Virus record (IMG/VR): IMGVR_UViG_3300020595_001672
Location: 1 to 61,438 of that record
Reading direction: 5' to 3' (one strand)
Source: a virus
Lineage: Duplodnaviria; Caudoviricetes
DNA: 61,438 nt
Shown here: piece after piece, positions 1-61,438 of the stretch
Layout of the letters: the number at the start of each line of letters is the position of its first letter
How positions within the stretch are numbered: the first letter of the stretch is position 1
The notes under the pieces: model-generated
What the model saw: only the letters and a program-made list of their open reading frames with translations
Database searches by the model: none
What the model was told of the DNA's origin: nothing
Program-made: the position numbers and the translations under genes

Positions 1-108
1 ACAGCTATTAAGGATAGTTGGGATTCTGATGAAAAGATTCCACGTTGTGAAAGTGTCTGTAAACAAAAGATACGAGATAAATTTATAAGAGAGAAGTTAA
101 ATGACTAA
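1..108 (+). CDS. 3' end of upstream gene (partial), possibly a radical SAM/SPASM C-terminus
   Basis: Frame 1 reads ...SWDSDEKIPRCESVCKQKIRDKFIREKLND*; CxxxC near the C-terminus; stop overlaps the ATG at 101. Confidence 0.55.
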   Translation, partial: TAIKDSWDSDEKIPRCESVCKQKIRDKFIREKLND

Positions 109-154
109 CGCACCATCAGAAACATTTTGTTATACAGCAACCTCGCATAAATAA
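101..154 (+). pseudogene. Orphaned 5' stub of the radical SAM gene (MTNAPSETFC...)
   Basis: ATG overlaps the upstream stop; PSETFC is identical to the start of the 796-2208 protein; 106-130 matches 810-834 at 23/25 nt. Confidence 0.7.
147..153 (+). promoter_or_regulatory. T4-like late promoter core ATAAATA, 5 nt before the endonuclease ATG
   Basis: ataaataacactatg (147-161) is identical to the - strand 15-mer at 52585-52599. Confidence 0.65.
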
Positions 155-158
155 CACT

Positions 159-812
159 ATGTACTACTTAATTTATGAAACTACAAATTTAGTAAACGGT
201 AAAAGGTATATAGGAATGCATCAGACTGAGGATTTAAATTCTTCGTATCTCGGTAGCGGGTTAGCGTTAGCAGCAGCTATTGAAAAATACGGGCGCGAAA
301 GCTTTAGTAAAAAAATACTACACAGCTTAAACTCTCGTGAAGAAATGATAGCTATGGAAAAAAAATTAGTTACACAAGAAATAGTTGAATCTGATGACTA
401 TTACAATTTGCGTATTGGCGGCCACGGCGGAAAGCTAACTGACGATATAAAGAAAAAAATCGGTGCTAAGTCAAAAGCTTGGTGGAGTCAAAAATCTCCT
501 GCCGAACGAACAGAACATATACGACATATGCAACGAAATTATACAACTGAGCGTCGTTCGGAAGTTTCATCTGGCGTTAATAACGGCATGTACGGAAAAC
601 AACATACCGAAGAAACAAAGAAAAAACTTCAAGAGAACAGCGCTAAAGCAGATCATACAATTACAAAATGGAAACACACCGACGGGTGTGTATTTGTCGG
701 TACAATGCGTGATTTCTATAAAACGTATAACCTCTGCAGGGCTTGGTGTATGCGTGTTCGCAGGGGCGAGAAAAAAACAATTAAAGGATGGCAGTATGTC
801 GGAGAAGTTTAA
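159..812 (+). CDS. GIY-YIG (Seg-like) homing endonuclease with NUMOD3-type motif
   Basis: LIYETTNLVNGKRYIG, YLGSG, YYN core; NGMYGKQHTEETKKKL. Confidence 0.9.
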   Translation: MYYLIYETTNLVNGKRYIGMHQTEDLNSSYLGSGLALAAAIEKYGRESFSKKILHSLNSREEMIAMEKKLVTQEIVESDDYYNLRIGGHGGKLTDDIKKKIGAKSKAWWSQKSPAERTEHIRHMQRNYTTERRSEVSSGVNNGMYGKQHTEETKKKLQENSAKADHTITKWKHTDGCVFVGTMRDFYKTYNLCRAWCMRVRRGEKKTIKGWQYVGEV

Positions 813-2208
813 CCCACCGTCAGAAACATTTTGTATTCTACCTTGGATGCATCTATCAACACGACCGGACGGAAGTCTCAGAGTTTGCTGTACAGCAAAC
901 GCAAGCTCAGTTGGTGCTACTAACGATAAAGTACATGGCGGCCAAGTAGGCATTCTCAAAACCGAAGACGGAAAACCTAACAATCTTAATGTTAGTGACT
1001 TTGAAACAGCATGGAACAGTACGTATATGAAGAACGTGCGTACTCAAATGCTTAATGGTGAAGTGCCACCGAGCTGTGTTAAGTGTTTTAAAGAAGAAGC
1101 AGCAGGGCATCGTAGTAAACGTCAGTGGGAAACGCACTATTGGAGTCAACGTGTAGACGTTGAGCGTCTTGTAGCAGACACAAACGAAGACGGCAGTGTA
1201 CCTCCGCAGCTTGCGTATATTGATCTACGCTTTGGAACAAAGTGTCAGTTGGCTTGTGTTATGTGTTCGCCTCACGATAGCTCAGGTTGGATTAAAGACT
1301 ACAAAGCTATCTTTCCAGAAGTAGAAAACGCTAGCCTTAAAACTACAATGCAGTGGAAAGACAAAGGCAGCTATAATGGTAGTAGCTATAACTGGCACAA
1401 ACAGAACCCTGTATTCTGGGAACAGTTCTACGAGCAAATGCCGCATATGCAGCAGATCTACTTCGCGGGCGGCGAGAGTCTTATTATTGAAGAGCATTAC
1501 GAGATTCTTGAAGAAGCCATTCGACAAGGCGTAGCAAAAGACCTAGAGCTACGTTACAACTCGAACGGGGTTGAATGGCGTGAAGACTTATTTGATCTAT
1601 GGAAAGAGTTTAAGCTGGTTCGTTTCCACTATTCAGTAGACAGCATTCACGAGATGAACGATTACATTCGTTACCCAAGCGAATGGAAACGTACTGAAGA
1701 AGTGTTCCATATCCTTGATAAAGAAACAAGCGATAATGTTGAAGTAACTGTTGCTTGCGCTGTACAAGCTCTTAACGTATACTACTTGCCTGATTTTATT
1801 AAGTGGAAACTAGAGCAAGGCTTTACAAAGATCAACATGTGGCCGTTCGGCGCAGGCGGCATTAACTATCACTTTGTATATCATCCACCGCACCTAAATG
1901 TAAAAGTACTTCCGGAATGGTTCAAGGCAGAATGCCGCAAAAAGTACGAAGAATTCTACCCATGGTGGGAAGCTAATTGGGAAAAAGGCATTCCAAGCTG
2001 GCATAGAGGTAAAGTAGATTACGAAACATGGCGTAATGCCGACTATGGCATTAAGCGTCTTGAAGGTATGCTAAGCTTTATGGAAAGCGAAGACTGGAGT
2101 ATTAGACTGCCTGAGACTAAGGAATTCTTACAACTATGCGACAAACAGCGTGGCTTAAACTTTGCTGATGTATTCCCTGAAATGAAGGATATTTTTAATG
2201 AGCTTTGA
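796..2208 (+). CDS. Radical SAM protein with N-terminal Twitch/SPASM-like Cys domain
   Basis: CQLACVMC (CxxxCxxC), FAGGE; N-terminal FCILPW...CC...CVKC. Start moved from 463 to ATG 796, which has AAGGA upstream. Confidence 0.9.
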   Translation: MSEKFNPPSETFCILPWMHLSTRPDGSLRVCCTANASSVGATNDKVHGGQVGILKTEDGKPNNLNVSDFETAWNSTYMKNVRTQMLNGEVPPSCVKCFKEEAAGHRSKRQWETHYWSQRVDVERLVADTNEDGSVPPQLAYIDLRFGTKCQLACVMCSPHDSSGWIKDYKAIFPEVENASLKTTMQWKDKGSYNGSSYNWHKQNPVFWEQFYEQMPHMQQIYFAGGESLIIEEHYEILEEAIRQGVAKDLELRYNSNGVEWREDLFDLWKEFKLVRFHYSVDSIHEMNDYIRYPSEWKRTEEVFHILDKETSDNVEVTVACAVQALNVYYLPDFIKWKLEQGFTKINMWPFGAGGINYHFVYHPPHLNVKVLPEWFKAECRKKYEEFYPWWEANWEKGIPSWHRGKVDYETWRNADYGIKRLEGMLSFMESEDWSIRLPETKEFLQLCDKQRGLNFADVFPEMKDIFNEL

Positions 2209-3418
2209 TACAGTAGACCTGTTAACAGGCAACATATTTCAAGTTACGTGGGACTTAGGTCGTCGCTGTAATTACGATTGTACCTATTGCCCAGCACACC
2301 GACATGATAACTTCTCAAAGCACGCAACTCTTGATGAGCTTAAAAACAGTGTAGACTTTGTATTTGGTTATATTGACACATATATGGAACATCGTCACCT
2401 TAAGAAAGACACAAGTATTAGTTTTACTGGCGGCGAACCTACAGTAAACCCAAACTTCATACCGTTTGCTAAGTATCTCAAAGAAGAATACGAGCGCCGC
2501 TATAAAGACAAGTGGCATGCCGGCTTTGCTCTTACTAGTAATGGTGCGTTCAGTCAAAAGATGGCCGACGCTATTATCGAAAGCATGAATCATATTACTG
2601 TAAGCTTTCATACCGAAGCCGATAAGAAGCTAAAGAAAACTATTATCGAACGTATTCTTTACATTCATAGACATAATAAAGGCCGACGGGCCGATGATCC
2701 TTTACATTGTTCTATTAGTGTAAACGTAATGTTTCACGCACACCCTGAATACTTTGACGAATGTAAAGAACTGTGCGAGCTGCTACACGAAGAAGGTGTT
2801 AAGTATACCCCTCGTGTAATTGGTGAAGAGCCTGATAGTGCTAGTGATTTTGCGCACAAGTACACTGAAGACCAACTTGACTATATGAAAAACTACTGGC
2901 GCAATATTCAAAAGAAGATTGACGAAAAAACAAGTAGACAAGAAGTTAATCATCAAACAAGCGCTGCTGGTAAGGATAAAACAGCAGAAACTAAAAAGCT
3001 CGGGATGAGCATCGGCCGTCCTTGCTGTGGGCAGCGTGAAATGTGTCTTAGTAGCCAAGGGCAAGACCGTAAGTCAACATTTGTTGACATGCGTGAATTT
3101 AAAGGTTGGCACTGTAGCGTTAACTGGTTCTTCCTACACCTAGAGCAACAAACTGATCAAGTATTCCATCATCAGACCTGCCAAGCAAAGTTTGACGGCA
3201 CTCGCGGTCCTATTGGTAAGATTAGTGAAGGTCAGCAGATCATTGATGACCTTAAGGCAAACATGGAAGCAAAAACAATGCCTACAGTTATATGCCCTAA
3301 GCATACATGCGGATGCGGTCTTTGTGCTCCTAAGAGCTTACACAAAGAAAACTACGAAAAGGTTCTGCTTAATCACGTAACACCGACTGTATTTGAAAAT
3401 AGTCTATTGAAGGAATAA
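2198..3418 (+). CDS. Radical SAM protein with Cys-rich C-terminus
   Basis: CNYDCTYC, FTGGEP; RPCCG, GWHC, CPKHTCGCGLCAPK. Confidence 0.9.
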   Translation: MSFDTVDLLTGNIFQVTWDLGRRCNYDCTYCPAHRHDNFSKHATLDELKNSVDFVFGYIDTYMEHRHLKKDTSISFTGGEPTVNPNFIPFAKYLKEEYERRYKDKWHAGFALTSNGAFSQKMADAIIESMNHITVSFHTEADKKLKKTIIERILYIHRHNKGRRADDPLHCSISVNVMFHAHPEYFDECKELCELLHEEGVKYTPRVIGEEPDSASDFAHKYTEDQLDYMKNYWRNIQKKIDEKTSRQEVNHQTSAAGKDKTAETKKLGMSIGRPCCGQREMCLSSQGQDRKSTFVDMREFKGWHCSVNWFFLHLEQQTDQVFHHQTCQAKFDGTRGPIGKISEGQQIIDDLKANMEAKTMPTVICPKHTCGCGLCAPKSLHKENYEKVLLNHVTPTVFENSLLKE

Positions 3419-3419
3419 T

Positions 3420-4217
3420 ATGAAAGTAGCAGTATTTGGTGATAGTTTTGGTTCGTATGTAGAAGATCACTTTGCGTTAAGGCCTGATAGCTTTTCGTGG
3501 GCAAAACAAATTCGATCTCAGTATGATGCTAAAATGTATTCCCGGTCAGGGACTAGTTTATATTGGAGTTATCGAGAGTTTACAGAACATCAACACAAGT
3601 ATGATAAGATTATATTTGTAGCTGGTATAAATGATAGACGAAAACTAAACCTCTCAAAATCAGAAATAAAAACCAAAACCAAAGACAAAAGTATTGATAA
3701 TTTTTTAAGCATAACACCGGCATTATTAGATAAATCGCATCCATTACATGCTAGTTATAAAGATTGGTATAATAAAAATACCTACGTAAACTGGAAAGAT
3801 ATATACAACACACTTAAAGGGTATTATACCTATATACATAGCAGTGCAGAAAACTTTCATTATTCGCGGCTTATGGTAAACTATGTTCAGTCGTTTCCTA
3901 ATACACTAGTTATACCCGCATTTAGAACTTCATATCGAGATTATGTTAACGAAGAAAAAAACTATTTAAACTATGACTGTGATATTAGTCTAGTAGATAT
4001 ACAATGTTTAGAGTGTGATCATTGGGGCATTAATCATGCCGAACAAGGACACAAATATATAGATACAAGGCATGGTCATCTAACTGACGACAACAATAGA
4101 ATACTTTATGATAAAATACAAAATTGGTTAGGCACTGGTGAATTTAGTATGCTTAAAGAAGATTTTGCAAATACGTTTCGCCCGGCGTCTTATTATTATA
4201 AGGAAAAACAACATTGA
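3420..4217 (+). CDS. SGNH/GDSL-like hydrolase or acyltransferase
   Basis: N-terminal VFGDSF, C-terminal DTRHGHLT; paralog of 4810-5541. Confidence 0.6.
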   Translation: MKVAVFGDSFGSYVEDHFALRPDSFSWAKQIRSQYDAKMYSRSGTSLYWSYREFTEHQHKYDKIIFVAGINDRRKLNLSKSEIKTKTKDKSIDNFLSITPALLDKSHPLHASYKDWYNKNTYVNWKDIYNTLKGYYTYIHSSAENFHYSRLMVNYVQSFPNTLVIPAFRTSYRDYVNEEKNYLNYDCDISLVDIQCLECDHWGINHAEQGHKYIDTRHGHLTDDNNRILYDKIQNWLGTGEFSMLKEDFANTFRPASYYYKEKQH

Positions 4218-4810
4218 TACCGATAAAACAAGGACCAGTGGGAGTTTTAGTAAGCGGCGGCGCAGACAGTGCTATGCTGCTTTATCTCTTAATGAAATAT
4301 CACGCTGATCAGATTTATATTTTTACACTTGCTAGTTCTCTAAAAAATAATGTAAATGCTAAGCACACTATTGATGTAATTAGCAAATGTTCAGAGCTAA
4401 CTGGTAATGAAAACTTTGAACATATAATGTCGTATTGCTATACTCAAACACCGAACGAGCTGTTTAGAAAAACATCAGAATATTTAAAGAATGGCACAGT
4501 TAATTGGGTATACACAGGGGTTACTAAAAATCCACCCAAATCAGTAACACGAGAATTTCATGACGAAACAACAGAATCACAAGAACGGGATCCTAATGTT
4601 GAACGTCCGATAATTCTCGAAGATAAAAAATATATAACGCCTTTTACTAACATAGATAAAAAAGGGTTAGCTGACTTGTATAAGCAGCACAATCTTACAG
4701 ATACGCTATTTCCACTTACCCGTAGTTGTGAATCATTAGAATATCTTACTGAGCACTGTGAAACCTGCTGGTGGTGTGAAGAGCGCAAATGGGGGTTTGG
4801 TAGTCTATAA
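4214..4810 (+). CDS. QueC-like PP-loop ATP pyrophosphatase
   Basis: VSGGADS PP-loop; TRSC-x9-C-x2-C-x2-C zinc motif; TTG start. Confidence 0.75.
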   Translation: MIPIKQGPVGVLVSGGADSAMLLYLLMKYHADQIYIFTLASSLKNNVNAKHTIDVISKCSELTGNENFEHIMSYCYTQTPNELFRKTSEYLKNGTVNWVYTGVTKNPPKSVTREFHDETTESQERDPNVERPIILEDKKYITPFTNIDKKGLADLYKQHNLTDTLFPLTRSCESLEYLTEHCETCWWCEERKWGFGSL

Positions 4811-5541
4811 TGAAAATAGCAGTATATGGCGACAGCTTTAGTGATATAGTTAAATATCAAAAAGCAAAGAATTATATTGGACCGCATGTAAGTCAATCAT
4901 GGCCAGCACGACTAGAAAAAAAATATGATGTAGAAAACTTTTCAAAAACAACTACTGGTTTAGAATGGTCGTACAACCTTGCTATATCTAATGACATAGA
5001 ATATGATAGAATTATTTTCTTAGCATCACATGTTGACAGGCTAATGATTAACAGTTCTTGGAGTAAAGAAGCAGGGCAAGAACATATTAATCAGGCTGCT
5101 ATTGGCAATGGTAACAGATTCTTCACAAAGACTATTTTAAAAGCAGCTCAGCAGTACTACGCCTATTTTACAAATCGAGAATTCTCTCATAACAGAGTAA
5201 CACTTATGTATAATGATCTAAAGCAGAGATTCGGCGATAGGCTATTATTACTGAGAATATTTTCAGACGGACTGGCTAATAAAGGTATCTATAATTGTGA
5301 TAACGAAATGCTTCTTAGTGATATACAAGCAGAAGAAATAAAACAACACTACGGCAGGCAGTGTGATTTAACCAAGCTTCTATCACGTGGCGATCTACGC
5401 ACTTGCCACCTTACTAATCCGCATCACGAAATGATGTTTAATAAACTAGATCATTGGATACAAACTAAAGAATTTAGCCTAACACAGACAGATGTGATAA
5501 CTATTAATACACAGGAACTAGCAAAGTACTTTAATGACTGA
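4810..5541 (+). CDS. SGNH/GDSL-like hydrolase or acyltransferase
   Basis: VYGDSF, WSY, YDRIIF and DLRTCHLT shared with 3420-4217. Confidence 0.6.
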   Translation: MKIAVYGDSFSDIVKYQKAKNYIGPHVSQSWPARLEKKYDVENFSKTTTGLEWSYNLAISNDIEYDRIIFLASHVDRLMINSSWSKEAGQEHINQAAIGNGNRFFTKTILKAAQQYYAYFTNREFSHNRVTLMYNDLKQRFGDRLLLLRIFSDGLANKGIYNCDNEMLLSDIQAEEIKQHYGRQCDLTKLLSRGDLRTCHLTNPHHEMMFNKLDHWIQTKEFSLTQTDVITINTQELAKYFND

Positions 5542-6646
5542 TTTAAAATGGTCGGAATACGACTTTACAAAAATACCATTTGATGACATAGTGCAAGTAG
5601 GACAGCGCACCCTACTGTATAGAGACTTGTTTACAGTAAGCTGGCTACTAGGGCGCTTCTGTAACTATCGCTGTAGCTATTGCTGGCCCTATGCTCGTAG
5701 TGACAAAAAAGATCACAGGCCTACAGAGTTGTGTTTAAGGACAATAGATGAAATTAAAAGACAAGCTCGTGAAAATGGTTTCAACTCGTTTCATTTTTCG
5801 CTTAGTGGCGGTGAGCCTACTTTTCATCCTGGTTACTTGGATATTTTATCATATCTGGCTGGCGATGTTGGTAATACTAATTATACAAGCATTCATATGA
5901 CGTCAAACTGCTCTCGGCCTAAGAAATGGTTTGAGACTTATGTAGAGAGTGCTAAGGCATTTCACCGTGCTAGCATTACTGCTAGCTTACACACAGAGCA
6001 CCTAAACACTCGTGAGAAGATGCAGGACTTTGCTGACAAGCTTATACTGTGCCAAGAGCACGATGTACAAGTAACTATCAACATGGTAATGGTTCCGGAG
6101 TGGTTTGAGAAAGACTGGGACAATGCTATGTTCTTTCACGAGCAAGGTATCAACGTGACACTAAAGCCGCAAAGCGACCCTACAGCCAGTCGTGTAGTTG
6201 ACGGTTATACAGACGATATGAAACAACGTCTGTATAACGGTATGCCTCAAATGGCTTACACTGAAGTTAAGCGTAAGTGGGCAGACCGTCCTAAGCCTAA
6301 TTTCCAGATACCACAAAACATACAAGGTCAGAACGACAAAAGTGTACCTTGGCATATGCAGGTAGAGTTTACAGACTCTAAAGGCAAAAAGTGGTACATG
6401 GACCAAGCAGAGCGCTTTAACGCATTTAACTTTAATAACTTCGAAGGCTGGCAGTGTAACGCAGGCTACAGTGGGATTATCATACGTGAACCAGACGGTA
6501 GTGTAAAGCGTAGTTATAGCTGTCACGATGTGCCGCTCGGTAACATCGAAACAGGATTCAAGTTGTTTGATAAGCCGCAGCCTTGTATTACTAGTAGTTG
6601 TGTTAGCAGCGCCGATAGCAAGATACCAAAACGCAAAGTTAGCTAA
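5534..6646 (+). CDS. Radical SAM protein, paralog of 2198-3418
   Basis: CNYRCSYC, LSGGEP; FEGWQC, SC, CITSSC. Confidence 0.9.
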   Translation: MTDLKWSEYDFTKIPFDDIVQVGQRTLLYRDLFTVSWLLGRFCNYRCSYCWPYARSDKKDHRPTELCLRTIDEIKRQARENGFNSFHFSLSGGEPTFHPGYLDILSYLAGDVGNTNYTSIHMTSNCSRPKKWFETYVESAKAFHRASITASLHTEHLNTREKMQDFADKLILCQEHDVQVTINMVMVPEWFEKDWDNAMFFHEQGINVTLKPQSDPTASRVVDGYTDDMKQRLYNGMPQMAYTEVKRKWADRPKPNFQIPQNIQGQNDKSVPWHMQVEFTDSKGKKWYMDQAERFNAFNFNNFEGWQCNAGYSGIIIREPDGSVKRSYSCHDVPLGNIETGFKLFDKPQPCITSSCVSSADSKIPKRKVS

Positions 6647-7389
6647 TGGAGTTGTGGCCGCACATTCCATACAATAAAGACGACGAGCCTAAATTTCTTT
6701 TTATGCTAACATCGCCAAATAGCGGATCGACAGCAATGGCGCAAATAGCAACTACAGCTAGTAACATTGAATTACTTCACAGTAAAGGTGAAGGACAGCA
6801 GTTGATTCCAGGAATGTTTGAAATAGACAGATGGTCTCCAGAAAAGTATATTGACTACGAATCAGTTAAGTCAGTATGGCTAGCAAAATATCAATCACTT
6901 AAAAAGCAAAATCCTTTGGTTAATACTATTTTTGAAAAGAGTCCACCTAATCAAGTTAGGATCTATAACATTATTAAAATGTTTAAGGACACGTCGCTAT
7001 TGATCAATGTAAGAAATCCTTACGCTAATTGTGCTAGTAGATTGTATCGGTATTATAATTACACTGATCAAAGAAGCAAAAGCTTACATGAGCTAGCAAA
7101 CAATTGGGTCAGAGAAAGTACTAATCTAAAACAGATAGCACACAACACTAGCTCTCAGATTATAACATACGAGCAATTTTGTAATAATCCTAATATACTA
7201 TCAACTTTTTTATCGACAGATGTTGATATATCTGTTAAAATAAAAATAAAGGATTATGAACCTAGTCTAGTAACAAACTATAATGATAAGCAGATAAGTA
7301 AGCTTACAGCTGAAGACATTAGCATTATAAGTTCTGTCATCCGGCATCACTCGGAGCTAGTAGAGTTTTATGGATATGAAGTACTTTAA
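6646..7389 (+). CDS. Sulfotransferase family protein
   Basis: PNSGST (5'-PSB-like loop), EKSP, VRNPYANCAS (3'-PB), ITYEQF. Confidence 0.75.
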   Translation: MELWPHIPYNKDDEPKFLFMLTSPNSGSTAMAQIATTASNIELLHSKGEGQQLIPGMFEIDRWSPEKYIDYESVKSVWLAKYQSLKKQNPLVNTIFEKSPPNQVRIYNIIKMFKDTSLLINVRNPYANCASRLYRYYNYTDQRSKSLHELANNWVRESTNLKQIAHNTSSQIITYEQFCNNPNILSTFLSTDVDISVKIKIKDYEPSLVTNYNDKQISKLTAEDISIISSVIRHHSELVEFYGYEVL

Positions 7390-7957
7390 AGAATTAACAG
7401 AGTTGCCTACATTAAATTTGTGGGACGAATTTAATCAATTGCTTGATAATAACACTATCAGTTGGCACCCGCATGAAAGAGACCAAATTTGTGTTAATAC
7501 AGTTCCAGGCGAAGAAAGATCTATACACTTTGGACGAGGTAGTCTACAGTATGATTGGGATAACGCATACGAAGATAACAGCGGAAAACTAGTAGTTCCA
7601 AAGCGTAAAGTAAAACTATTAGAAAGTGATTTTACTGTATTGTGCGAACAATTCAAAGGTACGTTGTTTGAAGAAGTATACACTGCGCTATCAGCAAAGT
7701 TTTTGCTAGGCAGAGTGCGTATTATGAATCTAAAGCCTAAAACTTGTTTGTCTTGGCACGTGGACAGCCATCCCAGAGTTCATTACCCGCTAAAAACACA
7801 ACAGGGATGTATGATGATTATTGAAAATGAGCTACAAGTGTTAGAACAAGGCAAGTGGTATCACACAAATACAGTATATTCTCATACTGCTATAAATAGT
7901 AGTAAAGAAGAACGGTATCATTTAGTTGCTACTGTTATTGAGGTACTAGATGCATAA
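7370..7957 (+). CDS. Fe(II)/2OG oxygenase, Asp/Asn beta-hydroxylase-like
   Basis: RVRIM...WHVD...RVHYPL...HTAIN...RYHLV (HxD...H...R). Confidence 0.8.
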   Translation: MDMKYFKELTELPTLNLWDEFNQLLDNNTISWHPHERDQICVNTVPGEERSIHFGRGSLQYDWDNAYEDNSGKLVVPKRKVKLLESDFTVLCEQFKGTLFEEVYTALSAKFLLGRVRIMNLKPKTCLSWHVDSHPRVHYPLKTQQGCMMIIENELQVLEQGKWYHTNTVYSHTAINSSKEERYHLVATVIEVLDA

Positions 7958-8672
7958 TACTACTAAATTATTAATTAATCATGCGTTTGCGCATTTGCTT
8001 TTAATTCCTGCGGTTATGTACGGCGAGTGGTGGATGTGGCTCGCTGGCTTCCTTTGGTGGTATATTATTGCTATTGTAGCCATTAGTGGAGGCTATCACA
8101 GGTACTACAGTCATCGAGCATTTAAAGCAGGCAGTTGGTATGAATATGCTGTTAACATATTAGGTATCTTTAGTGGCGCCGGACCGGCAATGACCTGGGC
8201 AGCAGTACATAAGCAGCATCATGCAAGTAGTGATACCGAAAATGATCCGCACAGCTATCATACTAAAGGTGTGTGGGCAGTGTATATGAACACTTGGGGA
8301 TACACGGCTAAGATACACCGTCGCTATATAAAGCAGTTGATGAAGAGTTCAACACTTAAATGGTTTTACGAAAATTACTTTATTTTAAATATATGTATTG
8401 TTATTATACTGTTTGCTATTGATCCAATGCTGTTAGTGTTTGGATATGGGTTGCCAGTTGTACTTGCGTTTCACGGGTATGGATTACTTAACTTACTGGG
8501 TCATAGAAACGCACAGCCTAATAATTCTTGGGTTGCTAACATATTAACTGCTGGCGAAGGTTGGCACGCTAATCATCATAAAAAAGCATACGATTATAAG
8601 ATTGGATGGGAATGGTGGCAGTTTGATCCAACTAAATGGTTTATTCAAGCTATAAGGACTGATAGAAAGTAG
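7950..8672 (+). CDS. Membrane fatty acid desaturase (delta-9 type)
   Basis: His boxes HRYYSH, HKQHH and GEGWHANHH; hydrophobic segments. Confidence 0.92.
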   Translation: MHNTTKLLINHAFAHLLLIPAVMYGEWWMWLAGFLWWYIIAIVAISGGYHRYYSHRAFKAGSWYEYAVNILGIFSGAGPAMTWAAVHKQHHASSDTENDPHSYHTKGVWAVYMNTWGYTAKIHRRYIKQLMKSSTLKWFYENYFILNICIVIILFAIDPMLLVFGYGLPVVLAFHGYGLLNLLGHRNAQPNNSWVANILTAGEGWHANHHKKAYDYKIGWEWWQFDPTKWFIQAIRTDRK

Positions 8673-8673
8673 C

Positions 8674-9270
8674 ATGAAGCCGTACCTTGTCCTCGACGAT
8701 TATTTCTTAGCAGACGACAAAGTATTACAAGATGCTTTGAATTTTTATAGGCAAGACAAATTTCAAGACTTTCGTCTAGTCTCTCCTGGCAAGATGGTTG
8801 ACGCATATGCGTTTGATGAAGTTATTTCTAAGAATAAAGAACTTGTAGAATACAAGCAAGAGCATTTACAGCCAATAGCTGATAAGTTTTTAGAAAGATT
8901 TAATTTAACTGATGTTAAAAGTAGGTGTTTCTTTTTTGTAGTACAAGAAGACAAGTACGCAGGATGGCATGTAGACGCTGGCAAGGTTGCTACGTCGCCG
9001 TCTGGCACTGTAGTTGATCAAAAATCACTAATAACAACAGCAATGAATTACAGCTTTAATCGAGAACGGCGTGCTCCTGTAAAATGGAGAGATGTTGATC
9101 AAAATATTATTGCTGAACTTTCTTCTTATAAATGCGCTATCTTAGACGTACTAACTGAGCATATGGTTGATAGTAAAGATCAAAACTTTCCTGAACGAGC
9201 AAATTTTAAGATGTCTTTTTATGAAATTCCGTATGCTGAAATAAGAAGAAGAATCAAGAGAGCGCTATAA
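8674..9270 (+). CDS. Putative Fe(II)/2OG oxygenase
   Basis: WHVD...EHMV...ERANFKMSF. Confidence 0.55.
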   Translation: MKPYLVLDDYFLADDKVLQDALNFYRQDKFQDFRLVSPGKMVDAYAFDEVISKNKELVEYKQEHLQPIADKFLERFNLTDVKSRCFFFVVQEDKYAGWHVDAGKVATSPSGTVVDQKSLITTAMNYSFNRERRAPVKWRDVDQNIIAELSSYKCAILDVLTEHMVDSKDQNFPERANFKMSFYEIPYAEIRRRIKRAL

Positions 9271-9926
9271 TGAATTTTACATTTGCTGCTATAGACACAG
9301 GAATAACACAGCAAGAAAAAGATCAAATGCTTGCTGAGGTGTTAGCGCTACCTGACGATATGCATCACTATAACAGTTTCCGTGGTTGTAGGATGATAGG
9401 CATATTTAACGGCGGCGGAAAACTCGGCGGCCGTAATGTAGCAGGTAACACAGCTAAAGGAACATTCCAATATACCCCAGCTGGTAATTTATGTCCTACT
9501 ATCCGACGTGTATGTGAGGAAAAGATTTTTCCTTTTATGGATCCTATAGGACGGGTAACTATTCTAAGAACTGCTCCTAACACAGGACTTGAAGTTCATC
9601 TCGACAGCACACCGGAAGAAATAGGAACCTTACAGCACAAGTACAGAACAGTACTAAACGGTAATATCGGCAAGCTCTACTTTCTTGATAAAGATTTAAA
9701 TAAGGTATATGTGCCTGAGTACTACGATACATACACAATGGACGGAAGTCATGCGCATAGTATCGATCCAGACCCTAATGAAAAAATAACTTTGTGTGTC
9801 GGCGCTCCGTGGAAAGGCGTAGCTACTGAAGAATATAATCAATTGTTGGCTAATGCTAAGTTTTCGTTTTCAGTTAGTAGGCCTAACACACTTGATACAT
9901 GGGTAGACCCGCACTTTAAAAAATGA
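9270..9926 (+). CDS. Putative Fe(II)/2OG oxygenase
   Basis: RVTILRT...VHLD...HAHSI...KITLCVG. Confidence 0.6.
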   Translation: MNFTFAAIDTGITQQEKDQMLAEVLALPDDMHHYNSFRGCRMIGIFNGGGKLGGRNVAGNTAKGTFQYTPAGNLCPTIRRVCEEKIFPFMDPIGRVTILRTAPNTGLEVHLDSTPEEIGTLQHKYRTVLNGNIGKLYFLDKDLNKVYVPEYYDTYTMDGSHAHSIDPDPNEKITLCVGAPWKGVATEEYNQLLANAKFSFSVSRPNTLDTWVDPHFKK

Positions 9927-10513
9927 AAATATTACACTTAGATGCTTACGAAGATAGATTTCTAAATTATTGTTCTGAGTTCTATACTGCCCGAGAAAAG
10001 AAATGGGACTGGTTTGACCCCAACTTGCCTTACAGTGTTGTAAACAGATACAAGCGATACCCGCATTGGTCTTTCTTAGTAGATAACAACGAAGATTTGA
10101 TAGCATTTAGTTGTGTTCAAACACACTTTTTTCCGAGTAACTGTGCTAGAGTTTTAACCCGTACTTACTATCATCCTTCGCACAGACGTGGGCATTTAGC
10201 GTATGAAACAAATACAAAAACTCCTGCTATGTATATGCTAGAAGATCAAATGAAGTACGTAAAAAATTTAAATATAGACCATTTGTTTTTTAGTGTAGAG
10301 TATCTAAGACGTAAAAGTTCAATAACCAACTTAGCAAAAAAACTTCATGGTAAATATAATGACGAATGGAAAGTGTTAGACGACTTATATCAAACTTATC
10401 CCCAAGACGATGATAAAAGAAGTTGGCAAGTAATATGCGTTCTTAGTAGAACTAGTAACACGTTTCCTTTAAAGAACCTAACAATAGACGAATGGAAAAA
10501 GATGTATGGCTGA
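9923..10513 (+). CDS. Putative GNAT-fold protein
   Basis: LIAFSC strand followed by RTYYHPSHRRG, resembling GNAT motif A. Confidence 0.4.
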   Translation: MKILHLDAYEDRFLNYCSEFYTAREKKWDWFDPNLPYSVVNRYKRYPHWSFLVDNNEDLIAFSCVQTHFFPSNCARVLTRTYYHPSHRRGHLAYETNTKTPAMYMLEDQMKYVKNLNIDHLFFSVEYLRRKSSITNLAKKLHGKYNDEWKVLDDLYQTYPQDDDKRSWQVICVLSRTSNTFPLKNLTIDEWKKMYG

Positions 10514-11159
10514 GAAGTGTTTAATTAAAAAAAGTAAAAAGAGAAGAGTTATTGGTGACAACGGCCCCCGCCGCTATGAACTCAAAGAATATGGCGTAAT
10601 TGATACTAATGTTCCGCAAGAGGTAATTGACGAAATTTTATCTATTGCTGGCTCTTATAACGGCAATGATCTCGGAGGCGACAACTATCAGATTTCTCAG
10701 CACTGCGACGTTAGTACAGCATTTACGGCATCGGTGGAGTATAAGCAGATTTTATTACAAAACTTAGATGCCGATGACGAAATAGACGAGACTGGATACA
10801 CTGCATGGCGTGATGATGTTGAGTGTAGTGCTATTAAAAAGTATTTAACTGAAACCTATAAACAACCGTATCGTGCCAGAGTAAGTGTACTACCCCCGGG
10901 TAATGATCTTAATTGGCACATTGATACTGATACTAGCGTATTGTGTAGAGCACAGATCCCAGCCTTTCACAAAGGAAGCATGTTTCAATGGAAAACAAAA
11001 ACAGGCGTTACTGAAGTAGAAATGGAACCCGGTAAAGCTTACTTTGTTAATACAGGATGGACGCATCGTGTAGAAAACCAATCTTCTAATGTGAGAATTG
11101 TTTTAATATTTGGCATTGATTACGAAAACATACCGGACAAAGCTAGTATTACAGCATGA
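10506..11159 (+). CDS. Fe(II)/2OG oxygenase, Asp/Asn beta-hydroxylase-like
   Basis: RARVSVLPPG...WHID...HRVEN...RIVLIF. Confidence 0.8.
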   Translation: MAEKCLIKKSKKRRVIGDNGPRRYELKEYGVIDTNVPQEVIDEILSIAGSYNGNDLGGDNYQISQHCDVSTAFTASVEYKQILLQNLDADDEIDETGYTAWRDDVECSAIKKYLTETYKQPYRARVSVLPPGNDLNWHIDTDTSVLCRAQIPAFHKGSMFQWKTKTGVTEVEMEPGKAYFVNTGWTHRVENQSSNVRIVLIFGIDYENIPDKASITA

Positions 11160-13063
11160 ATATATTAGTATCAAATCCAAGCTTACTTGAAAAGTCTTTG
11201 TACTTGCCTTATCTTTGGGCCAGGTTTAAGACATACATTGACTTGGATTTTGATAAAGAAGTAGACGTAAATTGGTTAAGGCCAATAACATCTTATGATG
11301 CTAGCGATTTAGATTTAACACAAAAAATTGACGTTTTAGCTCTTAGTTGTTATACTTGGAACTGGAAAAGAAATCTAAAATTAGCAGAAAAGGTTAAAGA
11401 AGTTTATCCTGACTGTATAGTAGTCGCCGGAGGACCGCATGTAGATTTTACTAACCCTAATGTATTTGAAAATACTGATATTGATGTAATATGTTATGCT
11501 GAAGGTGAAAAGGTTTTTGCTGAACTAGTATATGCGTTACAGAACAGCATAGATATTGACTCGGTGCCTGGAATAATTACCAAAGAAAATCCAACAAAAG
11601 AACGCCCAGTAGTTCCTAAGCTAGATCTTAGTACGTTGAGTAGTCCTTGGTTACATTGCCAAGCTGAGTTAGCAGCATACGCCGATGAGCTACGTAACCA
11701 AGATTGTAGAGTATGCGTGGCATTTGAAACTAATCGAGGATGTCCGTATAGCTGTTCCTTTTGTGATTGGGGTAGTGCCACTAACAGTAAACTTAAAAAG
11801 TTTAGAACAGATCTAGTATTAGAAGAAATCGAAGTCATGATGAACATGCGTCCTGACATGATTTTTATTACAGACGCAAATTACGGTGTATATAAAGAAG
11901 ACTTTGATTTTGTTAAAAAGCTTGTAGAGTGTAAAGAAAAAACACAACATGAAACGGCAGTAGTGCTAATGGCTGCTAAGAATAAGAAAACAGTGCTTGC
12001 GCAGTGTTACAGTGAGCTACAGAAAGCAGGAATGATTCAAGTAGCGCAGCTAGGAATACAACACACAGATCTTGAAGTTCTTAGCTTAATTGATCGAGAC
12101 AACATAAAGATGGAAGATAGTCTCTATCAAATGGAAGAAAGTTGGGAATACGGTGTTCCGTTAGTGCCGGCACTAATTGCTGGCAACCCAGGAGACACTA
12201 TAAACAAATGGAAAAAATGTCTCGGCGACATGGCAAGAATGGGATTTCATGAAGACATACGTGTACACGACTTTATGCTACTACCTAATGCTCCGGCAAT
12301 GTCCGAAGAGTACTTTACAAAATACAAATTGGGCATACTGAGTAAGCCCTACGCAGATCAACCTACAGATAGAATACTAGTAGAATCTAATTTCTTAGTT
12401 GAAAGCTTTTCGTACACTCGTGACGATTGGATTGAAATGCAGGTACTAAGTTATTTCTTTCAAGCCTGTCATGTCCTGAGTGTTACTAAGTTTGTGTCAA
12501 TGTTAGCTTATCACACTCTTGATATCGAATACGAAGATTTTTACGATTACATAAAAAATCTACCTGTAGTACAACAAATATTAAAACCTGTTTACGATTT
12601 ATTTAACAACTATATGTACGGTGACAGAACAAGTAAGTTTATTGAATATAAAAATCTAAAATTAACTGTTGAGAATTATATTTATTTACAGCTAATAGAT
12701 AATATTGACGAACTTTACGATCAGTTTAGTTTAGATCTAGGTGAATACACTGACAGTATTATCGAGTTTCAAAAGTTTGTAGTATTGAATATAAACAATC
12801 ATAAAGATTCTATAACAATTGATTATGATTTTCGTGACTATTTCAAGAACATATTGTTATTGCCTGCGTTTAAAAAATCACAAATACAGCCAACTAATAA
12901 AGTGTCTACGTATAAAAAAGACAAGAGAGTAGGCATGCACGGGTTTTTAGATACAAGTGCTATCGCAACAGTTGAGCAACTTAGTAAAAAGATTTTTAAG
13001 GTAATCTATAATCGAAGGCACAAGATGTTTTATCATTCGGGTGTATTTGACTATGACTACTAA
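11156..13063 (+). CDS. Cobalamin-binding (class B) radical SAM protein
   Basis: N-terminal B12-binding pattern LSCYTWN...VVAGGPH...EGE; ETNRGCPYSCSFCDWG. Confidence 0.9.
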   Translation: MNILVSNPSLLEKSLYLPYLWARFKTYIDLDFDKEVDVNWLRPITSYDASDLDLTQKIDVLALSCYTWNWKRNLKLAEKVKEVYPDCIVVAGGPHVDFTNPNVFENTDIDVICYAEGEKVFAELVYALQNSIDIDSVPGIITKENPTKERPVVPKLDLSTLSSPWLHCQAELAAYADELRNQDCRVCVAFETNRGCPYSCSFCDWGSATNSKLKKFRTDLVLEEIEVMMNMRPDMIFITDANYGVYKEDFDFVKKLVECKEKTQHETAVVLMAAKNKKTVLAQCYSELQKAGMIQVAQLGIQHTDLEVLSLIDRDNIKMEDSLYQMEESWEYGVPLVPALIAGNPGDTINKWKKCLGDMARMGFHEDIRVHDFMLLPNAPAMSEEYFTKYKLGILSKPYADQPTDRILVESNFLVESFSYTRDDWIEMQVLSYFFQACHVLSVTKFVSMLAYHTLDIEYEDFYDYIKNLPVVQQILKPVYDLFNNYMYGDRTSKFIEYKNLKLTVENYIYLQLIDNIDELYDQFSLDLGEYTDSIIEFQKFVVLNINNHKDSITIDYDFRDYFKNILLLPAFKKSQIQPTNKVSTYKKDKRVGMHGFLDTSAIATVEQLSKKIFKVIYNRRHKMFYHSGVFDYDY

Positions 13064-13739
13064 CTTATTAGAAGCACATTCGACTTGGTTCTTTCCGCCG
13101 ACTACTTTTAGTAACGTGTTAGAGAAGTTTAACAGTAAATTTTCTCAAGGTTCGTTGTCGGGGTTAGCTATTACAAGTCGCACAGGCGAAGTTAATAATG
13201 GCTTTGAGTTTGGATTAGGTATGCATTCTCTAAATGGTTATTGTATGGACTTTGCTAGAGAAAACAAAGCTTATCATTGGATTGAATATAACAAGCCTAC
13301 AGAAGTTTGCCAAGGAGCAATTTATGACTTGTATACGTTTCTCAAAGATCAGCAATTAAATCCTACACGATTACGTTTGAGTGCGTTACGTCCTAATAGT
13401 ACTATTCCTATACATAACGACGCAGTATGCAACACACAGTACTGTATGAAGTTACATATACCAGTTATAACAACTAACAACTGTGTTACTGTTATGGACA
13501 ACCAAGAGTTTGTTATGGAAGTAGGCAAGGCATATATGTTTAATGCTAATAGTCGGCACAGTGTTATTAATAACAGCAACAGTGTTAGGTGGCATTTTAT
13601 CTGTGACGTATATGACGAAAAAGGCAATTTTAGTTTCGGTAAATGTAGCAATTATAAATATCATATAGATATAGCAAGTAAATGGAGAAGAGCAGTAGAT
13701 GGCATTGACAATACAAAATATATACTCATCGATCAGTAA
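13053..13739 (+). CDS. Fe(II)/2OG oxygenase, Asp/Asn beta-hydroxylase-like
   Basis: RLRLSAL...IHND...LHIPVIT...HSVIN...RWHFI; ATG 13053 preferred to GTG 13041. Confidence 0.8.
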   Translation: MTTNLLEAHSTWFFPPTTFSNVLEKFNSKFSQGSLSGLAITSRTGEVNNGFEFGLGMHSLNGYCMDFARENKAYHWIEYNKPTEVCQGAIYDLYTFLKDQQLNPTRLRLSALRPNSTIPIHNDAVCNTQYCMKLHIPVITTNNCVTVMDNQEFVMEVGKAYMFNANSRHSVINNSNSVRWHFICDVYDEKGNFSFGKCSNYKYHIDIASKWRRAVDGIDNTKYILIDQ

Positions 13740-14514
13740 GAAAGAAATATTAAATATCGCAAAAGAAAACGGCTTTTGGGCCTTGCGTGATATTGAATTT
13801 ACAAGAGATGAGTTTTTAGATTTTTGTAAGTATATAGGCACAGTGTGGCCAGGGCATCTACACGAGCTTCATACTGAATCGTACGATGACGATGGGGTTG
13901 TTGATTGGTCAAGTAATACACGTTTTAAGTCTCTTAGTATACCATGGCACGCCGATAATCCGTGGAATAAACATTATCAATTTCCTATCCGAGTGTTCGG
14001 AGCAGTTACTATACCGGATCCAAAAGATGGTCCTCTAGAGTTTTTAAATCAAGGTAAATGGTTTAGTAATTTACCTGAGGATCGTAAAGAGTATTTTCGT
14101 TCGCTCAGAGTACTAACTGAAGACTATAAAGGTGCGTGCCAGCCTTACTGGTCTAGCTTTGTAAAAAAGCATCCGATTACTGGTAATGAAAGTTTATTTT
14201 GGGGATCGATGGTTGTTCATACTGATACTTACGGATTAGCACCCGACGAAGGGCATCGTTTTAATCACTTTGCGTCAACTATGGCTATTATAAAGCCTTC
14301 TAGAGAAATTGTATCAGATGAAGAAATTTCTTCATGGTTTGAAGAAATGTTAAAGGACTATTACTCGATATGGGAATTTCGTGAAAAAGATCTATTAGTA
14401 ATGGATAACTGGGATCACTTTCATTATAGAAGAACACTAACACACAAGAATGAAAGACTGTTATTTAGAAAAACAGTATTACAGCCATGGCAAAAGATTA
14501 TTGGTACACAGTAA
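13699..14514 (+). CDS. TauD/TfdA family dioxygenase
   Basis: WHAD, KKHPITGNESLF, DLLVMDNWDHFHYR. Confidence 0.85.
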   Translation: MALTIQNIYSSISKKEILNIAKENGFWALRDIEFTRDEFLDFCKYIGTVWPGHLHELHTESYDDDGVVDWSSNTRFKSLSIPWHADNPWNKHYQFPIRVFGAVTIPDPKDGPLEFLNQGKWFSNLPEDRKEYFRSLRVLTEDYKGACQPYWSSFVKKHPITGNESLFWGSMVVHTDTYGLAPDEGHRFNHFASTMAIIKPSREIVSDEEISSWFEEMLKDYYSIWEFREKDLLVMDNWDHFHYRRTLTHKNERLLFRKTVLQPWQKIIGTQ

Positions 14515-14966
14515 CTAGATTTCGTAAAGACGAAGCATACTTTCGTGATTACATAACAAATGAAGATAAGAGATTTCAAACTGGTCCGGGAGCAGGCCTT
14601 GGTGAAGATTTCTGGAAAGCATACGCAGCAGCATACAATCGTGCAAAAACTTTAGGCGACATAATTATACGAGCCAAGGTAATTAATCAGCGGTCAATAC
14701 TAAGCATATATCATATATGGAAAGATAGAGAAGCACTAGATCGTTTTGAAAATACAGTAAATCCTGAATTATTTTTAAAAACACTAACGCCTAAGTTTGA
14801 AATATCGCAGTTTCAGTGTGCAATAGACGAAGAAAGAAAAAACAAAATCTTTCAGCTAATAGTAACACAGAATAAAAAAATATTACAGGTAGTAAGAGAA
14901 GATCACCGACAATCAGGAATGACTATCGGTGATCCGTTAAAATATCCTACGCTGTTTGTACACTAA
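14487..14966 (+). CDS. Hypothetical protein, possibly ABM/Dabb-like
   Basis: Last gene of the + strand run; HIWKDREALDRF resembles the ABM WxxxEA motif. Confidence 0.4.
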   Translation: MAKDYWYTVTRFRKDEAYFRDYITNEDKRFQTGPGAGLGEDFWKAYAAAYNRAKTLGDIIIRAKVINQRSILSIYHIWKDREALDRFENTVNPELFLKTLTPKFEISQFQCAIDEERKNKIFQLIVTQNKKILQVVREDHRQSGMTIGDPLKYPTLFVH

Positions 14967-16233
14967 CCCAAGCGTTGTTCTTGTAAGCTTGAAGATCGTG
15001 CAGGCTTGTTATGTAGCACAACATGCCGTTTTGTGGCGAAGTAATAGCAGCATCACGTGCCGAAGCATCAGCAAATGTCGGTAACTGAAAGCTAGTACTA
15101 GTGGACAATGTAGCAAAGCTACCAGATTGAGTCTCAGCATTAATAATTACAGTTGAATCGTCTGCCTTAATATCAGCATTCACAGAAGCAGCAGTAATAT
15201 CGCTAGTAATTACAGCACTACCAACTACGTGAAGTTTTTCGGTAGCGTCTTCAAGACCAATGCCAAGATTGCCGTCTTTAAACACCATATAGTCTAGTGG
15301 ATCACTAAACGAGCTAGAAGTGTTAGTAGCAAAGTAAAGGCCTCTTCTTCTACCAGATATCAAGCTAGTAATAGCAGTGCCACCGCTGTCATCTCTACCA
15401 AAATACATAGAACCGTAGTATACACTATCATCAGCACTGATATCAGAATCGCTAGTGTGTAGTAGATTTACAACACCTCTTTCGTCGTTGCCTTGTATAG
15501 TAGTAGTTGTACGACCGGCACCGACAGATTCAATCGAAAGGGCGCCGCCTGGCGTATTAATTTGACTTGTGGTAATTTGTCCATTAGTAGCATCAACGAG
15601 CAAACTACTATCATCAGCAAATACACTACCGGTTAAGTCACCAACAAACGGACCGTATGAAATGCCAGTAATACCGTCGATTTTAAGTGTACTATCGTCG
15701 GAGTATACACTACCTACAACGTCGCCGGCATTAGCAGCAGCACCAGCTTCCCAACGACTCTGTGTACCGTTCCACACAAGTGCGTCACCGTCGGTAGGCA
15801 CGCTGTTATGTACGTTGCCAATGTCACCGATTGCGTTAGGCGCAAGATTTACTTTTCCACTTACACCGTCGATTAGTATAGTACTATCGTCAGCAGCAAA
15901 CGTACCTTTAAAGCTACCAGTAGCAAGGCCAACTGTTGCTGCTGTAAAGTTACCACTAGCAGCGCTTACAACGCCCGTAGCGGTAATGTTACCGCTATTG
16001 CTAATGTTACCTACTCCGGTAATATTATTACTATTTAGGTCTAAGGTGCCGCCTAGTTGCGGTGTTGTGTCTTCTGCTAAGTCATTAATACCAGTATCGG
16101 CTTTTGTGCCGCCGACTGTAGTACCGTCGCCGACATAAAGTAATTTTGTGTCAGTGGTATATATTAATTCACCTACCGCAGGTGTAATTGCCAAACGTTC
16201 AGCATCTGTGCCACGTCTAATCTGTAAAGCCAT
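14947..16233 (-). CDS. Tail fibre/virion appendage protein with Mtd_N-like N-terminus
   Basis: ALQIRRGT...GELIYTTDTKLLYVGDG; DTTPQLGGTLD; DDS repeats; late promoter upstream. Confidence 0.8.
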   Translation of the reverse strand: MALQIRRGTDAERLAITPAVGELIYTTDTKLLYVGDGTTVGGTKADTGINDLAEDTTPQLGGTLDLNSNNITGVGNISNSGNITATGVVSAASGNFTAATVGLATGSFKGTFAADDSTILIDGVSGKVNLAPNAIGDIGNVHNSVPTDGDALVWNGTQSRWEAGAAANAGDVVGSVYSDDSTLKIDGITGISYGPFVGDLTGSVFADDSSLLVDATNGQITTSQINTPGGALSIESVGAGRTTTTIQGNDERGVVNLLHTSDSDISADDSVYYGSMYFGRDDSGGTAITSLISGRRRGLYFATNTSSSFSDPLDYMVFKDGNLGIGLEDATEKLHVVGSAVITSDITAASVNADIKADDSTVIINAETQSGSFATLSTSTSFQLPTFADASARDAAITSPQNGMLCYITSLHDLQAYKNNAWVSVQTA

Positions 16234-16262
16234 TGATAACTCCCGAGTATATCTCTATACTG

Positions 16263-16270
16263 TATTTATC
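16263..16270 (-). promoter_or_regulatory. Late promoter GATAAATA
   Basis: Same motif precedes - strand genes at 20832, 38569, 44364, 50803, 52593 and 59478; TATAAATA at 17443. Confidence 0.7.
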
Positions 16271-16274
16271 AACT

Positions 16275-16583
16275 TTACTTACGTTTCTTCAAAAAGATCG
16301 TAGTTCTTTTTTCGATGTCTGCTTTGATTTTGTCCATGTCAACGTTGAAATTAAGAGATTCTATGGAATCTTCGTATTCTTCATACAAATCTTCCATAGC
16401 TTGCTCGAGGTCATCGGAATTGCTATATTGATTAACGTCAATTAACCATACTTTTCCGTCGATAAAAGTAACCTTAATTTGCTTTACATAATCCGTTGGT
16501 ATAGATTCAATATGAAGATCATCTAGTATTTCAGGCCAGCTTTGTACAGTATGATCTTCAAATTGTTTATGTTTATTCTTCAC
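16275..16583 (-). CDS. Hypothetical protein
   Basis: ORF in operon; GTG 16583 avoids a long overlap. Confidence 0.6.
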   Translation of the reverse strand: MKNKHKQFEDHTVQSWPEILDDLHIESIPTDYVKQIKVTFIDGKVWLIDVNQYSNSDDLEQAMEDLYEEYEDSIESLNFNVDMDKIKADIEKRTTIFLKKRK

Positions 16584-17184
16584 TGGCGTTCTTAAGTCTG
16601 TCAGTGATTTCCTTAGCTTGTGCTCTAAGAACCTTTGCTTCTTTAAACATAGCATCCGCTTGTGAACGATACTGAGAAGCTAACTGTTCGTCAGTGAGCG
16701 CACCGTCTTGTGCTGCTGCTTGAACAGGAGCAGGCGCTGGATCTACGTATGCGTCTACTGGATCTGCTGCTTCAGCAACAGGAGCAGCAGGCTTACCGCT
16801 AGGGTCTTTAAGAGCAAGGTCAGCTACAGTGACACCTTTTTGTTGAGCAATAGTATTGTTAAGCTCAACAAGATCAATTACAGTGCGAGTGTCAGGGGTC
16901 ATCTCAACCTGATCAGCTGTTACTTTAATCATCTTACCAGTAGTATGAAAGCCTGCGAGCATTACACGTCCGTCCGGCAAACGGGTACGTGCCATTGCTT
17001 CAGCAAGCTCGTAAGACTCTTGACCAGCTGCGCTTTCGACTAGCTTAATTAAAGCATCGTGTTCTTCGGCTAGTAGTGTTTCGGTTGGCACTACAACAGC
17101 TTCGTTGTCTGTACCGGGGACAACACGATATGCTACGATACACTTCTTTTGGGTCTTCTTAATTCGACCTACATGCTTTAGCAT
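16573..17184 (-). CDS. Hypothetical protein
   Basis: ATG 17184 (MLKHVG) with GGAG upstream. Confidence 0.7.
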   Translation of the reverse strand: MLKHVGRIKKTQKKCIVAYRVVPGTDNEAVVVPTETLLAEEHDALIKLVESAAGQESYELAEAMARTRLPDGRVMLAGFHTTGKMIKVTADQVEMTPDTRTVIDLVELNNTIAQQKGVTVADLALKDPSGKPAAPVAEAADPVDAYVDPAPAPVQAAAQDGALTDEQLASQYRSQADAMFKEAKVLRAQAKEITDRLKNASEE

Positions 17185-17185
17185 A

Positions 17186-17413
17186 TTATTCTCCAGTTTC
17201 TTCAGCAGTATCTTCGTCAGCTGACTGAGGTTGAGCTGCTTGCTCGGCAGCAACAGCTTCGAAGAACTTGGTTAGTTTGTTGTATAATTGACCAGCGGCG
17301 ATTTGCTCATCGCCTGGTTCAAAGGCAGCTCGCTTTGAAGCTAGACCGATTAACTGACGTACGATATTTAGATCGTTCACAGTTAGTTCAATGTTACTAT
17401 TTTCTTCCGTCAT
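17186..17413 (-). CDS. Hypothetical protein
   Basis: AGGAG ribosome site; TATAAATA at 17443-17450. Confidence 0.7.
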   Translation of the reverse strand: MTEENSNIELTVNDLNIVRQLIGLASKRAAFEPGDEQIAAGQLYNKLTKFFEAVAAEQAAQPQSADEDTAEETGE

Positions 17414-17441
17414 TTTAAACTCCTATTGTTGACAGTATAAA

Positions 17442-17702
17442 TTATTTATAAGCTAACAAAAAGTAGCTCATCTCTTTTGGCTGCTCAAACGCTACTATTA
17501 TTCTGTCAAAAGCTAATGATTTTATATAGTAGCGCCCGTGTGTATTTTGTAGAATCCAGTCTTCGATATTAGCTTCTGTTTCGTATGTAGCAGTGTCTTT
17601 GGCTATATCAGATCGTTCAAAGTGTTCGGGAAGAAAGAACACTTTTCTAATCCCGAACAATTCAAGAGCATTTGGCTTAATGTGTATCTTACGCTTCTTC
17701 AT
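17442..17702 (-). CDS. Hypothetical protein
   Basis: ORF coupled to the upstream gene. Confidence 0.6.
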   Translation of the reverse strand: MKKRKIHIKPNALELFGIRKVFFLPEHFERSDIAKDTATYETEANIEDWILQNTHGRYYIKSLAFDRIIVAFEQPKEMSYFLLAYK

Positions 17703-18930
17703 ATCGTGTAGTCACCCCAAACGGAGCTTGCATGTCCTTATCATAGTTACTGTGTAAAACAAATACAGTGTCACAGTAAGTTTCGTCACCCCAACTACCC
17801 CAGCAATAGCCGTCTGTAAACATAATAAACTTCTTAGGCTCAATACCTTCTTCTTTCATAAAGTCCCAATTGGCCATAAAGTCAGTACCGCCGCCGCCGG
17901 CTGCTTCGTACTCAGTAAGGTCGCCGTTGTGAGCAGTAAACTCTTCTAAATTATAAACTTTGGTATCAAAACACCAAACTTTTACATTGTAATCGTTATA
18001 CTGATCCATAATACTTTGAACCTCGCCGAGGAAGTCCATAAGTTGCTCATTGCTGATACTACCACTAGTATCAAGCGCAATACATACATCAATAGTTTCT
18101 TCGTTTACAGTACCTGGAAGAACTACGCCGTATTGTGACTTGCGTGACGGACGAGAAAAGCTATAATCGTTCTTTACAGTGCTTTGAATCTGCTGTTGGA
18201 GAATCTCACGCCAGTTCATCTTAGGTTCAGTGAACAGTTTAATAATACGTGCTACTTCTCCGGGCGTTTTGCCAGCACCAGCGGCTTGCGCTGCTGACAA
18301 CATACTCTCTTTGACCTGATCCTTGATCTGCTTCAGCTCTTCTTTTGTATACGTAGGGCCGTTTTGATCATCGCCGCCGTGCTCGCTATTTTCAAGATCC
18401 AAGTGTTCGTCGAGCATTTCGCCGAGTTCACTAATGTCAATCTTATCAGCCTGTTCGTAAAGGTCGTCGTATACTTGTTCACTAGTCCATCCTTCGTACT
18501 TGAAGTCTTGGAAACAATCTACCAGCTTCGGCTTTGCGCCGATTTTATCACGGACAAGGATGTTGTTTACAATGTAGTCAGCAGCAATATTATACAATTT
18601 AGGATCACGATCGTTACGACGGCCTAGGTGATCGAATACACAGTGCAGAATCTCGTGAGCAATAACAAACTCAATTTCTGCGTTATCCATAGCATTGAAG
18701 AATTCTGCGTTAAAGTACAGGTTGCGTCCGTCGACAGCCGCAGTAGGCAGCCAATCGTTAGCTGCTTTTACCTTAAGACGAGTAGCCATGTTACCGAAGA
18801 ATGGGTGCTTTAGTAACAGTCCAACACGAGCAACTGTGATACGATCAAAGACATCAGCTGTCATACGATCTAGCTCTTCTGGAGTAATGTCTGGGTTAGG
18901 TTGCCAATTCTTTTTACCGTCGACGCTCAT
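17689..18930 (-). CDS. Metallopeptidase-VWA protein (DUF2201-like)
   Basis: HEILH (HExxH); DTSGS MIDAS motif, GGGTDF, FTDG. Confidence 0.85.
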   Translation of the reverse strand: MSVDGKKNWQPNPDITPEELDRMTADVFDRITVARVGLLLKHPFFGNMATRLKVKAANDWLPTAAVDGRNLYFNAEFFNAMDNAEIEFVIAHEILHCVFDHLGRRNDRDPKLYNIAADYIVNNILVRDKIGAKPKLVDCFQDFKYEGWTSEQVYDDLYEQADKIDISELGEMLDEHLDLENSEHGGDDQNGPTYTKEELKQIKDQVKESMLSAAQAAGAGKTPGEVARIIKLFTEPKMNWREILQQQIQSTVKNDYSFSRPSRKSQYGVVLPGTVNEETIDVCIALDTSGSISNEQLMDFLGEVQSIMDQYNDYNVKVWCFDTKVYNLEEFTAHNGDLTEYEAAGGGGTDFMANWDFMKEEGIEPKKFIMFTDGYCWGSWGDETYCDTVFVLHSNYDKDMQAPFGVTTRYEEA

Positions 18931-18940
18931 TGCATCCTCC

Positions 18941-18998
18941 TTGTTTATTAACTGTATATATAATACAACAAAGCGCCCGACATGTCAAGCGCTTTGTT
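18941..18998 (-). promoter_or_regulatory. Sigma70-type promoter overlapped by a terminator-like hairpin
   Basis: TTGACA (18983-18988)-17-TATTAT (18960-18965); 10-bp inverted repeat 18967-18976/18989-18998. Confidence 0.75.
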
Positions 18999-19006
18999 TA
19001 GTATTA

Positions 19007-20077
19007 TTAGTTTTGAGCTGCTTTAATATACTTACCGTACTTTTCGTGGAACTCGTCGAAGCTTGGCACCTTGTCTGGGTCGATCGGCAACCGATACTGA
19101 GTAAGCGCAAGCTTCATTGCCATAACAACTAGTTCAGTATCAAAGTTCTTCATTGAGAACGTTAAGAACTGTTCGACCTTATCGTAGAACGTATCGTTGT
19201 CAACGTCTTGGCTAAGTTCGTAGCACATGGAAATAATTAGACTATACATAGCACTAATCTCGTCAGTATCGAGGGTATCTACTTTACCTGTCAAGATATC
19301 TGTTGGGTTCGGAAGCTTGCTAGCAACCTTACGATGCGCAATAAACTTAACAGCAAGTCCTTCGCCTACAGAGCCAGCTACCAAGTCCATAAGCGTATCG
19401 TCGTTGTAGTTACCGTTAAGAAAGTCACTTACAAATGACCACGAACGAGGTGTAGCAAACGAACGGCTCGGAGATTTTGGATCAAAGTCGTACAAGTCTT
19501 GCTTGCTAAAGTTCAAGTAACCAACAACGTCAGCATGAACCTTGTTAGTAACAGCCCACTCAAACCAGTCATCAAACGATACTGACATTTCCAAGTGTAC
19601 AAAACGGTTAGCCAACGGAGCTGGCATACGGTAAGTAACACCTTTATCACTGTCACGGTTACCAGCAGCAACAATAAGAACGTTGTCTGGCAGCTTGTAC
19701 TGACCAACACGACGATTAAGAATCAGCTGGTAAGCAGCCGCTTGTACTGCCGGCGGAGCAGAGTTCATCTCGTCGAGGAACAGAACAATATGTTCGTGTT
19801 CTTCTGCCATAGCAGCATCGGGCAATTCGCTTGGAGCAGCCCAAACCATTTTACCTTCAGTAGCATTAAAGTAAGGAATACCCTTGATGTCAGTTGGCTC
19901 CCAAAGAGACAAACGAACGTCAATAACATGGGCGTTCATTGACGCACCAACTTGGTGAACAATATCGGATTTACCAATACCCGGAGGGCCCCACAAAAAC
20001 AACGGGCGCTTAGAATCAAAAGCAGCCGAGATAACTTGTTTTGCGGAGTTTGGTGAAGAAGTACGAATCGTGTCCAT
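19007..20077 (-). CDS. MoxR-like AAA+ ATPase
   Basis: GPPGIGKS Walker A, LFLDE Walker B, AAGN, LANRF, TPRSW. Confidence 0.88.
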   Translation of the reverse strand: MDTIRTSSPNSAKQVISAAFDSKRPLFLWGPPGIGKSDIVHQVGASMNAHVIDVRLSLWEPTDIKGIPYFNATEGKMVWAAPSELPDAAMAEEHEHIVLFLDEMNSAPPAVQAAAYQLILNRRVGQYKLPDNVLIVAAGNRDSDKGVTYRMPAPLANRFVHLEMSVSFDDWFEWAVTNKVHADVVGYLNFSKQDLYDFDPKSPSRSFATPRSWSFVSDFLNGNYNDDTLMDLVAGSVGEGLAVKFIAHRKVASKLPNPTDILTGKVDTLDTDEISAMYSLIISMCYELSQDVDNDTFYDKVEQFLTFSMKNFDTELVVMAMKLALTQYRLPIDPDKVPSFDEFHEKYGKYIKAAQN

Positions 20078-20097
20078 TTGCTAAAACCTCTGTGTGT

Positions 20098-20145
20098 TTG
20101 TTTATTAACTGTATATATAATACGACAGTTTAATCAATATGTCAA
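20098..20145 (-). promoter_or_regulatory. Sigma70-type promoter
   Basis: TTGACA (20140-20145)-17-TATTAT (20117-20122); 20098-20123 is identical to 18941-18966. Confidence 0.8.
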
Positions 20146-20528
20146 ATGTTTTTTTGTCGTTCTATTGCTTTTATTAAGCCGTACTTTTCAAGATCGCCGG
20201 AGAATAGGCTTATCTCCATAGCCTTGCGATCGTCAGTAACTTGAATATACTTGGGCGTGAGATAATACGGACAAGTGATAAACTTATCTAAGTAAAGAAG
20301 AACGTTTGTCTTTTGTATATTAGTTTCGGGCGGAAATTCAATTTTAAAAAACTGTATCTCTAGATCGTTTTTAAGAAAGTCTCGCCCGGCAGTGGTTAGT
20401 CTCAGGCCGCCTGTTGATTTACTACGGACATTATACCACCATTCAGTTGAGTAGTGTCTTACATTAGTTTCGTTAGAACTAACACCAGCGCTATTTAAGA
20501 ATATCTTAGTATAAGCTAGTCTATTCAT
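20142..20528 (-). CDS. Hypothetical protein
   Basis: ORF in operon. Confidence 0.7.
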   Translation of the reverse strand: MNRLAYTKIFLNSAGVSSNETNVRHYSTEWWYNVRSKSTGGLRLTTAGRDFLKNDLEIQFFKIEFPPETNIQKTNVLLYLDKFITCPYYLTPKYIQVTDDRKAMEISLFSGDLEKYGLIKAIERQKNI

Positions 20529-20805
20529 GATCGTTAGTGTTACCGAACTTTACTACAGTAAATTCACTAGTCTTCCACATAGTGTTTAAGCGTTGTGCCA
20601 AATTACGAGCATGACCTGGATTAGAGAAGCTGGTTTTTTTATATTTAGGCCCCGGGTAGTTAGTTAAACTATTAAAGCTTTTAAGATTAAAAGGTTTACC
20701 TTGATAAAATACTGCCCAAATTGCGTTAGCTTCTAGTACTTGCTCTGTTCTATAGGTGTGCCGATCGGTAAATTCTTTTAGCACTACGGGCTTTGGCCTG
20801 CTCAT
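20521..20805 (-). CDS. Hypothetical protein
   Basis: AAGGA ribosome site; late promoter at 20832-20839. Confidence 0.7.
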   Translation of the reverse strand: MSRPKPVVLKEFTDRHTYRTEQVLEANAIWAVFYQGKPFNLKSFNSLTNYPGPKYKKTSFSNPGHARNLAQRLNTMWKTSEFTVVKFGNTNDHE

Positions 20806-20841
20806 TTTTCGTTCCTTATTATATACGTATATATTTATCGT

Positions 20842-21081
20842 TTACCAATTGTTCCCACCGTCCATCTTGATATCAATGTACTCATAATCTCCAGCGTCTT
20901 TGGTCATTAGAAGTTGCTCTAAGTCTTCTGCATGTCGTGCGAGTAGTTCGGTGAGGCAGTAATGTAGTTTCTTTGCTTTGTCTAGATCCATTCGAATCTC
21001 TTTTTGTCGACTTGACTCAGCGGCTTTCACTAAGCTAAGAAACTGACTAATAGGGGAAGTGTTAATTGGCTGTTTTTGCAT
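20842..21081 (-). CDS. Hypothetical protein
   Basis: ORF in operon. Confidence 0.65.
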   Translation of the reverse strand: MQKQPINTSPISQFLSLVKAAESSRQKEIRMDLDKAKKLHYCLTELLARHAEDLEQLLMTKDAGDYEYIDIKMDGGNNW

Positions 21082-21538
21082 TAGTAATACTCAACTGTTG
21101 TCGCATTTCTATATCGGTCTTAAACGGGCCTTTGCTTTTATAGCGTTCAATAGTAATAAGCTTAGGACAGAAACTCTTAACCCATCCTTTGTTAAACTTA
21201 ATAATGTAGTAGCCTGCGCAATAAATACTCTTAGACTTTTCGCTTTTAGTAAACAACGGTAGCCGACGCTTAATATCGAACATACTATTATATGGGTTAC
21301 AATTTACAGGAAAGTCATGAACTTGATAAGAAGTTTCTTCAACTTCCTGACTTGACGCAGACCAAGTGATACTACCTAACCGATTCTTAATAGAAGACTT
21401 GGACTTACATAATTCTATGGAGCCTTCGCTACTATTTAGAATATAGTGTTCGTTATTATAGGAGATAGTGCCTACATTTTCGCCTCGATCAGTAACGATC
21501 CAAAACTTGTCTTTTAGAATTTCTTTTGCGTTCTTCAT
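21062..21538 (-). CDS. Hypothetical protein
   Basis: ATG 21538 overlaps the RNase H stop (ATGA). Confidence 0.7.
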   Translation of the reverse strand: MKNAKEILKDKFWIVTDRGENVGTISYNNEHYILNSSEGSIELCKSKSSIKNRLGSITWSASSQEVEETSYQVHDFPVNCNPYNSMFDIKRRLPLFTKSEKSKSIYCAGYYIIKFNKGWVKSFCPKLITIERYKSKGPFKTDIEMRQQLSITNAKTAN

Positions 21539-22524
21539 GCTTGGTACCTCGCTTGGAATGGTGGTGCATACTGCTCGACAGCAGCAGCAACCCGCTGCAT
21601 ATCCCATTTGTTACAGAACTTTAGTAGCCGAATGCCTACTTGTGACAAGTCTTTAGGCTCTGTTGTTTCTGTATGAATAGTCTGGTTAATCTCGTCACGT
21701 ACATTATCAGGCTGCGCAGTTAAGTCGCATAGTAGTACATTGCGATTGTAGTCATCAATTACACGATGCTCGTCGCCGTTATGATCAGTCCAGCGTTGTA
21801 GCATCATGTTATTCCAGTTAAAGCCTTTAGTAGACATATCGTTGTATGCTTCTAATAGTCCTACTTTGTTCTTAGTGCCTTTCTTGCGCACACCGGGGTA
21901 CGCACTAAAGATGTTATCACTAGTGTCGCCACGCATACACTTCTCAAACAACAGCCATTGTGGGTCCGGCGCAGGCTTTTCTACACCAGTCTTCTTGTCA
22001 ATTACACGTTCGCCTTTATCGTCGAAGTAACCTTCGTGTGTAATAGTAGTGTTGCTAACGCCGTTGTACTGTCGTACATTAGGAGCAACCAGTTGCGCAA
22101 AGTCACCGTCTGTGCTAATAATAACGTGATTATCGTTAGGATGAGCTTGAACCCAGCCAGCAATCAAATCGTCTGCTTCTAATACAGGGTTTTGTAGTAC
22201 AGTACAGTTAGTTTTTGTACGTACAAAGTCTTTAAACTCGTCGAAGATCTCAAAGAATACACGATCTTCTTCTGCTTGCGCAGGAGTCATCTTGTCTCGA
22301 GTCTCTTTGCGATTGCGCTTGTAAGGTTCGTATGCGTCCTTACGCCAGCTACGGCCTTCTAAGCAAAAGACAACATGGTCGGCATTGAAGTCTTGCCACG
22401 CCTTCTTAACGCTGTTAAGTGTAATATGCAAGGCCATGCCAACCTTGTCGTCGAGGTTCCCGCGAACTACATGTCGAGCTCGAAAGAACGTGTTCATTGT
22501 ATCAACTAAAATGTAAGTGCTCAT
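21535..22524 (-). CDS. rnh: T4-type RNase H / 5'-3' exonuclease (FEN family)
   Basis: ILVD, YKRNRK, EADD, STDGDFAQL, GDTSDNI. Confidence 0.88.
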   Translation of the reverse strand: MSTYILVDTMNTFFRARHVVRGNLDDKVGMALHITLNSVKKAWQDFNADHVVFCLEGRSWRKDAYEPYKRNRKETRDKMTPAQAEEDRVFFEIFDEFKDFVRTKTNCTVLQNPVLEADDLIAGWVQAHPNDNHVIISTDGDFAQLVAPNVRQYNGVSNTTITHEGYFDDKGERVIDKKTGVEKPAPDPQWLLFEKCMRGDTSDNIFSAYPGVRKKGTKNKVGLLEAYNDMSTKGFNWNNMMLQRWTDHNGDEHRVIDDYNRNVLLCDLTAQPDNVRDEINQTIHTETTEPKDLSQVGIRLLKFCNKWDMQRVAAAVEQYAPPFQARYQA

Positions 22525-22530
22525 AGTATT

Positions 22531-22559
22531 ATAGTAGTATATATCTACTCAGAAGTCAA
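22531..22559 (-). promoter_or_regulatory. Sigma70-type promoter, likely leaderless transcript
   Basis: TTGACT-17-TACTAT with only 6 nt before the ATG; no SD. Confidence 0.6.
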
Positions 22560-22567
22560 CCTAGTTT

Positions 22568-22933
22568 TTAAGAAACTTCTGATTTACCTTTATCAATAGG
22601 AACAACATTAATATAGCCCATCTCTCGATCGGCGGTTTGGCCATCTTCTTGAAGCATTTGAGTTACAACAGATCTAAACCATTTGTCTACAATTTCTTCT
22701 TGACTTTCACCTTTATACCCAGCATCTATTAGTTGTTCAATAAACTCGTTATTCCAATCGAGCTCAAAGAATCCGTTCTTAATATTTTCTGGATTAACTT
22801 GTGTATCAATTACAGCAATATAAGGTTCGCCACGCTTAGTTGCCGCTTCTTTAGGATCAACCTCATCAAGAAGCTTGAGTTTTTCATCCTCAAGCTTGTC
22901 AATGCCCATCATACGTTTAAATAGATTTTTCAT
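22568..22933 (-). CDS. Hypothetical protein
   Basis: ORF in operon. Confidence 0.7.
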   Translation of the reverse strand: MKNLFKRMMGIDKLEDEKLKLLDEVDPKEAATKRGEPYIAVIDTQVNPENIKNGFFELDWNNEFIEQLIDAGYKGESQEEIVDKWFRSVVTQMLQEDGQTADREMGYINVVPIDKGKSEVS

Positions 22934-22934
22934 A

Positions 22935-23102
22935 TTAGTACTCTACCATTTGTTGAAATTCGGACATAGATAGTTCTAAGTTAGGATTAACTTTTGCTGT
23001 GTAACGAACATCGTGCTTAGTAAGTTCACGATTAATAATTTCAATTTCGTTAAACAGATTTTTGACTTTAGTAATTAGTTCTTCGACTTTAGGATCTTTC
23101 AT
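22935..23102 (-). CDS. Small hypothetical protein
   Basis: ATG 23102 overlaps the queE stop. Confidence 0.55.
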   Translation of the reverse strand: MKDPKVEELITKVKNLFNEIEIINRELTKHDVRYTAKVNPNLELSMSEFQQMVEY

Positions 23103-23995
23103 TATGTTCCCCATGCGTTGCCAAATAATGAGATATGAAGCCGAGGCGTAAACCTCCAGCCACGCTCCATACAGATTTCTGCCACTTCTTGTACATTCAT
23201 GTTGTACTCTTCTGAACGTCCGCCTAGTGGCATACAGTATACTGGACATTCGATGCCAGCAGCACGATAAGCATCAACTGCTCGAGCAACTTCGTCGATA
23301 TCGTCTTTGTCTGCTACAACAAACTTAAAGTATATATTGCTACCGTCGACAAGACTGTACTCGTGAGCAACATTAGGCAAGATAGCAGTATCCCAAGGTT
23401 CTCCGCTTACACTAAGTTTAGGTGAACAACTCCATGTAACTTCGAAGCGATCTTGGTCGTTAAGATAGTTATAAAAATCGTCGTGTAGCTGTTGTGTAGT
23501 GTTTGTTTCAAACGTAACGTTCTTTAAATCTGCCATTCGAGGATGTTCGAACAGTTCGATGTATAGTCGTTGCCAAGCTAGCAAAGGCTCGCCACCTGTA
23601 AGAATCAAGTGAATGTCTTGACCATTGTCCATAGTCCACTTGCCTTCTGGAGTAAGACTCAGCAAGTGTTCTACTACTTCTTCAACTTCTGCTTGACGAT
23701 TGAAGTGTTTAAACTCAGGGTAGATACTTGCGTAAGTGTCGCACCCTGTGTGAATAATAGGCAGGTCTTCAAACTTTTCTGTAGTTTGGTGTACACCTGC
23801 GTCGATTAGTTCTTTAACTTCTGCGTTATAGCGTTGCCCTTCGGCATGTTGTTCCCAACGATCTTTTTTGATGCCAGTGCCAAAGTTCATACAACGAAAG
23901 TTACAACCGAAGGTACGTAGGAACACACTAGGTACTCCTACGTATTTGCCTTCGCCCTGAACTGAATAAAATGCTTCTGAATAGCGTAATTTCAT
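23102..23995 (-). CDS. queE: 7-carboxy-7-deazaguanine synthase (radical SAM)
   Basis: EAFYSVQGEG, VFLRTFGCNFRC...GCDT, LTGGEP, ETN, SPKL, PRLH. Confidence 0.88.
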   Translation of the reverse strand: MKLRYSEAFYSVQGEGKYVGVPSVFLRTFGCNFRCMNFGTGIKKDRWEQHAEGQRYNAEVKELIDAGVHQTTEKFEDLPIIHTGCDTYASIYPEFKHFNRQAEVEEVVEHLLSLTPEGKWTMDNGQDIHLILTGGEPLLAWQRLYIELFEHPRMADLKNVTFETNTTQQLHDDFYNYLNDQDRFEVTWSCSPKLSVSGEPWDTAILPNVAHEYSLVDGSNIYFKFVVADKDDIDEVARAVDAYRAAGIECPVYCMPLGGRSEEYNMNVQEVAEICMERGWRFTPRLHISLFGNAWGT

Positions 23996-24210
23996 TGATA
24001 TGATGTCCATTCTTCTTTGAACTTAGTGTAGCTCCGATCGAGTAACGGAAATTCTAATAGCATAGTATCGAGTTCGACTAACTGTCGAGCAGTAATGCTT
24101 TCGATTTCTGCTACATCGCAGTTTCGGATAATGTACGAATACAGTGCATCGTACATTTCTTCATAAAAGTAGTCTTCCATTACTGCTAGATGTTTTTTTG
24201 AAACTGTCAT
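23992..24210 (-). CDS. Hypothetical protein
   Basis: Coupled ORF. Confidence 0.55.
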   Translation of the reverse strand: MTVSKKHLAVMEDYFYEEMYDALYSYIIRNCDVAEIESITARQLVELDTMLLEFPLLDRSYTKFKEEWTSYQ

Positions 24211-24395
24211 TATAGCTCCTCGAGAATGCCCAAGACTTCAGCAGCAATTAGTAAAGCACCGCCTGCTACAATAGGCATAACTCCTACTGGAGTAAACAGT
24301 ATGCTTACAAATGCTAGTCCGGCAGCAATGCGTACAGCACTCTTTACGAGGCTAATATAAAAGTGTTTCTTGCTTACGTCTACTGGTTCTGCCAT
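24210..24395 (-). CDS. Small membrane protein
   Basis: Two hydrophobic segments; coupled ORF. Confidence 0.65.
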   Translation of the reverse strand: MAEPVDVSKKHFYISLVKSAVRIAAGLAFVSILFTPVGVMPIVAGGALLIAAEVLGILEEL

Positions 24396-24601
24396 TATTT
24401 TTTTCCTTCAATAAAGATCGGCGACGAGCTTACTGAATCGTGATAGTCGCCGTTGCTGTGATATTCTCTAGTTGCTGTTTCACGTACTAGGGAGTGGTTA
24501 TTTTTACGATAAATGATTAGTTCTTTGCGAACAACTCCTTCTGAGTTGCTATCGTACACAGAATGAAACGGGCCAAGTTCTATAGGTTTAGATGCTGCCA
24601 T
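24395..24601 (-). CDS. Hypothetical protein
   Basis: Coupled ORF. Confidence 0.6.
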   Translation of the reverse strand: MAASKPIELGPFHSVYDSNSEGVVRKELIIYRKNNHSLVRETATREYHSNGDYHDSVSSSPIFIEGKK

Positions 24602-25284
24602 TAGTTTGCGTATCCTTGCTGTAATTTAATGTTATCCATAAACTCTTTCTTAGTGCTATGATCGTCATAAAATGCACCTTTAAGAACAGTAGTTTGTGTT
24701 AACGAGCTGTGTGCGCTAATGCCACGATTTTCGCAACAGCCGTGCGTAGCTTGAATGTATACACCGACGTTTTCAGAACCAGTGGCATTCATAATTTCTT
24801 TAGCAATGTCCATTGCTAGTTCTTCTTGTAGTGTACCGCGACGTGCGCACCATTGCGCAAGGCGTGTATACTTACTAAGGCCAATAAGTGTGTCAGCGGC
24901 GATGATACCGATGTATGCTACGCCGCTTACCGGCTGGTGATGATGTGAGCACATGCTTTTTAGTTCACTGCGTACTACTAGCATACCTTTGTAAGGATCA
25001 TTTGTTACGTTAGGAAACGCAGTAGCATTAGGCCGAGCATCATAACGCCCGCTCATAATTTCTTTGTAGTACATTTTCGCAAGTCGCCGAGCAGTATCTT
25101 GCGAGTTAGGATCATTGTCACGATCAATAATAAGTGCGTCTAGAACACCTTCGAACTTTTCAGTAAGATCATCAATCAGTTGTTCTTTTTCGCCTTCGTT
25201 GATAAACTTAGTAATGTTATCATTTGCGTGAAAGCCAGCGTCGGCGTCTTTAATACGCTGGATAATTTCTTCATATTTTTTCAT
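24601..25284 (-). CDS. folE: GTP cyclohydrolase I
   Basis: SMCSHH, IGLSK, LQEEL, ATHGC...RG. Confidence 0.95.
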   Translation of the reverse strand: MKKYEEIIQRIKDADAGFHANDNITKFINEGEKEQLIDDLTEKFEGVLDALIIDRDNDPNSQDTARRLAKMYYKEIMSGRYDARPNATAFPNVTNDPYKGMLVVRSELKSMCSHHHQPVSGVAYIGIIAADTLIGLSKYTRLAQWCARRGTLQEELAMDIAKEIMNATGSENVGVYIQATHGCCENRGISAHSSLTQTTVLKGAFYDDHSTKKEFMDNIKLQQGYAN

Positions 25285-25289
25285 TTATA

Positions 25290-25316
25290 TCTCCGAGTTA
25301 ATGACGTGGATGTCAT
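25290..25316 (-). ncRNA. Candidate folE leader RNA (hairpin plus possible SD pseudoknot)
   Basis: RNA AUGAC-AUCCAC-GUCAU-UAACUCGGAGA; loop UCC is complementary to the GGA of the SD. Confidence 0.35.
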
Positions 25317-25321
25317 ATTTT

Positions 25322-25350
25322 ATTATGCTGTATATTTAGGTTTTTGTCAA
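25322..25350 (-). promoter_or_regulatory. Sigma70-type promoter of folE
   Basis: TTGACA (25345-25350)-17-CATAAT (25322-25327). Confidence 0.7.
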
Positions 25351-25650
25351 CTAAAAGTCAAAAATTTCTTTAACTGATTCCATATCCACAGAATCATCGT
25401 CTTGTCGAGGTACAAGATAAACAACGTTATTGTTATCACGTCCTACATTTTGTACAATATGGAAAGACTTACAGTAGCCCTTTTCTACCCAATCATATCC
25501 CCACTTGTAAGCAGCATCAAAACAGTCACGAAGATCTTGCCAGCGTTCACGCTTAGGCACAAACATAATCTGTCCTGCTACCGACGGTTTAGGAGCATGA
25601 TAAGCATCGTACTTTCGAGTACGAACAATAATATCAGATTCGTCAAACAT
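25351..25650 (-). CDS. Degenerate HIT-like protein
   Basis: P..AGQIMFVPK...FHIVQNVG...VYLVPR follows the HIT layout, but the His triad is absent. Confidence 0.45.
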   Translation of the reverse strand: MFDESDIIVRTRKYDAYHAPKPSVAGQIMFVPKRERWQDLRDCFDAAYKWGYDWVEKGYCKSFHIVQNVGRDNNNVVYLVPRQDDDSVDMESVKEIFDF

Positions 25651-25687
25651 TATAGTATTCCTTTATTTTATATATTGTACAACACTT

Positions 25688-26449
25688 TTATGTAACTGTC
25701 AAGTCATAAGATACAGCAAAATGCCTTGACGTATTTTCAGTTGGCGTGTGATAACACAGAACGTTTTCAATTGTAACATCACCCCGTGTAACACAGCGAT
25801 CTAAATTTGTTACAAATACAGTATGCTTCCATGCTTTTTCTTTTTTAGTTAGCTCGCCTGTTTTCTCGTTGTGATCATACCACATTCCGCCGTCGTTATG
25901 TTGAGTAAATGTACCTAAGCTATCTAAGTGACTGGTAAATTTGTTTCTATTAATTAACGATGTGTGTTCTTTACGTATGCCTGGCTGCTTATGAAAGTCT
26001 CCGATAACAGCACAGTCTCGAGATTTTACAATATCCTTAAAAATATATTTGAGATCTTCTATGTTGTCTTGATCGCTAATGCCGTCGGGTAAAGAACTAA
26101 AGGTAGGATGAATATTTATAATTTGTGTGTTTTCGATGTAGTAGCTAATAGCAACACTGCCAGCGCCGGGCATTAAATGCTTTACTTTAGTGTATGCTGG
26201 TAGTTTGATCTTTTTAACATTAGATAAAATATTGTGCTTTGACGCAGTAACAATATACAATCCGTCGTCTCGTTCGTTCTGCTTTATACAGTGGAAGTAA
26301 GGAAATTGATCAATAATTGAATCAAAGTGATACTCGGGAACACGGGACATGTTAATTAGATCAACTCTATTACTAACACTGTCCCAATATTCTCGAGTAA
26401 ACTGATCAAGAAATCCGTTTGATTCCCACTGTAATACTTTAAGTTTCAT
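25688..26449 (-). CDS. Endonuclease/exonuclease/phosphatase-fold protein
   Basis: VLQW, INIH, VIGDFH, TF, LDRC, SRHFAV (diverged EEP motifs). Confidence 0.5.
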   Translation of the reverse strand: MKLKVLQWESNGFLDQFTREYWDSVSNRVDLINMSRVPEYHFDSIIDQFPYFHCIKQNERDDGLYIVTASKHNILSNVKKIKLPAYTKVKHLMPGAGSVAISYYIENTQIINIHPTFSSLPDGISDQDNIEDLKYIFKDIVKSRDCAVIGDFHKQPGIRKEHTSLINRNKFTSHLDSLGTFTQHNDGGMWYDHNEKTGELTKKEKAWKHTVFVTNLDRCVTRGDVTIENVLCYHTPTENTSRHFAVSYDLTVT

Positions 26450-26930
26450 CTTTTTCCCATGGATATACAATCCACACAGGGTCGCGAGCTTTGTTGATTT
26501 CGCTTGCTACGTATGTCACGTTTGAAAACTTACTAGGCATGTTGTCATGTAATACAGCAACCCGCACATTGTTTCCCCATACATCTTCCCAACGATCGTT
26601 TCCCGGGTAGCAGCTACTACGCCAGTCTTCTTGGATCCAAAGAAGTGTGTTGCCGGTGTCGTTGATGTCGTCGACAATAAGAATCTTTTTGCCGTCGTAC
26701 GCATCTTCGGCCATCCATGTTTTAGATTCTTGTATTTCGCCGTCTCGCAACGCTACTTTAAGAGTTTCGCATGGAATACCTAGTTCGTGTGATAGTAAGA
26801 CTGCTGGCATAAGTCCGCCTCTTGTGAGTCCCACAATGTAGTCAGGCTGCCAGTTGCTTTTGCGAACTTGACTAGCAATTTTCATTGTCATGCTTGTAAT
26901 AGCATCCCAGTTAAAATGTTTTTTATTCAT
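26439..26930 (-). CDS. Type I phosphoribosyltransferase (xanthine/guanine PRT-like)
   Basis: VGLTRGG, ILIVDDINDTGNT, WIVYPW. Confidence 0.88.
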   Translation of the reverse strand: MNKKHFNWDAITSMTMKIASQVRKSNWQPDYIVGLTRGGLMPAVLLSHELGIPCETLKVALRDGEIQESKTWMAEDAYDGKKILIVDDINDTGNTLLWIQEDWRSSCYPGNDRWEDVWGNNVRVAVLHDNMPSKFSNVTYVASEINKARDPVWIVYPWEKDET

Positions 26931-27282
26931 CTTTGTTATTCCAATCATCGATAACTAAATTGTAAGCAGTACGAAATATTTCGTATGCTTTTGCAAACGC
27001 AGGATACTCTCCAGCCATTGCGGTAACTTCGTTTACGCTAGGCATACGTTCTTCCCACAACTGCTGGTCATTTAAATATATGTCGTCGTAAGACATACTA
27101 CTAGAAGCAGACGTAAGCCATGCACCGTTAGTGTAAGTTGACGCTGTTATAGATGACATACTACTACTAGCTGAAGTTAGTGATTCTGTAAAGTTTTTAA
27201 TAGTAGTCATGTCAATAGTTACATCACCGTTGGCTATAGGCAGTGATATGGATCCTGCTTCAACGTTGTTTAATTTGGTCAT
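26923..27282 (-). CDS. Hypothetical protein
   Basis: Ser/Thr-rich ORF in operon. Confidence 0.6.
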   Translation of the reverse strand: MTKLNNVEAGSISLPIANGDVTIDMTTIKNFTESLTSASSSMSSITASTYTNGAWLTSASSSMSYDDIYLNDQQLWEERMPSVNEVTAMAGEYPAFAKAYEIFRTAYNLVIDDWNNKDE

Positions 27283-28327
27283 AAAGTTTATCTCCTGTAA
27301 AGAATGATTCTAGTTTTGCTTTTTGTTTTTCTAGCAAGGGCAAAAATGTATCATAATTTTCCATGTACTGCTTTACTGTAGCTATCACATGTTCTTTAAA
27401 GTGAACATAAGAATCGTAATCTTCAGTCCAGTTACTTGGATATAGGAAGTCTTCCTCTGCCATTTCTGCATAGCTTAGTCTATCAGGTACCATGGGCAAT
27501 GCGTCAACTAAAGCACCTTCATACCAACTAATGCCTAATGTTTCTTGTAGATTAGCGCTAAACACTACTTTTGATTCTGCTAGTAGGGTGTGGTATTCGT
27601 GCTTAGTAAGATTCTGTTCTTGCGCTACAACAAACTGGTATTGCGGAAGCTCTTTAGCTAAGTCTTTAAAAATATCCACTTGTTTCTCAGGCGCAATGCG
27701 ATGTGGAAAAAGAACAATGTCTTTCTTAGTCATGCCTCTGTACGGACCTAGCGCTGTTTCAAGATACTCCATTGGCCAACCAACTTGTACAACAGTTTGG
27801 TTAGCTTTGCGAAGATCGCTGCCGTCCCAATCAAAGAACTCTTCAGCAAACAAGTCAATGTGAAAATCAGTTGCGTAAAAGTTATGATCATAGCAGCTAA
27901 ACATACTGTGTTCTGCTGAACGTACCCAAGGAGCATCGCCAATAAGGCGTCCTAAAAAGTCTTGCGGATCATAGCTACCAGCATGCCACATACCGCCGAT
28001 TTTAATATCAACGCCTAGCAAACTAGCCATATATTTTAATTGAATTACTGTAGGGTTCCAAGCGTCAGTATAAAGAAAGTAATCACCGTTCTTTACTGTA
28101 CCGTTACAAAACATTTCGCCGATTTGTGCGAGCTGATTGCTCTTATATACATTAGTACCGCCGAAATTAAGAAAAGCCCCAGGCGTAGTAGCCTGAGGCG
28201 TTTCTCCACCTGAAATAACAACTACTTCGTCGTTAGTCGCAGCACGAAGCTGTTCAGGTAAATGCGTTTTCCATTGCTTGGTATAGCGTGTATCAACAGC
28301 TTCTATATCAACAATGTATACGGTCAT
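27260..28327 (-). CDS. GT-B (GT4-like) glycosyltransferase
   Basis: HRIAPEK, ETLGISWYEG. Confidence 0.8.
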   Translation of the reverse strand: MTVYIVDIEAVDTRYTKQWKTHLPEQLRAATNDEVVVISGGETPQATTPGAFLNFGGTNVYKSNQLAQIGEMFCNGTVKNGDYFLYTDAWNPTVIQLKYMASLLGVDIKIGGMWHAGSYDPQDFLGRLIGDAPWVRSAEHSMFSCYDHNFYATDFHIDLFAEEFFDWDGSDLRKANQTVVQVGWPMEYLETALGPYRGMTKKDIVLFPHRIAPEKQVDIFKDLAKELPQYQFVVAQEQNLTKHEYHTLLAESKVVFSANLQETLGISWYEGALVDALPMVPDRLSYAEMAEEDFLYPSNWTEDYDSYVHFKEHVIATVKQYMENYDTFLPLLEKQKAKLESFFTGDKLYDQIKQR

Positions 28328-28518
28328 CCTCGATTCCTATTTGCGTTACGTGCTTTAGCTCGAAGCCACCCTTGGTGTTTTTGATAAGCTTGCCATACCG
28401 GGGCGTCTTGCTTGTATAGGTCTTTTTCGTTAAAGACCTTGCCCTCAAAACGACAGTAGTCACGGAACTTGTCAAGATCGTCAAAGACTTTGCGGATAGT
28501 AGGATTCTCAATGCCCAT
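28324..28518 (-). CDS. Hypothetical protein
   Basis: Coupled ORF. Confidence 0.65.
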   Translation of the reverse strand: MGIENPTIRKVFDDLDKFRDYCRFEGKVFNEKDLYKQDAPVWQAYQKHQGWLRAKARNANRNRG

Positions 28519-28920
28519 TTAGATGTTCTCCAATTTAGCTGGGTAATAAATGCGACAACCATTTTCGTTGTCTTCGCTTACGTTGATAGTGATTGACCGA
28601 CCGGTGTACCGCTCGGAGATTTGGTCGTAAAGGTCATCTGAAATCATTTCACACGACTTGTAATCAAGCTCAAGAGTGCCTTTATTGTAAAGGTTTTCAA
28701 GCCATCGCTGAAACTGAATAAATTCAATATCTCGATCGTTATGGAATACTTCAATTTGAACCTTGAAGTGAAAGATATGACGGTGCGGGTATCCGAGGAA
28801 ACTAACGTCATACTCGTCGCCAGTAGCTAGAAGAGGATCTTCTAATGCTGCTGGATATTTATGGATACCTTCTTTTTGAAAGGTAATCCAGATGTAACGC
28901 TTAGCAAGCATTTTACTCAT
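28519..28920 (-). CDS. QueD/PTPS-like T-fold protein
   Basis: GIH...HRHIFH (three His) and KSCEMI, matching QueD H...HGH...PT.E; own promoter TTGACA-17-TATATT (28952-28980). Confidence 0.65.
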   Translation of the reverse strand: MSKMLAKRYIWITFQKEGIHKYPAALEDPLLATGDEYDVSFLGYPHRHIFHFKVQIEVFHNDRDIEFIQFQRWLENLYNKGTLELDYKSCEMISDDLYDQISERYTGRSITINVSEDNENGCRIYYPAKLENI

Positions 28921-28960
28921 AGTATTTCTCTTTGTTATTTACTATATTATTAATATACTA

Positions 28961-29476
28961 CTACTTGAGCACTTTGTCAAGCTTATATTTTGACCAATCA
29001 GTATGATAATGATGACTAGTAAGATCGTGTAGTGTATGACACCAAACACCAGCATTAGTAGCTTTAAAATCTTTATCGTCAATTTTAATCATAGTGTTGT
29101 AAGGCCATTGCTTAACATGTGGCACGACTACTCTAAACTGCGGAATAAAAGTATGATACTCTACTAGGCTAGTTTCTAGTACTCCGTCTGCTGTAGTAAG
29201 CGGCAAGTCTAGACTACACATTATATCTTTGTCTAAAAAATGTTTAATCATTTTTTCCCAAACATTCCATTGGTGCTCTTTAGGATTAAATGAATGATTA
29301 GCCCCAAAGAAAATGTGTTCACAGTCTTCTTGCTGATAGAATCGCTCAATGAAGTCGATGCTTTGGACACCGACTACAAAGAGTGTTTTCATATCATAAG
29401 CAGGCGTCTTTTCAACTTCGTAACCTGTGAAGAATGTTACGTCGTTCTGTTCGCCAGTCTCATAATCTCTGTTCAT
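28961..29476 (-). CDS. Hypothetical protein in the deazaguanine cluster
   Basis: ATG 29476; HIFFGANHSF, GVWCH. Confidence 0.7.
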   Translation of the reverse strand: MNRDYETGEQNDVTFFTGYEVEKTPAYDMKTLFVVGVQSIDFIERFYQQEDCEHIFFGANHSFNPKEHQWNVWEKMIKHFLDKDIMCSLDLPLTTADGVLETSLVEYHTFIPQFRVVVPHVKQWPYNTMIKIDDKDFKATNAGVWCHTLHDLTSHHYHTDWSKYKLDKVLK

Positions 29477-29868
29477 TTTAAGTTTTTCCACATACTTGAT
29501 GCCATTTGAAATAGAGCGTTTACTTGCTGGCTAGCTGGATTTCTAGCAAATGCTACCCAGCAAATTACTTTTTGATCTTTGTAGTGTTCTTCTACAAACT
29601 CTCGAAAACTTGTACCTGTGGTGTATACGTCGTCTACAATAAGCACAGGATCGTTTGAGTCACCGGTAGCATATTTTTCCATAGCATATTGTAGTGCTAG
29701 CCCGCCTCGGGGAATGCCTACTACTTTAGAGAACGGTCGATTTTCAATTTCAGAGATCATAAGAGCAAGACACTCCCAATCATCTTCAGTAAGCCCGTCG
29801 CACTCGATCTTCCATTTAAGATCAAGTCCTGCGTGTGATACAAAGTCTTCTTTTACAAATATTGTCAT
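29473..29868 (-). CDS. Type I phosphoribosyltransferase (orotate PRT-like, minimal)
   Basis: FVSHAG, GIPRGG, LIVDDVYTTGTS. Confidence 0.85.
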   Translation of the reverse strand: MTIFVKEDFVSHAGLDLKWKIECDGLTEDDWECLALMISEIENRPFSKVVGIPRGGLALQYAMEKYATGDSNDPVLIVDDVYTTGTSFREFVEEHYKDQKVICWVAFARNPASQQVNALFQMASSMWKNLK

Positions 29869-29877
29869 TTTTAACTC

Positions 29878-31332
29878 CTATTGAAAGAACTTGTTAAAGT
29901 TAGCACTAGCGTTGATAGTCTTTTTACCTACAGCGCCTCGAGTGCCAATGATACTCATTAGATATTTACGATGTTTTTCGACTTCTTTAAGAGCTAGCTC
30001 TCGATCGTCAATACTAAAGATTTTTTCTACAACATCTTTAAAGTATAATCGATCAAATGTTTCTTGTACTAGCATCTTAGGCATTACGCCATTACTGTAT
30101 TGTCTATTAGCTTCTTGAACAGCGTTAATGTGACTCCAAACATTGTGCCCCATTTGAATAGCGTAGGAGAAACTATCCCAGCTAGTCTTGCCTTCTTTAC
30201 CGATCTTATTTAGATCACCCGGCGCATAAAAGCATACATCGCTAACACCAAGTCCCTTGCTAAGTGGTGAGTCTGAAAAGTTATCAAAAATGCCGTCTTG
30301 TAGTACAGCATCACGAAACTCACGTGTGTCAGAGGCGTACTTCTTATCGTCTACACTAGGTGACATTCTGTATACCCACTTAGACCGATCTTCAGTTTCA
30401 GTTTGTGTATAAATTTGACCGTTAGCAGTAGCAAGAAACGGCGAAGCGCAGTCGAACGTAACAGTAAAGTTTTCGTTGTGATACTTGCGAACAGCTCTTT
30501 GTACGTCAGTGAGCAGTACCGCCCATTCTAGTTTACTAGTACCCAAGAAGTGCATCACGTCATGAATGCCTTTTTCTAGCAAACCGTCAAAACGTAGTGT
30601 AACAAGACGCTTGATAGCAAGCTCGATATCGCACATATTCTGACCACCCATAGCCCACCCGTTAAAGTGTGTATCGGGATAAATGGAAGGATCGCAGTAA
30701 TCTTTCATTTGTTCGTACCAGTCGTCAGCTTGTTCAAAGTTTTCGCCCTGTAGTACGTTCAAAAACTTACAAGCACCAGTACGATGCTTTTGCCAGTAGT
30801 CGTTGTTAATGCGTGTAGCATCTACTGCTTCTTGATATGTACTAACACCAGTAGCACGTTGGCCAGCCTCGGAACGTGACACCCAAGCCGGAATATCAAG
30901 GATCATACCATAATCCATGTAAGCATCCATCCAACGAAGAACACCGTCACGTTTTTTGTGTGCTTTAGGACAATTAGGATCTTTCCAATCGCCTTCCCAA
31001 ACACCTTTACCGATTTGGAAACCACCCGAGTCGCCAAGTACCCAGGTGTTTTCTCTATCACGGTTTCGAACCATGTCTTCTTTCGGTGACTCTCTGTTCA
31101 CGTCAAGATCTGCGTGTCCGGCCGAGTACAACGTCCACTTATACTGAAACTGTCCTTTATCTTTGTTAAGATAGTTAAGGCTCTCAACACCGTTTTTAAA
31201 GTTCGACGGTATTCGATCAACTGCGACATACTCGTTGAAACGTTGCTTGCCTACGTAAGTGGCATAAAAGCCACTCAGCGCAGGTAAGAATATAGCGTAA
31301 TCGTTTTGTGCTTCAGTTAAGTTTGTATTCAT
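29878..31332 (-). CDS. TGT-family transglycosylase (DpdA-like)
   Basis: DSGGFQ, ILDIP, VLQG, GWAMGG, HFLG, FDCASP. Confidence 0.85.
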   Translation of the reverse strand: MNTNLTEAQNDYAIFLPALSGFYATYVGKQRFNEYVAVDRIPSNFKNGVESLNYLNKDKGQFQYKWTLYSAGHADLDVNRESPKEDMVRNRDRENTWVLGDSGGFQIGKGVWEGDWKDPNCPKAHKKRDGVLRWMDAYMDYGMILDIPAWVSRSEAGQRATGVSTYQEAVDATRINNDYWQKHRTGACKFLNVLQGENFEQADDWYEQMKDYCDPSIYPDTHFNGWAMGGQNMCDIELAIKRLVTLRFDGLLEKGIHDVMHFLGTSKLEWAVLLTDVQRAVRKYHNENFTVTFDCASPFLATANGQIYTQTETEDRSKWVYRMSPSVDDKKYASDTREFRDAVLQDGIFDNFSDSPLSKGLGVSDVCFYAPGDLNKIGKEGKTSWDSFSYAIQMGHNVWSHINAVQEANRQYSNGVMPKMLVQETFDRLYFKDVVEKIFSIDDRELALKEVEKHRKYLMSIIGTRGAVGKKTINASANFNKFFQ

Positions 31333-32060
31333 TATTTAGACTGCGCTGGCAAGATGTAATCGTAAGTAGTAAGTCCGCTATCAACAGTAATCTTCATAGC
31401 GCCTTGGTCAGAAATGCTCATAGTAACATCGCCGCTAAGGTTAAGAATGCTCTGTACTTGGTTAACAGGATAGAACCAAGAGTGGCCAAGTGTACCAGAT
31501 ACACCTGCTTGGAATACAAACTCACCTGCGTGTGAACTTTGATCACCAAACGAGAACATCAAGTTACCGTTATCAGTAGAAACTTTAAAGATAGGCTCTT
31601 CAGAGTGCGCAGCGCTCATAAGCTTTAGACGACTAATGCTTGCTAGGCTAGGCTCGAATACAACATTCCATGTTGCGCCAGTAAACGTAGCAGTCTTAAG
31701 TTTCTCTTCGATAATTGCTTTGTTCATAAAGCGATAATCGTTTTGGAAATCACCTGCTGAATTTTCAAAGTGAATGTGCGTAGGAATAGTTTCGCCGTTG
31801 CGATTGTCTTGAATCACGTCAATTTTAGCATTTTCTCTGTACTCTGGGTTCTTTAAGTGTAGAGAAAGTTTGTCTAAGTTTGGCATACCGAACGTATCAG
31901 TAAACTCAGCAACGGGATTGTGAGTAGTAGCAGTAAGAACAACACTGCGATCTTCTGCCATCGAATCGATCTTCGTACCGTTATCACTGCCTACTTTCAC
32001 GATAGAAAGGAAGCCAAGGGCGTGAGTGTGCGCTACGATATCTTGTAGAATGTCTTTCAT
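31332..32060 (-). CDS. Sliding clamp (gp45-like)
   Basis: 242 aa, two-domain beta-rich pattern, C-terminal YDYILPA, near the polymerase; promoter TTGACA-17-TATTAT (32085-32113). Confidence 0.7.
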   Translation of the reverse strand: MKDILQDIVAHTHALGFLSIVKVGSDNGTKIDSMAEDRSVVLTATTHNPVAEFTDTFGMPNLDKLSLHLKNPEYRENAKIDVIQDNRNGETIPTHIHFENSAGDFQNDYRFMNKAIIEEKLKTATFTGATWNVVFEPSLASISRLKLMSAAHSEEPIFKVSTDNGNLMFSFGDQSSHAGEFVFQAGVSGTLGHSWFYPVNQVQSILNLSGDVTMSISDQGAMKITVDSGLTTYDYILPAQSK

Positions 32061-32116
32061 TTTATATCTCCAATATATAACATTATAATAGTATAAATCT
32101 GTTTAGTTGTCAACAA

Positions 32117-32557
32117 TTATTTAGGCTTTTGATTAGGTTTATTGACATTTTCTTCATTTACAACACGATCTCGCAATCCTGATGATGAAAAACGATGGTC
32201 ACGTTTGTTATAGTACAGCTCAATACCACGTTTAGCACAAATAGCTCTGCCTGTAAACGTTTGGTCTCTGTACTCTTCACCAAGAATGCGAACATTGATA
32301 TTAAACATATTTAAAATATCTTCTAAGTCTTGCTCATCTTGGTACGTAACGATCTCGTCAACATACTCAATAGCAGATAGTTGAACATAACGCTCAACTA
32401 GCGTTTGGATTGGCTTATTTTTATCAGGTCGATCAATACTCGGATCTGTCTGTAAGCCAACAATCAGGTAATCGCACTGTGACTTTGCCTCACGTAGCAT
32501 CATTACATGTCCTGCGTGAAGTAGATCAAATGTAGATGCGGTAAATCCTACCTTCAT
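32117..32557 (-). CDS. Cytidylyltransferase (TagD/RfaE-like)
   Basis: FDLLHAGH, LIVG, YVDE, FSSSGLR. Confidence 0.88.
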   Translation of the reverse strand: MKVGFTASTFDLLHAGHVMMLREAKSQCDYLIVGLQTDPSIDRPDKNKPIQTLVERYVQLSAIEYVDEIVTYQDEQDLEDILNMFNINVRILGEEYRDQTFTGRAICAKRGIELYYNKRDHRFSSSGLRDRVVNEENVNKPNQKPK

Positions 32558-33006
32558 GTTGCCTCTTTCGTTGGTGTTATAGTGATGTCTTTAACTCTAT
32601 GAGGCTGATTAAGGACCCAATCTATTACAGACACACAATATTCGATGCTCATTTTGTTTTCGTCTACATGAGCAACCCTTGGGCTATCAAAATAGCCAAA
32701 ATTAACGCAGCAAGTATCGTAACCGTTGTCAAACAATTGACTGTTAGCATCTCTTAATGCTTTTTTATGTACACTGTAATCATATACAGCTTGATAAGGA
32801 TGAAAAATCCAATCACTAGCATAAGAGCCTATGTTAATGACACGTTTGCCTAGTTCAACAGCTTTGTACAGTAGATCAACTTGGGTGAATGCGTCGTGCT
32901 TACAGTTAATAAACACGTCGCATTCTTCTAAGCTACTACAGTTGCCGTATTTGTCAGCTAACGCTTTGCCAAGTCCACGTCTGGCACCAGTAATATAGTA
33001 CTTCAA
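32554..33006 (-). CDS. Minimal short-chain dehydrogenase/reductase-like protein
   Basis: ITGARRGLG, INIGS, YSVHK; TTG 33006 just after the polymerase stop. Confidence 0.7.
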   Translation of the reverse strand: MKYYITGARRGLGKALADKYGNCSSLEECDVFINCKHDAFTQVDLLYKAVELGKRVINIGSYASDWIFHPYQAVYDYSVHKKALRDANSQLFDNGYDTCCVNFGYFDSPRVAHVDENKMSIEYCVSVIDWVLNQPHRVKDITITPTKEAT

Positions 33007-33007
33007 C

Positions 33008-35698
33008 TTAGTCTCCAAAGTTAAACAGATTGTTAAACGTATTAGTTTGCTTTGTATCTTGTAAAGGATAGTTAAGCACACCGATAAGGTTATCAATCTT
33101 GTTATCAATAATAGTTTCTGCCATTGCTTTTTCATCAAACGGCAGTTCGGTAAACCACCCGGGCAAGCGAAGCTCGTCAGTCGGGTAACCAATACTTGTA
33201 TAACCTAGCGGATTAGGCTTTAGCTTACACACAATAGTCTTCATACCGTCAACAATATCTTGTGAATACTTGTCACCGTGTACTCGTTTCAGTGTGTTCC
33301 AGTTTAGAGCTGCTCTAACGTGCCCGGGCATGTTTGCTTTACCTTGCTTTTCTTCAAGTGTTCTAAACTTATTTAGGTTATTCACACGCTTAGGTGTACC
33401 TTTTTCCCATGCTGGGCGTGACTCGAAGTCTTTTCTAAACGCAATGATAGAATCAATAATTTCTTGCTGTTCAGCACCTTCAAGTACTCGAGTCAAGATC
33501 TTCAGCAAGAATTCCTGCATATAAGGCGGAGTGTCAGCACGACGTAGATCCAATCCCATGGCTTTTACTTTGCCAGTTTTGCCGTCAACGTCTTTTCTGT
33601 TACCTTCATCGTCAATTACCAATGCTGCGTAACGCTTCTTAGTAATGTACAATCCGCTTTCTGCTACAATCTCTCGCCCAGCAGCAATAACGTCACTGCG
33701 TGAGCCGGGGCAATGGAACGCATCTAACATAAAGCTACCGAACGTTGAGTTTACTTGTTCAGCAATCTGATTGTACAGTGTAATTACGTTATCTTTACTC
33801 CAGGGGATTGTGCCTGCTTGGATTTCTTTTTCAAGTACAGGATAAGCTGAGAAGTAAACCGAGTCAGTATCGCCGTAAATTACAGTTTCGCCAACATGGT
33901 CATATTCGCCCGTAGTTACCTTATTCACCTCAGCACTCATATGCTTTACAATTTGACGGCCTGTAAGCGTAGTTGATTGACCGATGCGTTTATCAAAGAA
34001 CCTACAGCCGGGATTAAGAATAGCACCGTACAGTGAGTTAAGATTAATCTTCTTAACCAACTGTCGCTTGTCCCAGTATTCAATAGCGTCTTTGTCGCCT
34101 GCTTTAATAGCTTCTTTAAGCTTAGCTTGAAGCTCTTTACGCTCGGCGTACCAACGCTTAAGAATACCCGGAATAACAGCTTCAAACTCGTGTGTAAAGA
34201 TTGTACCGTTAGCACTAAGCATCCAAGGCATATTACTGTCAAAGACCAGCTTGTGTACTTCTGCTGCACTTAGTACATCCGAAGACCCGTCTTCCCAGTC
34301 TACAGTGACCATAAAGTCCTTGCGTTGTTCCATCACAGCTTCGTACTCTAACGAACCGAAGTGCCCTTCCCAAGCAGCAGCGAAGCTTTTCTTCTTTAGC
34401 GTAGTAGCTTCATGAATCATAGCATCTGTTTGCTCAGGCCGAAGCTGTCCGACAATACTTTCAGGCGCCATATTAAGTGATCTAATCACACTTGGATACA
34501 GCGAGTTCAAATCCATAGAACCGACCCACTTGTGTAAGCCCTTCTTTGGGTACGCAACATACGCACCAGCGGCGCCTGTAGTTTCGTGTTCTTTTCTGTT
34601 CGGCACCTGCATACCACGACGGTGCGCTTCGTTAACAATAGCTTGCTCTGTCACTGCTACTGCGCCCATAGTAGTTTGTAGTAGCACAGTGTTAGCGTGA
34701 GCAAGTTCGTTAGCAAGATCAATAAAACGTAGTTTCTTATCAAGTTTATCTAACAACGCAACGTCTTGTCGGTTGTATTCAATAAACTTTTCAAAGTCTT
34801 CGTTGTATAGTTGATCAAGTGTACCTTCGTATACTGTTTTGTTTTCGCCTACTTCGTATTCGCCAATAGCATCTAGTTTGTACGAATGTCGTTCTTCATA
34901 CGTGTACTTGCGATACAAGTTTAGATAGTCCATATGTACACGACCGATAGTGTCATACGTTTCGCTAAGTTTACCGAACTTTTCGTATTCACGACGCTTT
35001 GGCTTTTGATCCCAAAGACAGAATCTACGTGTGTCGTCTGCGCTAAGAACACGCTTAATACGATTAACAGTGTATGGAACATCATAACCCTCTGAGTTCC
35101 AACCACTGTGTACGTCAGCGTCTTCGATCAAATCCAAGAACATTTCAAGCATAGCACGCTCGCCGTTGCCTTGTTTGTCATTGTCAAACAGAATAACACT
35201 GCCGTCTGGCCAACGCTTGTTACACATTTCTTGTGCTTGTTCAAGTGAAAGGCCTTTTGGCGGAACAGCAACAGTTACAAGTGCGTCAGCCCATTGTAGA
35301 TATACCGTAATAGCTGTGATGGGCATGAACGGATTGTCAACTGGCGCAAATCCTCTTTCTGGATCAAAGTCCGTCTCAATATCCCAAAATGCTACGTTTA
35401 GTTTAGGTGAATCTTTACCAAGGTACTGTTCACTTAGACATTGGAAGATTGGGTTAGTATCACTTTCGAACAGTTTTCGATGTCGGTTAATTGAGATTTC
35501 TTTTTTAAACTCTTTAGTGTTCTTACACACAATACGAGTTAGGGGTTCTCCGTAAGTACTCTTGTACTTACCTTTCGGGTCAGCATAGTAGAAAGTGTAT
35601 TTGGCTTGGACATCTTTAAATACTCGCTTGCCGTTTACACGTTCTACAATGCGAATAGTATCAGCTTCGCGATCGAAGAATGCATCAACATACGACAT
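33008..35698 (-). CDS. Family B DNA polymerase (gp43-like)
   Basis: DIET exonuclease I; DLNSLYPS, KINLNSLYG, YGDTDS, KKRY. Confidence 0.97.
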   Translation of the reverse strand: MSYVDAFFDREADTIRIVERVNGKRVFKDVQAKYTFYYADPKGKYKSTYGEPLTRIVCKNTKEFKKEISINRHRKLFESDTNPIFQCLSEQYLGKDSPKLNVAFWDIETDFDPERGFAPVDNPFMPITAITVYLQWADALVTVAVPPKGLSLEQAQEMCNKRWPDGSVILFDNDKQGNGERAMLEMFLDLIEDADVHSGWNSEGYDVPYTVNRIKRVLSADDTRRFCLWDQKPKRREYEKFGKLSETYDTIGRVHMDYLNLYRKYTYEERHSYKLDAIGEYEVGENKTVYEGTLDQLYNEDFEKFIEYNRQDVALLDKLDKKLRFIDLANELAHANTVLLQTTMGAVAVTEQAIVNEAHRRGMQVPNRKEHETTGAAGAYVAYPKKGLHKWVGSMDLNSLYPSVIRSLNMAPESIVGQLRPEQTDAMIHEATTLKKKSFAAAWEGHFGSLEYEAVMEQRKDFMVTVDWEDGSSDVLSAAEVHKLVFDSNMPWMLSANGTIFTHEFEAVIPGILKRWYAERKELQAKLKEAIKAGDKDAIEYWDKRQLVKKINLNSLYGAILNPGCRFFDKRIGQSTTLTGRQIVKHMSAEVNKVTTGEYDHVGETVIYGDTDSVYFSAYPVLEKEIQAGTIPWSKDNVITLYNQIAEQVNSTFGSFMLDAFHCPGSRSDVIAAGREIVAESGLYITKKRYAALVIDDEGNRKDVDGKTGKVKAMGLDLRRADTPPYMQEFLLKILTRVLEGAEQQEIIDSIIAFRKDFESRPAWEKGTPKRVNNLNKFRTLEEKQGKANMPGHVRAALNWNTLKRVHGDKYSQDIVDGMKTIVCKLKPNPLGYTSIGYPTDELRLPGWFTELPFDEKAMAETIIDNKIDNLIGVLNYPLQDTKQTNTFNNLFNFGD

Positions 35699-35701
35699 AT
35701 A

Positions 35702-35962
35702 TTATTTGTCCACTCCTACAGTAGTTACAATAGTTTCGAGATCTTCAAACTCGTCTTGATGCTTATCCCAGTCACGCTTAAATGCTACACGAATTGCTTT
35801 GTTAATTAGTGCAGGTTTAACGTCAAGTTCTTCTGCGATTGCTTTTACTGTATCTTTAAGACCTGCTTGTAGGTCTTCTACTTCTTGAAGAACTGTTACG
35901 CCTTCTTGTACAATACGCTCAAGCTTGCCTTTTTCGTCAGTTCCGTAGACTCTATCACTCAT
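35702..35962 (-). CDS. T4 DsbA-like dsDNA-binding protein
   Basis: 86-aa helical protein LKDTVKAIAEELDVKPALINKAIRVAFK; promoter TTGACT-17-TATAAT (35987-36015). Confidence 0.55.
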   Translation of the reverse strand: MSDRVYGTDEKGKLERIVQEGVTVLQEVEDLQAGLKDTVKAIAEELDVKPALINKAIRVAFKRDWDKHQDEFEDLETIVTTVGVDK

Positions 35963-36018
35963 AAATATACTCCTAAATTATATGTAATTATAGTTTATAA
36001 TGACACGGAAGTCAAGTG

Positions 36019-36627
36019 TTATTTTACAAAGGCACCGATTCTGCCGTGTACATCTGGGTATTGTATATATCTATATCCCTCAGGCGGTGTAGTATTCTCG
36101 CCTTCCCAGACTGGGATAAATTCTTCAGTAGCGTAGTCAAAGTCTTCGTTTCTACGAAAGTGTACTTCGATTAGTTTGCCGTTGATGTATTCACAATTAA
36201 GATATTCTTCGTTAAACTGTGTTAGTATATCAGGTAATGGAAATTCATCATCGACACGATGCCATTTTGTCCACTGTGTAAACGTGTTATCTGGTTTAGT
36301 GCCTTCGACTGCTAACACTTGTACGCCGTGTTTGTAGTCTACGCTTACGTGCCTGCCTTCGAACCATTCGCACCAAAAGAAGCCAATTGGTAAGTGTGTT
36401 GTATCTTGTTCTAAGTACTCTTTAGTAGCACCTAGGCCTAATCCAAGTGCGTTAACACAAGGACGTACAATATAATAACCCGGAGCAGGAACATCTATTC
36501 CTGTAGGCCCGCATGTATAACCTAATTTTCTTGAAAGTATAAGTTTGTCAAATACCCATAAATGATCCGCACTAGTGCGCTGCCACACAAAGTCTTCTTC
36601 AGTGTCGTCTAGTATAGGGTTTTTCAT
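36019..36627 (-). CDS. Putative ATP-grasp-fold protein
   Basis: DK, YIVRP..GLG, CEWFEG.HVSVD, NCEY...IEVHFR. Confidence 0.5.
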   Translation of the reverse strand: MKNPILDDTEEDFVWQRTSADHLWVFDKLILSRKLGYTCGPTGIDVPAPGYYIVRPCVNALGLGLGATKEYLEQDTTHLPIGFFWCEWFEGRHVSVDYKHGVQVLAVEGTKPDNTFTQWTKWHRVDDEFPLPDILTQFNEEYLNCEYINGKLIEVHFRRNEDFDYATEEFIPVWEGENTTPPEGYRYIQYPDVHGRIGAFVK

Positions 36628-37067
36628 TAATCCTTGCGTAAGGCTCGAATCATGTCGTGTAGCCTACCGCGATATTTTGGGCTTATTAGTAGCGTACTAA
36701 ACAGCTCTACATACGGCTTTAGGGCTAGTTGCTGCTCGTCGCTTAGCTCGTTGCCTTGCGTCGCAAGCGCTAACGCTTGAGCAGCTTGTATGTGACTTGG
36801 AGTTTCGTCGCCTAAGTTGGTTTGTCTTAACGCACTTACGTAATCACGAGTACTGTATTCTTCAGCGACGATCTTGTTTTTCATAAGATCGTCATGATTC
36901 TTTTCAGCATAGTCTTTTGCTTTTTTAGCAGAATAAAACACTTTTACAATATCTCCGGCTTCGTTGTATACAGCCCAGAAGTTTTTGCCGTTGTCGTCTT
37001 TATCTTTAACAACATGATTGTTAGTATCGTGACCGTATTTTTTATCAAAAACTTCTCTTAAATGCAT
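36627..37067 (-). CDS. Putative internal head protein
   Basis: MHLRE start; last gene of the late array. Confidence 0.5.
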   Translation of the reverse strand: MHLREVFDKKYGHDTNNHVVKDKDDNGKNFWAVYNEAGDIVKVFYSAKKAKDYAEKNHDDLMKNKIVAEEYSTRDYVSALRQTNLGDETPSHIQAAQALALATQGNELSDEQQLALKPYVELFSTLLISPKYRGRLHDMIRALRKD

Positions 37068-37069
37068 TG

Positions 37070-38545
37070 CTAGATCTTTTTACACTTGTTTACACGCTTG
37101 CCTTTATTACGACCAGTGCCCGGCTTTGTTCCTACTTTTTTGTGTCCCGGCCAACACTTTTCTGGTACCTTAGCTTCGTCTGTTTTGTTTTTTTTAGCGT
37201 CCTTAGCAGCCTTCTTCATTGGCTCTTCTTTATCACCGTCGCCGTCTAGATCAGCAAAGTCTGGCTTTGCTGCTTCGCCGATGCCTGCTGCTTGACTATG
37301 GTCGCCAAACGCTAGATCGTCGTGTGCTTCGGAGTAAGCATGTAGCATAGCAATAAGTGACTTATAAGTACCACTGTTAGCATCTAGTAAACGAGCAGCT
37401 TGATCTGGCTCGCCACGGTCTAATAATTGTACTACATTAGTTAAGCGATCTTTGATGCGTTGTTCGAGTTGATCCATACGATATACGCCCATGCCTTTTA
37501 CTAATACTTCAGAGCGAGTGGGATCTTCGTCGTGGTGTGTAATTTCGCCATACTGTCCTTCGGCAATAATCTTACGCTCGAAGTCTGCTTTTAGTACAAC
37601 TAGGTCTTTCTGGTGCATTTCTGCTAATTCAAATGCCTTTGGACTCATATTAGCACGACCAATTTTGCCTTCTTGGAAAAGGATAGCTTTATTAAGTTGA
37701 CTTAGCATAGCTTCGTTAGCAGACTTTTTCTTCTTGTCTTTTAGTGCTTTCTTCATTGGCTCTTTTTTATCACCGTCACCGTCAAAATCTAAGTAATCAG
37801 GCTTCTTGCCTTCTTCTACATTGTTTTTAGCTTTTTGTGCTTGGTCAGTGCCAATTACTAGTATGCTGCCAAAAATACCGACCATAAGAACTTTAAGTAA
37901 CTCTTCTTCTTGTATTTTATTTCTAAGCTTGCTGAGGTCTCTAATCATTTTATCAGTGTCTCTACGTAGTATTTTTAGGTCTTGAGCACTATGACCGCTG
38001 GTGTTAGAAACAGACCGCCCTCGGTCAACAGCTCTATCAACTAGCTCTTCTACGCCCTCAAAGCTAATGCCTGCCTTGCTGAGAATTCTTTTAACTTTTT
38101 GTGTGTTATTAGCCATTTCGACTTGTAAAGCAGCAGCACTTTTGTATGCTTGAGCAGCCTTGCCGCTAAGTTGAGCGGTCTTAATACCGTGGTCAGCAGC
38201 TTTAGCAACGTTGTTAGTGGTCTGCCAGACATCTGTGACGACGTCCTTGGCTGCCTTGGCTAATCTTAACGGATTCTCTTCTAGCTGTTCAGACTCGTTT
38301 ACGTTTACATCGTAATCCATACTGTGATACACAGAACCCAAGTAGTCAGCAGCTTTAGTAATCTTGCTTTGCTGCCATCCTTCGATGCCTTCTGCTTCAC
38401 TTACGCTTTTAAGCATATCGTGCAGTTCGATAGCATACTTTGCTATTTTGTAAAGATCACTGCGTGCCATTTGTACTTCGTGATCCATTTCTGCTTTATA
38501 AGCCATGTCACCTAGGTGACCTTCTTGAACTTTTTTACGAGCCAT
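37070..38545 (-). CDS. Modular putative internal head/core polyprotein
   Basis: Two KPD..D.DGDGDK.EPMKKA modules, one hydrophobic module, terminal CWPGHKKVGTK...C; modules bounded by xxE; late promoter 38569-38576. Confidence 0.6.
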   Translation of the reverse strand: MARKKVQEGHLGDMAYKAEMDHEVQMARSDLYKIAKYAIELHDMLKSVSEAEGIEGWQQSKITKAADYLGSVYHSMDYDVNVNESEQLEENPLRLAKAAKDVVTDVWQTTNNVAKAADHGIKTAQLSGKAAQAYKSAAALQVEMANNTQKVKRILSKAGISFEGVEELVDRAVDRGRSVSNTSGHSAQDLKILRRDTDKMIRDLSKLRNKIQEEELLKVLMVGIFGSILVIGTDQAQKAKNNVEEGKKPDYLDFDGDGDKKEPMKKALKDKKKKSANEAMLSQLNKAILFQEGKIGRANMSPKAFELAEMHQKDLVVLKADFERKIIAEGQYGEITHHDEDPTRSEVLVKGMGVYRMDQLEQRIKDRLTNVVQLLDRGEPDQAARLLDANSGTYKSLIAMLHAYSEAHDDLAFGDHSQAAGIGEAAKPDFADLDGDGDKEEPMKKAAKDAKKNKTDEAKVPEKCWPGHKKVGTKPGTGRNKGKRVNKCKKI

Positions 38546-38571
38546 TGGTAATTCCTTAATTGTTACTGTAT

Positions 38572-38787
38572 TTATCTCTTTATAGGTTTGCCGCCCATGA
38601 TATTGTTTGGCATATCTAGAGCATTTTTAACTGTACCGTCGGGCTTAGTAGCTTGTGGTGCTACTGGCGCTCCGTTTTTTGTCTTCTTAGGCTTAGCACG
38701 AGCTGCTATTGGGTTTGCTAAAGGTACTATTGCGCCTGCGCTTGTGCCACCTACAGTAGCAGTTTCGATTATTTCTTTTATTCTCAT
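38572..38787 (-). CDS. Small putative internal head protein
   Basis: MRIKEIIE leader; GGAG upstream of ATG 38787. Confidence 0.6.
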   Translation of the reverse strand: MRIKEIIETATVGGTSAGAIVPLANPIAARAKPKKTKNGAPVAPQATKPDGTVKNALDMPNNIMGGKPIKR

Positions 38788-38788
38788 T

Positions 38789-39028
38789 TTATTCTCCGAT
38801 CGCTTCGGTGACATAACGAATAGTATCACCAACGGTTATAATACCTTCGGCATTATCGTCGTCTATGCTAATGTCGAACGCTTCTTCAAGTGCTATTACA
38901 AGCTCAACAGTACTTAAACTATCAGCACCTAAGTCGTCTACAAAGCTGGCAGCTTCTGTTAAATTTTCTACGTCTTGATTTAACGCCTCTGCTATTACTT
39001 GTTTAATTTTAGTTATAGTATCGCTCAT
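38789..39028 (-). CDS. acpP: Acyl carrier protein
   Basis: ASFVDDLGADSLSTVELVIALEEAFDISI...TVGD; phosphopantetheine Ser intact. Confidence 0.93.
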   Translation of the reverse strand: MSDTITKIKQVIAEALNQDVENLTEAASFVDDLGADSLSTVELVIALEEAFDISIDDDNAEGIITVGDTIRYVTEAIGE

Positions 39029-40494
39029 TTTTTCTTCCTCCCAGATTTCATATTTAGGCACCACTGATACATTTTACCACGTTCGCCTGAGTATTTTTTT
39101 GCTCTTTTGCGTAGATCAGTTACTGAACCACTACAACTTGCTCCTGAACGCTTTACACGCCCGGGTCTGCTTTTGCCTTTTTTCTTACCGTCGGCAAAAT
39201 TTTCATCAATAGGCTGATACATTTTAGTATTAGGATCCCAACGAAGCCCGTTTTGATCAGGCATAATATCTGTTTCAGCATCACGTATATCGAACTGCTG
39301 ACTAATTTCAGCGTCTCGTTCTTTTTTAATGGCATCTTTCTCTTTTTGTACAGCTCTGTATGCCATTTGTTTTATCTTTTCGTCACTGCGGTTAGAATGC
39401 TTAGAGTTTTTTCTAAGTCTGTTAAACACAGCAGCAACAGCGTCGTCGAATCCCATGCTTTTTACAATTTGCCTAATTATAGAACCAGCTTCGGTAAGTT
39501 TTTTATCACCGCATTTACAAACAGCTTCGCCTGTTACAGGACAAGGACCTTTTGCTTCATTGGTCATAACAGCCTTAGCTACATTTAGTGCTTGTTCCCC
39601 GTCGGGGTGATGCGGATTTACACTAACAGTTTCACCAGCAAACAGTGCGCCAAGGTCAACTGCTTTGCCTAACCCGTCTAATACTTGATGTAAGCGGTCA
39701 TGCTGGTTATAGTTTCCAGACTCGTATCCTTTTTCGCCACGTAATTCTACTCTGTGCTTGTCTTTGTTGTCTACCATGTGTAGTACATAAATATCATTAC
39801 GCTTATCACGCTCTAGTTTTACAAGTACCGACTCTGCTAAACCTAGATTAAACAGTGTATTAGGGTTTGAATTCTTAGCAGCTTTGTTGTTTAGTGGCTT
39901 AGGCTTGCCGTCTTTGTTCATAGGGAACAATTTAGCAGTTTCTTTCTTATCCTGCCCGGGTCTGCTTTTGCCTTTTTTCTTACCATCGGCAACGTTTTCT
40001 TCTAAATCTGGATTATCTTCTAAGTCGTCCCAATGACTACCATCACGTGGCACTGGTTTAGGGTTAGTTAGTTTGAAAAATTCGGTGCTACGATTTGCCG
40101 TAGTACTTTGTTCTAACTTCCAATTTAGTTGGCTAGCAAGTTTTTTAGCAAATCTAGCATACAGTTTTGCTCTACCATCACTAGCATGTTCATCTCTGTT
40201 AGCATCAAAGTCAAAACTTTCTACGTGTTCGATGCCCACTGTGTTGATCCACTCTGTCATCATTGCTACTACAGTAGCAAACACTCTAAACTCATCGCCT
40301 GCATCTGTTTTGCCCATGCTCTTACCAACTGCAAAATCAATAGTAAATTGGTCATAGTTATCATCTTGGAAATCCATTCTTAACACACCGTTTGGCGTTT
40401 CTGCTGTTGCTGCAAAATTATGCGATGGACCTGGACCTTGTAAATTAAACGGATAAGGATTATCTAGTGCTTCTGTAATTTCTCTAAATCTCAT
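39025..40494 (-). CDS. Modular putative internal head polyprotein
   Basis: MRFREITE leader; ADGKKKGKSRPG twice; one domain shared with 40484-41020. Confidence 0.6.
   Translation of the reverse strand: MRFREITEALDNPYPFNLQGPGPSHNFAATAETPNGVLRMDFQDDNYDQFTIDFAVGKSMGKTDAGDEFRVFATVVAMMTEWINTVGIEHVESFDFDANRDEHASDGRAKLYARFAKKLASQLNWKLEQSTTANRSTEFFKLTNPKPVPRDGSHWDDLEDNPDLEENVADGKKKGKSRPGQDKKETAKLFPMNKDGKPKPLNNKAAKNSNPNTLFNLGLAESVLVKLERDKRNDIYVLHMVDNKDKHRVELRGEKGYESGNYNQHDRLHQVLDGLGKAVDLGALFAGETVSVNPHHPDGEQALNVAKAVMTNEAKGPCPVTGEAVCKCGDKKLTEAGSIIRQIVKSMGFDDAVAAVFNRLRKNSKHSNRSDEKIKQMAYRAVQKEKDAIKKERDAEISQQFDIRDAETDIMPDQNGLRWDPNTKMYQPIDENFADGKKKGKSRPGRVKRSGASCSGSVTDLRKRAKKYSGERGKMYQWCLNMKSGRKKK
39159..39992. 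repeat. 39-nt direct repeat (39159-39197 and 39954-39992, one mismatch)
   Basis: gcccgggtctgcttttgccttttttcttacc(g/a)tcggcaa. Confidence 0.9.
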
Positions 40495-41020
40495 CTAAAT
40501 TATGCCCTCCTTCGATAAGAGCCCGTTCGTATGCTGTGTATCTTTTTTGCTCGGTTTGTAATACATCTCTAGCTGTGCGTATTGCTCTAGTGCCTTGTGG
40601 ATGGTTTGGATTGATATGAACTATATCACCATTCATTAAGTCGCTTATGTTTGCTGCTTTTCCTACACGGTCTAAAACTTGATGAAGTTTATCTCTTGAA
40701 TCATAGCCGTCGCTTTCGTAGCCTTTTTTGCCACGTACTTCAATACGTTGCGTGTCTTTGGTATCCATGATATGTAGTACATCTATGTCTTTGTCACGTT
40801 CTAAACGTAGTTTGATGCCTTCTGTAAGTCCTAAGTTGAATAATACGTTTGTGCTTTTGCCTTTTACTTTAGTGCTTAATGTAGGAGGACGTCCATCTTT
40901 GTCTACTTTGTTTCCAAACTTACCTGCTTCGATACTGGTTTGATTCACACCTACGTCTGGCGTTGTGTTAACACCTTTTACAATTCTACCTACGCTTTCG
41001 GCAATATCTCTAATCTTCAT
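40484..41020 (-). CDS. Putative internal head protein
   Basis: MKIRDIAE leader; AGGAG upstream of ATG 41020. Confidence 0.6.
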   Translation of the reverse strand: MKIRDIAESVGRIVKGVNTTPDVGVNQTSIEAGKFGNKVDKDGRPPTLSTKVKGKSTNVLFNLGLTEGIKLRLERDKDIDVLHIMDTKDTQRIEVRGKKGYESDGYDSRDKLHQVLDRVGKAANISDLMNGDIVHINPNHPQGTRAIRTARDVLQTEQKRYTAYERALIEGGHNLDEI

Positions 41021-41223
41021 TTTGGGTACTCCTGGCCTTTCCAATAAGGACGACTAAACCATAGCTTAAACCATTCGTCAGTGCCCGGCTGTATATTATT
41101 CTCACGTTCTATTTGGCGTTTTTCTGTACCTGTCACGCTTATGTTAGAACCTTCATAAGCTGAGTATCCTTTGAATTCGTTTATGCCTGCTAGTCTGCGG
41201 ATATCATCAAGTTCATCGGTCAT
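41017..41223 (-). CDS. Small hypothetical virion protein
   Basis: ELDDIRRLAGINE; coupled ORF. Confidence 0.6.
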   Translation of the reverse strand: MTDELDDIRRLAGINEFKGYSAYEGSNISVTGTEKRQIERENNIQPGTDEWFKLWFSRPYWKGQEYPK

Positions 41224-41788
41224 TTTCTGCCGAGTCCTTAACTGCTCTTAAAAAGCCAACTATGCGTATCATAGCCACAACAATTAAAATGCTCGCTGAT
41301 ACAGTAAAACCAGTGTTTACCGCTTTTTCTACTCTGCTACGCTTTTTTAGTGATTTAGCTTGTCCGTGAAGTTCTAAAAATAGCTGCGCTAGGTCTGCGT
41401 CGGGGTGTTTAGACATAGCTTCTGCTAAGTTAGCAGCTAGTGCCTGTGTAGCACGCTCGTTTGGCTTATTAGCTACTACAGATTTCCTAACTTCGGAAAT
41501 ACTTTTTACTAGTTCTCGAACAGTTTCTCTATCTGGCTTTGCTACCGCATTTATATCAACTGAGTTAGGCACAACACCATCTGATTTAGTAGCCTGCTTT
41601 ATGATTGCATCGGCAAACTTTTCTGGATCGTTAAGTTGAGCAATATTTTTTGCTACTTTTAGTTGTGACTCGTAATAATCATCAAATAGATCTAACTGTT
41701 TAGCAGCACCTTTGGTATTGCCGACAGCTTTAGCAGCCTTTTTCAATAATTTAAGTGGGTTTTCGGAAACTATTTGGTTAACTTTCAT
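41213..41788 (-). CDS. Putative internal protein with C-terminal hydrophobic helix
   Basis: MKVNQIVSE-NPLKLL; GFTVSASILIVVAMIRIVGFL. Confidence 0.55.
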   Translation of the reverse strand: MKVNQIVSENPLKLLKKAAKAVGNTKGAAKQLDLFDDYYESQLKVAKNIAQLNDPEKFADAIIKQATKSDGVVPNSVDINAVAKPDRETVRELVKSISEVRKSVVANKPNERATQALAANLAEAMSKHPDADLAQLFLELHGQAKSLKKRSRVEKAVNTGFTVSASILIVVAMIRIVGFLRAVKDSAENDR

Positions 41789-41790
41789 TA

Positions 41791-43290
41791 CTATGCATTA
41801 ACTCCAAGTAGTTGTCCGAGTTTGCCAAACATTGCTTGCGCTTGTGGCTGCGCTGACTGCGTAACACCGGTCTTAAACGTTTCAAAATCGTTATCTAATA
41901 CAGCTTGACGCATCTTACTAGCACTCATGCCGCTAGCATCGTCTGCGTCTGGATTGCGAGTAAGTCTATGCTGTTTAATACTGTTAAACTTGTAATGATG
42001 TACTTTAGTTTCAACATTGTTGTAGCGTTCGATAATAGGGAACAGCTTGTCTTCGCCTTCTACAAAGATAATATCAGTATAGCCCATCTTGTACAGTCGG
42101 TCAACAGCTAGAAGTGCTGTTTTAGCAAGACCTACAGCAATACCGTTAAAACTTAGTCTGGCCCATTGTAATTTCTCGTCAGGACTGAGCGGATCTGTTG
42201 GTAACTTAGCAGCACGATCACTTAAGAATAAGAAACTGTCGCCTGGCTGCTGTTTAATAGCTTCGACCATTAACTCATGACCGGCGGTAGCAGGGTTTAA
42301 TCTACCAAATGCTAATACTGCTTGTTTACGCTTTTGACCACCTAAGCCAAATACTTCGTTAACACTTTCTGTTGAAACAACGTTAGCACTACCTGTCATA
42401 GCAGGCGCAGCACTTATTCCAGCAAGACTAGCTGCTACTTTGCCAGCGTTTCCGTATTTGCTGTACAGACTCTTTATTAGATTCCATAGTGATGTTACTG
42501 GCTTCTTAGCAGCTAGACCTATAATCTTAGTAACAGGAGCAGCAAGAATAAAAGCAGCTTCCCATATAGAAGTCTCGCCTACTTTCTTGAGAAGGTCCTC
42601 TATAGTAGCATCTGGATCTCGAGCCCATTCAATAAGATCCTTGCCTATAAAACCGCCAGCCATTGCCAATGAACCAATATACTGACGAGCAACACTAGTA
42701 CTCCAACCAGATGCTTGTGCGGCAAAACTTTTAACATGCTCAAAATTGCGCATAGCAATTCTATTTTCTTCAGTTAGCTTTGCTATTTTTTTCTTAAATT
42801 TAACAGTACGTATGCCGTCCATTTTTCGCAGTACTTTTGGCCTAAAGAACGTTGGATATTTTCTAGCATACGCTGTTGCTTTAGCAAGGATAACAGGATT
42901 TCTAACTACGGCTAAAGCGGCTTGGGTAGCAGATTGCTTTAAGCCTTGCTTGATACCGTGCTTTAGAATATTACCACTGACTTTCTTAGCACCTAATCCA
43001 GCAACACCGCCGCCGCCTAGTGTTAAGCCCAAGTTAATTGGATTAAGTATGTCGCCTATTAGTGGTAGTTGACCACCTGGTATTAGGCCTTTTTCGCCGA
43101 TGCCTCCGGGATGACCTTGCTTTGCTAATTCTTGATATTTCTTTGCTTCTTTTTCGCTAAGTCCGAGCATTTGAAAATACTCAATAGTTTCGTCAGCGTT
43201 AAGCATATCCTGATAATGGTACTGACCAATAGCGTGAACCCTGCTCCATTCTATATTGCGATTTTCATTTAGCAGTTCACTTAGATACAT
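41791..43290 (-). CDS. Fusion: Gly/Ala/Lys-rich amphipathic region plus HIGH-family nucleotidyltransferase
   Basis: MYLSELLNE leader; AFGRLNPATAGHE...MSASKMR. Confidence 0.75.
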   Translation of the reverse strand: MYLSELLNENRNIEWSRVHAIGQYHYQDMLNADETIEYFQMLGLSEKEAKKYQELAKQGHPGGIGEKGLIPGGQLPLIGDILNPINLGLTLGGGGVAGLGAKKVSGNILKHGIKQGLKQSATQAALAVVRNPVILAKATAYARKYPTFFRPKVLRKMDGIRTVKFKKKIAKLTEENRIAMRNFEHVKSFAAQASGWSTSVARQYIGSLAMAGGFIGKDLIEWARDPDATIEDLLKKVGETSIWEAAFILAAPVTKIIGLAAKKPVTSLWNLIKSLYSKYGNAGKVAASLAGISAAPAMTGSANVVSTESVNEVFGLGGQKRKQAVLAFGRLNPATAGHELMVEAIKQQPGDSFLFLSDRAAKLPTDPLSPDEKLQWARLSFNGIAVGLAKTALLAVDRLYKMGYTDIIFVEGEDKLFPIIERYNNVETKVHHYKFNSIKQHRLTRNPDADDASGMSASKMRQAVLDNDFETFKTGVTQSAQPQAQAMFGKLGQLLGVNA

Positions 43291-43586
43291 TTGTATTCAC
43301 CTTTTTGAATTCTCGGAAGTTCTTCGCTTGACAGAATGTTAAGTATTTCTTTAATAATCTCTTTAGCAAACACCTCTTGAGGCATATCATATTTCTTACA
43401 GTACGATCCTACACCTTTTTTAATCATAGGCATAAAGTGCTTTGGCTTTACTGTCTTTTTTAGATCTACAATATCACTAGCTCTACTCATAGTAGGGTAG
43501 TAGTGCTTTGTATAAAAGTCTTTGTCGTTTCGCATGTACGTAAGAAAGTCATTAGGTACATCAAAGTTAGGAGTCATGTCTGTCAT
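43281..43586 (-). CDS. Hypothetical protein
   Basis: ATG 43586 overlaps the upstream stop. Confidence 0.65.
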   Translation of the reverse strand: MTDMTPNFDVPNDFLTYMRNDKDFYTKHYYPTMSRASDIVDLKKTVKPKHFMPMIKKGVGSYCKKYDMPQEVFAKEIIKEILNILSSEELPRIQKGEYKCI

Positions 43587-44344
43587 TACCATGCTCTACA
43601 ACTCCAATATCTTGCTTTTGTTTTCGGTCCTGGATTATCACAGTTGTGTCTAGCACGGAAACTCTTACGTGCTTTAGGATTGCTTTTACGGATGCGCATA
43701 GTAGGACGTTTAGCACTTGTGCCGCCGTGGCCGAAGTTTACTTTCTTTACATTACCGGTCTTTGGATCCTTAACGTACACTTTAAACTTTTTAACATCAC
43801 CACGGGTGGGTTTGTTTAGTTTAACTTTACGTCCTCGGTACTCGGCTTCGAATAAATCATTTTCGTCAATACTGTAAGCAAGATCACCAAACATTTCGTG
43901 GAAGTCTTCGTGATCTTCTAGTGTAACTTCTTCACTAAGTTCAATTTCTTTAAAACGTCTATGTTCGTTAATTGCTTTAGTAGCTTCATCAGAATAAGCA
44001 AAAGCACCGCTGTAGTGCGAGCCTGCTCTACCTTCAACAATCGGCTTTACAGTGCGATTCCAGTGTTCTGTAATACGACGCTGTGCCATTTTGCGTTGTT
44101 CATTCATAATGTCTTCCTCGCTCATCGAGATTTCTATGTCAAAGTCTGTAATACCATTTTCTAGTAAGTAGCTTGACAGTGTATCAGCATAGTCGTCTGC
44201 TTCTGCTTCTGTAAGTGATCCGTCGCCTTCCCAGTGGTATACACTAACATCAGGGTCGTCTGATTCTAATAGAGTAGTGTAGGGAATACCTGATTCAGAA
44301 AGTTGATGCTGTTTATTGACAAATAATCGTATGAATTGTGCCAT
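43586..44344 (-). CDS. Putative head protein with basic C-terminal module
   Basis: Acidic N-terminal part; EAEYRGRKVKL...VNFG...FRARHNC...ARYWSC; late promoter 44364-44371. Confidence 0.65.
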   Translation of the reverse strand: MAQFIRLFVNKQHQLSESGIPYTTLLESDDPDVSVYHWEGDGSLTEAEADDYADTLSSYLLENGITDFDIEISMSEEDIMNEQRKMAQRRITEHWNRTVKPIVEGRAGSHYSGAFAYSDEATKAINEHRRFKEIELSEEVTLEDHEDFHEMFGDLAYSIDENDLFEAEYRGRKVKLNKPTRGDVKKFKVYVKDPKTGNVKKVNFGHGGTSAKRPTMRIRKSNPKARKSFRARHNCDNPGPKTKARYWSCRAW

Positions 44345-44383
44345 GATAAATCCTTATTTGTAGTATTTATCATAAAGAGAAGG

Positions 44384-44409
44384 ATAGGGGAGCTATTACA
44401 CTCCCCTAT
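44384..44409. terminator. Intrinsic terminator-like hairpin
   Basis: ataggggag-ctattaca-ctcccctat, 9-bp stem just after the 44415 stop. Confidence 0.7.
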
Positions 44410-44414
44410 TGTTT

Positions 44415-47400
44415 TTAGGTTAAGCCGCTAATGTTTACTGTTTCGATATCATTAGATACCATCGAAACCATATTCATCGAAGTTTGACCAACAGTATTTG
44501 GGCTAACGTTGTTGCGAATTTGAGCATAAGCGTCGTTTGCCCCGTCGCCCATCAACCAAATTTGGGCACTGCCGTAATGTAAATTATTACTGAAGTTGTA
44601 AGCGTCTGTGCCCAAACTACTAGGACGGTAAGTATTGTTATCCCTATAGTCAATCTGCCACTGTTGAGGATCACGAACCATCTTACTAACCTCACCATAA
44701 TCGGGCATATCTATGCTTCTACGCAGGGTAGTCACCACCATTGAAGCTATCTTACCGTGGAAGTTGCGGTTAGCACCACGACCGCCAACAGTGAAGTCAC
44801 CAACAACACTACGATCCATTCGACCGCCATTTGTTGACCAGTTAGTTGATGTGCTGAGATCGGGACCGGGAAGGGCGGTACTCAAGTTCACACTATAGAT
44901 CTCAAAACAGTCAGCGAGGTTAGCAGCACTAGCGTCACTTCCGCTCAGACGCTCGCCCGTATGACCAACGTAAAAGCCATACCAGTTACCAGAACCACTA
45001 GCTAGTCTACCGAGTGAACATTCATTTAACGCACCTGTACGACCCCAACCGAAGTAAAGGTAACGGCTAGCATCTACACGCAGGTAGATGTTATCGTCAG
45101 TCGTGCCAGTGCCTTCACCTTGATTCCATATATGCTGGTTCGAGGCGTTGTTATCGGAGCTGAACACAACAGCCGTTGCCCAAGGACGTGCGTTAGAGTG
45201 ATTAGATGTCCTACCAGCCGTAGTATTACCAGTAGCAGTAGCACCTAGGTCTGACATGCGGATTGGGTTGAAATGGTTCTGGTTGGCAACTTGAAGACCT
45301 CGTTCAGATGAACCGCTAAAGTCCAAGGCCTTTGTCCACGGGGTGCTCACAGTTGTTGATAGCGTCGGCATAGAAACTTCAGATAGTCCTGTCCAATCTA
45401 CATTTGCGCCATCGAAGTCCTCACTGTTATTAAAAATGTCTGTAACTAAGAACATAACATCAAGCGAGGTAATACCAAATCCTTGGTCACCTGTTTCACC
45501 TTTGTAACCACTCCAATCTGAATAATTAACAGTTGATTCATCTCCTTGAGAAAGACCAATGTTGCCATTTCTACCAAATCCAAATCTAATGTTATTACCA
45601 TCTGCAGTAATTTCAATAAAAGCACAAGTTGTATCCTGTAATGCTGGTGTGTTTACAAGCATTGTGTTATAATTTGTTCCTGGTTTAAATAACTGAAAAG
45701 TCTTACTCTGAGTACTTCCAGATATTCTAAGTTGCAAATCACCTTTAAATACTTCTCCAGAAACTACAGTATTAGATTTAGTTGATTGGTCACCATTGTC
45801 CCAATTGGCTCCTTTAAGTCCAATGCGAATCTCATACGCAGTTGGCATCTCATCAAAAAGGTCTGTAAAGAACGCATTGTCCATTACAAAGCGTTCACCA
45901 GCTCCAAGCGTTTCGTCAATTGACATCCAACCATAGTCACCATTGTCTACAATGTTAGTACCAGTTTGGTTAGCGGCTGGGCCTTCGTTTGTAATACCAG
46001 TCACAGATTCAACATAAGTGGAACCAGAGATAGCAACAGCACGACCAGCATCTGCTGTAGTGTCATTGACGTAGTACAACGTTAACGGCGGAGCATCAGC
46101 AGGCACCGCAAATGTAATACCTTTATAACCTTCTTCGGCATTTGGATCACCGGCGGAAGTGTTATCAAACGCAGTAACACCAGTTGTATAAACAGTTGTG
46201 TTGTCAGAAGCAAGTCGGAACTCAATTTCATCATTCGCTTCCATTGATGGATGGTAAATGAATCGATATGTGTTACCTGCGTTCAGGGATGTAACACCAG
46301 CAGATTCAAAACCGTAACCAGAAGGAACATGACCGCCAGCGCTCGCAGCATCAAATGCGGCAGCGTCAGGTTGTACCTTGAAATGACCATTGCCAGCAGA
46401 GCCTTCAGCTACTAATATATCACGAATACCAAATGGTGTACGTATTCCCTGTAGTCCACTTGTAGACAAGTTAACTTGTCCTTGGTCGTCTACAGCAAAG
46501 AACAATGGCAAACTTCCGTAAGCAGAGTCGCTTGGTACATAGTTGTGGTATGTCATAACTCGCGAAAATGCGCCACCGTTGTTAATTGCTGGCTGTGTGT
46601 TAATATCACCAATGTTACAAGCAATAACGTGTAGATCGTCGCCGTCCCATTCTAGAGCATAGTCAAAGAAAGCGTTGGTCATAGAGTTAATATTTGTAGT
46701 ATCGTCAGTAACACTTGAATCACTACTTGCTACTTCAAGTCTAGAGGTATGCGCCGGGTTAGCAGTGCCTTCGAATCCGATCACAGCATCAAAGTCGCTG
46801 AGTGCTACGTCGGTCCAGTTAACACCACTTGCCGGTACGCCAAAGTACACATCAGCGCCGGTAGTGCCAATGTACGGTAAAATATTAGTTTGTACCCATG
46901 TCTTTGGAAGTATGAATCTCTTGTTTACATCAAGGGTAGTGTTCAATTCAACCGCAGCATCGTGTGTTGTTGAATCGCCAGCATCGACATTACCGAGTAA
47001 GGTTGATGTAGCCATAGCACCTTCGGCAATAGGAGTCTTAAATCCACTTGGCGAAGTTGTGCTTCCTGCGTTTTGATTAGCAATAGTAAAGTTAGTCGGA
47101 ATATACACATTGTTTTGCGTTTGATCTTCAAACGCAGCAATAGTCAGTGTCTGTGCGCCTGAGTATGTACTAGCAGATGTTTTTAAAAGTGCGCCGCCGC
47201 GGTACAAGCGGAAATAACCATCAGTGTCATACTTTAGTGTAAATGTTTGGTTTATATTGTCATCGGAAATGCCAAATACTACGCCGTTATCGCTCCAACC
47301 AACTAAGTGATCTTTTTCATTATCATTACTGCTAGTGCTTCCGCCTACAATACTGCCAAACGTAACAAATCGTAAATCCCACATTGTGGTCCACTTAAAG

Positions 47401-49385
47401 TCTGTGCCTGGTGACGATCCGCTAGTGCCTACGCCTAAGCTATCAGTAGACGGGTCAAACGACGTTACCGCATTTTGGCCAGTGGCACTTAAAACACCAA
47501 TAGTTGGCGGTATATTGCTAGCACTACTAAAACTGTAAGTAAGTTCTTCGTCTTGACTAATTTGTACATCGTACTGAGCAATAGCGTCTTCGTCGAGGAA
47601 TATTTGATTTGGCTGATAAAAGTTACCAGCGACTTCTGTAAAGTCAGCAATATTGCCCAAGTTAGCATTGTCAGTTAGTGTAATAGATAATGTACCAACT
47701 GACGACCCAAACGTGTTTGATCGTGTAATAGTAATGGTATATGTTTCTGTAGCTGATATAGGGTCAATAGTGCCAGTAAGATAGCGACCAGTGTGTGTTA
47801 TACACGGCGGCAGCCCAGATACAGTAGTAGTGTAAGAAACGTCTGTAGGAGTTATCTCAATGTTAACACTATCTAGTTCGTTAAACGTATAGCTAGTGCT
47901 ACTGCTGTACACTGTTGGAACATAATCTGCGTCTGCTGCTGTTTGAACAGCAGTATATGTCACCGACGCTGTGTTAGCCGGAGCCGAAGATTCAGCATGG
48001 AACATATAATTATCTGGCATGTACCAAGTTGTGTTAGTTGGCTCGTCTACAAATATATGCGAGTGCGAGTAAAAGCCGTCTGAGTTAGTGTCAGTATCGT
48101 TTGTATACGGAGCACCAAATAGTGTAAATGCGTTCTGTGATACATAGTCAGCTTCGGATCTGTTTGAAAACAGCGGGTAGTAAAATGATCCATCTGGTGA
48201 TTCAATGTAGCGATATTGTAAAGGAACGTCGTCTACTAGACTATTGGTACTAACGGTGCCAACATTGACCTGAGCGTTTTCTTTAACCATATGACACACT
48301 AGCATGTATTCTTCACTAGTGTCTACAATAAACGCACTACGTGCAATTACCAGCCATTCGCCGTTTTTATAGTGACTAATGGATAGTCTACCAGTATTAT
48401 CAATACCTGCTCTAAACTGGGAACTTTTGCCAGGTGCTTCGTAGAAACCATTTTCAATTACAACACCGTAATCGCTGTTTTCAAACGCAGCGTTTGGTCC
48501 AAGTCTTACAGCAAGATCTAATACGTCGCCTAGGCTGGTTATGTTTTCTAACAGTGTAGTAGAATCACCAGCATCAAACTTACTAGTTTCTAACAAACCG
48601 ATAGTAAATTTACGATCAAAATCTCGACCAGTGTTATCAAATTCAAAGTATTCGCCAGGGCTGTTAACTTCTTGTCCTATAGTGTAAAAGCCATCACTAA
48701 ATTGTGAACCTGAGTTAGAACCCTTTGTAGCAATGCCTCCGGAGATAGTTACGTCGCCAAAAGTGCCTATGTTAGGCGTAGTTTGACCGTATTGATTACT
48801 AGTACTAGGGTCATCAGCACCAGCGCCCACTGGAGTAACATTAAACAGTGCGTTTAGTGCGTTTACTACAGCATTAAGTGATGTAGTTTGTGCTTGACCA
48901 TTAATTGTAACATTGTAAGGTCTAATGGAAGTATAAAGCGCAACACCAGTGTCGGCATCTTCTCGGATAGTGATGTTACCGTCAGCATCGCCAACAGCTT
49001 TAACGCTGTTTACACCAAAGCTATCACCAAGTGATGTAAGTACAGAAGTGTTAGTGTTATCACGTGTAAAGTTTACAACAGTAATAGCATCGAGTTCTAC
49101 AGCGCCGCCAATTACGTTTGCCTTTTCAGTAATGTATGCTGCCGCTGCAACCGCATCAGCAAAGCCGTTACCGTCTGCGTCTTGGAATTCAGTGTGCGGT
49201 ACACCGTAGAATTCGTATACTGGGTTGTTGTCGTCTGTGGTTCTAACATCGTTAACAACATCAACACGAGTGCTGTCTTCGGTGTTAACTTGTCCACTTA
49301 GACAAGCGTTCCAGTATGCCGGCTGTGACGATCCTACAAAGGTTACACAGTTACCGTTGTTATTTCGAACTACTCGAATAGCCAT
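44415..49385 (-). CDS. Large virion structural/receptor-binding protein (Ig-like and LamG/ConA-like regions)
   Basis: 1656 aa, T/S/G/N/D-rich; VSGLPP...LTGT...YTITITRSN Ig-like segment; KALDFSGS...FTVGGR...FHGKI...IWLMGDG. Confidence 0.7.
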   Translation of the reverse strand: MAIRVVRNNNGNCVTFVGSSQPAYWNACLSGQVNTEDSTRVDVVNDVRTTDDNNPVYEFYGVPHTEFQDADGNGFADAVAAAAYITEKANVIGGAVELDAITVVNFTRDNTNTSVLTSLGDSFGVNSVKAVGDADGNITIREDADTGVALYTSIRPYNVTINGQAQTTSLNAVVNALNALFNVTPVGAGADDPSTSNQYGQTTPNIGTFGDVTISGGIATKGSNSGSQFSDGFYTIGQEVNSPGEYFEFDNTGRDFDRKFTIGLLETSKFDAGDSTTLLENITSLGDVLDLAVRLGPNAAFENSDYGVVIENGFYEAPGKSSQFRAGIDNTGRLSISHYKNGEWLVIARSAFIVDTSEEYMLVCHMVKENAQVNVGTVSTNSLVDDVPLQYRYIESPDGSFYYPLFSNRSEADYVSQNAFTLFGAPYTNDTDTNSDGFYSHSHIFVDEPTNTTWYMPDNYMFHAESSAPANTASVTYTAVQTAADADYVPTVYSSSTSYTFNELDSVNIEITPTDVSYTTTVSGLPPCITHTGRYLTGTIDPISATETYTITITRSNTFGSSVGTLSITLTDNANLGNIADFTEVAGNFYQPNQIFLDEDAIAQYDVQISQDEELTYSFSSASNIPPTIGVLSATGQNAVTSFDPSTDSLGVGTSGSSPGTDFKWTTMWDLRFVTFGSIVGGSTSSNDNEKDHLVGWSDNGVVFGISDDNINQTFTLKYDTDGYFRLYRGGALLKTSASTYSGAQTLTIAAFEDQTQNNVYIPTNFTIANQNAGSTTSPSGFKTPIAEGAMATSTLLGNVDAGDSTTHDAAVELNTTLDVNKRFILPKTWVQTNILPYIGTTGADVYFGVPASGVNWTDVALSDFDAVIGFEGTANPAHTSRLEVASSDSSVTDDTTNINSMTNAFFDYALEWDGDDLHVIACNIGDINTQPAINNGGAFSRVMTYHNYVPSDSAYGSLPLFFAVDDQGQVNLSTSGLQGIRTPFGIRDILVAEGSAGNGHFKVQPDAAAFDAASAGGHVPSGYGFESAGVTSLNAGNTYRFIYHPSMEANDEIEFRLASDNTTVYTTGVTAFDNTSAGDPNAEEGYKGITFAVPADAPPLTLYYVNDTTADAGRAVAISGSTYVESVTGITNEGPAANQTGTNIVDNGDYGWMSIDETLGAGERFVMDNAFFTDLFDEMPTAYEIRIGLKGANWDNGDQSTKSNTVVSGEVFKGDLQLRISGSTQSKTFQLFKPGTNYNTMLVNTPALQDTTCAFIEITADGNNIRFGFGRNGNIGLSQGDESTVNYSDWSGYKGETGDQGFGITSLDVMFLVTDIFNNSEDFDGANVDWTGLSEVSMPTLSTTVSTPWTKALDFSGSSERGLQVANQNHFNPIRMSDLGATATGNTTAGRTSNHSNARPWATAVVFSSDNNASNQHIWNQGEGTGTTDDNIYLRVDASRYLYFGWGRTGALNECSLGRLASGSGNWYGFYVGHTGERLSGSDASAANLADCFEIYSVNLSTALPGPDLSTSTNWSTNGGRMDRSVVGDFTVGGRGANRNFHGKIASMVVTTLRRSIDMPDYGEVSKMVRDPQQWQIDYRDNNTYRPSSLGTDAYNFSNNLHYGSAQIWLMGDGANDAYAQIRNNVSPNTVGQTSMNMVSMVSNDIETVNISGLT

Positions 49386-49388
49386 TAA

Positions 49389-50783
49389 TTATCTCCCTAC
49401 TACAAATAATGTGGTTAGCGGCTGTACAAACACTGGCTGATCTGCTCGTATAGCTGGTAATGCCCTTGCGTTTACATCTTCAATAGATGCAAGGTAAGCA
49501 GTCATAATTGGACGGTTCAGGAATGTTCTTCCCGTTGTGCCAGCACCAAAGAAGATCGGCTCACCTGTAAGGGCAAATGTAAATGTTGCGTCGTCGTTTG
49601 AGTCTCTAGTTTGCCAAATAAGCCCAACTTCTACAGTTGTATTAGCAAACTGCGGTGTTAGGTTAAAGTCGAATCTAAACGAACAAAAGTCACCTGTATT
49701 AAGTTGACTTATATTGTATGAACCCGAAGCAGCATTGTACTGTAAGCTGCCGGATGTCTGTGCTTCGTTGTACGGACTAAATGTACTGTCTTCAGCAAAG
49801 TCAAACATACTAGTCACGCCAGTCGGCATATAAGCGCCGGAGAATAAACCAACACCTCGATAAGCGTCTGGACGAGCAGTACTGCCGTCCATAAAGAATC
49901 CATCCGGTAAGTTGTTAGCATCTGCGCCGTAAATAGCACCGGGAGCTTCGGAAGCTCCGCCTGCTCCGTTGGTCCAATATGGTTTGTCGTTTGCTAGCTG
50001 TCGTTCGGCGCTAAAACCAAATCTCATCCATTCTTGCGTGAGTACTTGCGCAGAGGTATATTCTACGTCAGTACCAATGTCACTTGTACCAGCTGCTCCT
50101 GTTGTTCTATTTTCAAAACCACCAGTAAACTCGTAACCACCTGTACCGTCACCAATTAGGTCTTGTACATCAGCGCCGCCAACTGTTAAGCGACCGTCGA
50201 CATCAACGTCTGACTGGAAGTTAGCAATGTTCTCAACACGTAACGCAGAGCTATCTGGTGTAATAATGTTTGGCACCGATAAGTGCCCTTCTACAGTAAC
50301 ATCAGAATTAAAACTAGTGTGCTCTAACATTGTTACGCCACCAGATGCTAATCCGCCAATTTGGGTAGTGTTAACTGCGTAGGATGTTGTATTTGTGTTG
50401 TTTACGTTACCAGTAACTTCGCCGCTAACTCCGTCAATAATCTGTGTACTGTCGTCAGCAAACACTGAACCTGCAAAGTTACCAGAAAAATCAGCGCCGT
50501 CTACGGCAATTCCAGTTAACGCCGAGCCGTCAATTGCAGGTAGTGTACCTGTTAAATTACCAGCATCGATAGTGCCGTTAATGCCGTCAATTAGTAGTGA
50601 ACTATCATCGGCAAATACAGATCCTGTAATATCGCCGGTAACGTCACCTGTTACATTACCAGTCAAGTTAAATGCTGCTGATGTAATGCTTGATTCCCAA
50701 CTAGTGCCGTTCCACGTATATGTAGTTCCGCCTACAATATGCGTATCGTTGACATTAGGATTGCTAGGAAATTGTATTGCCAT
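49389..50783 (-). CDS. Tail fibre-like structural protein
   Basis: MAIQFPSNP...TYTWNGTSW; GSVFADDS twice; late promoter 50803-50810. Confidence 0.75.
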   Translation of the reverse strand: MAIQFPSNPNVNDTHIVGGTTYTWNGTSWESSITSAAFNLTGNVTGDVTGDITGSVFADDSSLLIDGINGTIDAGNLTGTLPAIDGSALTGIAVDGADFSGNFAGSVFADDSTQIIDGVSGEVTGNVNNTNTTSYAVNTTQIGGLASGGVTMLEHTSFNSDVTVEGHLSVPNIITPDSSALRVENIANFQSDVDVDGRLTVGGADVQDLIGDGTGGYEFTGGFENRTTGAAGTSDIGTDVEYTSAQVLTQEWMRFGFSAERQLANDKPYWTNGAGGASEAPGAIYGADANNLPDGFFMDGSTARPDAYRGVGLFSGAYMPTGVTSMFDFAEDSTFSPYNEAQTSGSLQYNAASGSYNISQLNTGDFCSFRFDFNLTPQFANTTVEVGLIWQTRDSNDDATFTFALTGEPIFFGAGTTGRTFLNRPIMTAYLASIEDVNARALPAIRADQPVFVQPLTTLFVVGR

Positions 50784-50817
50784 TATCCCTCTCCGTTTTT
50801 AATATTTATCGACACGC

Positions 50818-52137
50818 TTAGGCGCCCGTGCCGCTATTTAGTGTTTTTACTAGAGCTGCTAGTCGATCAATAGCGTCGCCGAGTGTTGTTGGCGCTGTAC
50901 CGTTCCAGTCAGTTGGTGTGAAAGCGTTATACGCAGATCCTGCACCACCTTGCGGTGAAGCATCTACCCAGTAGCTGTCATATCGTATTTTTAGTCTACC
51001 AGTATCTGATTCCCACCAAAGGTCGCCCGCTTCTGGGGTACCTCCCGGAGCATCGTCACTAACTGTGACACTGGCATTTCCGCTCGATCCGCCAACGCCG
51101 CTGCCAACTGGCAAAGCATCGATCCAAACATCGTCATATCTTACTTTTAAGCGTAAGCTGTCTGATTCCCACCAAAGATCGCCGGTATTAGAACTAACTG
51201 GCGGATCGTCGCTTACTGTAACACTTGCGCCGTCTACTACGCTAGTATTAATAGCAGCGCCGCCGATTGTAGTACCTGCTGGTAGGTCAGTCGGAGTAGT
51301 TAGAGTTAGTGTATTTTCTATAGTAACATCTGAGTTAAATATAGTAGGTGGTGTAATGTTAATTGCGCTACTATCAAGCGTATCAATATTTGCTGTGTAT
51401 AGTGTATTTTCTATAGTAGCATCTGAGTTAAATATAGCGGGCGGGATAATATTAATTGCGCTACTATCAAGCGTATCGATAGTTGCTGTGTATAGTGTAT
51501 TTATTTTAGCGTCTGTAGTAACATCAAGTACGTTAGTAGTTACTGTATTATTCAAGTAGTCTACAATTACAGTACTGTCGTCGCCTAATACATTGCCTTT
51601 AATGTCAGCAACCACAACAGGGCTTAGTGAAATGCTTAACACACCTTCTGCGTCAGCACTAGTGCTTATATTTGCGTCACCTAAGATACTAAGTGTTTCG
51701 CCACTGTTAATTGTACGCTGTGTGCTATCGTCACCGGCAACAGTAATAGCGCCACCGCTACCACCGGTTCCTGCGTCAAAGCCTGCTTCCCATTCTGAGC
51801 CATTCCATTTTAGCACTTGTCCAGTGTTTGGTACTGTATCACTTACATTACTCAGCGCTGATAACGAGTGATTAGATAGATCACTTACTTGTCCGGTTAC
51901 ATTGCCTGTAATGCCACCTGTAGCAATAATAGTATTATTAGACGAATCTACCATTACAGTACTGTCGTCGCCTAATACATTGCCTATTAGATCAAGAGAT
52001 AAAGTGTTGCCGTCGGCAGTGCTTTGACGAGCGTAGAGTTCGATAAAGTTACTTTCGATTTTAGCAAACGCACTGCGTAAGCTTTCGCCGTCGCCTGCTC
52101 TTTCTGCTGAACCTATGTTAATGTGTTCTTGCGTCAT
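50818..52137 (-). CDS. Tail fibre/baseplate-like structural protein
   Basis: INIGS...GDGESLRSAFAKIESNF.ELY (T4 gp9/gp10-type start); GDDST repeats; GQVLKWNG; DLWWESD twice. Confidence 0.75.
   Translation of the reverse strand: MTQEHINIGSAERAGDGESLRSAFAKIESNFIELYARQSTADGNTLSLDLIGNVLGDDSTVMVDSSNNTIIATGGITGNVTGQVSDLSNHSLSALSNVSDTVPNTGQVLKWNGSEWEAGFDAGTGGSGGAITVAGDDSTQRTINSGETLSILGDANISTSADAEGVLSISLSPVVVADIKGNVLGDDSTVIVDYLNNTVTTNVLDVTTDAKINTLYTATIDTLDSSAINIIPPAIFNSDATIENTLYTANIDTLDSSAINITPPTIFNSDVTIENTLTLTTPTDLPAGTTIGGAAINTSVVDGASVTVSDDPPVSSNTGDLWWESDSLRLKVRYDDVWIDALPVGSGVGGSSGNASVTVSDDAPGGTPEAGDLWWESDTGRLKIRYDSYWVDASPQGGAGSAYNAFTPTDWNGTAPTTLGDAIDRLAALVKTLNSGTGA
51308..51502. repeat. 93-bp in-frame tandem duplication (31 aa)
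   Basis: Units start at 51308 and 51401, with a partial third at 51494. Confidence 0.9.
51566..51985. repeat. 33-nt exact direct repeat (51566-51598 and 51953-51985)
   Basis: attacagtactgtcgtcgcctaatacattgcct, encoding GNVLGDDSTV. Confidence 0.9.
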
Positions 52138-52149
52138 TCCCTCTTACCC

Positions 52150-52587
52150 TCAATAATTCATTAATATGCTACTGATACTACCTGTCTTCCACCCGCTTAC
52201 TACAGCTCTAAGCCATACAAAGTTACCAGTAAAGTTGTAGTTTACATTAGAATTCTCACCGTCGTAGCTAACACTCGACAGTGTTATTTTATTATCATTA
52301 GAAGCAGTAATAGCTCCGGTAGTGTCTACTGTAGCAATTAGCAAAGTAGTTGGGTCAACTGACGAAAGCTCAACAGTAAACCAATCTTCGTCAGTGGGCT
52401 CTATAGCAAGACTGCCTTGTATAGCAATCTCTCCTGAGAAATTAGTAAGGTTGATTTGTACAGTATGTAAACCGTCCGAGCGACCAAAGTATCCGTCTCC
52501 TTTTACTTTGTCGCTTGTCGCAGCTTGAACTGAACTGTCCCCTGGGTGGACTTGTGATGATAAAATTGTAACACTGTTTCCTGGCAT
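52150..52587 (-). CDS. Structural protein (beta-rich)
   Basis: Late promoter 52593-52600 immediately upstream; heads the fibre operon. Confidence 0.65.
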   Translation of the reverse strand: MPGNSVTILSSQVHPGDSSVQAATSDKVKGDGYFGRSDGLHTVQINLTNFSGEIAIQGSLAIEPTDEDWFTVELSSVDPTTLLIATVDTTGAITASNDNKITLSSVSYDGENSNVNYNFTGNFVWLRAVVSGWKTGSISSILMNY

Positions 52588-52604
52588 AGTGTTATTTATC
52601 TGTT

Positions 52605-53297
52605 TTACTTAGGAAGCAACTTGTCGAGTCTTTTTATTTCAAAGCCAAACATAGAAACTACGTTTAAAACTTTATCGTCACGTACATAAAAGTAGTATGT
52701 GCCGTAATACTGAGCTTTGTTCTTTCTTATTGCTTCTATAGTGCTTGTTCCGGCACGTACATAAGTGTTATTATTTGTTTCGAGATAAGCAGCAAGGGCA
52801 GTGTCGTGTATTTTCCCTACAGTGATTTTATATTTGTACTGATCGGCAAAACTATGATAGATAGTATTAGGTTCTATGTTATCATTCTTTTGAACATGTA
52901 ACTTATGTACACATGACAACTCCTTAGCAATATCACGAACCTTGCCTTCCTCATTAGAGTAGAGACTAAGATTGTTTAGTTCTACTCTTGTTTTTGTATC
53001 CGGAGCAGTTACGGTTAAGAAGTTATACAGCTTTTCGCAATCTTGGATATCTGTAGAAGTTGGTTGAAATCGACGTAGGGTCCATTTAGTCGGGTACCGC
53101 AGCGCTCCGGGCCCTGCTTGTTCGAGAGCTTCGTCCCAGTTAGCGCTGCTATTCATGTATTGCTTAGCAAAGTCGATTGTTTCACGAGCTTGAACACGAT
53201 CTGCCGAACGAAACAAATGCCCTATACAAGTTATTAGCTCAAGTTTGTATTTGTATTTGTTATAGAACAGTCCGCTTGCTATTACTTCATGTAACAT
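52605..53297 (-). CDS. Hypothetical protein
   Basis: Coupled to clpA. Confidence 0.65.
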   Translation of the reverse strand: MLHEVIASGLFYNKYKYKLELITCIGHLFRSADRVQARETIDFAKQYMNSSANWDEALEQAGPGALRYPTKWTLRRFQPTSTDIQDCEKLYNFLTVTAPDTKTRVELNNLSLYSNEEGKVRDIAKELSCVHKLHVQKNDNIEPNTIYHSFADQYKYKITVGKIHDTALAAYLETNNNTYVRAGTSTIEAIRKNKAQYYGTYYFYVRDDKVLNVVSMFGFEIKRLDKLLPK

Positions 53298-55518
53298 TTT
53301 GGTTGCTTTCGTAAGACAGAGTGATGTTCTTAGCTGCGCTAATAGTTACAGTGCCACCGTCTTTAAGCTCGCCGAACAGGATTGCTTTACTGAGCGGAGT
53401 CTTAATCTTCTCGTCAATGACTCGGCCTAGCGGACGAGCGCCCATTTCACGATGATAACCGTGTTTCATAAGATATGCTTTAGCGGTCTTATCAAGTTTT
53501 ACAGTTACGCCCTTGCCTTTAAGTGTAACACGCAGGTCGCTGATAAACTTGTCAACAATCTTACCAATTACAGATTCTTCAAGGTAGTTAAACGTAACAA
53601 CTTTGTCAAGACGGTTTCTAAACTCTGGCGAGAAGAATTTCTTAAACGCAGCGTCTTTGTACACTTTCTGCGCAGCATCACCAAAGCCGATTGTGTTCTT
53701 TTCACTGTCAGCAGCGCCAAGGTTTGTAGTAAGAATCAATACACAGTTAGACACGTCAATCTCTTTACCGTTACCGCCGGAGATCTTACCATAGTCCATT
53801 ACCTGTAGCAGGATCTGACTGATGTCTGGATGCGCTTTCTCAATCTCGTCGAGCAACAGTACACAGTTAGGATGTTCTTGTAGCTTATTAATCAGCTTAC
53901 CGGAACTATCACCATAACCTACATAGCCCGGAGGAGAACCCAGCAGCTTAGATACACTGTGTGACTCTTGATATTCACTCATATCAAAACGTACAAGTTC
54001 TACGCCTAAGTTGTCTGCGATTTGCTTAGCAGTTTCAGTTTTACCTGTGCCAGTTGGGCCCATAAACACAAAGCTACCAATTGGCTTGTTACGATCTTTA
54101 AGGCCTGCTTGTGCTACAAGGATCTTGTCTACTACTTGTTCAATAGCAACATCTTGTCCGTATACATAGCTCTTGATGTTTGACTCAAGATTAGCAAGGC
54201 TTGTAGTTTCACGCTCGCGAATGTTTTCAACAGGCATCTTGAGAACTTTAGCCATTTCAACTTCGATCTCAGAAGCCTTAACTACTCGCTTGCCTTCAAA
54301 GCCGTCGAGTAGATTAAAACGTGCGCACGCTTGATCAATAAGATCAATTGCTTTATCAGGAAGCTTTTTATCATGCTGATACTTTACACTAAGTTCAACA
54401 GAACGAGTAAGTGCGTTCTTGTGAATCTTAATTTTGTGATACTTTTCGTAGTACTTCTTAATACCAGCAAGGATAGCTACTGTATCTTTTTCACTTGGTT
54501 CTTCAACACTTACACGTTGGAAGCGTCGCATAAGCGCAGTGTCTTTTTCAAAGTGCTTGCGGAACTCATCCCACGTAGTGCTACCGATAACTTTGATAGT
54601 ACCTTTAGACAGAGCTGGCTTAAGAATGTTAGCAAGATCGTTTGGATTTTCACTTTGTCCCGCTCCGGCACCGTTCATCATATGTGCTTCGTCGATATAC
54701 AGAATAGCTTTTTCGTGCTGGATGAGATCTTCAAGCAGTGCGTCCATACGTTCTTCAAATTCACCACGGTAACGAGTACCAGCAAGAAGCGTGGTAATCT
54801 TAAGACTAAACACTTCGTAATCTTCAAGGAACTTAGGAACTTCTTTATTAACAATTCGGTATGCGAGTCCTTCGGCAATAGCAGTTTTACCTACGCCAGG
54901 GTCGCCAACAAGCATTACGTTGTTTTTAGAACGCCGGCCAAGCGATAGAGCAATACTTTCAATTTCTTCAGCACGACCGATAACTGGATCAATTTCTCCG
55001 TTAGCAGCCATTTCGGTTAAGTTGTCAGTATAACGTTCAAGCGGGTTTGCGTGCTTGCCACCGCCAGCAGCCAGTCCTTCTTCAAACATAAACTCACTGT
55101 ATAAGAACTCAGCCATCTTGTCTTTGGTAACACCGGCTTGAATACAATAGTAAGTAGCAAGGCAGTTCTTTTCGTGAAGAAGACTTAGAATAATATCAGC
55201 TAAGCTAACTTTATCTCGATTAGAAAACAGTGCTTGTGCGAACGAGCGTTGCATTACACGTTCAACTGCCCGTGTCTTCTTTGCTTTAATCTTCCCTTCT
55301 ATTACAATATCATCGCATTCGTTGAGTAGATGATTCTCTAGCCGATTCTTAAGGCTTTCGTAGTCAATGCCTAGTTCAGTTAGAGTCACTCCGAACTCTT
55401 CGACACACATGATAGCAAAGGTCAAGTGCTCAAGAGTTAGATACTCGTGCTTGAGTTTGCTTGCGTCTCTATTAGCTTTTTCAAAAGCCAATTGTACTTC
55501 TTCAGTTGTGTTTAGCAT
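53287..55518 (-). CDS. clpA: ATP-dependent Clp protease ATP-binding subunit
   Basis: Clp_N (HEYLTLEHL); GDPGVGKT and GPTGTGKT; IGF loop; no middle coiled coil; promoter TTGACT-16-TATTAT (55545-55572). Confidence 0.92.
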   Translation of the reverse strand: MLNTTEEVQLAFEKANRDASKLKHEYLTLEHLTFAIMCVEEFGVTLTELGIDYESLKNRLENHLLNECDDIVIEGKIKAKKTRAVERVMQRSFAQALFSNRDKVSLADIILSLLHEKNCLATYYCIQAGVTKDKMAEFLYSEFMFEEGLAAGGGKHANPLERYTDNLTEMAANGEIDPVIGRAEEIESIALSLGRRSKNNVMLVGDPGVGKTAIAEGLAYRIVNKEVPKFLEDYEVFSLKITTLLAGTRYRGEFEERMDALLEDLIQHEKAILYIDEAHMMNGAGAGQSENPNDLANILKPALSKGTIKVIGSTTWDEFRKHFEKDTALMRRFQRVSVEEPSEKDTVAILAGIKKYYEKYHKIKIHKNALTRSVELSVKYQHDKKLPDKAIDLIDQACARFNLLDGFEGKRVVKASEIEVEMAKVLKMPVENIRERETTSLANLESNIKSYVYGQDVAIEQVVDKILVAQAGLKDRNKPIGSFVFMGPTGTGKTETAKQIADNLGVELVRFDMSEYQESHSVSKLLGSPPGYVGYGDSSGKLINKLQEHPNCVLLLDEIEKAHPDISQILLQVMDYGKISGGNGKEIDVSNCVLILTTNLGAADSEKNTIGFGDAAQKVYKDAAFKKFFSPEFRNRLDKVVTFNYLEESVIGKIVDKFISDLRVTLKGKGVTVKLDKTAKAYLMKHGYHREMGARPLGRVIDEKIKTPLSKAILFGELKDGGTVTISAAKNITLSYESNQNVT

Positions 55519-55568
55519 ATGCTACCTTTTTTGTTAATGTTCTTATAATAACACTTTTGCGCTAAAAG

Positions 55569-56360
55569 TCAAGTGTTCTTTGTGTAAATCAAGTCACGAA
55601 CGTGTGAAAGTTTTTCTATAATTTCTTCGTCGTGAACATCGGGCATGACAGCTTCGATTTTTAATAGTACATTGCCTGCGATTCCTGTAGAAATATTAGG
55701 AATACCGTAGCCTGAAATATTTAGTACAGTGCCGGGCTTTGTGCCTTTTCGTATGGTTACAGAAAACTCACGCCCTGTCGGTATTGTTACGGGCACCGAA
55801 GCGCCAAGCATTAAATCTAATATGTTAACAATGATTGTAGATGATATACTATCACCGGAGTCACGCTTCCAGTCTGAGTCTCCCTGAACTCTTATTGCTA
55901 TTATCAATTTACCAGGCGGCATATGCGGATTTGAATCGTCGCCTAAGTTGGCAAATGTTAGCTTTTGATTGTCACGAATACCTTTAGGAATTTTAATAGT
56001 AATGTCTTTGGTTTTTCCACTGGGCAACTCGTAGCTAATGTCGACATGTTTATCAGTAAACTGATCGCTAAAGTTTATAACTTGCTCAACAAGTATGTTT
56101 TGGTTATGCTGCATACGCTTATAGTAAAAGGTTTGGTTAAGCCAGCTATCAAAACTATCACTTTGTTTAAACGTAAAGTCGTATTGACTACGCTTGTCTT
56201 GATCTTTTAGTGTGTTATATGCTTCTGTTATTTTTGAAAACTTTTTAGGATCGCCGCCGCGGTCAGGATGACTAGTTAACGCAAGCTTTCTGTAAGCTGA
56301 TTTAATTTCATCCTGACTGGCTGTTTTGTTTATATTAAGTATTGTATAGTAGTCGTCCAT
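55569..56360 (-). CDS. DnaJ/CbpA-type co-chaperone (no zinc finger)
   Basis: DYYTIL...HPD...EAYNTL...R..YD; DnaJ C-terminal domain. Confidence 0.9.
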   Translation of the reverse strand: MDDYYTILNINKTASQDEIKSAYRKLALTSHPDRGGDPKKFSKITEAYNTLKDQDKRSQYDFTFKQSDSFDSWLNQTFYYKRMQHNQNILVEQVINFSDQFTDKHVDISYELPSGKTKDITIKIPKGIRDNQKLTFANLGDDSNPHMPPGKLIIAIRVQGDSDWKRDSGDSISSTIIVNILDLMLGASVPVTIPTGREFSVTIRKGTKPGTVLNISGYGIPNISTGIAGNVLLKIEAVMPDVHDEEIIEKLSHVRDLIYTKNT

Positions 56361-56368
56361 ACTAATAC

Positions 56369-56710
56369 TTATTTGCTATCCTTCTTCTTGTTAAAATTTT
56401 CTACACCTTCTTTGGCGTAAAAAGCAGCAACAATAGCAGCAACAGAAACAAAGTATGTAGGCGCTATGTCTTTAAGTAACCCACCTGCGGTTTCTAATCC
56501 GAATAAACTTGTACCGATTATCGAAAACGGATACAGCAACATGCCAAACAAAGCAAACCATGCCATCATACGCTGAGCATCTTGTTTCTTATCGTCGTTT
56601 TCGATTTGAATCATACGCTCAGCTTTTGCCATCTCTTCGTCTGTTACAATTCCGTCACCGTCTTCGTCGAACTGATTATATATCGAATCCTTTTCGAGTG
56701 ATTTCCCCAT
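56369..56710 (-). CDS. EF-hand-like membrane protein, holin candidate
   Basis: DEDGDGIVTDEE loop; two hydrophobic helices; basic tail; downstream of the spanins. Confidence 0.5.
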   Translation of the reverse strand: MGKSLEKDSIYNQFDEDGDGIVTDEEMAKAERMIQIENDDKKQDAQRMMAWFALFGMLLYPFSIIGTSLFGLETAGGLLKDIAPTYFVSVAAIVAAFYAKEGVENFNKKKDSK

Positions 56711-57181
56711 TTACTTTTTCGCTTCCATTTTCTTTATAGCAGCGTCGTAGTCTTCTCGACTAACAATACCTTCATTTAACAAACGTTCTCTGTTAACGGC
56801 ATGTGCTGCTTGCGTGTCTTCTTTTGATCCGCCAAAGTACGGCACACAATGTCCTTCTTGGGTCATGATTTCAGTAATCATTCGTCCGTCCTGCGCAATA
56901 AAGTCGCCGAGGATTCGTCCGAACTTGCCTTTCATGTCTTCGCCGTGTTTGTTAACTTGAGTTTTTAGAATACACTCGTCGCCGAGTATTTGTTTTAGTC
57001 TTGCTTTAGCGGCTTCGCCGAACAAGTCTTCTACTCTGTCACTTGTTCTCGACTCTGGTGTGTCGATGCCCATTATACGAACACGTTCGTCCTTAAGCAT
57101 TACTCCAAAACCTAGATCAATATCGACATCAACTGTATCTCCGTCGATAACTTTTACTACGTATGCTCTATATTCGTACAT
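56711..57181 (-). CDS. Thermonuclease (SNase) family nuclease
   Basis: VIDGDT, VRIMGIDTPE, KFGRILG. Confidence 0.9.
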   Translation of the reverse strand: MYEYRAYVVKVIDGDTVDVDIDLGFGVMLKDERVRIMGIDTPESRTSDRVEDLFGEAAKARLKQILGDECILKTQVNKHGEDMKGKFGRILGDFIAQDGRMITEIMTQEGHCVPYFGGSKEDTQAAHAVNRERLLNEGIVSREDYDAAIKKMEAKK

Positions 57182-57206
57182 TGTTTCCCTCCCCGAAAAA
57201 TATACC

Positions 57207-57371
57207 TTATCTTCTAGTTTTACGCCTTCCGTAACCTAGTCTTTTCATGATGACTAATCTTTCGTCATCAGTATACGTTTTCCATCGAGCAATCTCCTCT
57301 CTAGATCGCTCGCAGCCTACGCAAACACCCTCTATAATGTTACATAAGCCAACACACGGAGTAACGTACAC
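57207..57371 (-). CDS. DUF1289-like small Cys-rich protein (absent from the ORF track)
   Basis: Translated by hand from GTG: MYVTPCVGLCNIIEGVCVGCERSREEIARW...; 54 aa. Confidence 0.8.
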   Translation of the reverse strand: MYVTPCVGLCNIIEGVCVGCERSREEIARWKTYTDDERLVIMKRLGYGRRKTRR

Positions 57372-57373
57372 AG

Positions 57374-57724
57374 TTATTCTACATTAACGTAATAATTTTC
57401 ATATGCTGCTATTATAGCCTGCTGCTGCTGTATTATCTGTCTTGCGTTTTGATAGTTAATTGATATGTTAGCATAACCTTCGTCTGATAACGAGAAAAAT
57501 ACAACAGGTTCACCAGACTTTTCAAGTTCGGCAAATAATTGTTCATAGTTTTCTTCAGTGAGTAGCACCCATGACACTTCTTTTTGATCTACTGTGTCAA
57601 TATCAGGCAGTGTTAGTTTTAGACGCTCAGTTGGCGCACTAGTTACTTGTATTGGAGTAACTAAGTTACCTCCGCAACTAGTAAGTGCCAGTAATGCTAG
57701 AGAAGCTAAAATTACTTTAATCAT
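57374..57724 (-). CDS. Outer-membrane spanin (lipoprotein)
   Basis: Signal peptide with LTSC lipobox; follows the i-spanin. Confidence 0.7.
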   Translation of the reverse strand: MIKVILASLALLALTSCGGNLVTPIQVTSAPTERLKLTLPDIDTVDQKEVSWVLLTEENYEQLFAELEKSGEPVVFFSLSDEGYANISINYQNARQIIQQQQAIIAAYENYYVNVE

Positions 57725-58202
57725 TTACTTTCTCCTCTTCTTCTGTTACTGGCGGCTGCCATAACCACGGACACTCGCTGTTAAATGAGTTGCCGCTTTC
57801 AGCAGCTAGCTCATCTTCTGTAAGGTCATCGCCGCTAAGAATTTCAATACATCTGTTGGCTTTTACAGTAGCACGATTAATAATACGTTCTACTAACACC
57901 GGCTTTGCTTCGCCTAGTAACCCTAAGTCGTGTCGTTCTAGTTTGCCTATTAGGTTTTGATTTTGTTTGCGTATTGCTGCGAACTCGTCGTTTACTTTTT
58001 GTAGCTCCTCAGTCGCAAGTTTAAAATCTCTTTGTAATACTTTAATTGTTTCTTCGTTAGTCGCTACTGCTTGCTGAAGCTTTGCTTCGTTTGCCCTTGA
58101 TATATCTAGCTGGGTCTGTAAGTGATTTACATACCAAAATATTCCAAGTGCTAATGGTATTAGAGCTGCTACTATAATTAGCATTAGCTTTGCTCTTAAC
58201 AT
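57717..58202 (-). CDS. Inner-membrane spanin
   Basis: N-terminal TM helix, long coiled coil, C-terminal Cys residues. Confidence 0.7.
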   Translation of the reverse strand: MLRAKLMLIIVAALIPLALGIFWYVNHLQTQLDISRANEAKLQQAVATNEETIKVLQRDFKLATEELQKVNDEFAAIRKQNQNLIGKLERHDLGLLGEAKPVLVERIINRATVKANRCIEILSGDDLTEDELAAESGNSFNSECPWLWQPPVTEEEEKVND

Positions 58203-58203
58203 T

Positions 58204-58917
58204 TTACAACCTTTCTGCTACTAAACAGTAGCCGTTATTTTCAATAATAAGTTTGTTACCGTATTTGGTAATATCATAGTCACCTAGATATTTTACCATA
58301 AAGATTATTTCACCAAAGTCGTTAAAGTTATACGATTCTGTAAGATTAGCATGTACTTCATTATGAGTAGCAAAGTCAATTACATTAAATTGGATCGGAT
58401 CGGAATATACCTTTTTAAGTGTTAGAATATTTTCATCGATCTTAATACTATCAAGAAAGCTCTTTTTAAAGAAATTATCTATGTTGTGATTTTCAGCTAC
58501 TTTTAAATCTACACCGTAGCGATCAGGGTCAGTAATAACTTGCTTGGTTAGATTTTCTTCTGTAGCCGGCACACTTTTAAAGTTTTTGTAGTATCTAAAC
58601 TTGTAGTCGTTACAGTCTGTAAGTTTTTCAACGCCGGATAGTATTTCTAAAATATGATTAATAGCCGACTTGTCTCTAGCTATTTCAGAAAACACTCTAA
58701 AGTGGCCATCGTCTTGTTCGCCGCTTGATACTGCGCTATCTAGAATAAAGTGATAGCCTGCTTCTAGAAATTTTACTAGATCTTTAGCAGGCGGTTCGGA
58801 GCTAACATCAAACGAAATAGTAACAATGTTTTTGTCTTCGCCCATCTTACTAGAGTACGTATCAATGTCAAACGTCTTTTTTACAAGATCCTTAAGATCA
58901 CCTTGACTTAACCCCAT
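58204..58917 (-). CDS. Hypothetical protein
   Basis: ORF in late operon. Confidence 0.7.
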   Translation of the reverse strand: MGLSQGDLKDLVKKTFDIDTYSSKMGEDKNIVTISFDVSSEPPAKDLVKFLEAGYHFILDSAVSSGEQDDGHFRVFSEIARDKSAINHILEILSGVEKLTDCNDYKFRYYKNFKSVPATEENLTKQVITDPDRYGVDLKVAENHNIDNFFKKSFLDSIKIDENILTLKKVYSDPIQFNVIDFATHNEVHANLTESYNFNDFGEIIFMVKYLGDYDITKYGNKLIIENNGYCLVAERL

Positions 58918-58918
58918 T

Positions 58919-59458
58919 TTATACTCCGCCCATTGCTAGTGGATCAGCGCCGCCGAGGCCTGCCATATCGTCAGTAGCAATATCTTCAACTGGCGGCTGC
59001 TGTCCTGCGTCCATTTGTTCAACTTCGTCTTTGTTAAAAATGTCTTGACCACCGTAAACACTCTTCATCAAAGACTTAGGCATCTTAATACCTACAATAT
59101 AAATCTTCTCTCTAAGAAGCTTGCCTTTTTTAGTACCAGGGCGAACATCATCTGTGTGCTTGATCTTCTTAGGAGTCACAAAGTAACTTGTGCCTGTTTT
59201 AACTAACACTTTATTACTGCGCAGGCGCTTGATAGCTGCCTCGTCTGGTCTTTTCTTATCGGGCCACATAAAGTAACAAGTTACCCAATACTTACTAGCC
59301 ATCGGCCCTTGTAGAAGCTCGCCGTTGTCCCAGTTATCGTAAACGTAAATATCAAAGTATTCGTCAAGCACTCTCTCAAAATCTTTGAGAATTTGAAGAG
59401 CTGTTGTACTGTTATACACTCTGTCAATATTATTTAAAAGTCGTTCAACATCATACAT
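58919..59458 (-). CDS. Hypothetical protein
   Basis: GAGG ribosome site; late promoter 59478-59485. Confidence 0.7.
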   Translation of the reverse strand: MYDVERLLNNIDRVYNSTTALQILKDFERVLDEYFDIYVYDNWDNGELLQGPMASKYWVTCYFMWPDKKRPDEAAIKRLRSNKVLVKTGTSYFVTPKKIKHTDDVRPGTKKGKLLREKIYIVGIKMPKSLMKSVYGGQDIFNKDEVEQMDAGQQPPVEDIATDDMAGLGGADPLAMGGV

Positions 59459-59477
59459 AGTTTTTATCCTCTAATAG

Positions 59478-59527
59478 TATTTATCAAGCAATAGCTGTAT
59501 ATTTCTCTTTATCGACTGATATAAATA
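59478..59527. promoter_or_regulatory. Back-to-back late promoters
   Basis: GATAAATA on - (59478-59485); TATAAATA on + (59520-59527). Confidence 0.7.
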
Positions 59528-59580
59528 TTTTTGCGGGAGAGTATAGGTGCTCTGTTGCACCGCTAACAAGGAGACCTTTA

Positions 59581-60261
59581 ATGGGTATGAAGCGTAAAGC
59601 TAAAGCAGGACCAAACTACCAAAATCATAACAGTATCCAGTTGAAACCGAGAAATCAAAAACAACATGAATACATAATACAACTAACAGACTTTAAAAAA
59701 CACATTGTATTCGGAATAGGACCAGCAGGAACAGGCAAGACGCTATTAGCTGTAAAAGCAGCAATTAAATCATTTAAAGAAAAAGAAGTAGATAAAATTG
59801 TTATCACAAGACCAGTAGTAAACGTAGATGAGGACTTAGGTTTTCTACCTGGCACACTAGAAGAAAAAATGGCACCGTGGACACGTCCGATATTTGACGT
59901 GTTTAAAGAGCATTTTTCTAACAAAGAAATTCATTCTATGATGAGTGAATCAGTTATTGAAATTTCACCACTAGCTTACATGCGTGGTAGAACTTTCAAA
60001 GACAGTTACATTATTGCTGACGAAATGCAGAACGCTACATCTAATCAAATGAAGATGTTGCTAACACGTATTGGCGATGACAGTAAGATGGTTGTAACTG
60101 GTGACTTAGCACAGACAGACCGTGCTCAAGACAACGGCTTAATGGATTTCTTAGGTAAATTAAATAGTAAACACAGTAACTATATTGAAACAGTTATGTT
60201 TGATCATTATGATATCGAACGTCACCCTGTGGTTGCTGATGTACTAAGGATTTACGACTAA
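59581..60261 (+). CDS. phoH: PhoH-family ATPase
   Basis: GPAGTGKT, ITRP, LGFLPG, YMRGRT, DEMQN, LTRIG, GDLAQ.D, RHPVV. Confidence 0.95.
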   Translation: MGMKRKAKAGPNYQNHNSIQLKPRNQKQHEYIIQLTDFKKHIVFGIGPAGTGKTLLAVKAAIKSFKEKEVDKIVITRPVVNVDEDLGFLPGTLEEKMAPWTRPIFDVFKEHFSNKEIHSMMSESVIEISPLAYMRGRTFKDSYIIADEMQNATSNQMKMLLTRIGDDSKMVVTGDLAQTDRAQDNGLMDFLGKLNSKHSNYIETVMFDHYDIERHPVVADVLRIYD

Positions 60262-60473
60262 GCACGCACTAGTACATACTTTAAGAATTCATTATAAGTA
60301 TATACAGTGCCTATAGATTCTATAGTATCGGAATTTCCCCTTACTATTTCTATAGTTTTCAAGTAGTAAGGGGAAAGCCAAATCGCTTTCCCCGTTGCTG
60401 ACTTAGTGGGCCACCAAGCAAACTTCCGCCGCCATTTAGTTTTTCGTTGGGTGTCCCAACCTACAAACGGCAT
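60258..60473 (-). CDS. Hypothetical protein
   Basis: Follows thyA; WRRKFAWWP. Confidence 0.55.
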   Translation of the reverse strand: MPFVGWDTQRKTKWRRKFAWWPTKSATGKAIWLSPYYLKTIEIVRGNSDTIESIGTVYTYNEFLKYVLVRA

Positions 60474-61328
60474 CTATACAGCCATCTCTGCTTTGATGCT
60501 AGGCATAGGGTTGTAATTTTCTAGCATATAGTCAGTTGGCTTTGTTGTTAGCAGTGTTTCTAAACTATTGAACTTCGGCATTGTTAGTTCTGGCAACAAG
60601 CTAGGTTCACGGGCTAGTTGCTCTGTAACTTGAGCAATATGATTATTATAGATATGGCAATCGCCACCGCTCCAAACAAAGTCTCCTACTTTTAGATTAC
60701 ATATCTGCGCAAGCATATGAGTAAGCAAACTGTAGCTAGCAATGTTAAATGGCACACCTAAAAACATATCAGCACTACGTTGATACAGCTGACAACTAAG
60801 CTTGCCGTTAATTACACTAAACTGTGCTAGTGTATGGCAAGGAGGCAGTGCCATTTTGTCAATTTTGGAAACATTCCACGCACTTAAAATATGCCTACGT
60901 GAATTAGGATTCGTTTGAAGGTCGCTTATTAGCTTTGTGATTTGATCAATCTTATCCCAGTTTCGCCATTGTACACCGTATACTGGTCCTAGCTGTTTCT
61001 CTGTATCTGTATTACGATATCCGAGCGCAACACCTTGGGCATCGGCGTTAGCAGTCCAAATAGTTGTTTTGCCTACTAGTTCTTCACGAGGTTGATCATA
61101 GTGAATTTCAGCTAGTCTGCGTTCGTTGCTGCTGCCTTCTAAGAACCAAAGTAGCTCACTTACTACGCTACGCCACGCTAGCTTTTTAGTTGTTACAGCA
61201 GGAAAGCCTTCTTGTAGATTGAAACGCATTTGATAACCGAACACTGCGGTTGTGCCTACGCCTGTGCGATCTTCAACAGATTCGCCGTTTTCTAGTATGT
61301 GTTTAAGTGCTTCTAAATATTGTTTCAT
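60474..61328 (-). CDS. thyA: Thymidylate synthase (T4 Td-like)
   Basis: [41 protein letters not shown]. Confidence 0.97.
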
Positions 61329-61438
61329 TAATCTTCATTCTTTACTAAACTAAACCCGACATGGGTAAACCACATTCGTGAATGTTTCATAGCAAGATCA
61401 ATATCTTTTTCTGGATAACCGCTTTCACGAAGCATCTC
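61328..61438 (-). CDS. 3' end of a hypothetical gene (partial)
   Basis: ...[24 protein letters not shown]...NED*; stop overlaps the thyA ATG. Confidence 0.55.

Follow-up and report, generated by a model that had tools for sequence, protein, structure and literature searches.

Gene order and extent of the row

What does a long row of enzyme genes do in a marine phage, and do its products act together? The question is raised by a stretch of 61,438 nucleotides (the window) from an uncultured marine jumbo phage, of which it is a fragment. The phage's DNA polymerase has 49.5% identity with that of Sinorhizobium phage Phosso and 43% with that of Atu_ph07. At positions 796-14966, 17 co-directional genes (g01 to g17, Table 1) follow one another on the plus strand, and neighbours either overlap or are at most 1 nt apart. 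A greedy ORF caller kept 61 ORFs from 14947 onward, of which 6 lie on this strand: four tiny ones, a spurious ORF across the region of the ACP gene, and PhoH. An earlier, sequence-only reading had described 18 tightly coupled genes on the strand opposite to almost everything else. Coupling and strand are borne out, but the count is 17; an eighteenth would be the GIY-YIG gene at 159-812. What is visible here is part of a larger enzyme island, built from cassettes, whose hypervariable site is next to the gene of a candidate receptor-binding protein.

Table 1. Coordinates of the island genes, their left flank, the adjoining Mtd_N gene and the ACP gene (window numbering)
Feature	Position	Strand	Assignment	Basis
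3´ end of gene, 35 codons	1..108	+	radical SAM/SPASM	contig end cuts it; frame open to TAA 106-108
mini-ORF	101..154	+	orphan; original g01 start, severed by endonuclease-gene insertion	
endonuclease gene	159..812	+	GIY-YIG/NUMOD3 homing endonuclease	Pfam NUMOD3, SegE_GIY-YIG
g01	796..2208	+	N-terminal-twitch radical SAM, island anchor gene	NF033640 426 bits (cut-off 170)
g02	2198..3418	+	radical SAM, Cys-rich C-terminal half	Pfam Radical_SAM 48.1 bits
g03	3420..4217	+	GDS-motif protein, possibly SGNH-like, paralogue of g05	
g04	4214..4810	+	PP-loop ATPase, QueC-like Cys-rich C-terminus	Pfam QueC 31.1 bits
g05	4810..5541	+	GDS-motif protein, paralogue of g03	
g06	5534..6646	+	radical SAM, second anchor gene	Pfam Radical_SAM 59.1 bits
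g07	6646..7389	+	sulfotransferase	Pfam Sulfotransfer_3 30.5 bits (cut-off 27)
g08	7370..7957	+	Asp/Asn-hydroxylase-family cupin, paired with g09	Pfam PF05118 40.8 bits
g09	7950..8672	+	membrane desaturase-like di-iron protein	three His boxes, two long hydrophobic stretches
g10	8674..9270	+	no family assigned	HxD...H pattern only
g11	9270..9926	+	divergent cupin, probable 2OG oxygenase	hhalign vs cupin profile 74%, E 2.7e-5
g12	9923..10513	+	divergent GNAT-fold protein	AF2 pLDDT 96.2
g13	10506..11159	+	Asp/Asn-hydroxylase-family cupin	Pfam PF05118 27.5 bits
g14	11156..13063	+	B12-binding radical SAM	Pfam B12-binding 44.9, Radical_SAM 31.6 bits
g15	13041..13739	+	Asp/Asn-hydroxylase-family cupin	Pfam PF05118 52.4 bits
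g16	13699..14514	+	TauD-family 2OG dioxygenase	Pfam TauD 46.7 bits (cut-off 27), residues 11-257
g17	14487..14966	+	small protein, last in chain, no family assigned	
Mtd_N gene	14947..16233	-	Mtd_N-domain protein, candidate receptor-binding/fibre protein	Pfam Mtd_N 40.9 bits
ACP gene	38789-39064	-	ACP	DSL motif

The 5´ limit had been placed at 796, and this has to be given up: the chain continues to base 1 and past the contig end. Window positions 1-130 are 99.2% identical to positions 9895-10024 of the nearest relative, metagenome locus L032, where they form the end of a 317-aa ORF (L032:9049-10002) carrying Radical_SAM and SPASM domains. In the upstream direction L032 has at least 10 further island ORFs. 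The six upstream ORFs scanned against Pfam include no glycosyltransferase or nucleotide-sugar enzyme, and three more match g01 by BLAST only. The absence of a visible scaffold, remarked on earlier, loses weight accordingly and is partly an artefact, because the row is truncated by the contig end.

Between this cut gene and g01 lies an inserted segment (131-809) with 25-nt copies on either side (106-130 and 810-834). The homing-endonuclease gene is absent from loci L028-L032, and in these insertion-free loci the first 10 residues of the mini-ORF run on into g01. One sequencing run (X3) holds both alleles, with and without the insertion.

On the right, the end of the Mtd_N gene overlaps that of g17 by 20 nt; since the island is on the opposite strand, co-expression of the two is not implied. 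The Mtd_N protein is 62-79% identical to its homologues in relatives G003 and G004 over the N-terminus and 32-37% over the remainder. Both relatives, whose backbone proteins are 55-70% identical, carry other enzyme sets directly after the Mtd_N homologue, and in G005 the enzyme set is located after thyA. Giant ORFs flank the relatives' islands.

Enzyme families and their integrity

Family scans covered 36 proteins of the window against at least one family library, 26 of them against Pfam. Most of the enzyme families proposed from sequence were recovered by Pfam, NCBIfam or structure; the oxygenase count and the SGNH-like and ABM-like labels did not fully hold. Catalytic motifs that were sought are all present in 15 of the 17 genes, the other two (g12 and g17) having none defined, and dN/dS for g01-g06 against L030 is 0.016-0.21. 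Decay of active sites, named earlier as a sign against a working pathway, is thus not what we find, and the data support tailoring-type enzymes that are intact and under selection.

Positions 5534-14966 have a word share of 0.98-1.00 in 16 DNA runs from eight studies, the source possibly being among them, and a single 9394-nt contig of run X3 equals 6508-15901 with zero differences. Parts of g01, g02, g03 and g11-g14 are matched by contigs from RNA libraries; such libraries can hold DNA, so these matches do not establish transcription.

Radical SAMs with extra cysteines are g01, g02 and g06. The first has CX3CX2C at residue 150 and dN/dS 0.026, and is present at 83-99% amino acid identity in all 80 kept metagenome loci; g06 (dN/dS 0.023) reaches at least 77% in many of the 80. 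In g02 (dN/dS 0.016), CX3CX2C at residue 24 is joined by 12 more Cys. The PP-loop protein g04 has SGGADS at residue 14 and CxxCxxC at 182, its Pfam QueC match spanning residues 141-196 only. The paralogues g03 and g05 are 27.5% identical (E 1.4e-17) and share the family's invariant residues G7 D8 S9, R73 and H220; only 13 homologues of g03 were found among 5.8 billion proteins, and g05 is 69% identical to the L030/L032 copies, though the flanking g06 is 98-100% identical. The pair had been called SGNH-like: the GDS motif is indeed invariant, but support from the fold is weak, the best Foldseek match, to GDSL esterases, having E 1.7e-3 and TM of at most 0.37 on a model of pLDDT 79.

In the right half, g07 has PAPS-loop-like motifs, and its nearest relatives are 39-46% identical, those named being marine bacteria and cyanobacteria. 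Five Asp/Asn-hydroxylase-like or related oxygenases had been counted. Three stand, with HxD and a distal H accompanied by R in g08 (residues 130 and 172), g13 (138 and 187) and g15 (125 and 173). Profile comparison by hhalign adds g11, in which HxD and distal H align with the cupin profile and which has homologues in L021, L066 (50%), L128 and L160. The fifth, g10, drops out, leaving four at best: it has no match in Pfam, PHROG or NCBIfam and aligns with the cupin profile at 0.3% (E 0.21).

Among the 17 proteins, g09 alone has membrane-spanning stretches; it scores 51 bits against the NCBIfam DesA family, under the cut-off, and its homologues match PF00487. The GNAT-like label of g12 is upheld by its AF2 model, with 65 Foldseek matches in PDB at E <=0.001; those listed are GNAT acetyltransferases or complexes with one (best E 8e-6, TM 0.5-0.65). 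Its family numbers 122 representatives and turned up in 4 of 101 genomes from a single bacterial phylum. The B12-binding radical SAM g14 (CX3CX2C at residue 196; 194 bits to the KedN5 subfamily, cut-off 700) is likely a methyltransferase. Nothing scored above family cut-offs for g17, nor was there a PDB match; Atlas gives leads only, with ABM at rank 20 (score 0.89), and the ABM-like label is unconfirmed.

Two modules of the island

The island consists of two modules, g01-g06 (left) and g07-g17 (right). The left one is common to five metagenome loci at 85-95% nucleotide identity. L032 and L030 are identical to the window at this level over 810-6637 and then continue with another right half, the blastn match to both ending at 6637, the 3´ end of g06. 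The one dedicated pathway that had been proposed is therefore not fixed, as near-identical phages swap modules at this point. Homologues of g08 (45-59%) come after g06 in relatives. For g07-g17 there is no nucleotide match in the 80 g01-bearing loci, and none of the fetched loci has a homologue of g07, g10 or g17. In diverged form the right module's gene set is found again in bacteria and in other phages, among them the cultured Pelagibacter phage Mosig.

The genes do not assort fully independently. Of the 14 desaturase ORFs, 7 have a cupin no more than two genes away, compared with 102 of 2792 other ORFs (3.7%), and this pair is conserved. The g12-type GNAT is contiguous with a desaturase and a cupin in two bacteria, G006 and G031. 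The G031 trio adjoins a PhyH dioxygenase, and no glycosyltransferase was seen among the 10 neighbours scanned.

A census of 148 protein-cluster representatives from the 80 loci gave Radical_SAM 48, SPASM 15, Nitroreductase 5, Asp_Arg_Hydrox 3, QueC 3, Carbamoyltransferase 2 and CTP_transf_3 2, with one each of UDPG_MGDP_dh, APS_kinase, Glyco_tranf_2_3 and Alginate_lyase. Among the 25 families listed there is no peptidase, transporter or PKS, and one AMP-binding match. A 74-aa protein present in 40 of the 80 loci is uniformly conserved.

What the island may act on

Our preferred explanation, to which we give a little less than an even chance, is that a hypervariable region encodes enzymes which tailor a glycan or glycoconjugate in the cytoplasm, perhaps in connection with host recognition; substrate class, order of steps and purpose are what we infer. 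Sixteen soluble enzymes and one membrane enzyme would work in the cytoplasm of the infected cell and at its inner membrane. Their target would be a sugar-containing molecule, that is a nucleotide- or lipid-linked sugar, or a glycan or glycoconjugate derived from it, with starting material supplied by the host or by genes past the contig end. The left module, with its upstream continuation, would contribute radical-SAM chemistry and ATP-dependent amidation by the PP-loop protein; the right module, with its four or five oxygenases of the 2OG type, may add hydroxylation, as well as a desaturation or oxidation step at the membrane, acyl transfer by the GNAT, C-methylation by the B12 radical SAM, and sulfation. 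The product might alter either the virion surface or the envelope of the infected cell, a purpose that would fit a site at which related phages carry different enzyme sets.

This variation at a conserved site argues for the sugar reading, as do sugar enzymes near homologues of the island genes in G006; the census of the 80 loci, the Mosig operon (below), the intact motifs and the confinement of membrane-spanning stretches to g09 are counted on this side too. The region concerned (G006:C34:135-196 kb) is truly bacterial, with EF-Tu and prolyl-tRNA synthetase domains and SecE, and has homologues of g01 (62%), g06 (65%), g09, g11, g12, g13 (full-length, 35%, beside the g12- and g09-like genes) and g14. 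Its 62 ORFs include, by Pfam, 15 Radical_SAM, 3 Glycos_transf_2, 2 TauD, 2 FA_desaturase, 2 Asp_Arg_Hydrox, one UDP-sugar dehydrogenase and one PMT_2. A 38% homologue of g02 in G006 is coupled to Ugd-like and GT2 genes in an overlapping chain (L189:10688-17830) that reads g02-like radical SAM, N-twitch radical SAM, 475 aa, Ugd-like, 360 aa, GT2. Against it stand 14 kb without a glycosyltransferase or nucleotide-sugar enzyme, the upstream ORFs of L032 and the neighbours of the G031 cluster, scanned with the same outcome, and a link to sugars that comes mostly from left-module relatives and one 61-kb bacterial region. Precedent also counts against it, since PF05118 enzymes have proteins (AspH) or the acyl chains of lipids (LpxO, OlsC) as their substrates and desaturases act on lipids.

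Alternatively, though we consider it unlikely, g08-g16, perhaps with the phage ACP, would build or alter a lipid of the membrane or the envelope's lipid portion. The GNAT would N-acylate an amine; oxidation of the acyl chain or head group would fall to the desaturase-like enzyme and the cupins or TauD, methylation to the B12 radical SAM and sulfation to g07. Such a pathway would parallel, by function, ornithine-lipid OlsB/OlsC/OlsE or lipid A LpxO. The sole membrane protein, g09, has His boxes with desaturase-like spacing; the cupin-desaturase pairs and the bacterial trios, one with its PhyH neighbour, point the same way, as do a faint match of g15 to LpxO (15.8 bits, cut-off 500), matches of g14 to HpnR, a hopanoid methylase (64 bits), and to a lipid B12 radical SAM family (49 bits), and the ACP encoded in the window. 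However, the lipid-family scores are all far under cut-off, the best fold matches of g12 are small-molecule acetyltransferases rather than acyl-ACP users, and neither a PlsC-type acyltransferase nor an enzyme for lipid head groups was seen in the proteins that were scanned. The ACP had been suggested as carrier of the acyl substrate. It is real by its DSL motif, but lies 24 kb away in another variable block, and none of five related fragments, two of them spanning the syntenic place, yielded it, so co-occurrence with the island is not shown. Among the special genes of cyanophages P-HM1 and P-HM2, Sullivan et al. (2010, PMC3037559) list two Asp/Asn hydroxylases, TauD, ACP and ACP synthase; in MED4-213, by contrast, the ACP-like gene sits among baseplate and fibre genes and not beside hydroxylases.

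Rather less can be said for modification of a protein, either a fibre or other virion protein or a RiPP-like peptide encoded past the contig end, by cross-links, hydroxylations, C-methylations and sulfation; we hold this to be improbable. PF05118 is named after a protein hydroxylase and Sulfotransfer_3 includes protein tyrosine sulfotransferases; a candidate fibre gene adjoins the row, giant ORFs flank the relatives' islands, and SPASM domains are common in them (15 of 148 representatives). The best sub-threshold NCBIfam matches of g02 are peptide maturases (at most 44 bits), yet these scores are 6- to 10-fold under cut-offs and equal to those for MoaA and viperin, and the G006 radical SAMs are coupled to sugar genes, as noted. 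Gaps of at most 1 nt leave no space for a precursor gene in the chain, the 74-aa protein is unlike a precursor with a variable core, and neither census lists a peptidase or exporter among its families.

The enzymes might also have no common substrate, the row storing independently acting auxiliary genes, such as a desaturase for membrane fluidity or oxygenases consuming 2-oxoglutarate, packed only by cassette insertion. Close relatives do differ greatly in content, three right-module genes lack homologues in the fetched loci, and the identity of the named nearest relatives of g07 suggests that it was acquired separately; in the literature, too, desaturases and 2OG oxygenases of phages figure as auxiliary genes that stand alone (PMC5776448; PMC3037559). 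This is nevertheless quite improbable, given that gene pairs and trios are kept across phage families and bacteria, that the entire chain is translationally coupled, and that the right-half family set appears again in L160, L128, L021 and Mosig at 21-35% identity and in altered order. Modification of phage DNA or a nucleotide, as in pathways of the 7-deazaguanine type, where a QueC-like protein is combined with a QueE-like radical SAM, is highly improbable. In its favour are the QueC-like C-terminus of g04, a weak match of g06 to a QueE-like PHROG (E 2.6e-6) and weak matches of g02 and g06 to the nucleotide-acting prokaryotic viperin and MoaA. Against it, the QueC match of g04 covers the last 56 residues only and the protein reaches 19 bits against TIGR00364 (cut-off 150), no FolE, QueD or DpdA-like transglycosylase was seen among the proteins scanned, and membrane desaturase, sulfotransferase and GNAT do not fit.

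Comparison with known systems

It had been remarked that no characterised phage pathway of this kind was known, and a full-text literature search found none. Combinations of an N-acyltransferase-fold protein, a PF05118 hydroxylase and a membrane di-iron enzyme are familiar from the OlsB/OlsC/OlsE and LpxO systems, and the island likewise combines a GNAT-fold protein with the other two. The likeness is functional only: there is no sequence membership, as the LpxO score illustrates, and g09 resembles desaturases, not the FA_hydroxylase family.

Islands of this kind, on the other hand, are already described or annotated in pelagimyophages, Campylobacter phages and Mosig. Eleven to twelve radical SAMs are given for Campylobacter phages CP220/CPt10 in the pertinent part of PMC2853527, and 12 for a T4-like environmental genome in that of PMC5332604. 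A full-length member of NF033640 (N_Twi_rSAM, twitch domain-containing radical SAM protein), g01 has relatives that form tandem paralogue arrays in phage islands. Here the visible array is short, one N-twitch and two other radical SAMs, and is joined to an oxygenase-rich module, which the relevant sections of those two papers do not describe.

Another known system is the host recognition cluster, the hypervariable island of pelagimyophages (Zaragoza-Solas et al. 2020, PMC7029224). According to the sections devoted to it, this cluster of pelagimyophages and cyanomyophages is, as here, a large non-syntenic island that varies between related phages, lies with or beside fibre-type genes and holds many fibre-unrelated enzymes, including radical-SAM cassettes; the same sections count Asp/Asn beta-hydroxylase as core to all pelagimyophages. 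They stress glycosyltransferases, whereas the visible part here has none, and the present phage, a jumbo phage with the DNA polymerase affinities given above, belongs to another lineage.

A cultured counterpart is Mosig EXVC030M (MT647606). By its deposited annotation, operon Mosig_00081-00072 reads Asp_Arg_Hydrox, FA_desaturase, aminotransferase, FMN reductase, peroxiredoxin, hypothetical, TauD, methylase, N-acetyltransferase, Asp_Arg_Hydrox, directly before tail-fibre genes on the same strand. Back to back with it are three genes annotated as molybdenum-cofactor biosynthesis (one noted MoaA), which are probably radical SAMs, together with a sugar aminotransferase, a carbamoyltransferase and an epimerase. 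A text search of the genome announcement (PMC7892664) found none of five operon-related terms. In Mosig the methylase is not a B12 radical SAM, the GNAT falls outside the g12 family profile, there is no sulfotransferase, and aminotransferase, FMN reductase and peroxiredoxin are added; the operon is also co-directional with the tail fibres. It nevertheless shares two Asp_Arg_Hydrox, FA_desaturase, TauD, N-acetyltransferase and methylase with the island, opens with the same Asp_Arg_Hydrox-FA_desaturase pair, and encodes proteins 29.5% (g09, to the FA_desaturase gene), 26% (g13) and 21% (g16) identical to ours. Swappable enzyme islands of this sort are common in ocean phages, and the one described here is one version.

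The island is a compact row of intact enzyme genes

The island consists of 17 plus-strand genes (g01-g17, in order), neighbours overlapping or standing no more than 1 nt apart throughout. From 14947 on, nearly all genes of the window lie on the minus strand. The sequence-only reading, which described a tightly coupled operon of 18 genes, was right about the coupling and wrong about the count. Its list of protein families largely stands, with corrections to the gene count, the oxygenase-like cupins, the SGNH assignment and the ABM assignment. Decayed active sites, which it had named as a sign against such a pathway, were looked for: all catalytic motifs sought in g01-g17 are present. The last gene, g17, and the Mtd_N gene on the opposite strand overlap tail to tail by 20 nt (14947-14966), leaving no room for a terminator between them.

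Few of these proteins resemble catalogued phage families; 5 of the 17 match any PHROGs family at E <= 0.001. PDB sequence searches with g03, g07, g12, g15, g16, g17 and the Mtd_N protein returned no significant match.

Features of the island and its surroundings, with the matches on which the assignments rest
Feature	Position	Strand	Assignment	Evidence or remark
Homing-endonuclease gene	159-812		GIY-YIG/NUMOD3	inserted in first codons of g01; absent from loci L028-L032
Island	796-14966	+	g01-g17	left module g01-g06, right module g07-g17
g01			N-terminal-twitch radical SAM, NF033640 (N_Twi_rSAM)	426 bits, cut-off 170; residues 9-467 on profile positions 1-398
g02, g06			radical SAMs carrying extra cysteines	Pfam Radical_SAM
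g04			PP-loop protein	Pfam QueC match limited to last 56 residues (141-196)
g07			Sulfotransfer_3, PF13469	30.5 bits, cut-off 27
g08, g13, g15			Asp_Arg_Hydrox cupins, PF05118	40.8, 27.5, 52.4 bits; gathering cut-off 22.6
g09			membrane desaturase-like protein	His boxes at residues 50, 87, 206; hydrophobic stretches 27-50, 138-175
g12			GNAT fold	predicted model pLDDT 96.2; 65 PDB matches at E <= 0.001
g14			B12-binding radical SAM	PF02310 44.9 bits (cut-off 32.1); PF04055 31.6 bits (cut-off 29.5); CX3CX2C at residue 196
g16			TauD/TfdA dioxygenase, PF02668	46.7 bits, cut-off 27; residues 11-257 on profile positions 24-265
Mtd_N gene	14947-16233	-	candidate receptor-binding/fibre gene	adjoins g17
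ACP gene	38789-39064	-	acyl carrier protein	
Fibre-like gene	50818-52137		tail fibre	PHROG match
Thymidylate synthase gene	60474-61328	-	thymidylate synthase	110 bp from contig end

In the left module, the radical SAM motif CX3CX2C of g01 begins at residue 150 and is preceded by cysteines at 13, 31, 32, 94 and 97; residues 13-97 score 20.5 bits against Pfam SPASM, slightly below the cut-off of 21.5. The g04 protein contains the PP-loop motif SGGxDS. Its assignment as QueC (7-cyano-7-deazaguanine synthase) was rejected, the match to TIGR00364 reaching 19.3 bits against a cut-off of 150 and not being full-length. SGNH/GDSL hydrolases are recognised by conserved blocks I, II, III and V (GDS, G, GxND and DxxH). 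The paralogues g03 and g05, called SGNH-like in the sequence-only reading, do have an invariant GDS of block I, and the rest of the likeness is weak: their invariant His lies within D-x-R-x-x-H, not DxxH, no Pfam family matches, and the top Foldseek matches, GDSL esterases, are poor (E >= 1.7e-3, TM <= 0.37). Compared with the related locus L030, g01, g02 and g06 are under strong purifying selection (dN/dS 0.016-0.026) and g03-g05 under weaker selection (0.13-0.21).

The right module is rich in oxygenases. By sequence, g08, g13 and g15 belong to the PF05118 Asp/Asn beta-hydroxylase family, whose members would hydroxylate Asp/Asn in proteins or acyl chains of lipid A, and the HxD...H metal ligands H130, D132 and H172 are invariant in 15 sequences. 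The g11 protein, which has no Pfam match of its own, aligns with the cupin profile (hhalign 74%, E 2.7e-5); g10, likewise without a Pfam match, does not (0.3%, E 0.21). At best four of the five Asp/Asn-hydroxylase-like or related oxygenases proposed earlier are supported as cupins, g10 not among them. The g09 protein is the sole one of the 17 with membrane-spanning stretches. It has no Pfam match at E <= 0.1, does not reach the family cut-off for PF00487, and scores 51 bits against the NCBIfam DesA family (cut-off 400), while its homologues in the bacterial genomes G006 and G031 do match PF00487.

The PF13469 domain of g07 is carried by 45 of 58 homologues. For g12, the PDB matches to the predicted model are, among those listed, GNAT acetyltransferases or complexes containing one; Pfam gives no match, and by eye the usual CoA-binding loop motif is not visible in the sequence. 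In g14 a B12-binding domain precedes the radical SAM core, the layout of class B radical SAM methyltransferases; the nearest subfamily, KedN5 (NF033712), was rejected at 194 bits against a cut-off of 700. Most relatives of g14 are uninformative about the island, because 78 of 80 genome loci (many from actinomycetes) share no other island gene; the remaining two are one phage contig and G006. The "ABM-like" label for g17 could not be confirmed, as neither Pfam ABM nor any PDB entry matches and a cluster with ABM in 76% of its members comes no higher than rank 20 of the Atlas search (score 0.89).

The row is cut off by the contig end and interrupted by a homing endonuclease

Bases 1-108 form an open frame closed by TAA. 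Positions 1-130 are 99% identical to 9895-10024 of locus L032, the 3' end of a 317-aa Radical_SAM and SPASM gene. Since bases 1-108 are the tail of this further radical SAM gene, the island row is cut off by the contig end. The 10 kb upstream in L032 encode an asparagine-synthase-like amidotransferase, three rSAM/SPASM proteins (the 317-aa one included), three N-twitch radical SAMs, a QueC-like protein and two ORFs without an assigned family. The absence of a visible scaffold noted earlier therefore cannot be read from the cut window; still, the six upstream ORFs of L032 that were scanned include no glycosyltransferase, PKS, NRPS or precursor.

In loci L028-L032 window position 130 continues directly into 835. 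The homing-endonuclease insert is flanked by target copies, 25 nt of the g01 start being present on both sides (106-130 and 810-834). The original start of g01 is left as an orphan mini-ORF (101-154), and the present one is an ATG within the end of the endonuclease gene. Both alleles occur in sequencing run X3: one contig contains the insert, and the loose end of another reads 835-844 past base 130.

The island belongs to an uncultured jumbo phage and is found in DNA runs of several studies

The window is an entire IMG/VR virus record of 61,438 bp with a CheckV completeness estimate of 17%, so that the full genome should measure some 360 kb. The family-B DNA polymerase shares 49.5% identity with its counterpart in Sinorhizobium phage Phosso and 42-45% with those of Vibrio, Agrobacterium (Atu_ph07), Yersinia and Erwinia jumbo phages. 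Further backbone genes encode a Lon-like protease, a MoxR-like ATPase, DnaJ, PhoH and thymidylate synthase. The polymerase kinship together with these genes identifies the window as a piece of an uncultured marine jumbo phage. A megablast search of the 14-kb island against 50,697 phage records found no match. Ralstonia phage RsoM2USA matches just two proteins, from upstream of relatives' islands, and its genes there are all annotated as hypothetical.

The thymidylate synthase gene lies at the far end of the window; in L025, L026 and L093 it adjoins the island side of the backbone, a difference due to either rearrangement or an assembly break. The idea of a circular contig, which arose from this position in relatives, was dropped in view of the lack of an end repeat and the low completeness estimate. 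In four other loci (L003, L013, L015 and L019) a separate "backbone" B12 radical SAM sits between homologues of 24601-25284 and 23102-24010; the corresponding place in the window (23102-25284) has small ORFs only.

Sixteen DNA runs from eight studies, the source sample possibly among them, contain 0.98-1.00 of the words sampled from 5534-14966. A single 9394-nt contig of run X3 spans 6508-15901 with zero differences, and in run X9 two contigs cover the same interval. Two metatranscriptome runs of one study yielded short exact contigs on parts of g01, g02, g03 and g11-g14 and on neighbouring genes. These contigs cover 10 of 30 bins (X19) and 16 of 30 (X20), uncovered bins carrying no meaning, and offer only a hint of island transcription, as such RNA libraries can carry DNA.

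Two modules are exchanged among marine phages

Scanning metagenomes with g01 gave at least 572 related stretches, of which 80 loci (83-99% amino acid identity) were kept. All 80 contain g01 (796-2208 in the window) and many contain g06 (5534-6646) at 77% identity or more; what lies between varies. Enzyme islands of this kind are evidently frequent in marine phage DNA. At the nucleotide level the window resembles L030 and L032 from 810 to 6637, the end of g06, and blastn of g07 and g09-g17 against the 80 loci found no match. Downstream of g06, L030 and L032 have a different set of similar make-up: homologues of g08 (56%) and g09 (34%), three ORFs including a small cupin, another PF05118 cupin and a B12 radical SAM (33%). 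The island shows a clear split into two exchangeable modules.

In L093, g01 and g06 are 83% and 78% identical to those of the window, against 28-68% for three backbone genes; taking L093 and L128 together, the two proteins show 77-87% amino acid identity and backbone proteins merely 28-68%. Such conservation above the backbone reflects either very strong constraint or exchange between diverged phages. A highly conserved 74-aa protein (e.g. L082:3062-3286) occurs in 40 of the 80 loci, usually immediately ahead of the island's first radical SAM, and looks unlike a peptide precursor.

Parts of the right module also travel together. Homologues of g09, g11, g12, g13 and g14 are found together in L160, and those of g11, g12 and g14 in each of L128 and L021. 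When all fetched loci were scored with small profiles built from island-type sequences, a cupin lay at most two genes away from 7 of 14 desaturase ORFs, compared with a background of 102 of 2792 other ORFs; of the seven desaturase ORFs without such a cupin, three lie at the edge of their locus, and L030 and L032 are closely related. The phage fragment G005 has an additional g09-like desaturase (28%) at L199:13067-13816, away from its radical SAM island.

The island site adjoins a candidate receptor-binding gene

In two related phage fragments, G003 and G004, the backbone homologues of 17689-18930, 17442-17702 and 16573-17253 are followed by the Mtd_N gene in the same order as in the window, and a different enzyme island comes next. 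In G002, G005 and L093 the Mtd_N gene is replaced by thyA. The N-terminus of the Mtd_N protein is conserved (62-79%) and the remainder diverged (32-37%), a pattern often seen in receptor-binding proteins. Giant unannotated ORFs lie alongside the relatives' islands. In the window a fibre-like gene (50818-52137) is 35 kb from the island.

The core of the right module has counterparts in bacteria and in a cultured phage

Bacterial genome G031 has PhyH, desaturase, cupin and GNAT genes in an unbroken row, near a PP-loop-like gene and a methyltransferase; in G006 the unbroken row is cupin, GNAT and desaturase. The g12 family is rare (122 representatives in 1.84 billion) and, within one bacterial phylum, turned up in 4 of 101 genomes; tblastn of g12 against phage records gave no match. 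The G006 region C34:135-196 kb (62 ORFs) contains 15 radical SAMs, three GT2, two TauD, two desaturases, two PF05118 cupins, a UDP-sugar dehydrogenase and a PMT_2 transferase, with housekeeping genes alongside. One overlapping gene chain in G006 reads g02-like rSAM, N-twitch rSAM, 475 aa, Ugd-like, 360 aa and GT2, so that a bacterial operon ties radical SAMs directly to sugar enzymes.

Among deposited phages, g09 matches only an Acinetobacter phage metagenome record and the Pelagibacter phage Mosig (EXVC030M, MT647606). The Mosig operon is annotated as Asp_Arg_Hydrox, FA_desaturase, aminotransferase, FMN reductase, peroxiredoxin, hypothetical, TauD, methylase, N-acetyltransferase and Asp_Arg_Hydrox, followed by tail fibres. 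Its opposite strand carries molybdenum-cofactor-biosynthesis annotations (probable radical SAMs), nitroreductases, a carbamoyltransferase, a sugar aminotransferase and an epimerase. The g12 family profile found no match among Mosig ORFs.

The phage acyl carrier protein had been suggested to carry the acyl substrate of the island. Its gene is genuine and lies within a second variable block (about 39000-53000) with fibre-like genes, among them a 1656-aa ORF. The proposed link fared less well, no ACP being found in the related fragments G001-G005; G001 and G005 span the syntenic place and are without that block. ACP matches in the bacterial genomes G006 and G007 are on other contigs and are probably the bacteria's own. 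Cyanophage MED4-213 has no hydroxylases near its ACP. According to an excerpt of Sullivan et al. 2010 (PMC3037559), the genes special to cyanophages P-HM1 and P-HM2 include an ACP together with its synthase, TauD and two Asp/Asn hydroxylases.

Discussion

What the island acts on can be approached from its company, the best clue being the G006 region. Because of the sugar enzymes there and the census of 80 phage loci, we place a sugar-containing molecule first, as a tentative choice that could well prove wrong. Among the 148 cluster representatives of the census, CTP_transf_3 and carbamoyltransferase occur twice each, and UDP-sugar dehydrogenase, APS kinase, a GT2-like protein and alginate lyase once each; the 25 families listed include neither a peptidase nor a transporter.

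The membrane desaturase, and the conserved desaturase-cupin trio with GNAT, would suit a lipid as target of the right module, and some members of the PF05118 family act on lipids; we consider this reading unlikely. A glycolipid such as LPS would reconcile it with the sugar reading. Modification of a protein, to which the SPASM domains and the adjoining candidate fibre gene would point, seems still more doubtful, and for a peptide the gene chain leaves no space for a precursor gene. As far as the visible chain goes, a RiPP biosynthetic cluster is not supported: it has no gap above 1 nt, and no small variable-core ORF was found in relatives.

Alongside the preferred sugar-containing substrate, we put forward, as a rather improbable proposal, that the right module forms a new type of self-contained system, common to ocean phages and some bacteria. 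Its conserved core of desaturase-like membrane enzyme, Asp/Asn-hydroxylase-family cupin and divergent GNAT would build or rework an N-acylated amine at the inner membrane, either an aminolipid or a carrier-lipid-bound, acylated amino sugar. B12-radical-SAM methylation, more hydroxylations and sulfation could then diversify the product, and by swapping modules phages might rewrite a surface molecule that serves other phages as receptor. If the product does alter virion or host envelope, it bears on the competition of ocean phages for abundant hosts. Mosig, which carries a similar operon, is in culture on Pelagibacter HTCC1062, and this makes the chemistry accessible to laboratory work.

Judging from the excerpts of the reports concerned, phage radical SAM arrays have been in print since 2010 (PMC2853527; also PMC5332604) and the concept of a hypervariable island since 2020 (PMC7029224). 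In agreement with the earlier statement that no phage pathway of this kind had been characterised, our literature search found no paper characterising a product of such islands. New here are the oxygenase-rich right module with sulfotransferase, exchanged where g06 ends; a cupin-desaturase(-GNAT) unit that is conserved and present also in bacteria; and Mosig as a test system.

In its variability the site fits what has been described as the host recognition cluster of pelagimyophages and cyanomyophages (PMC7029224), both being hypervariable between related phages. That cluster holds or adjoins tail-fibre genes and is placed between VrlC and gp14; beside the island there is the Mtd_N gene, a candidate fibre gene. 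The island belongs to a different phage lineage and, in its visible part, lacks the glycosyltransferases stressed there for the cluster.
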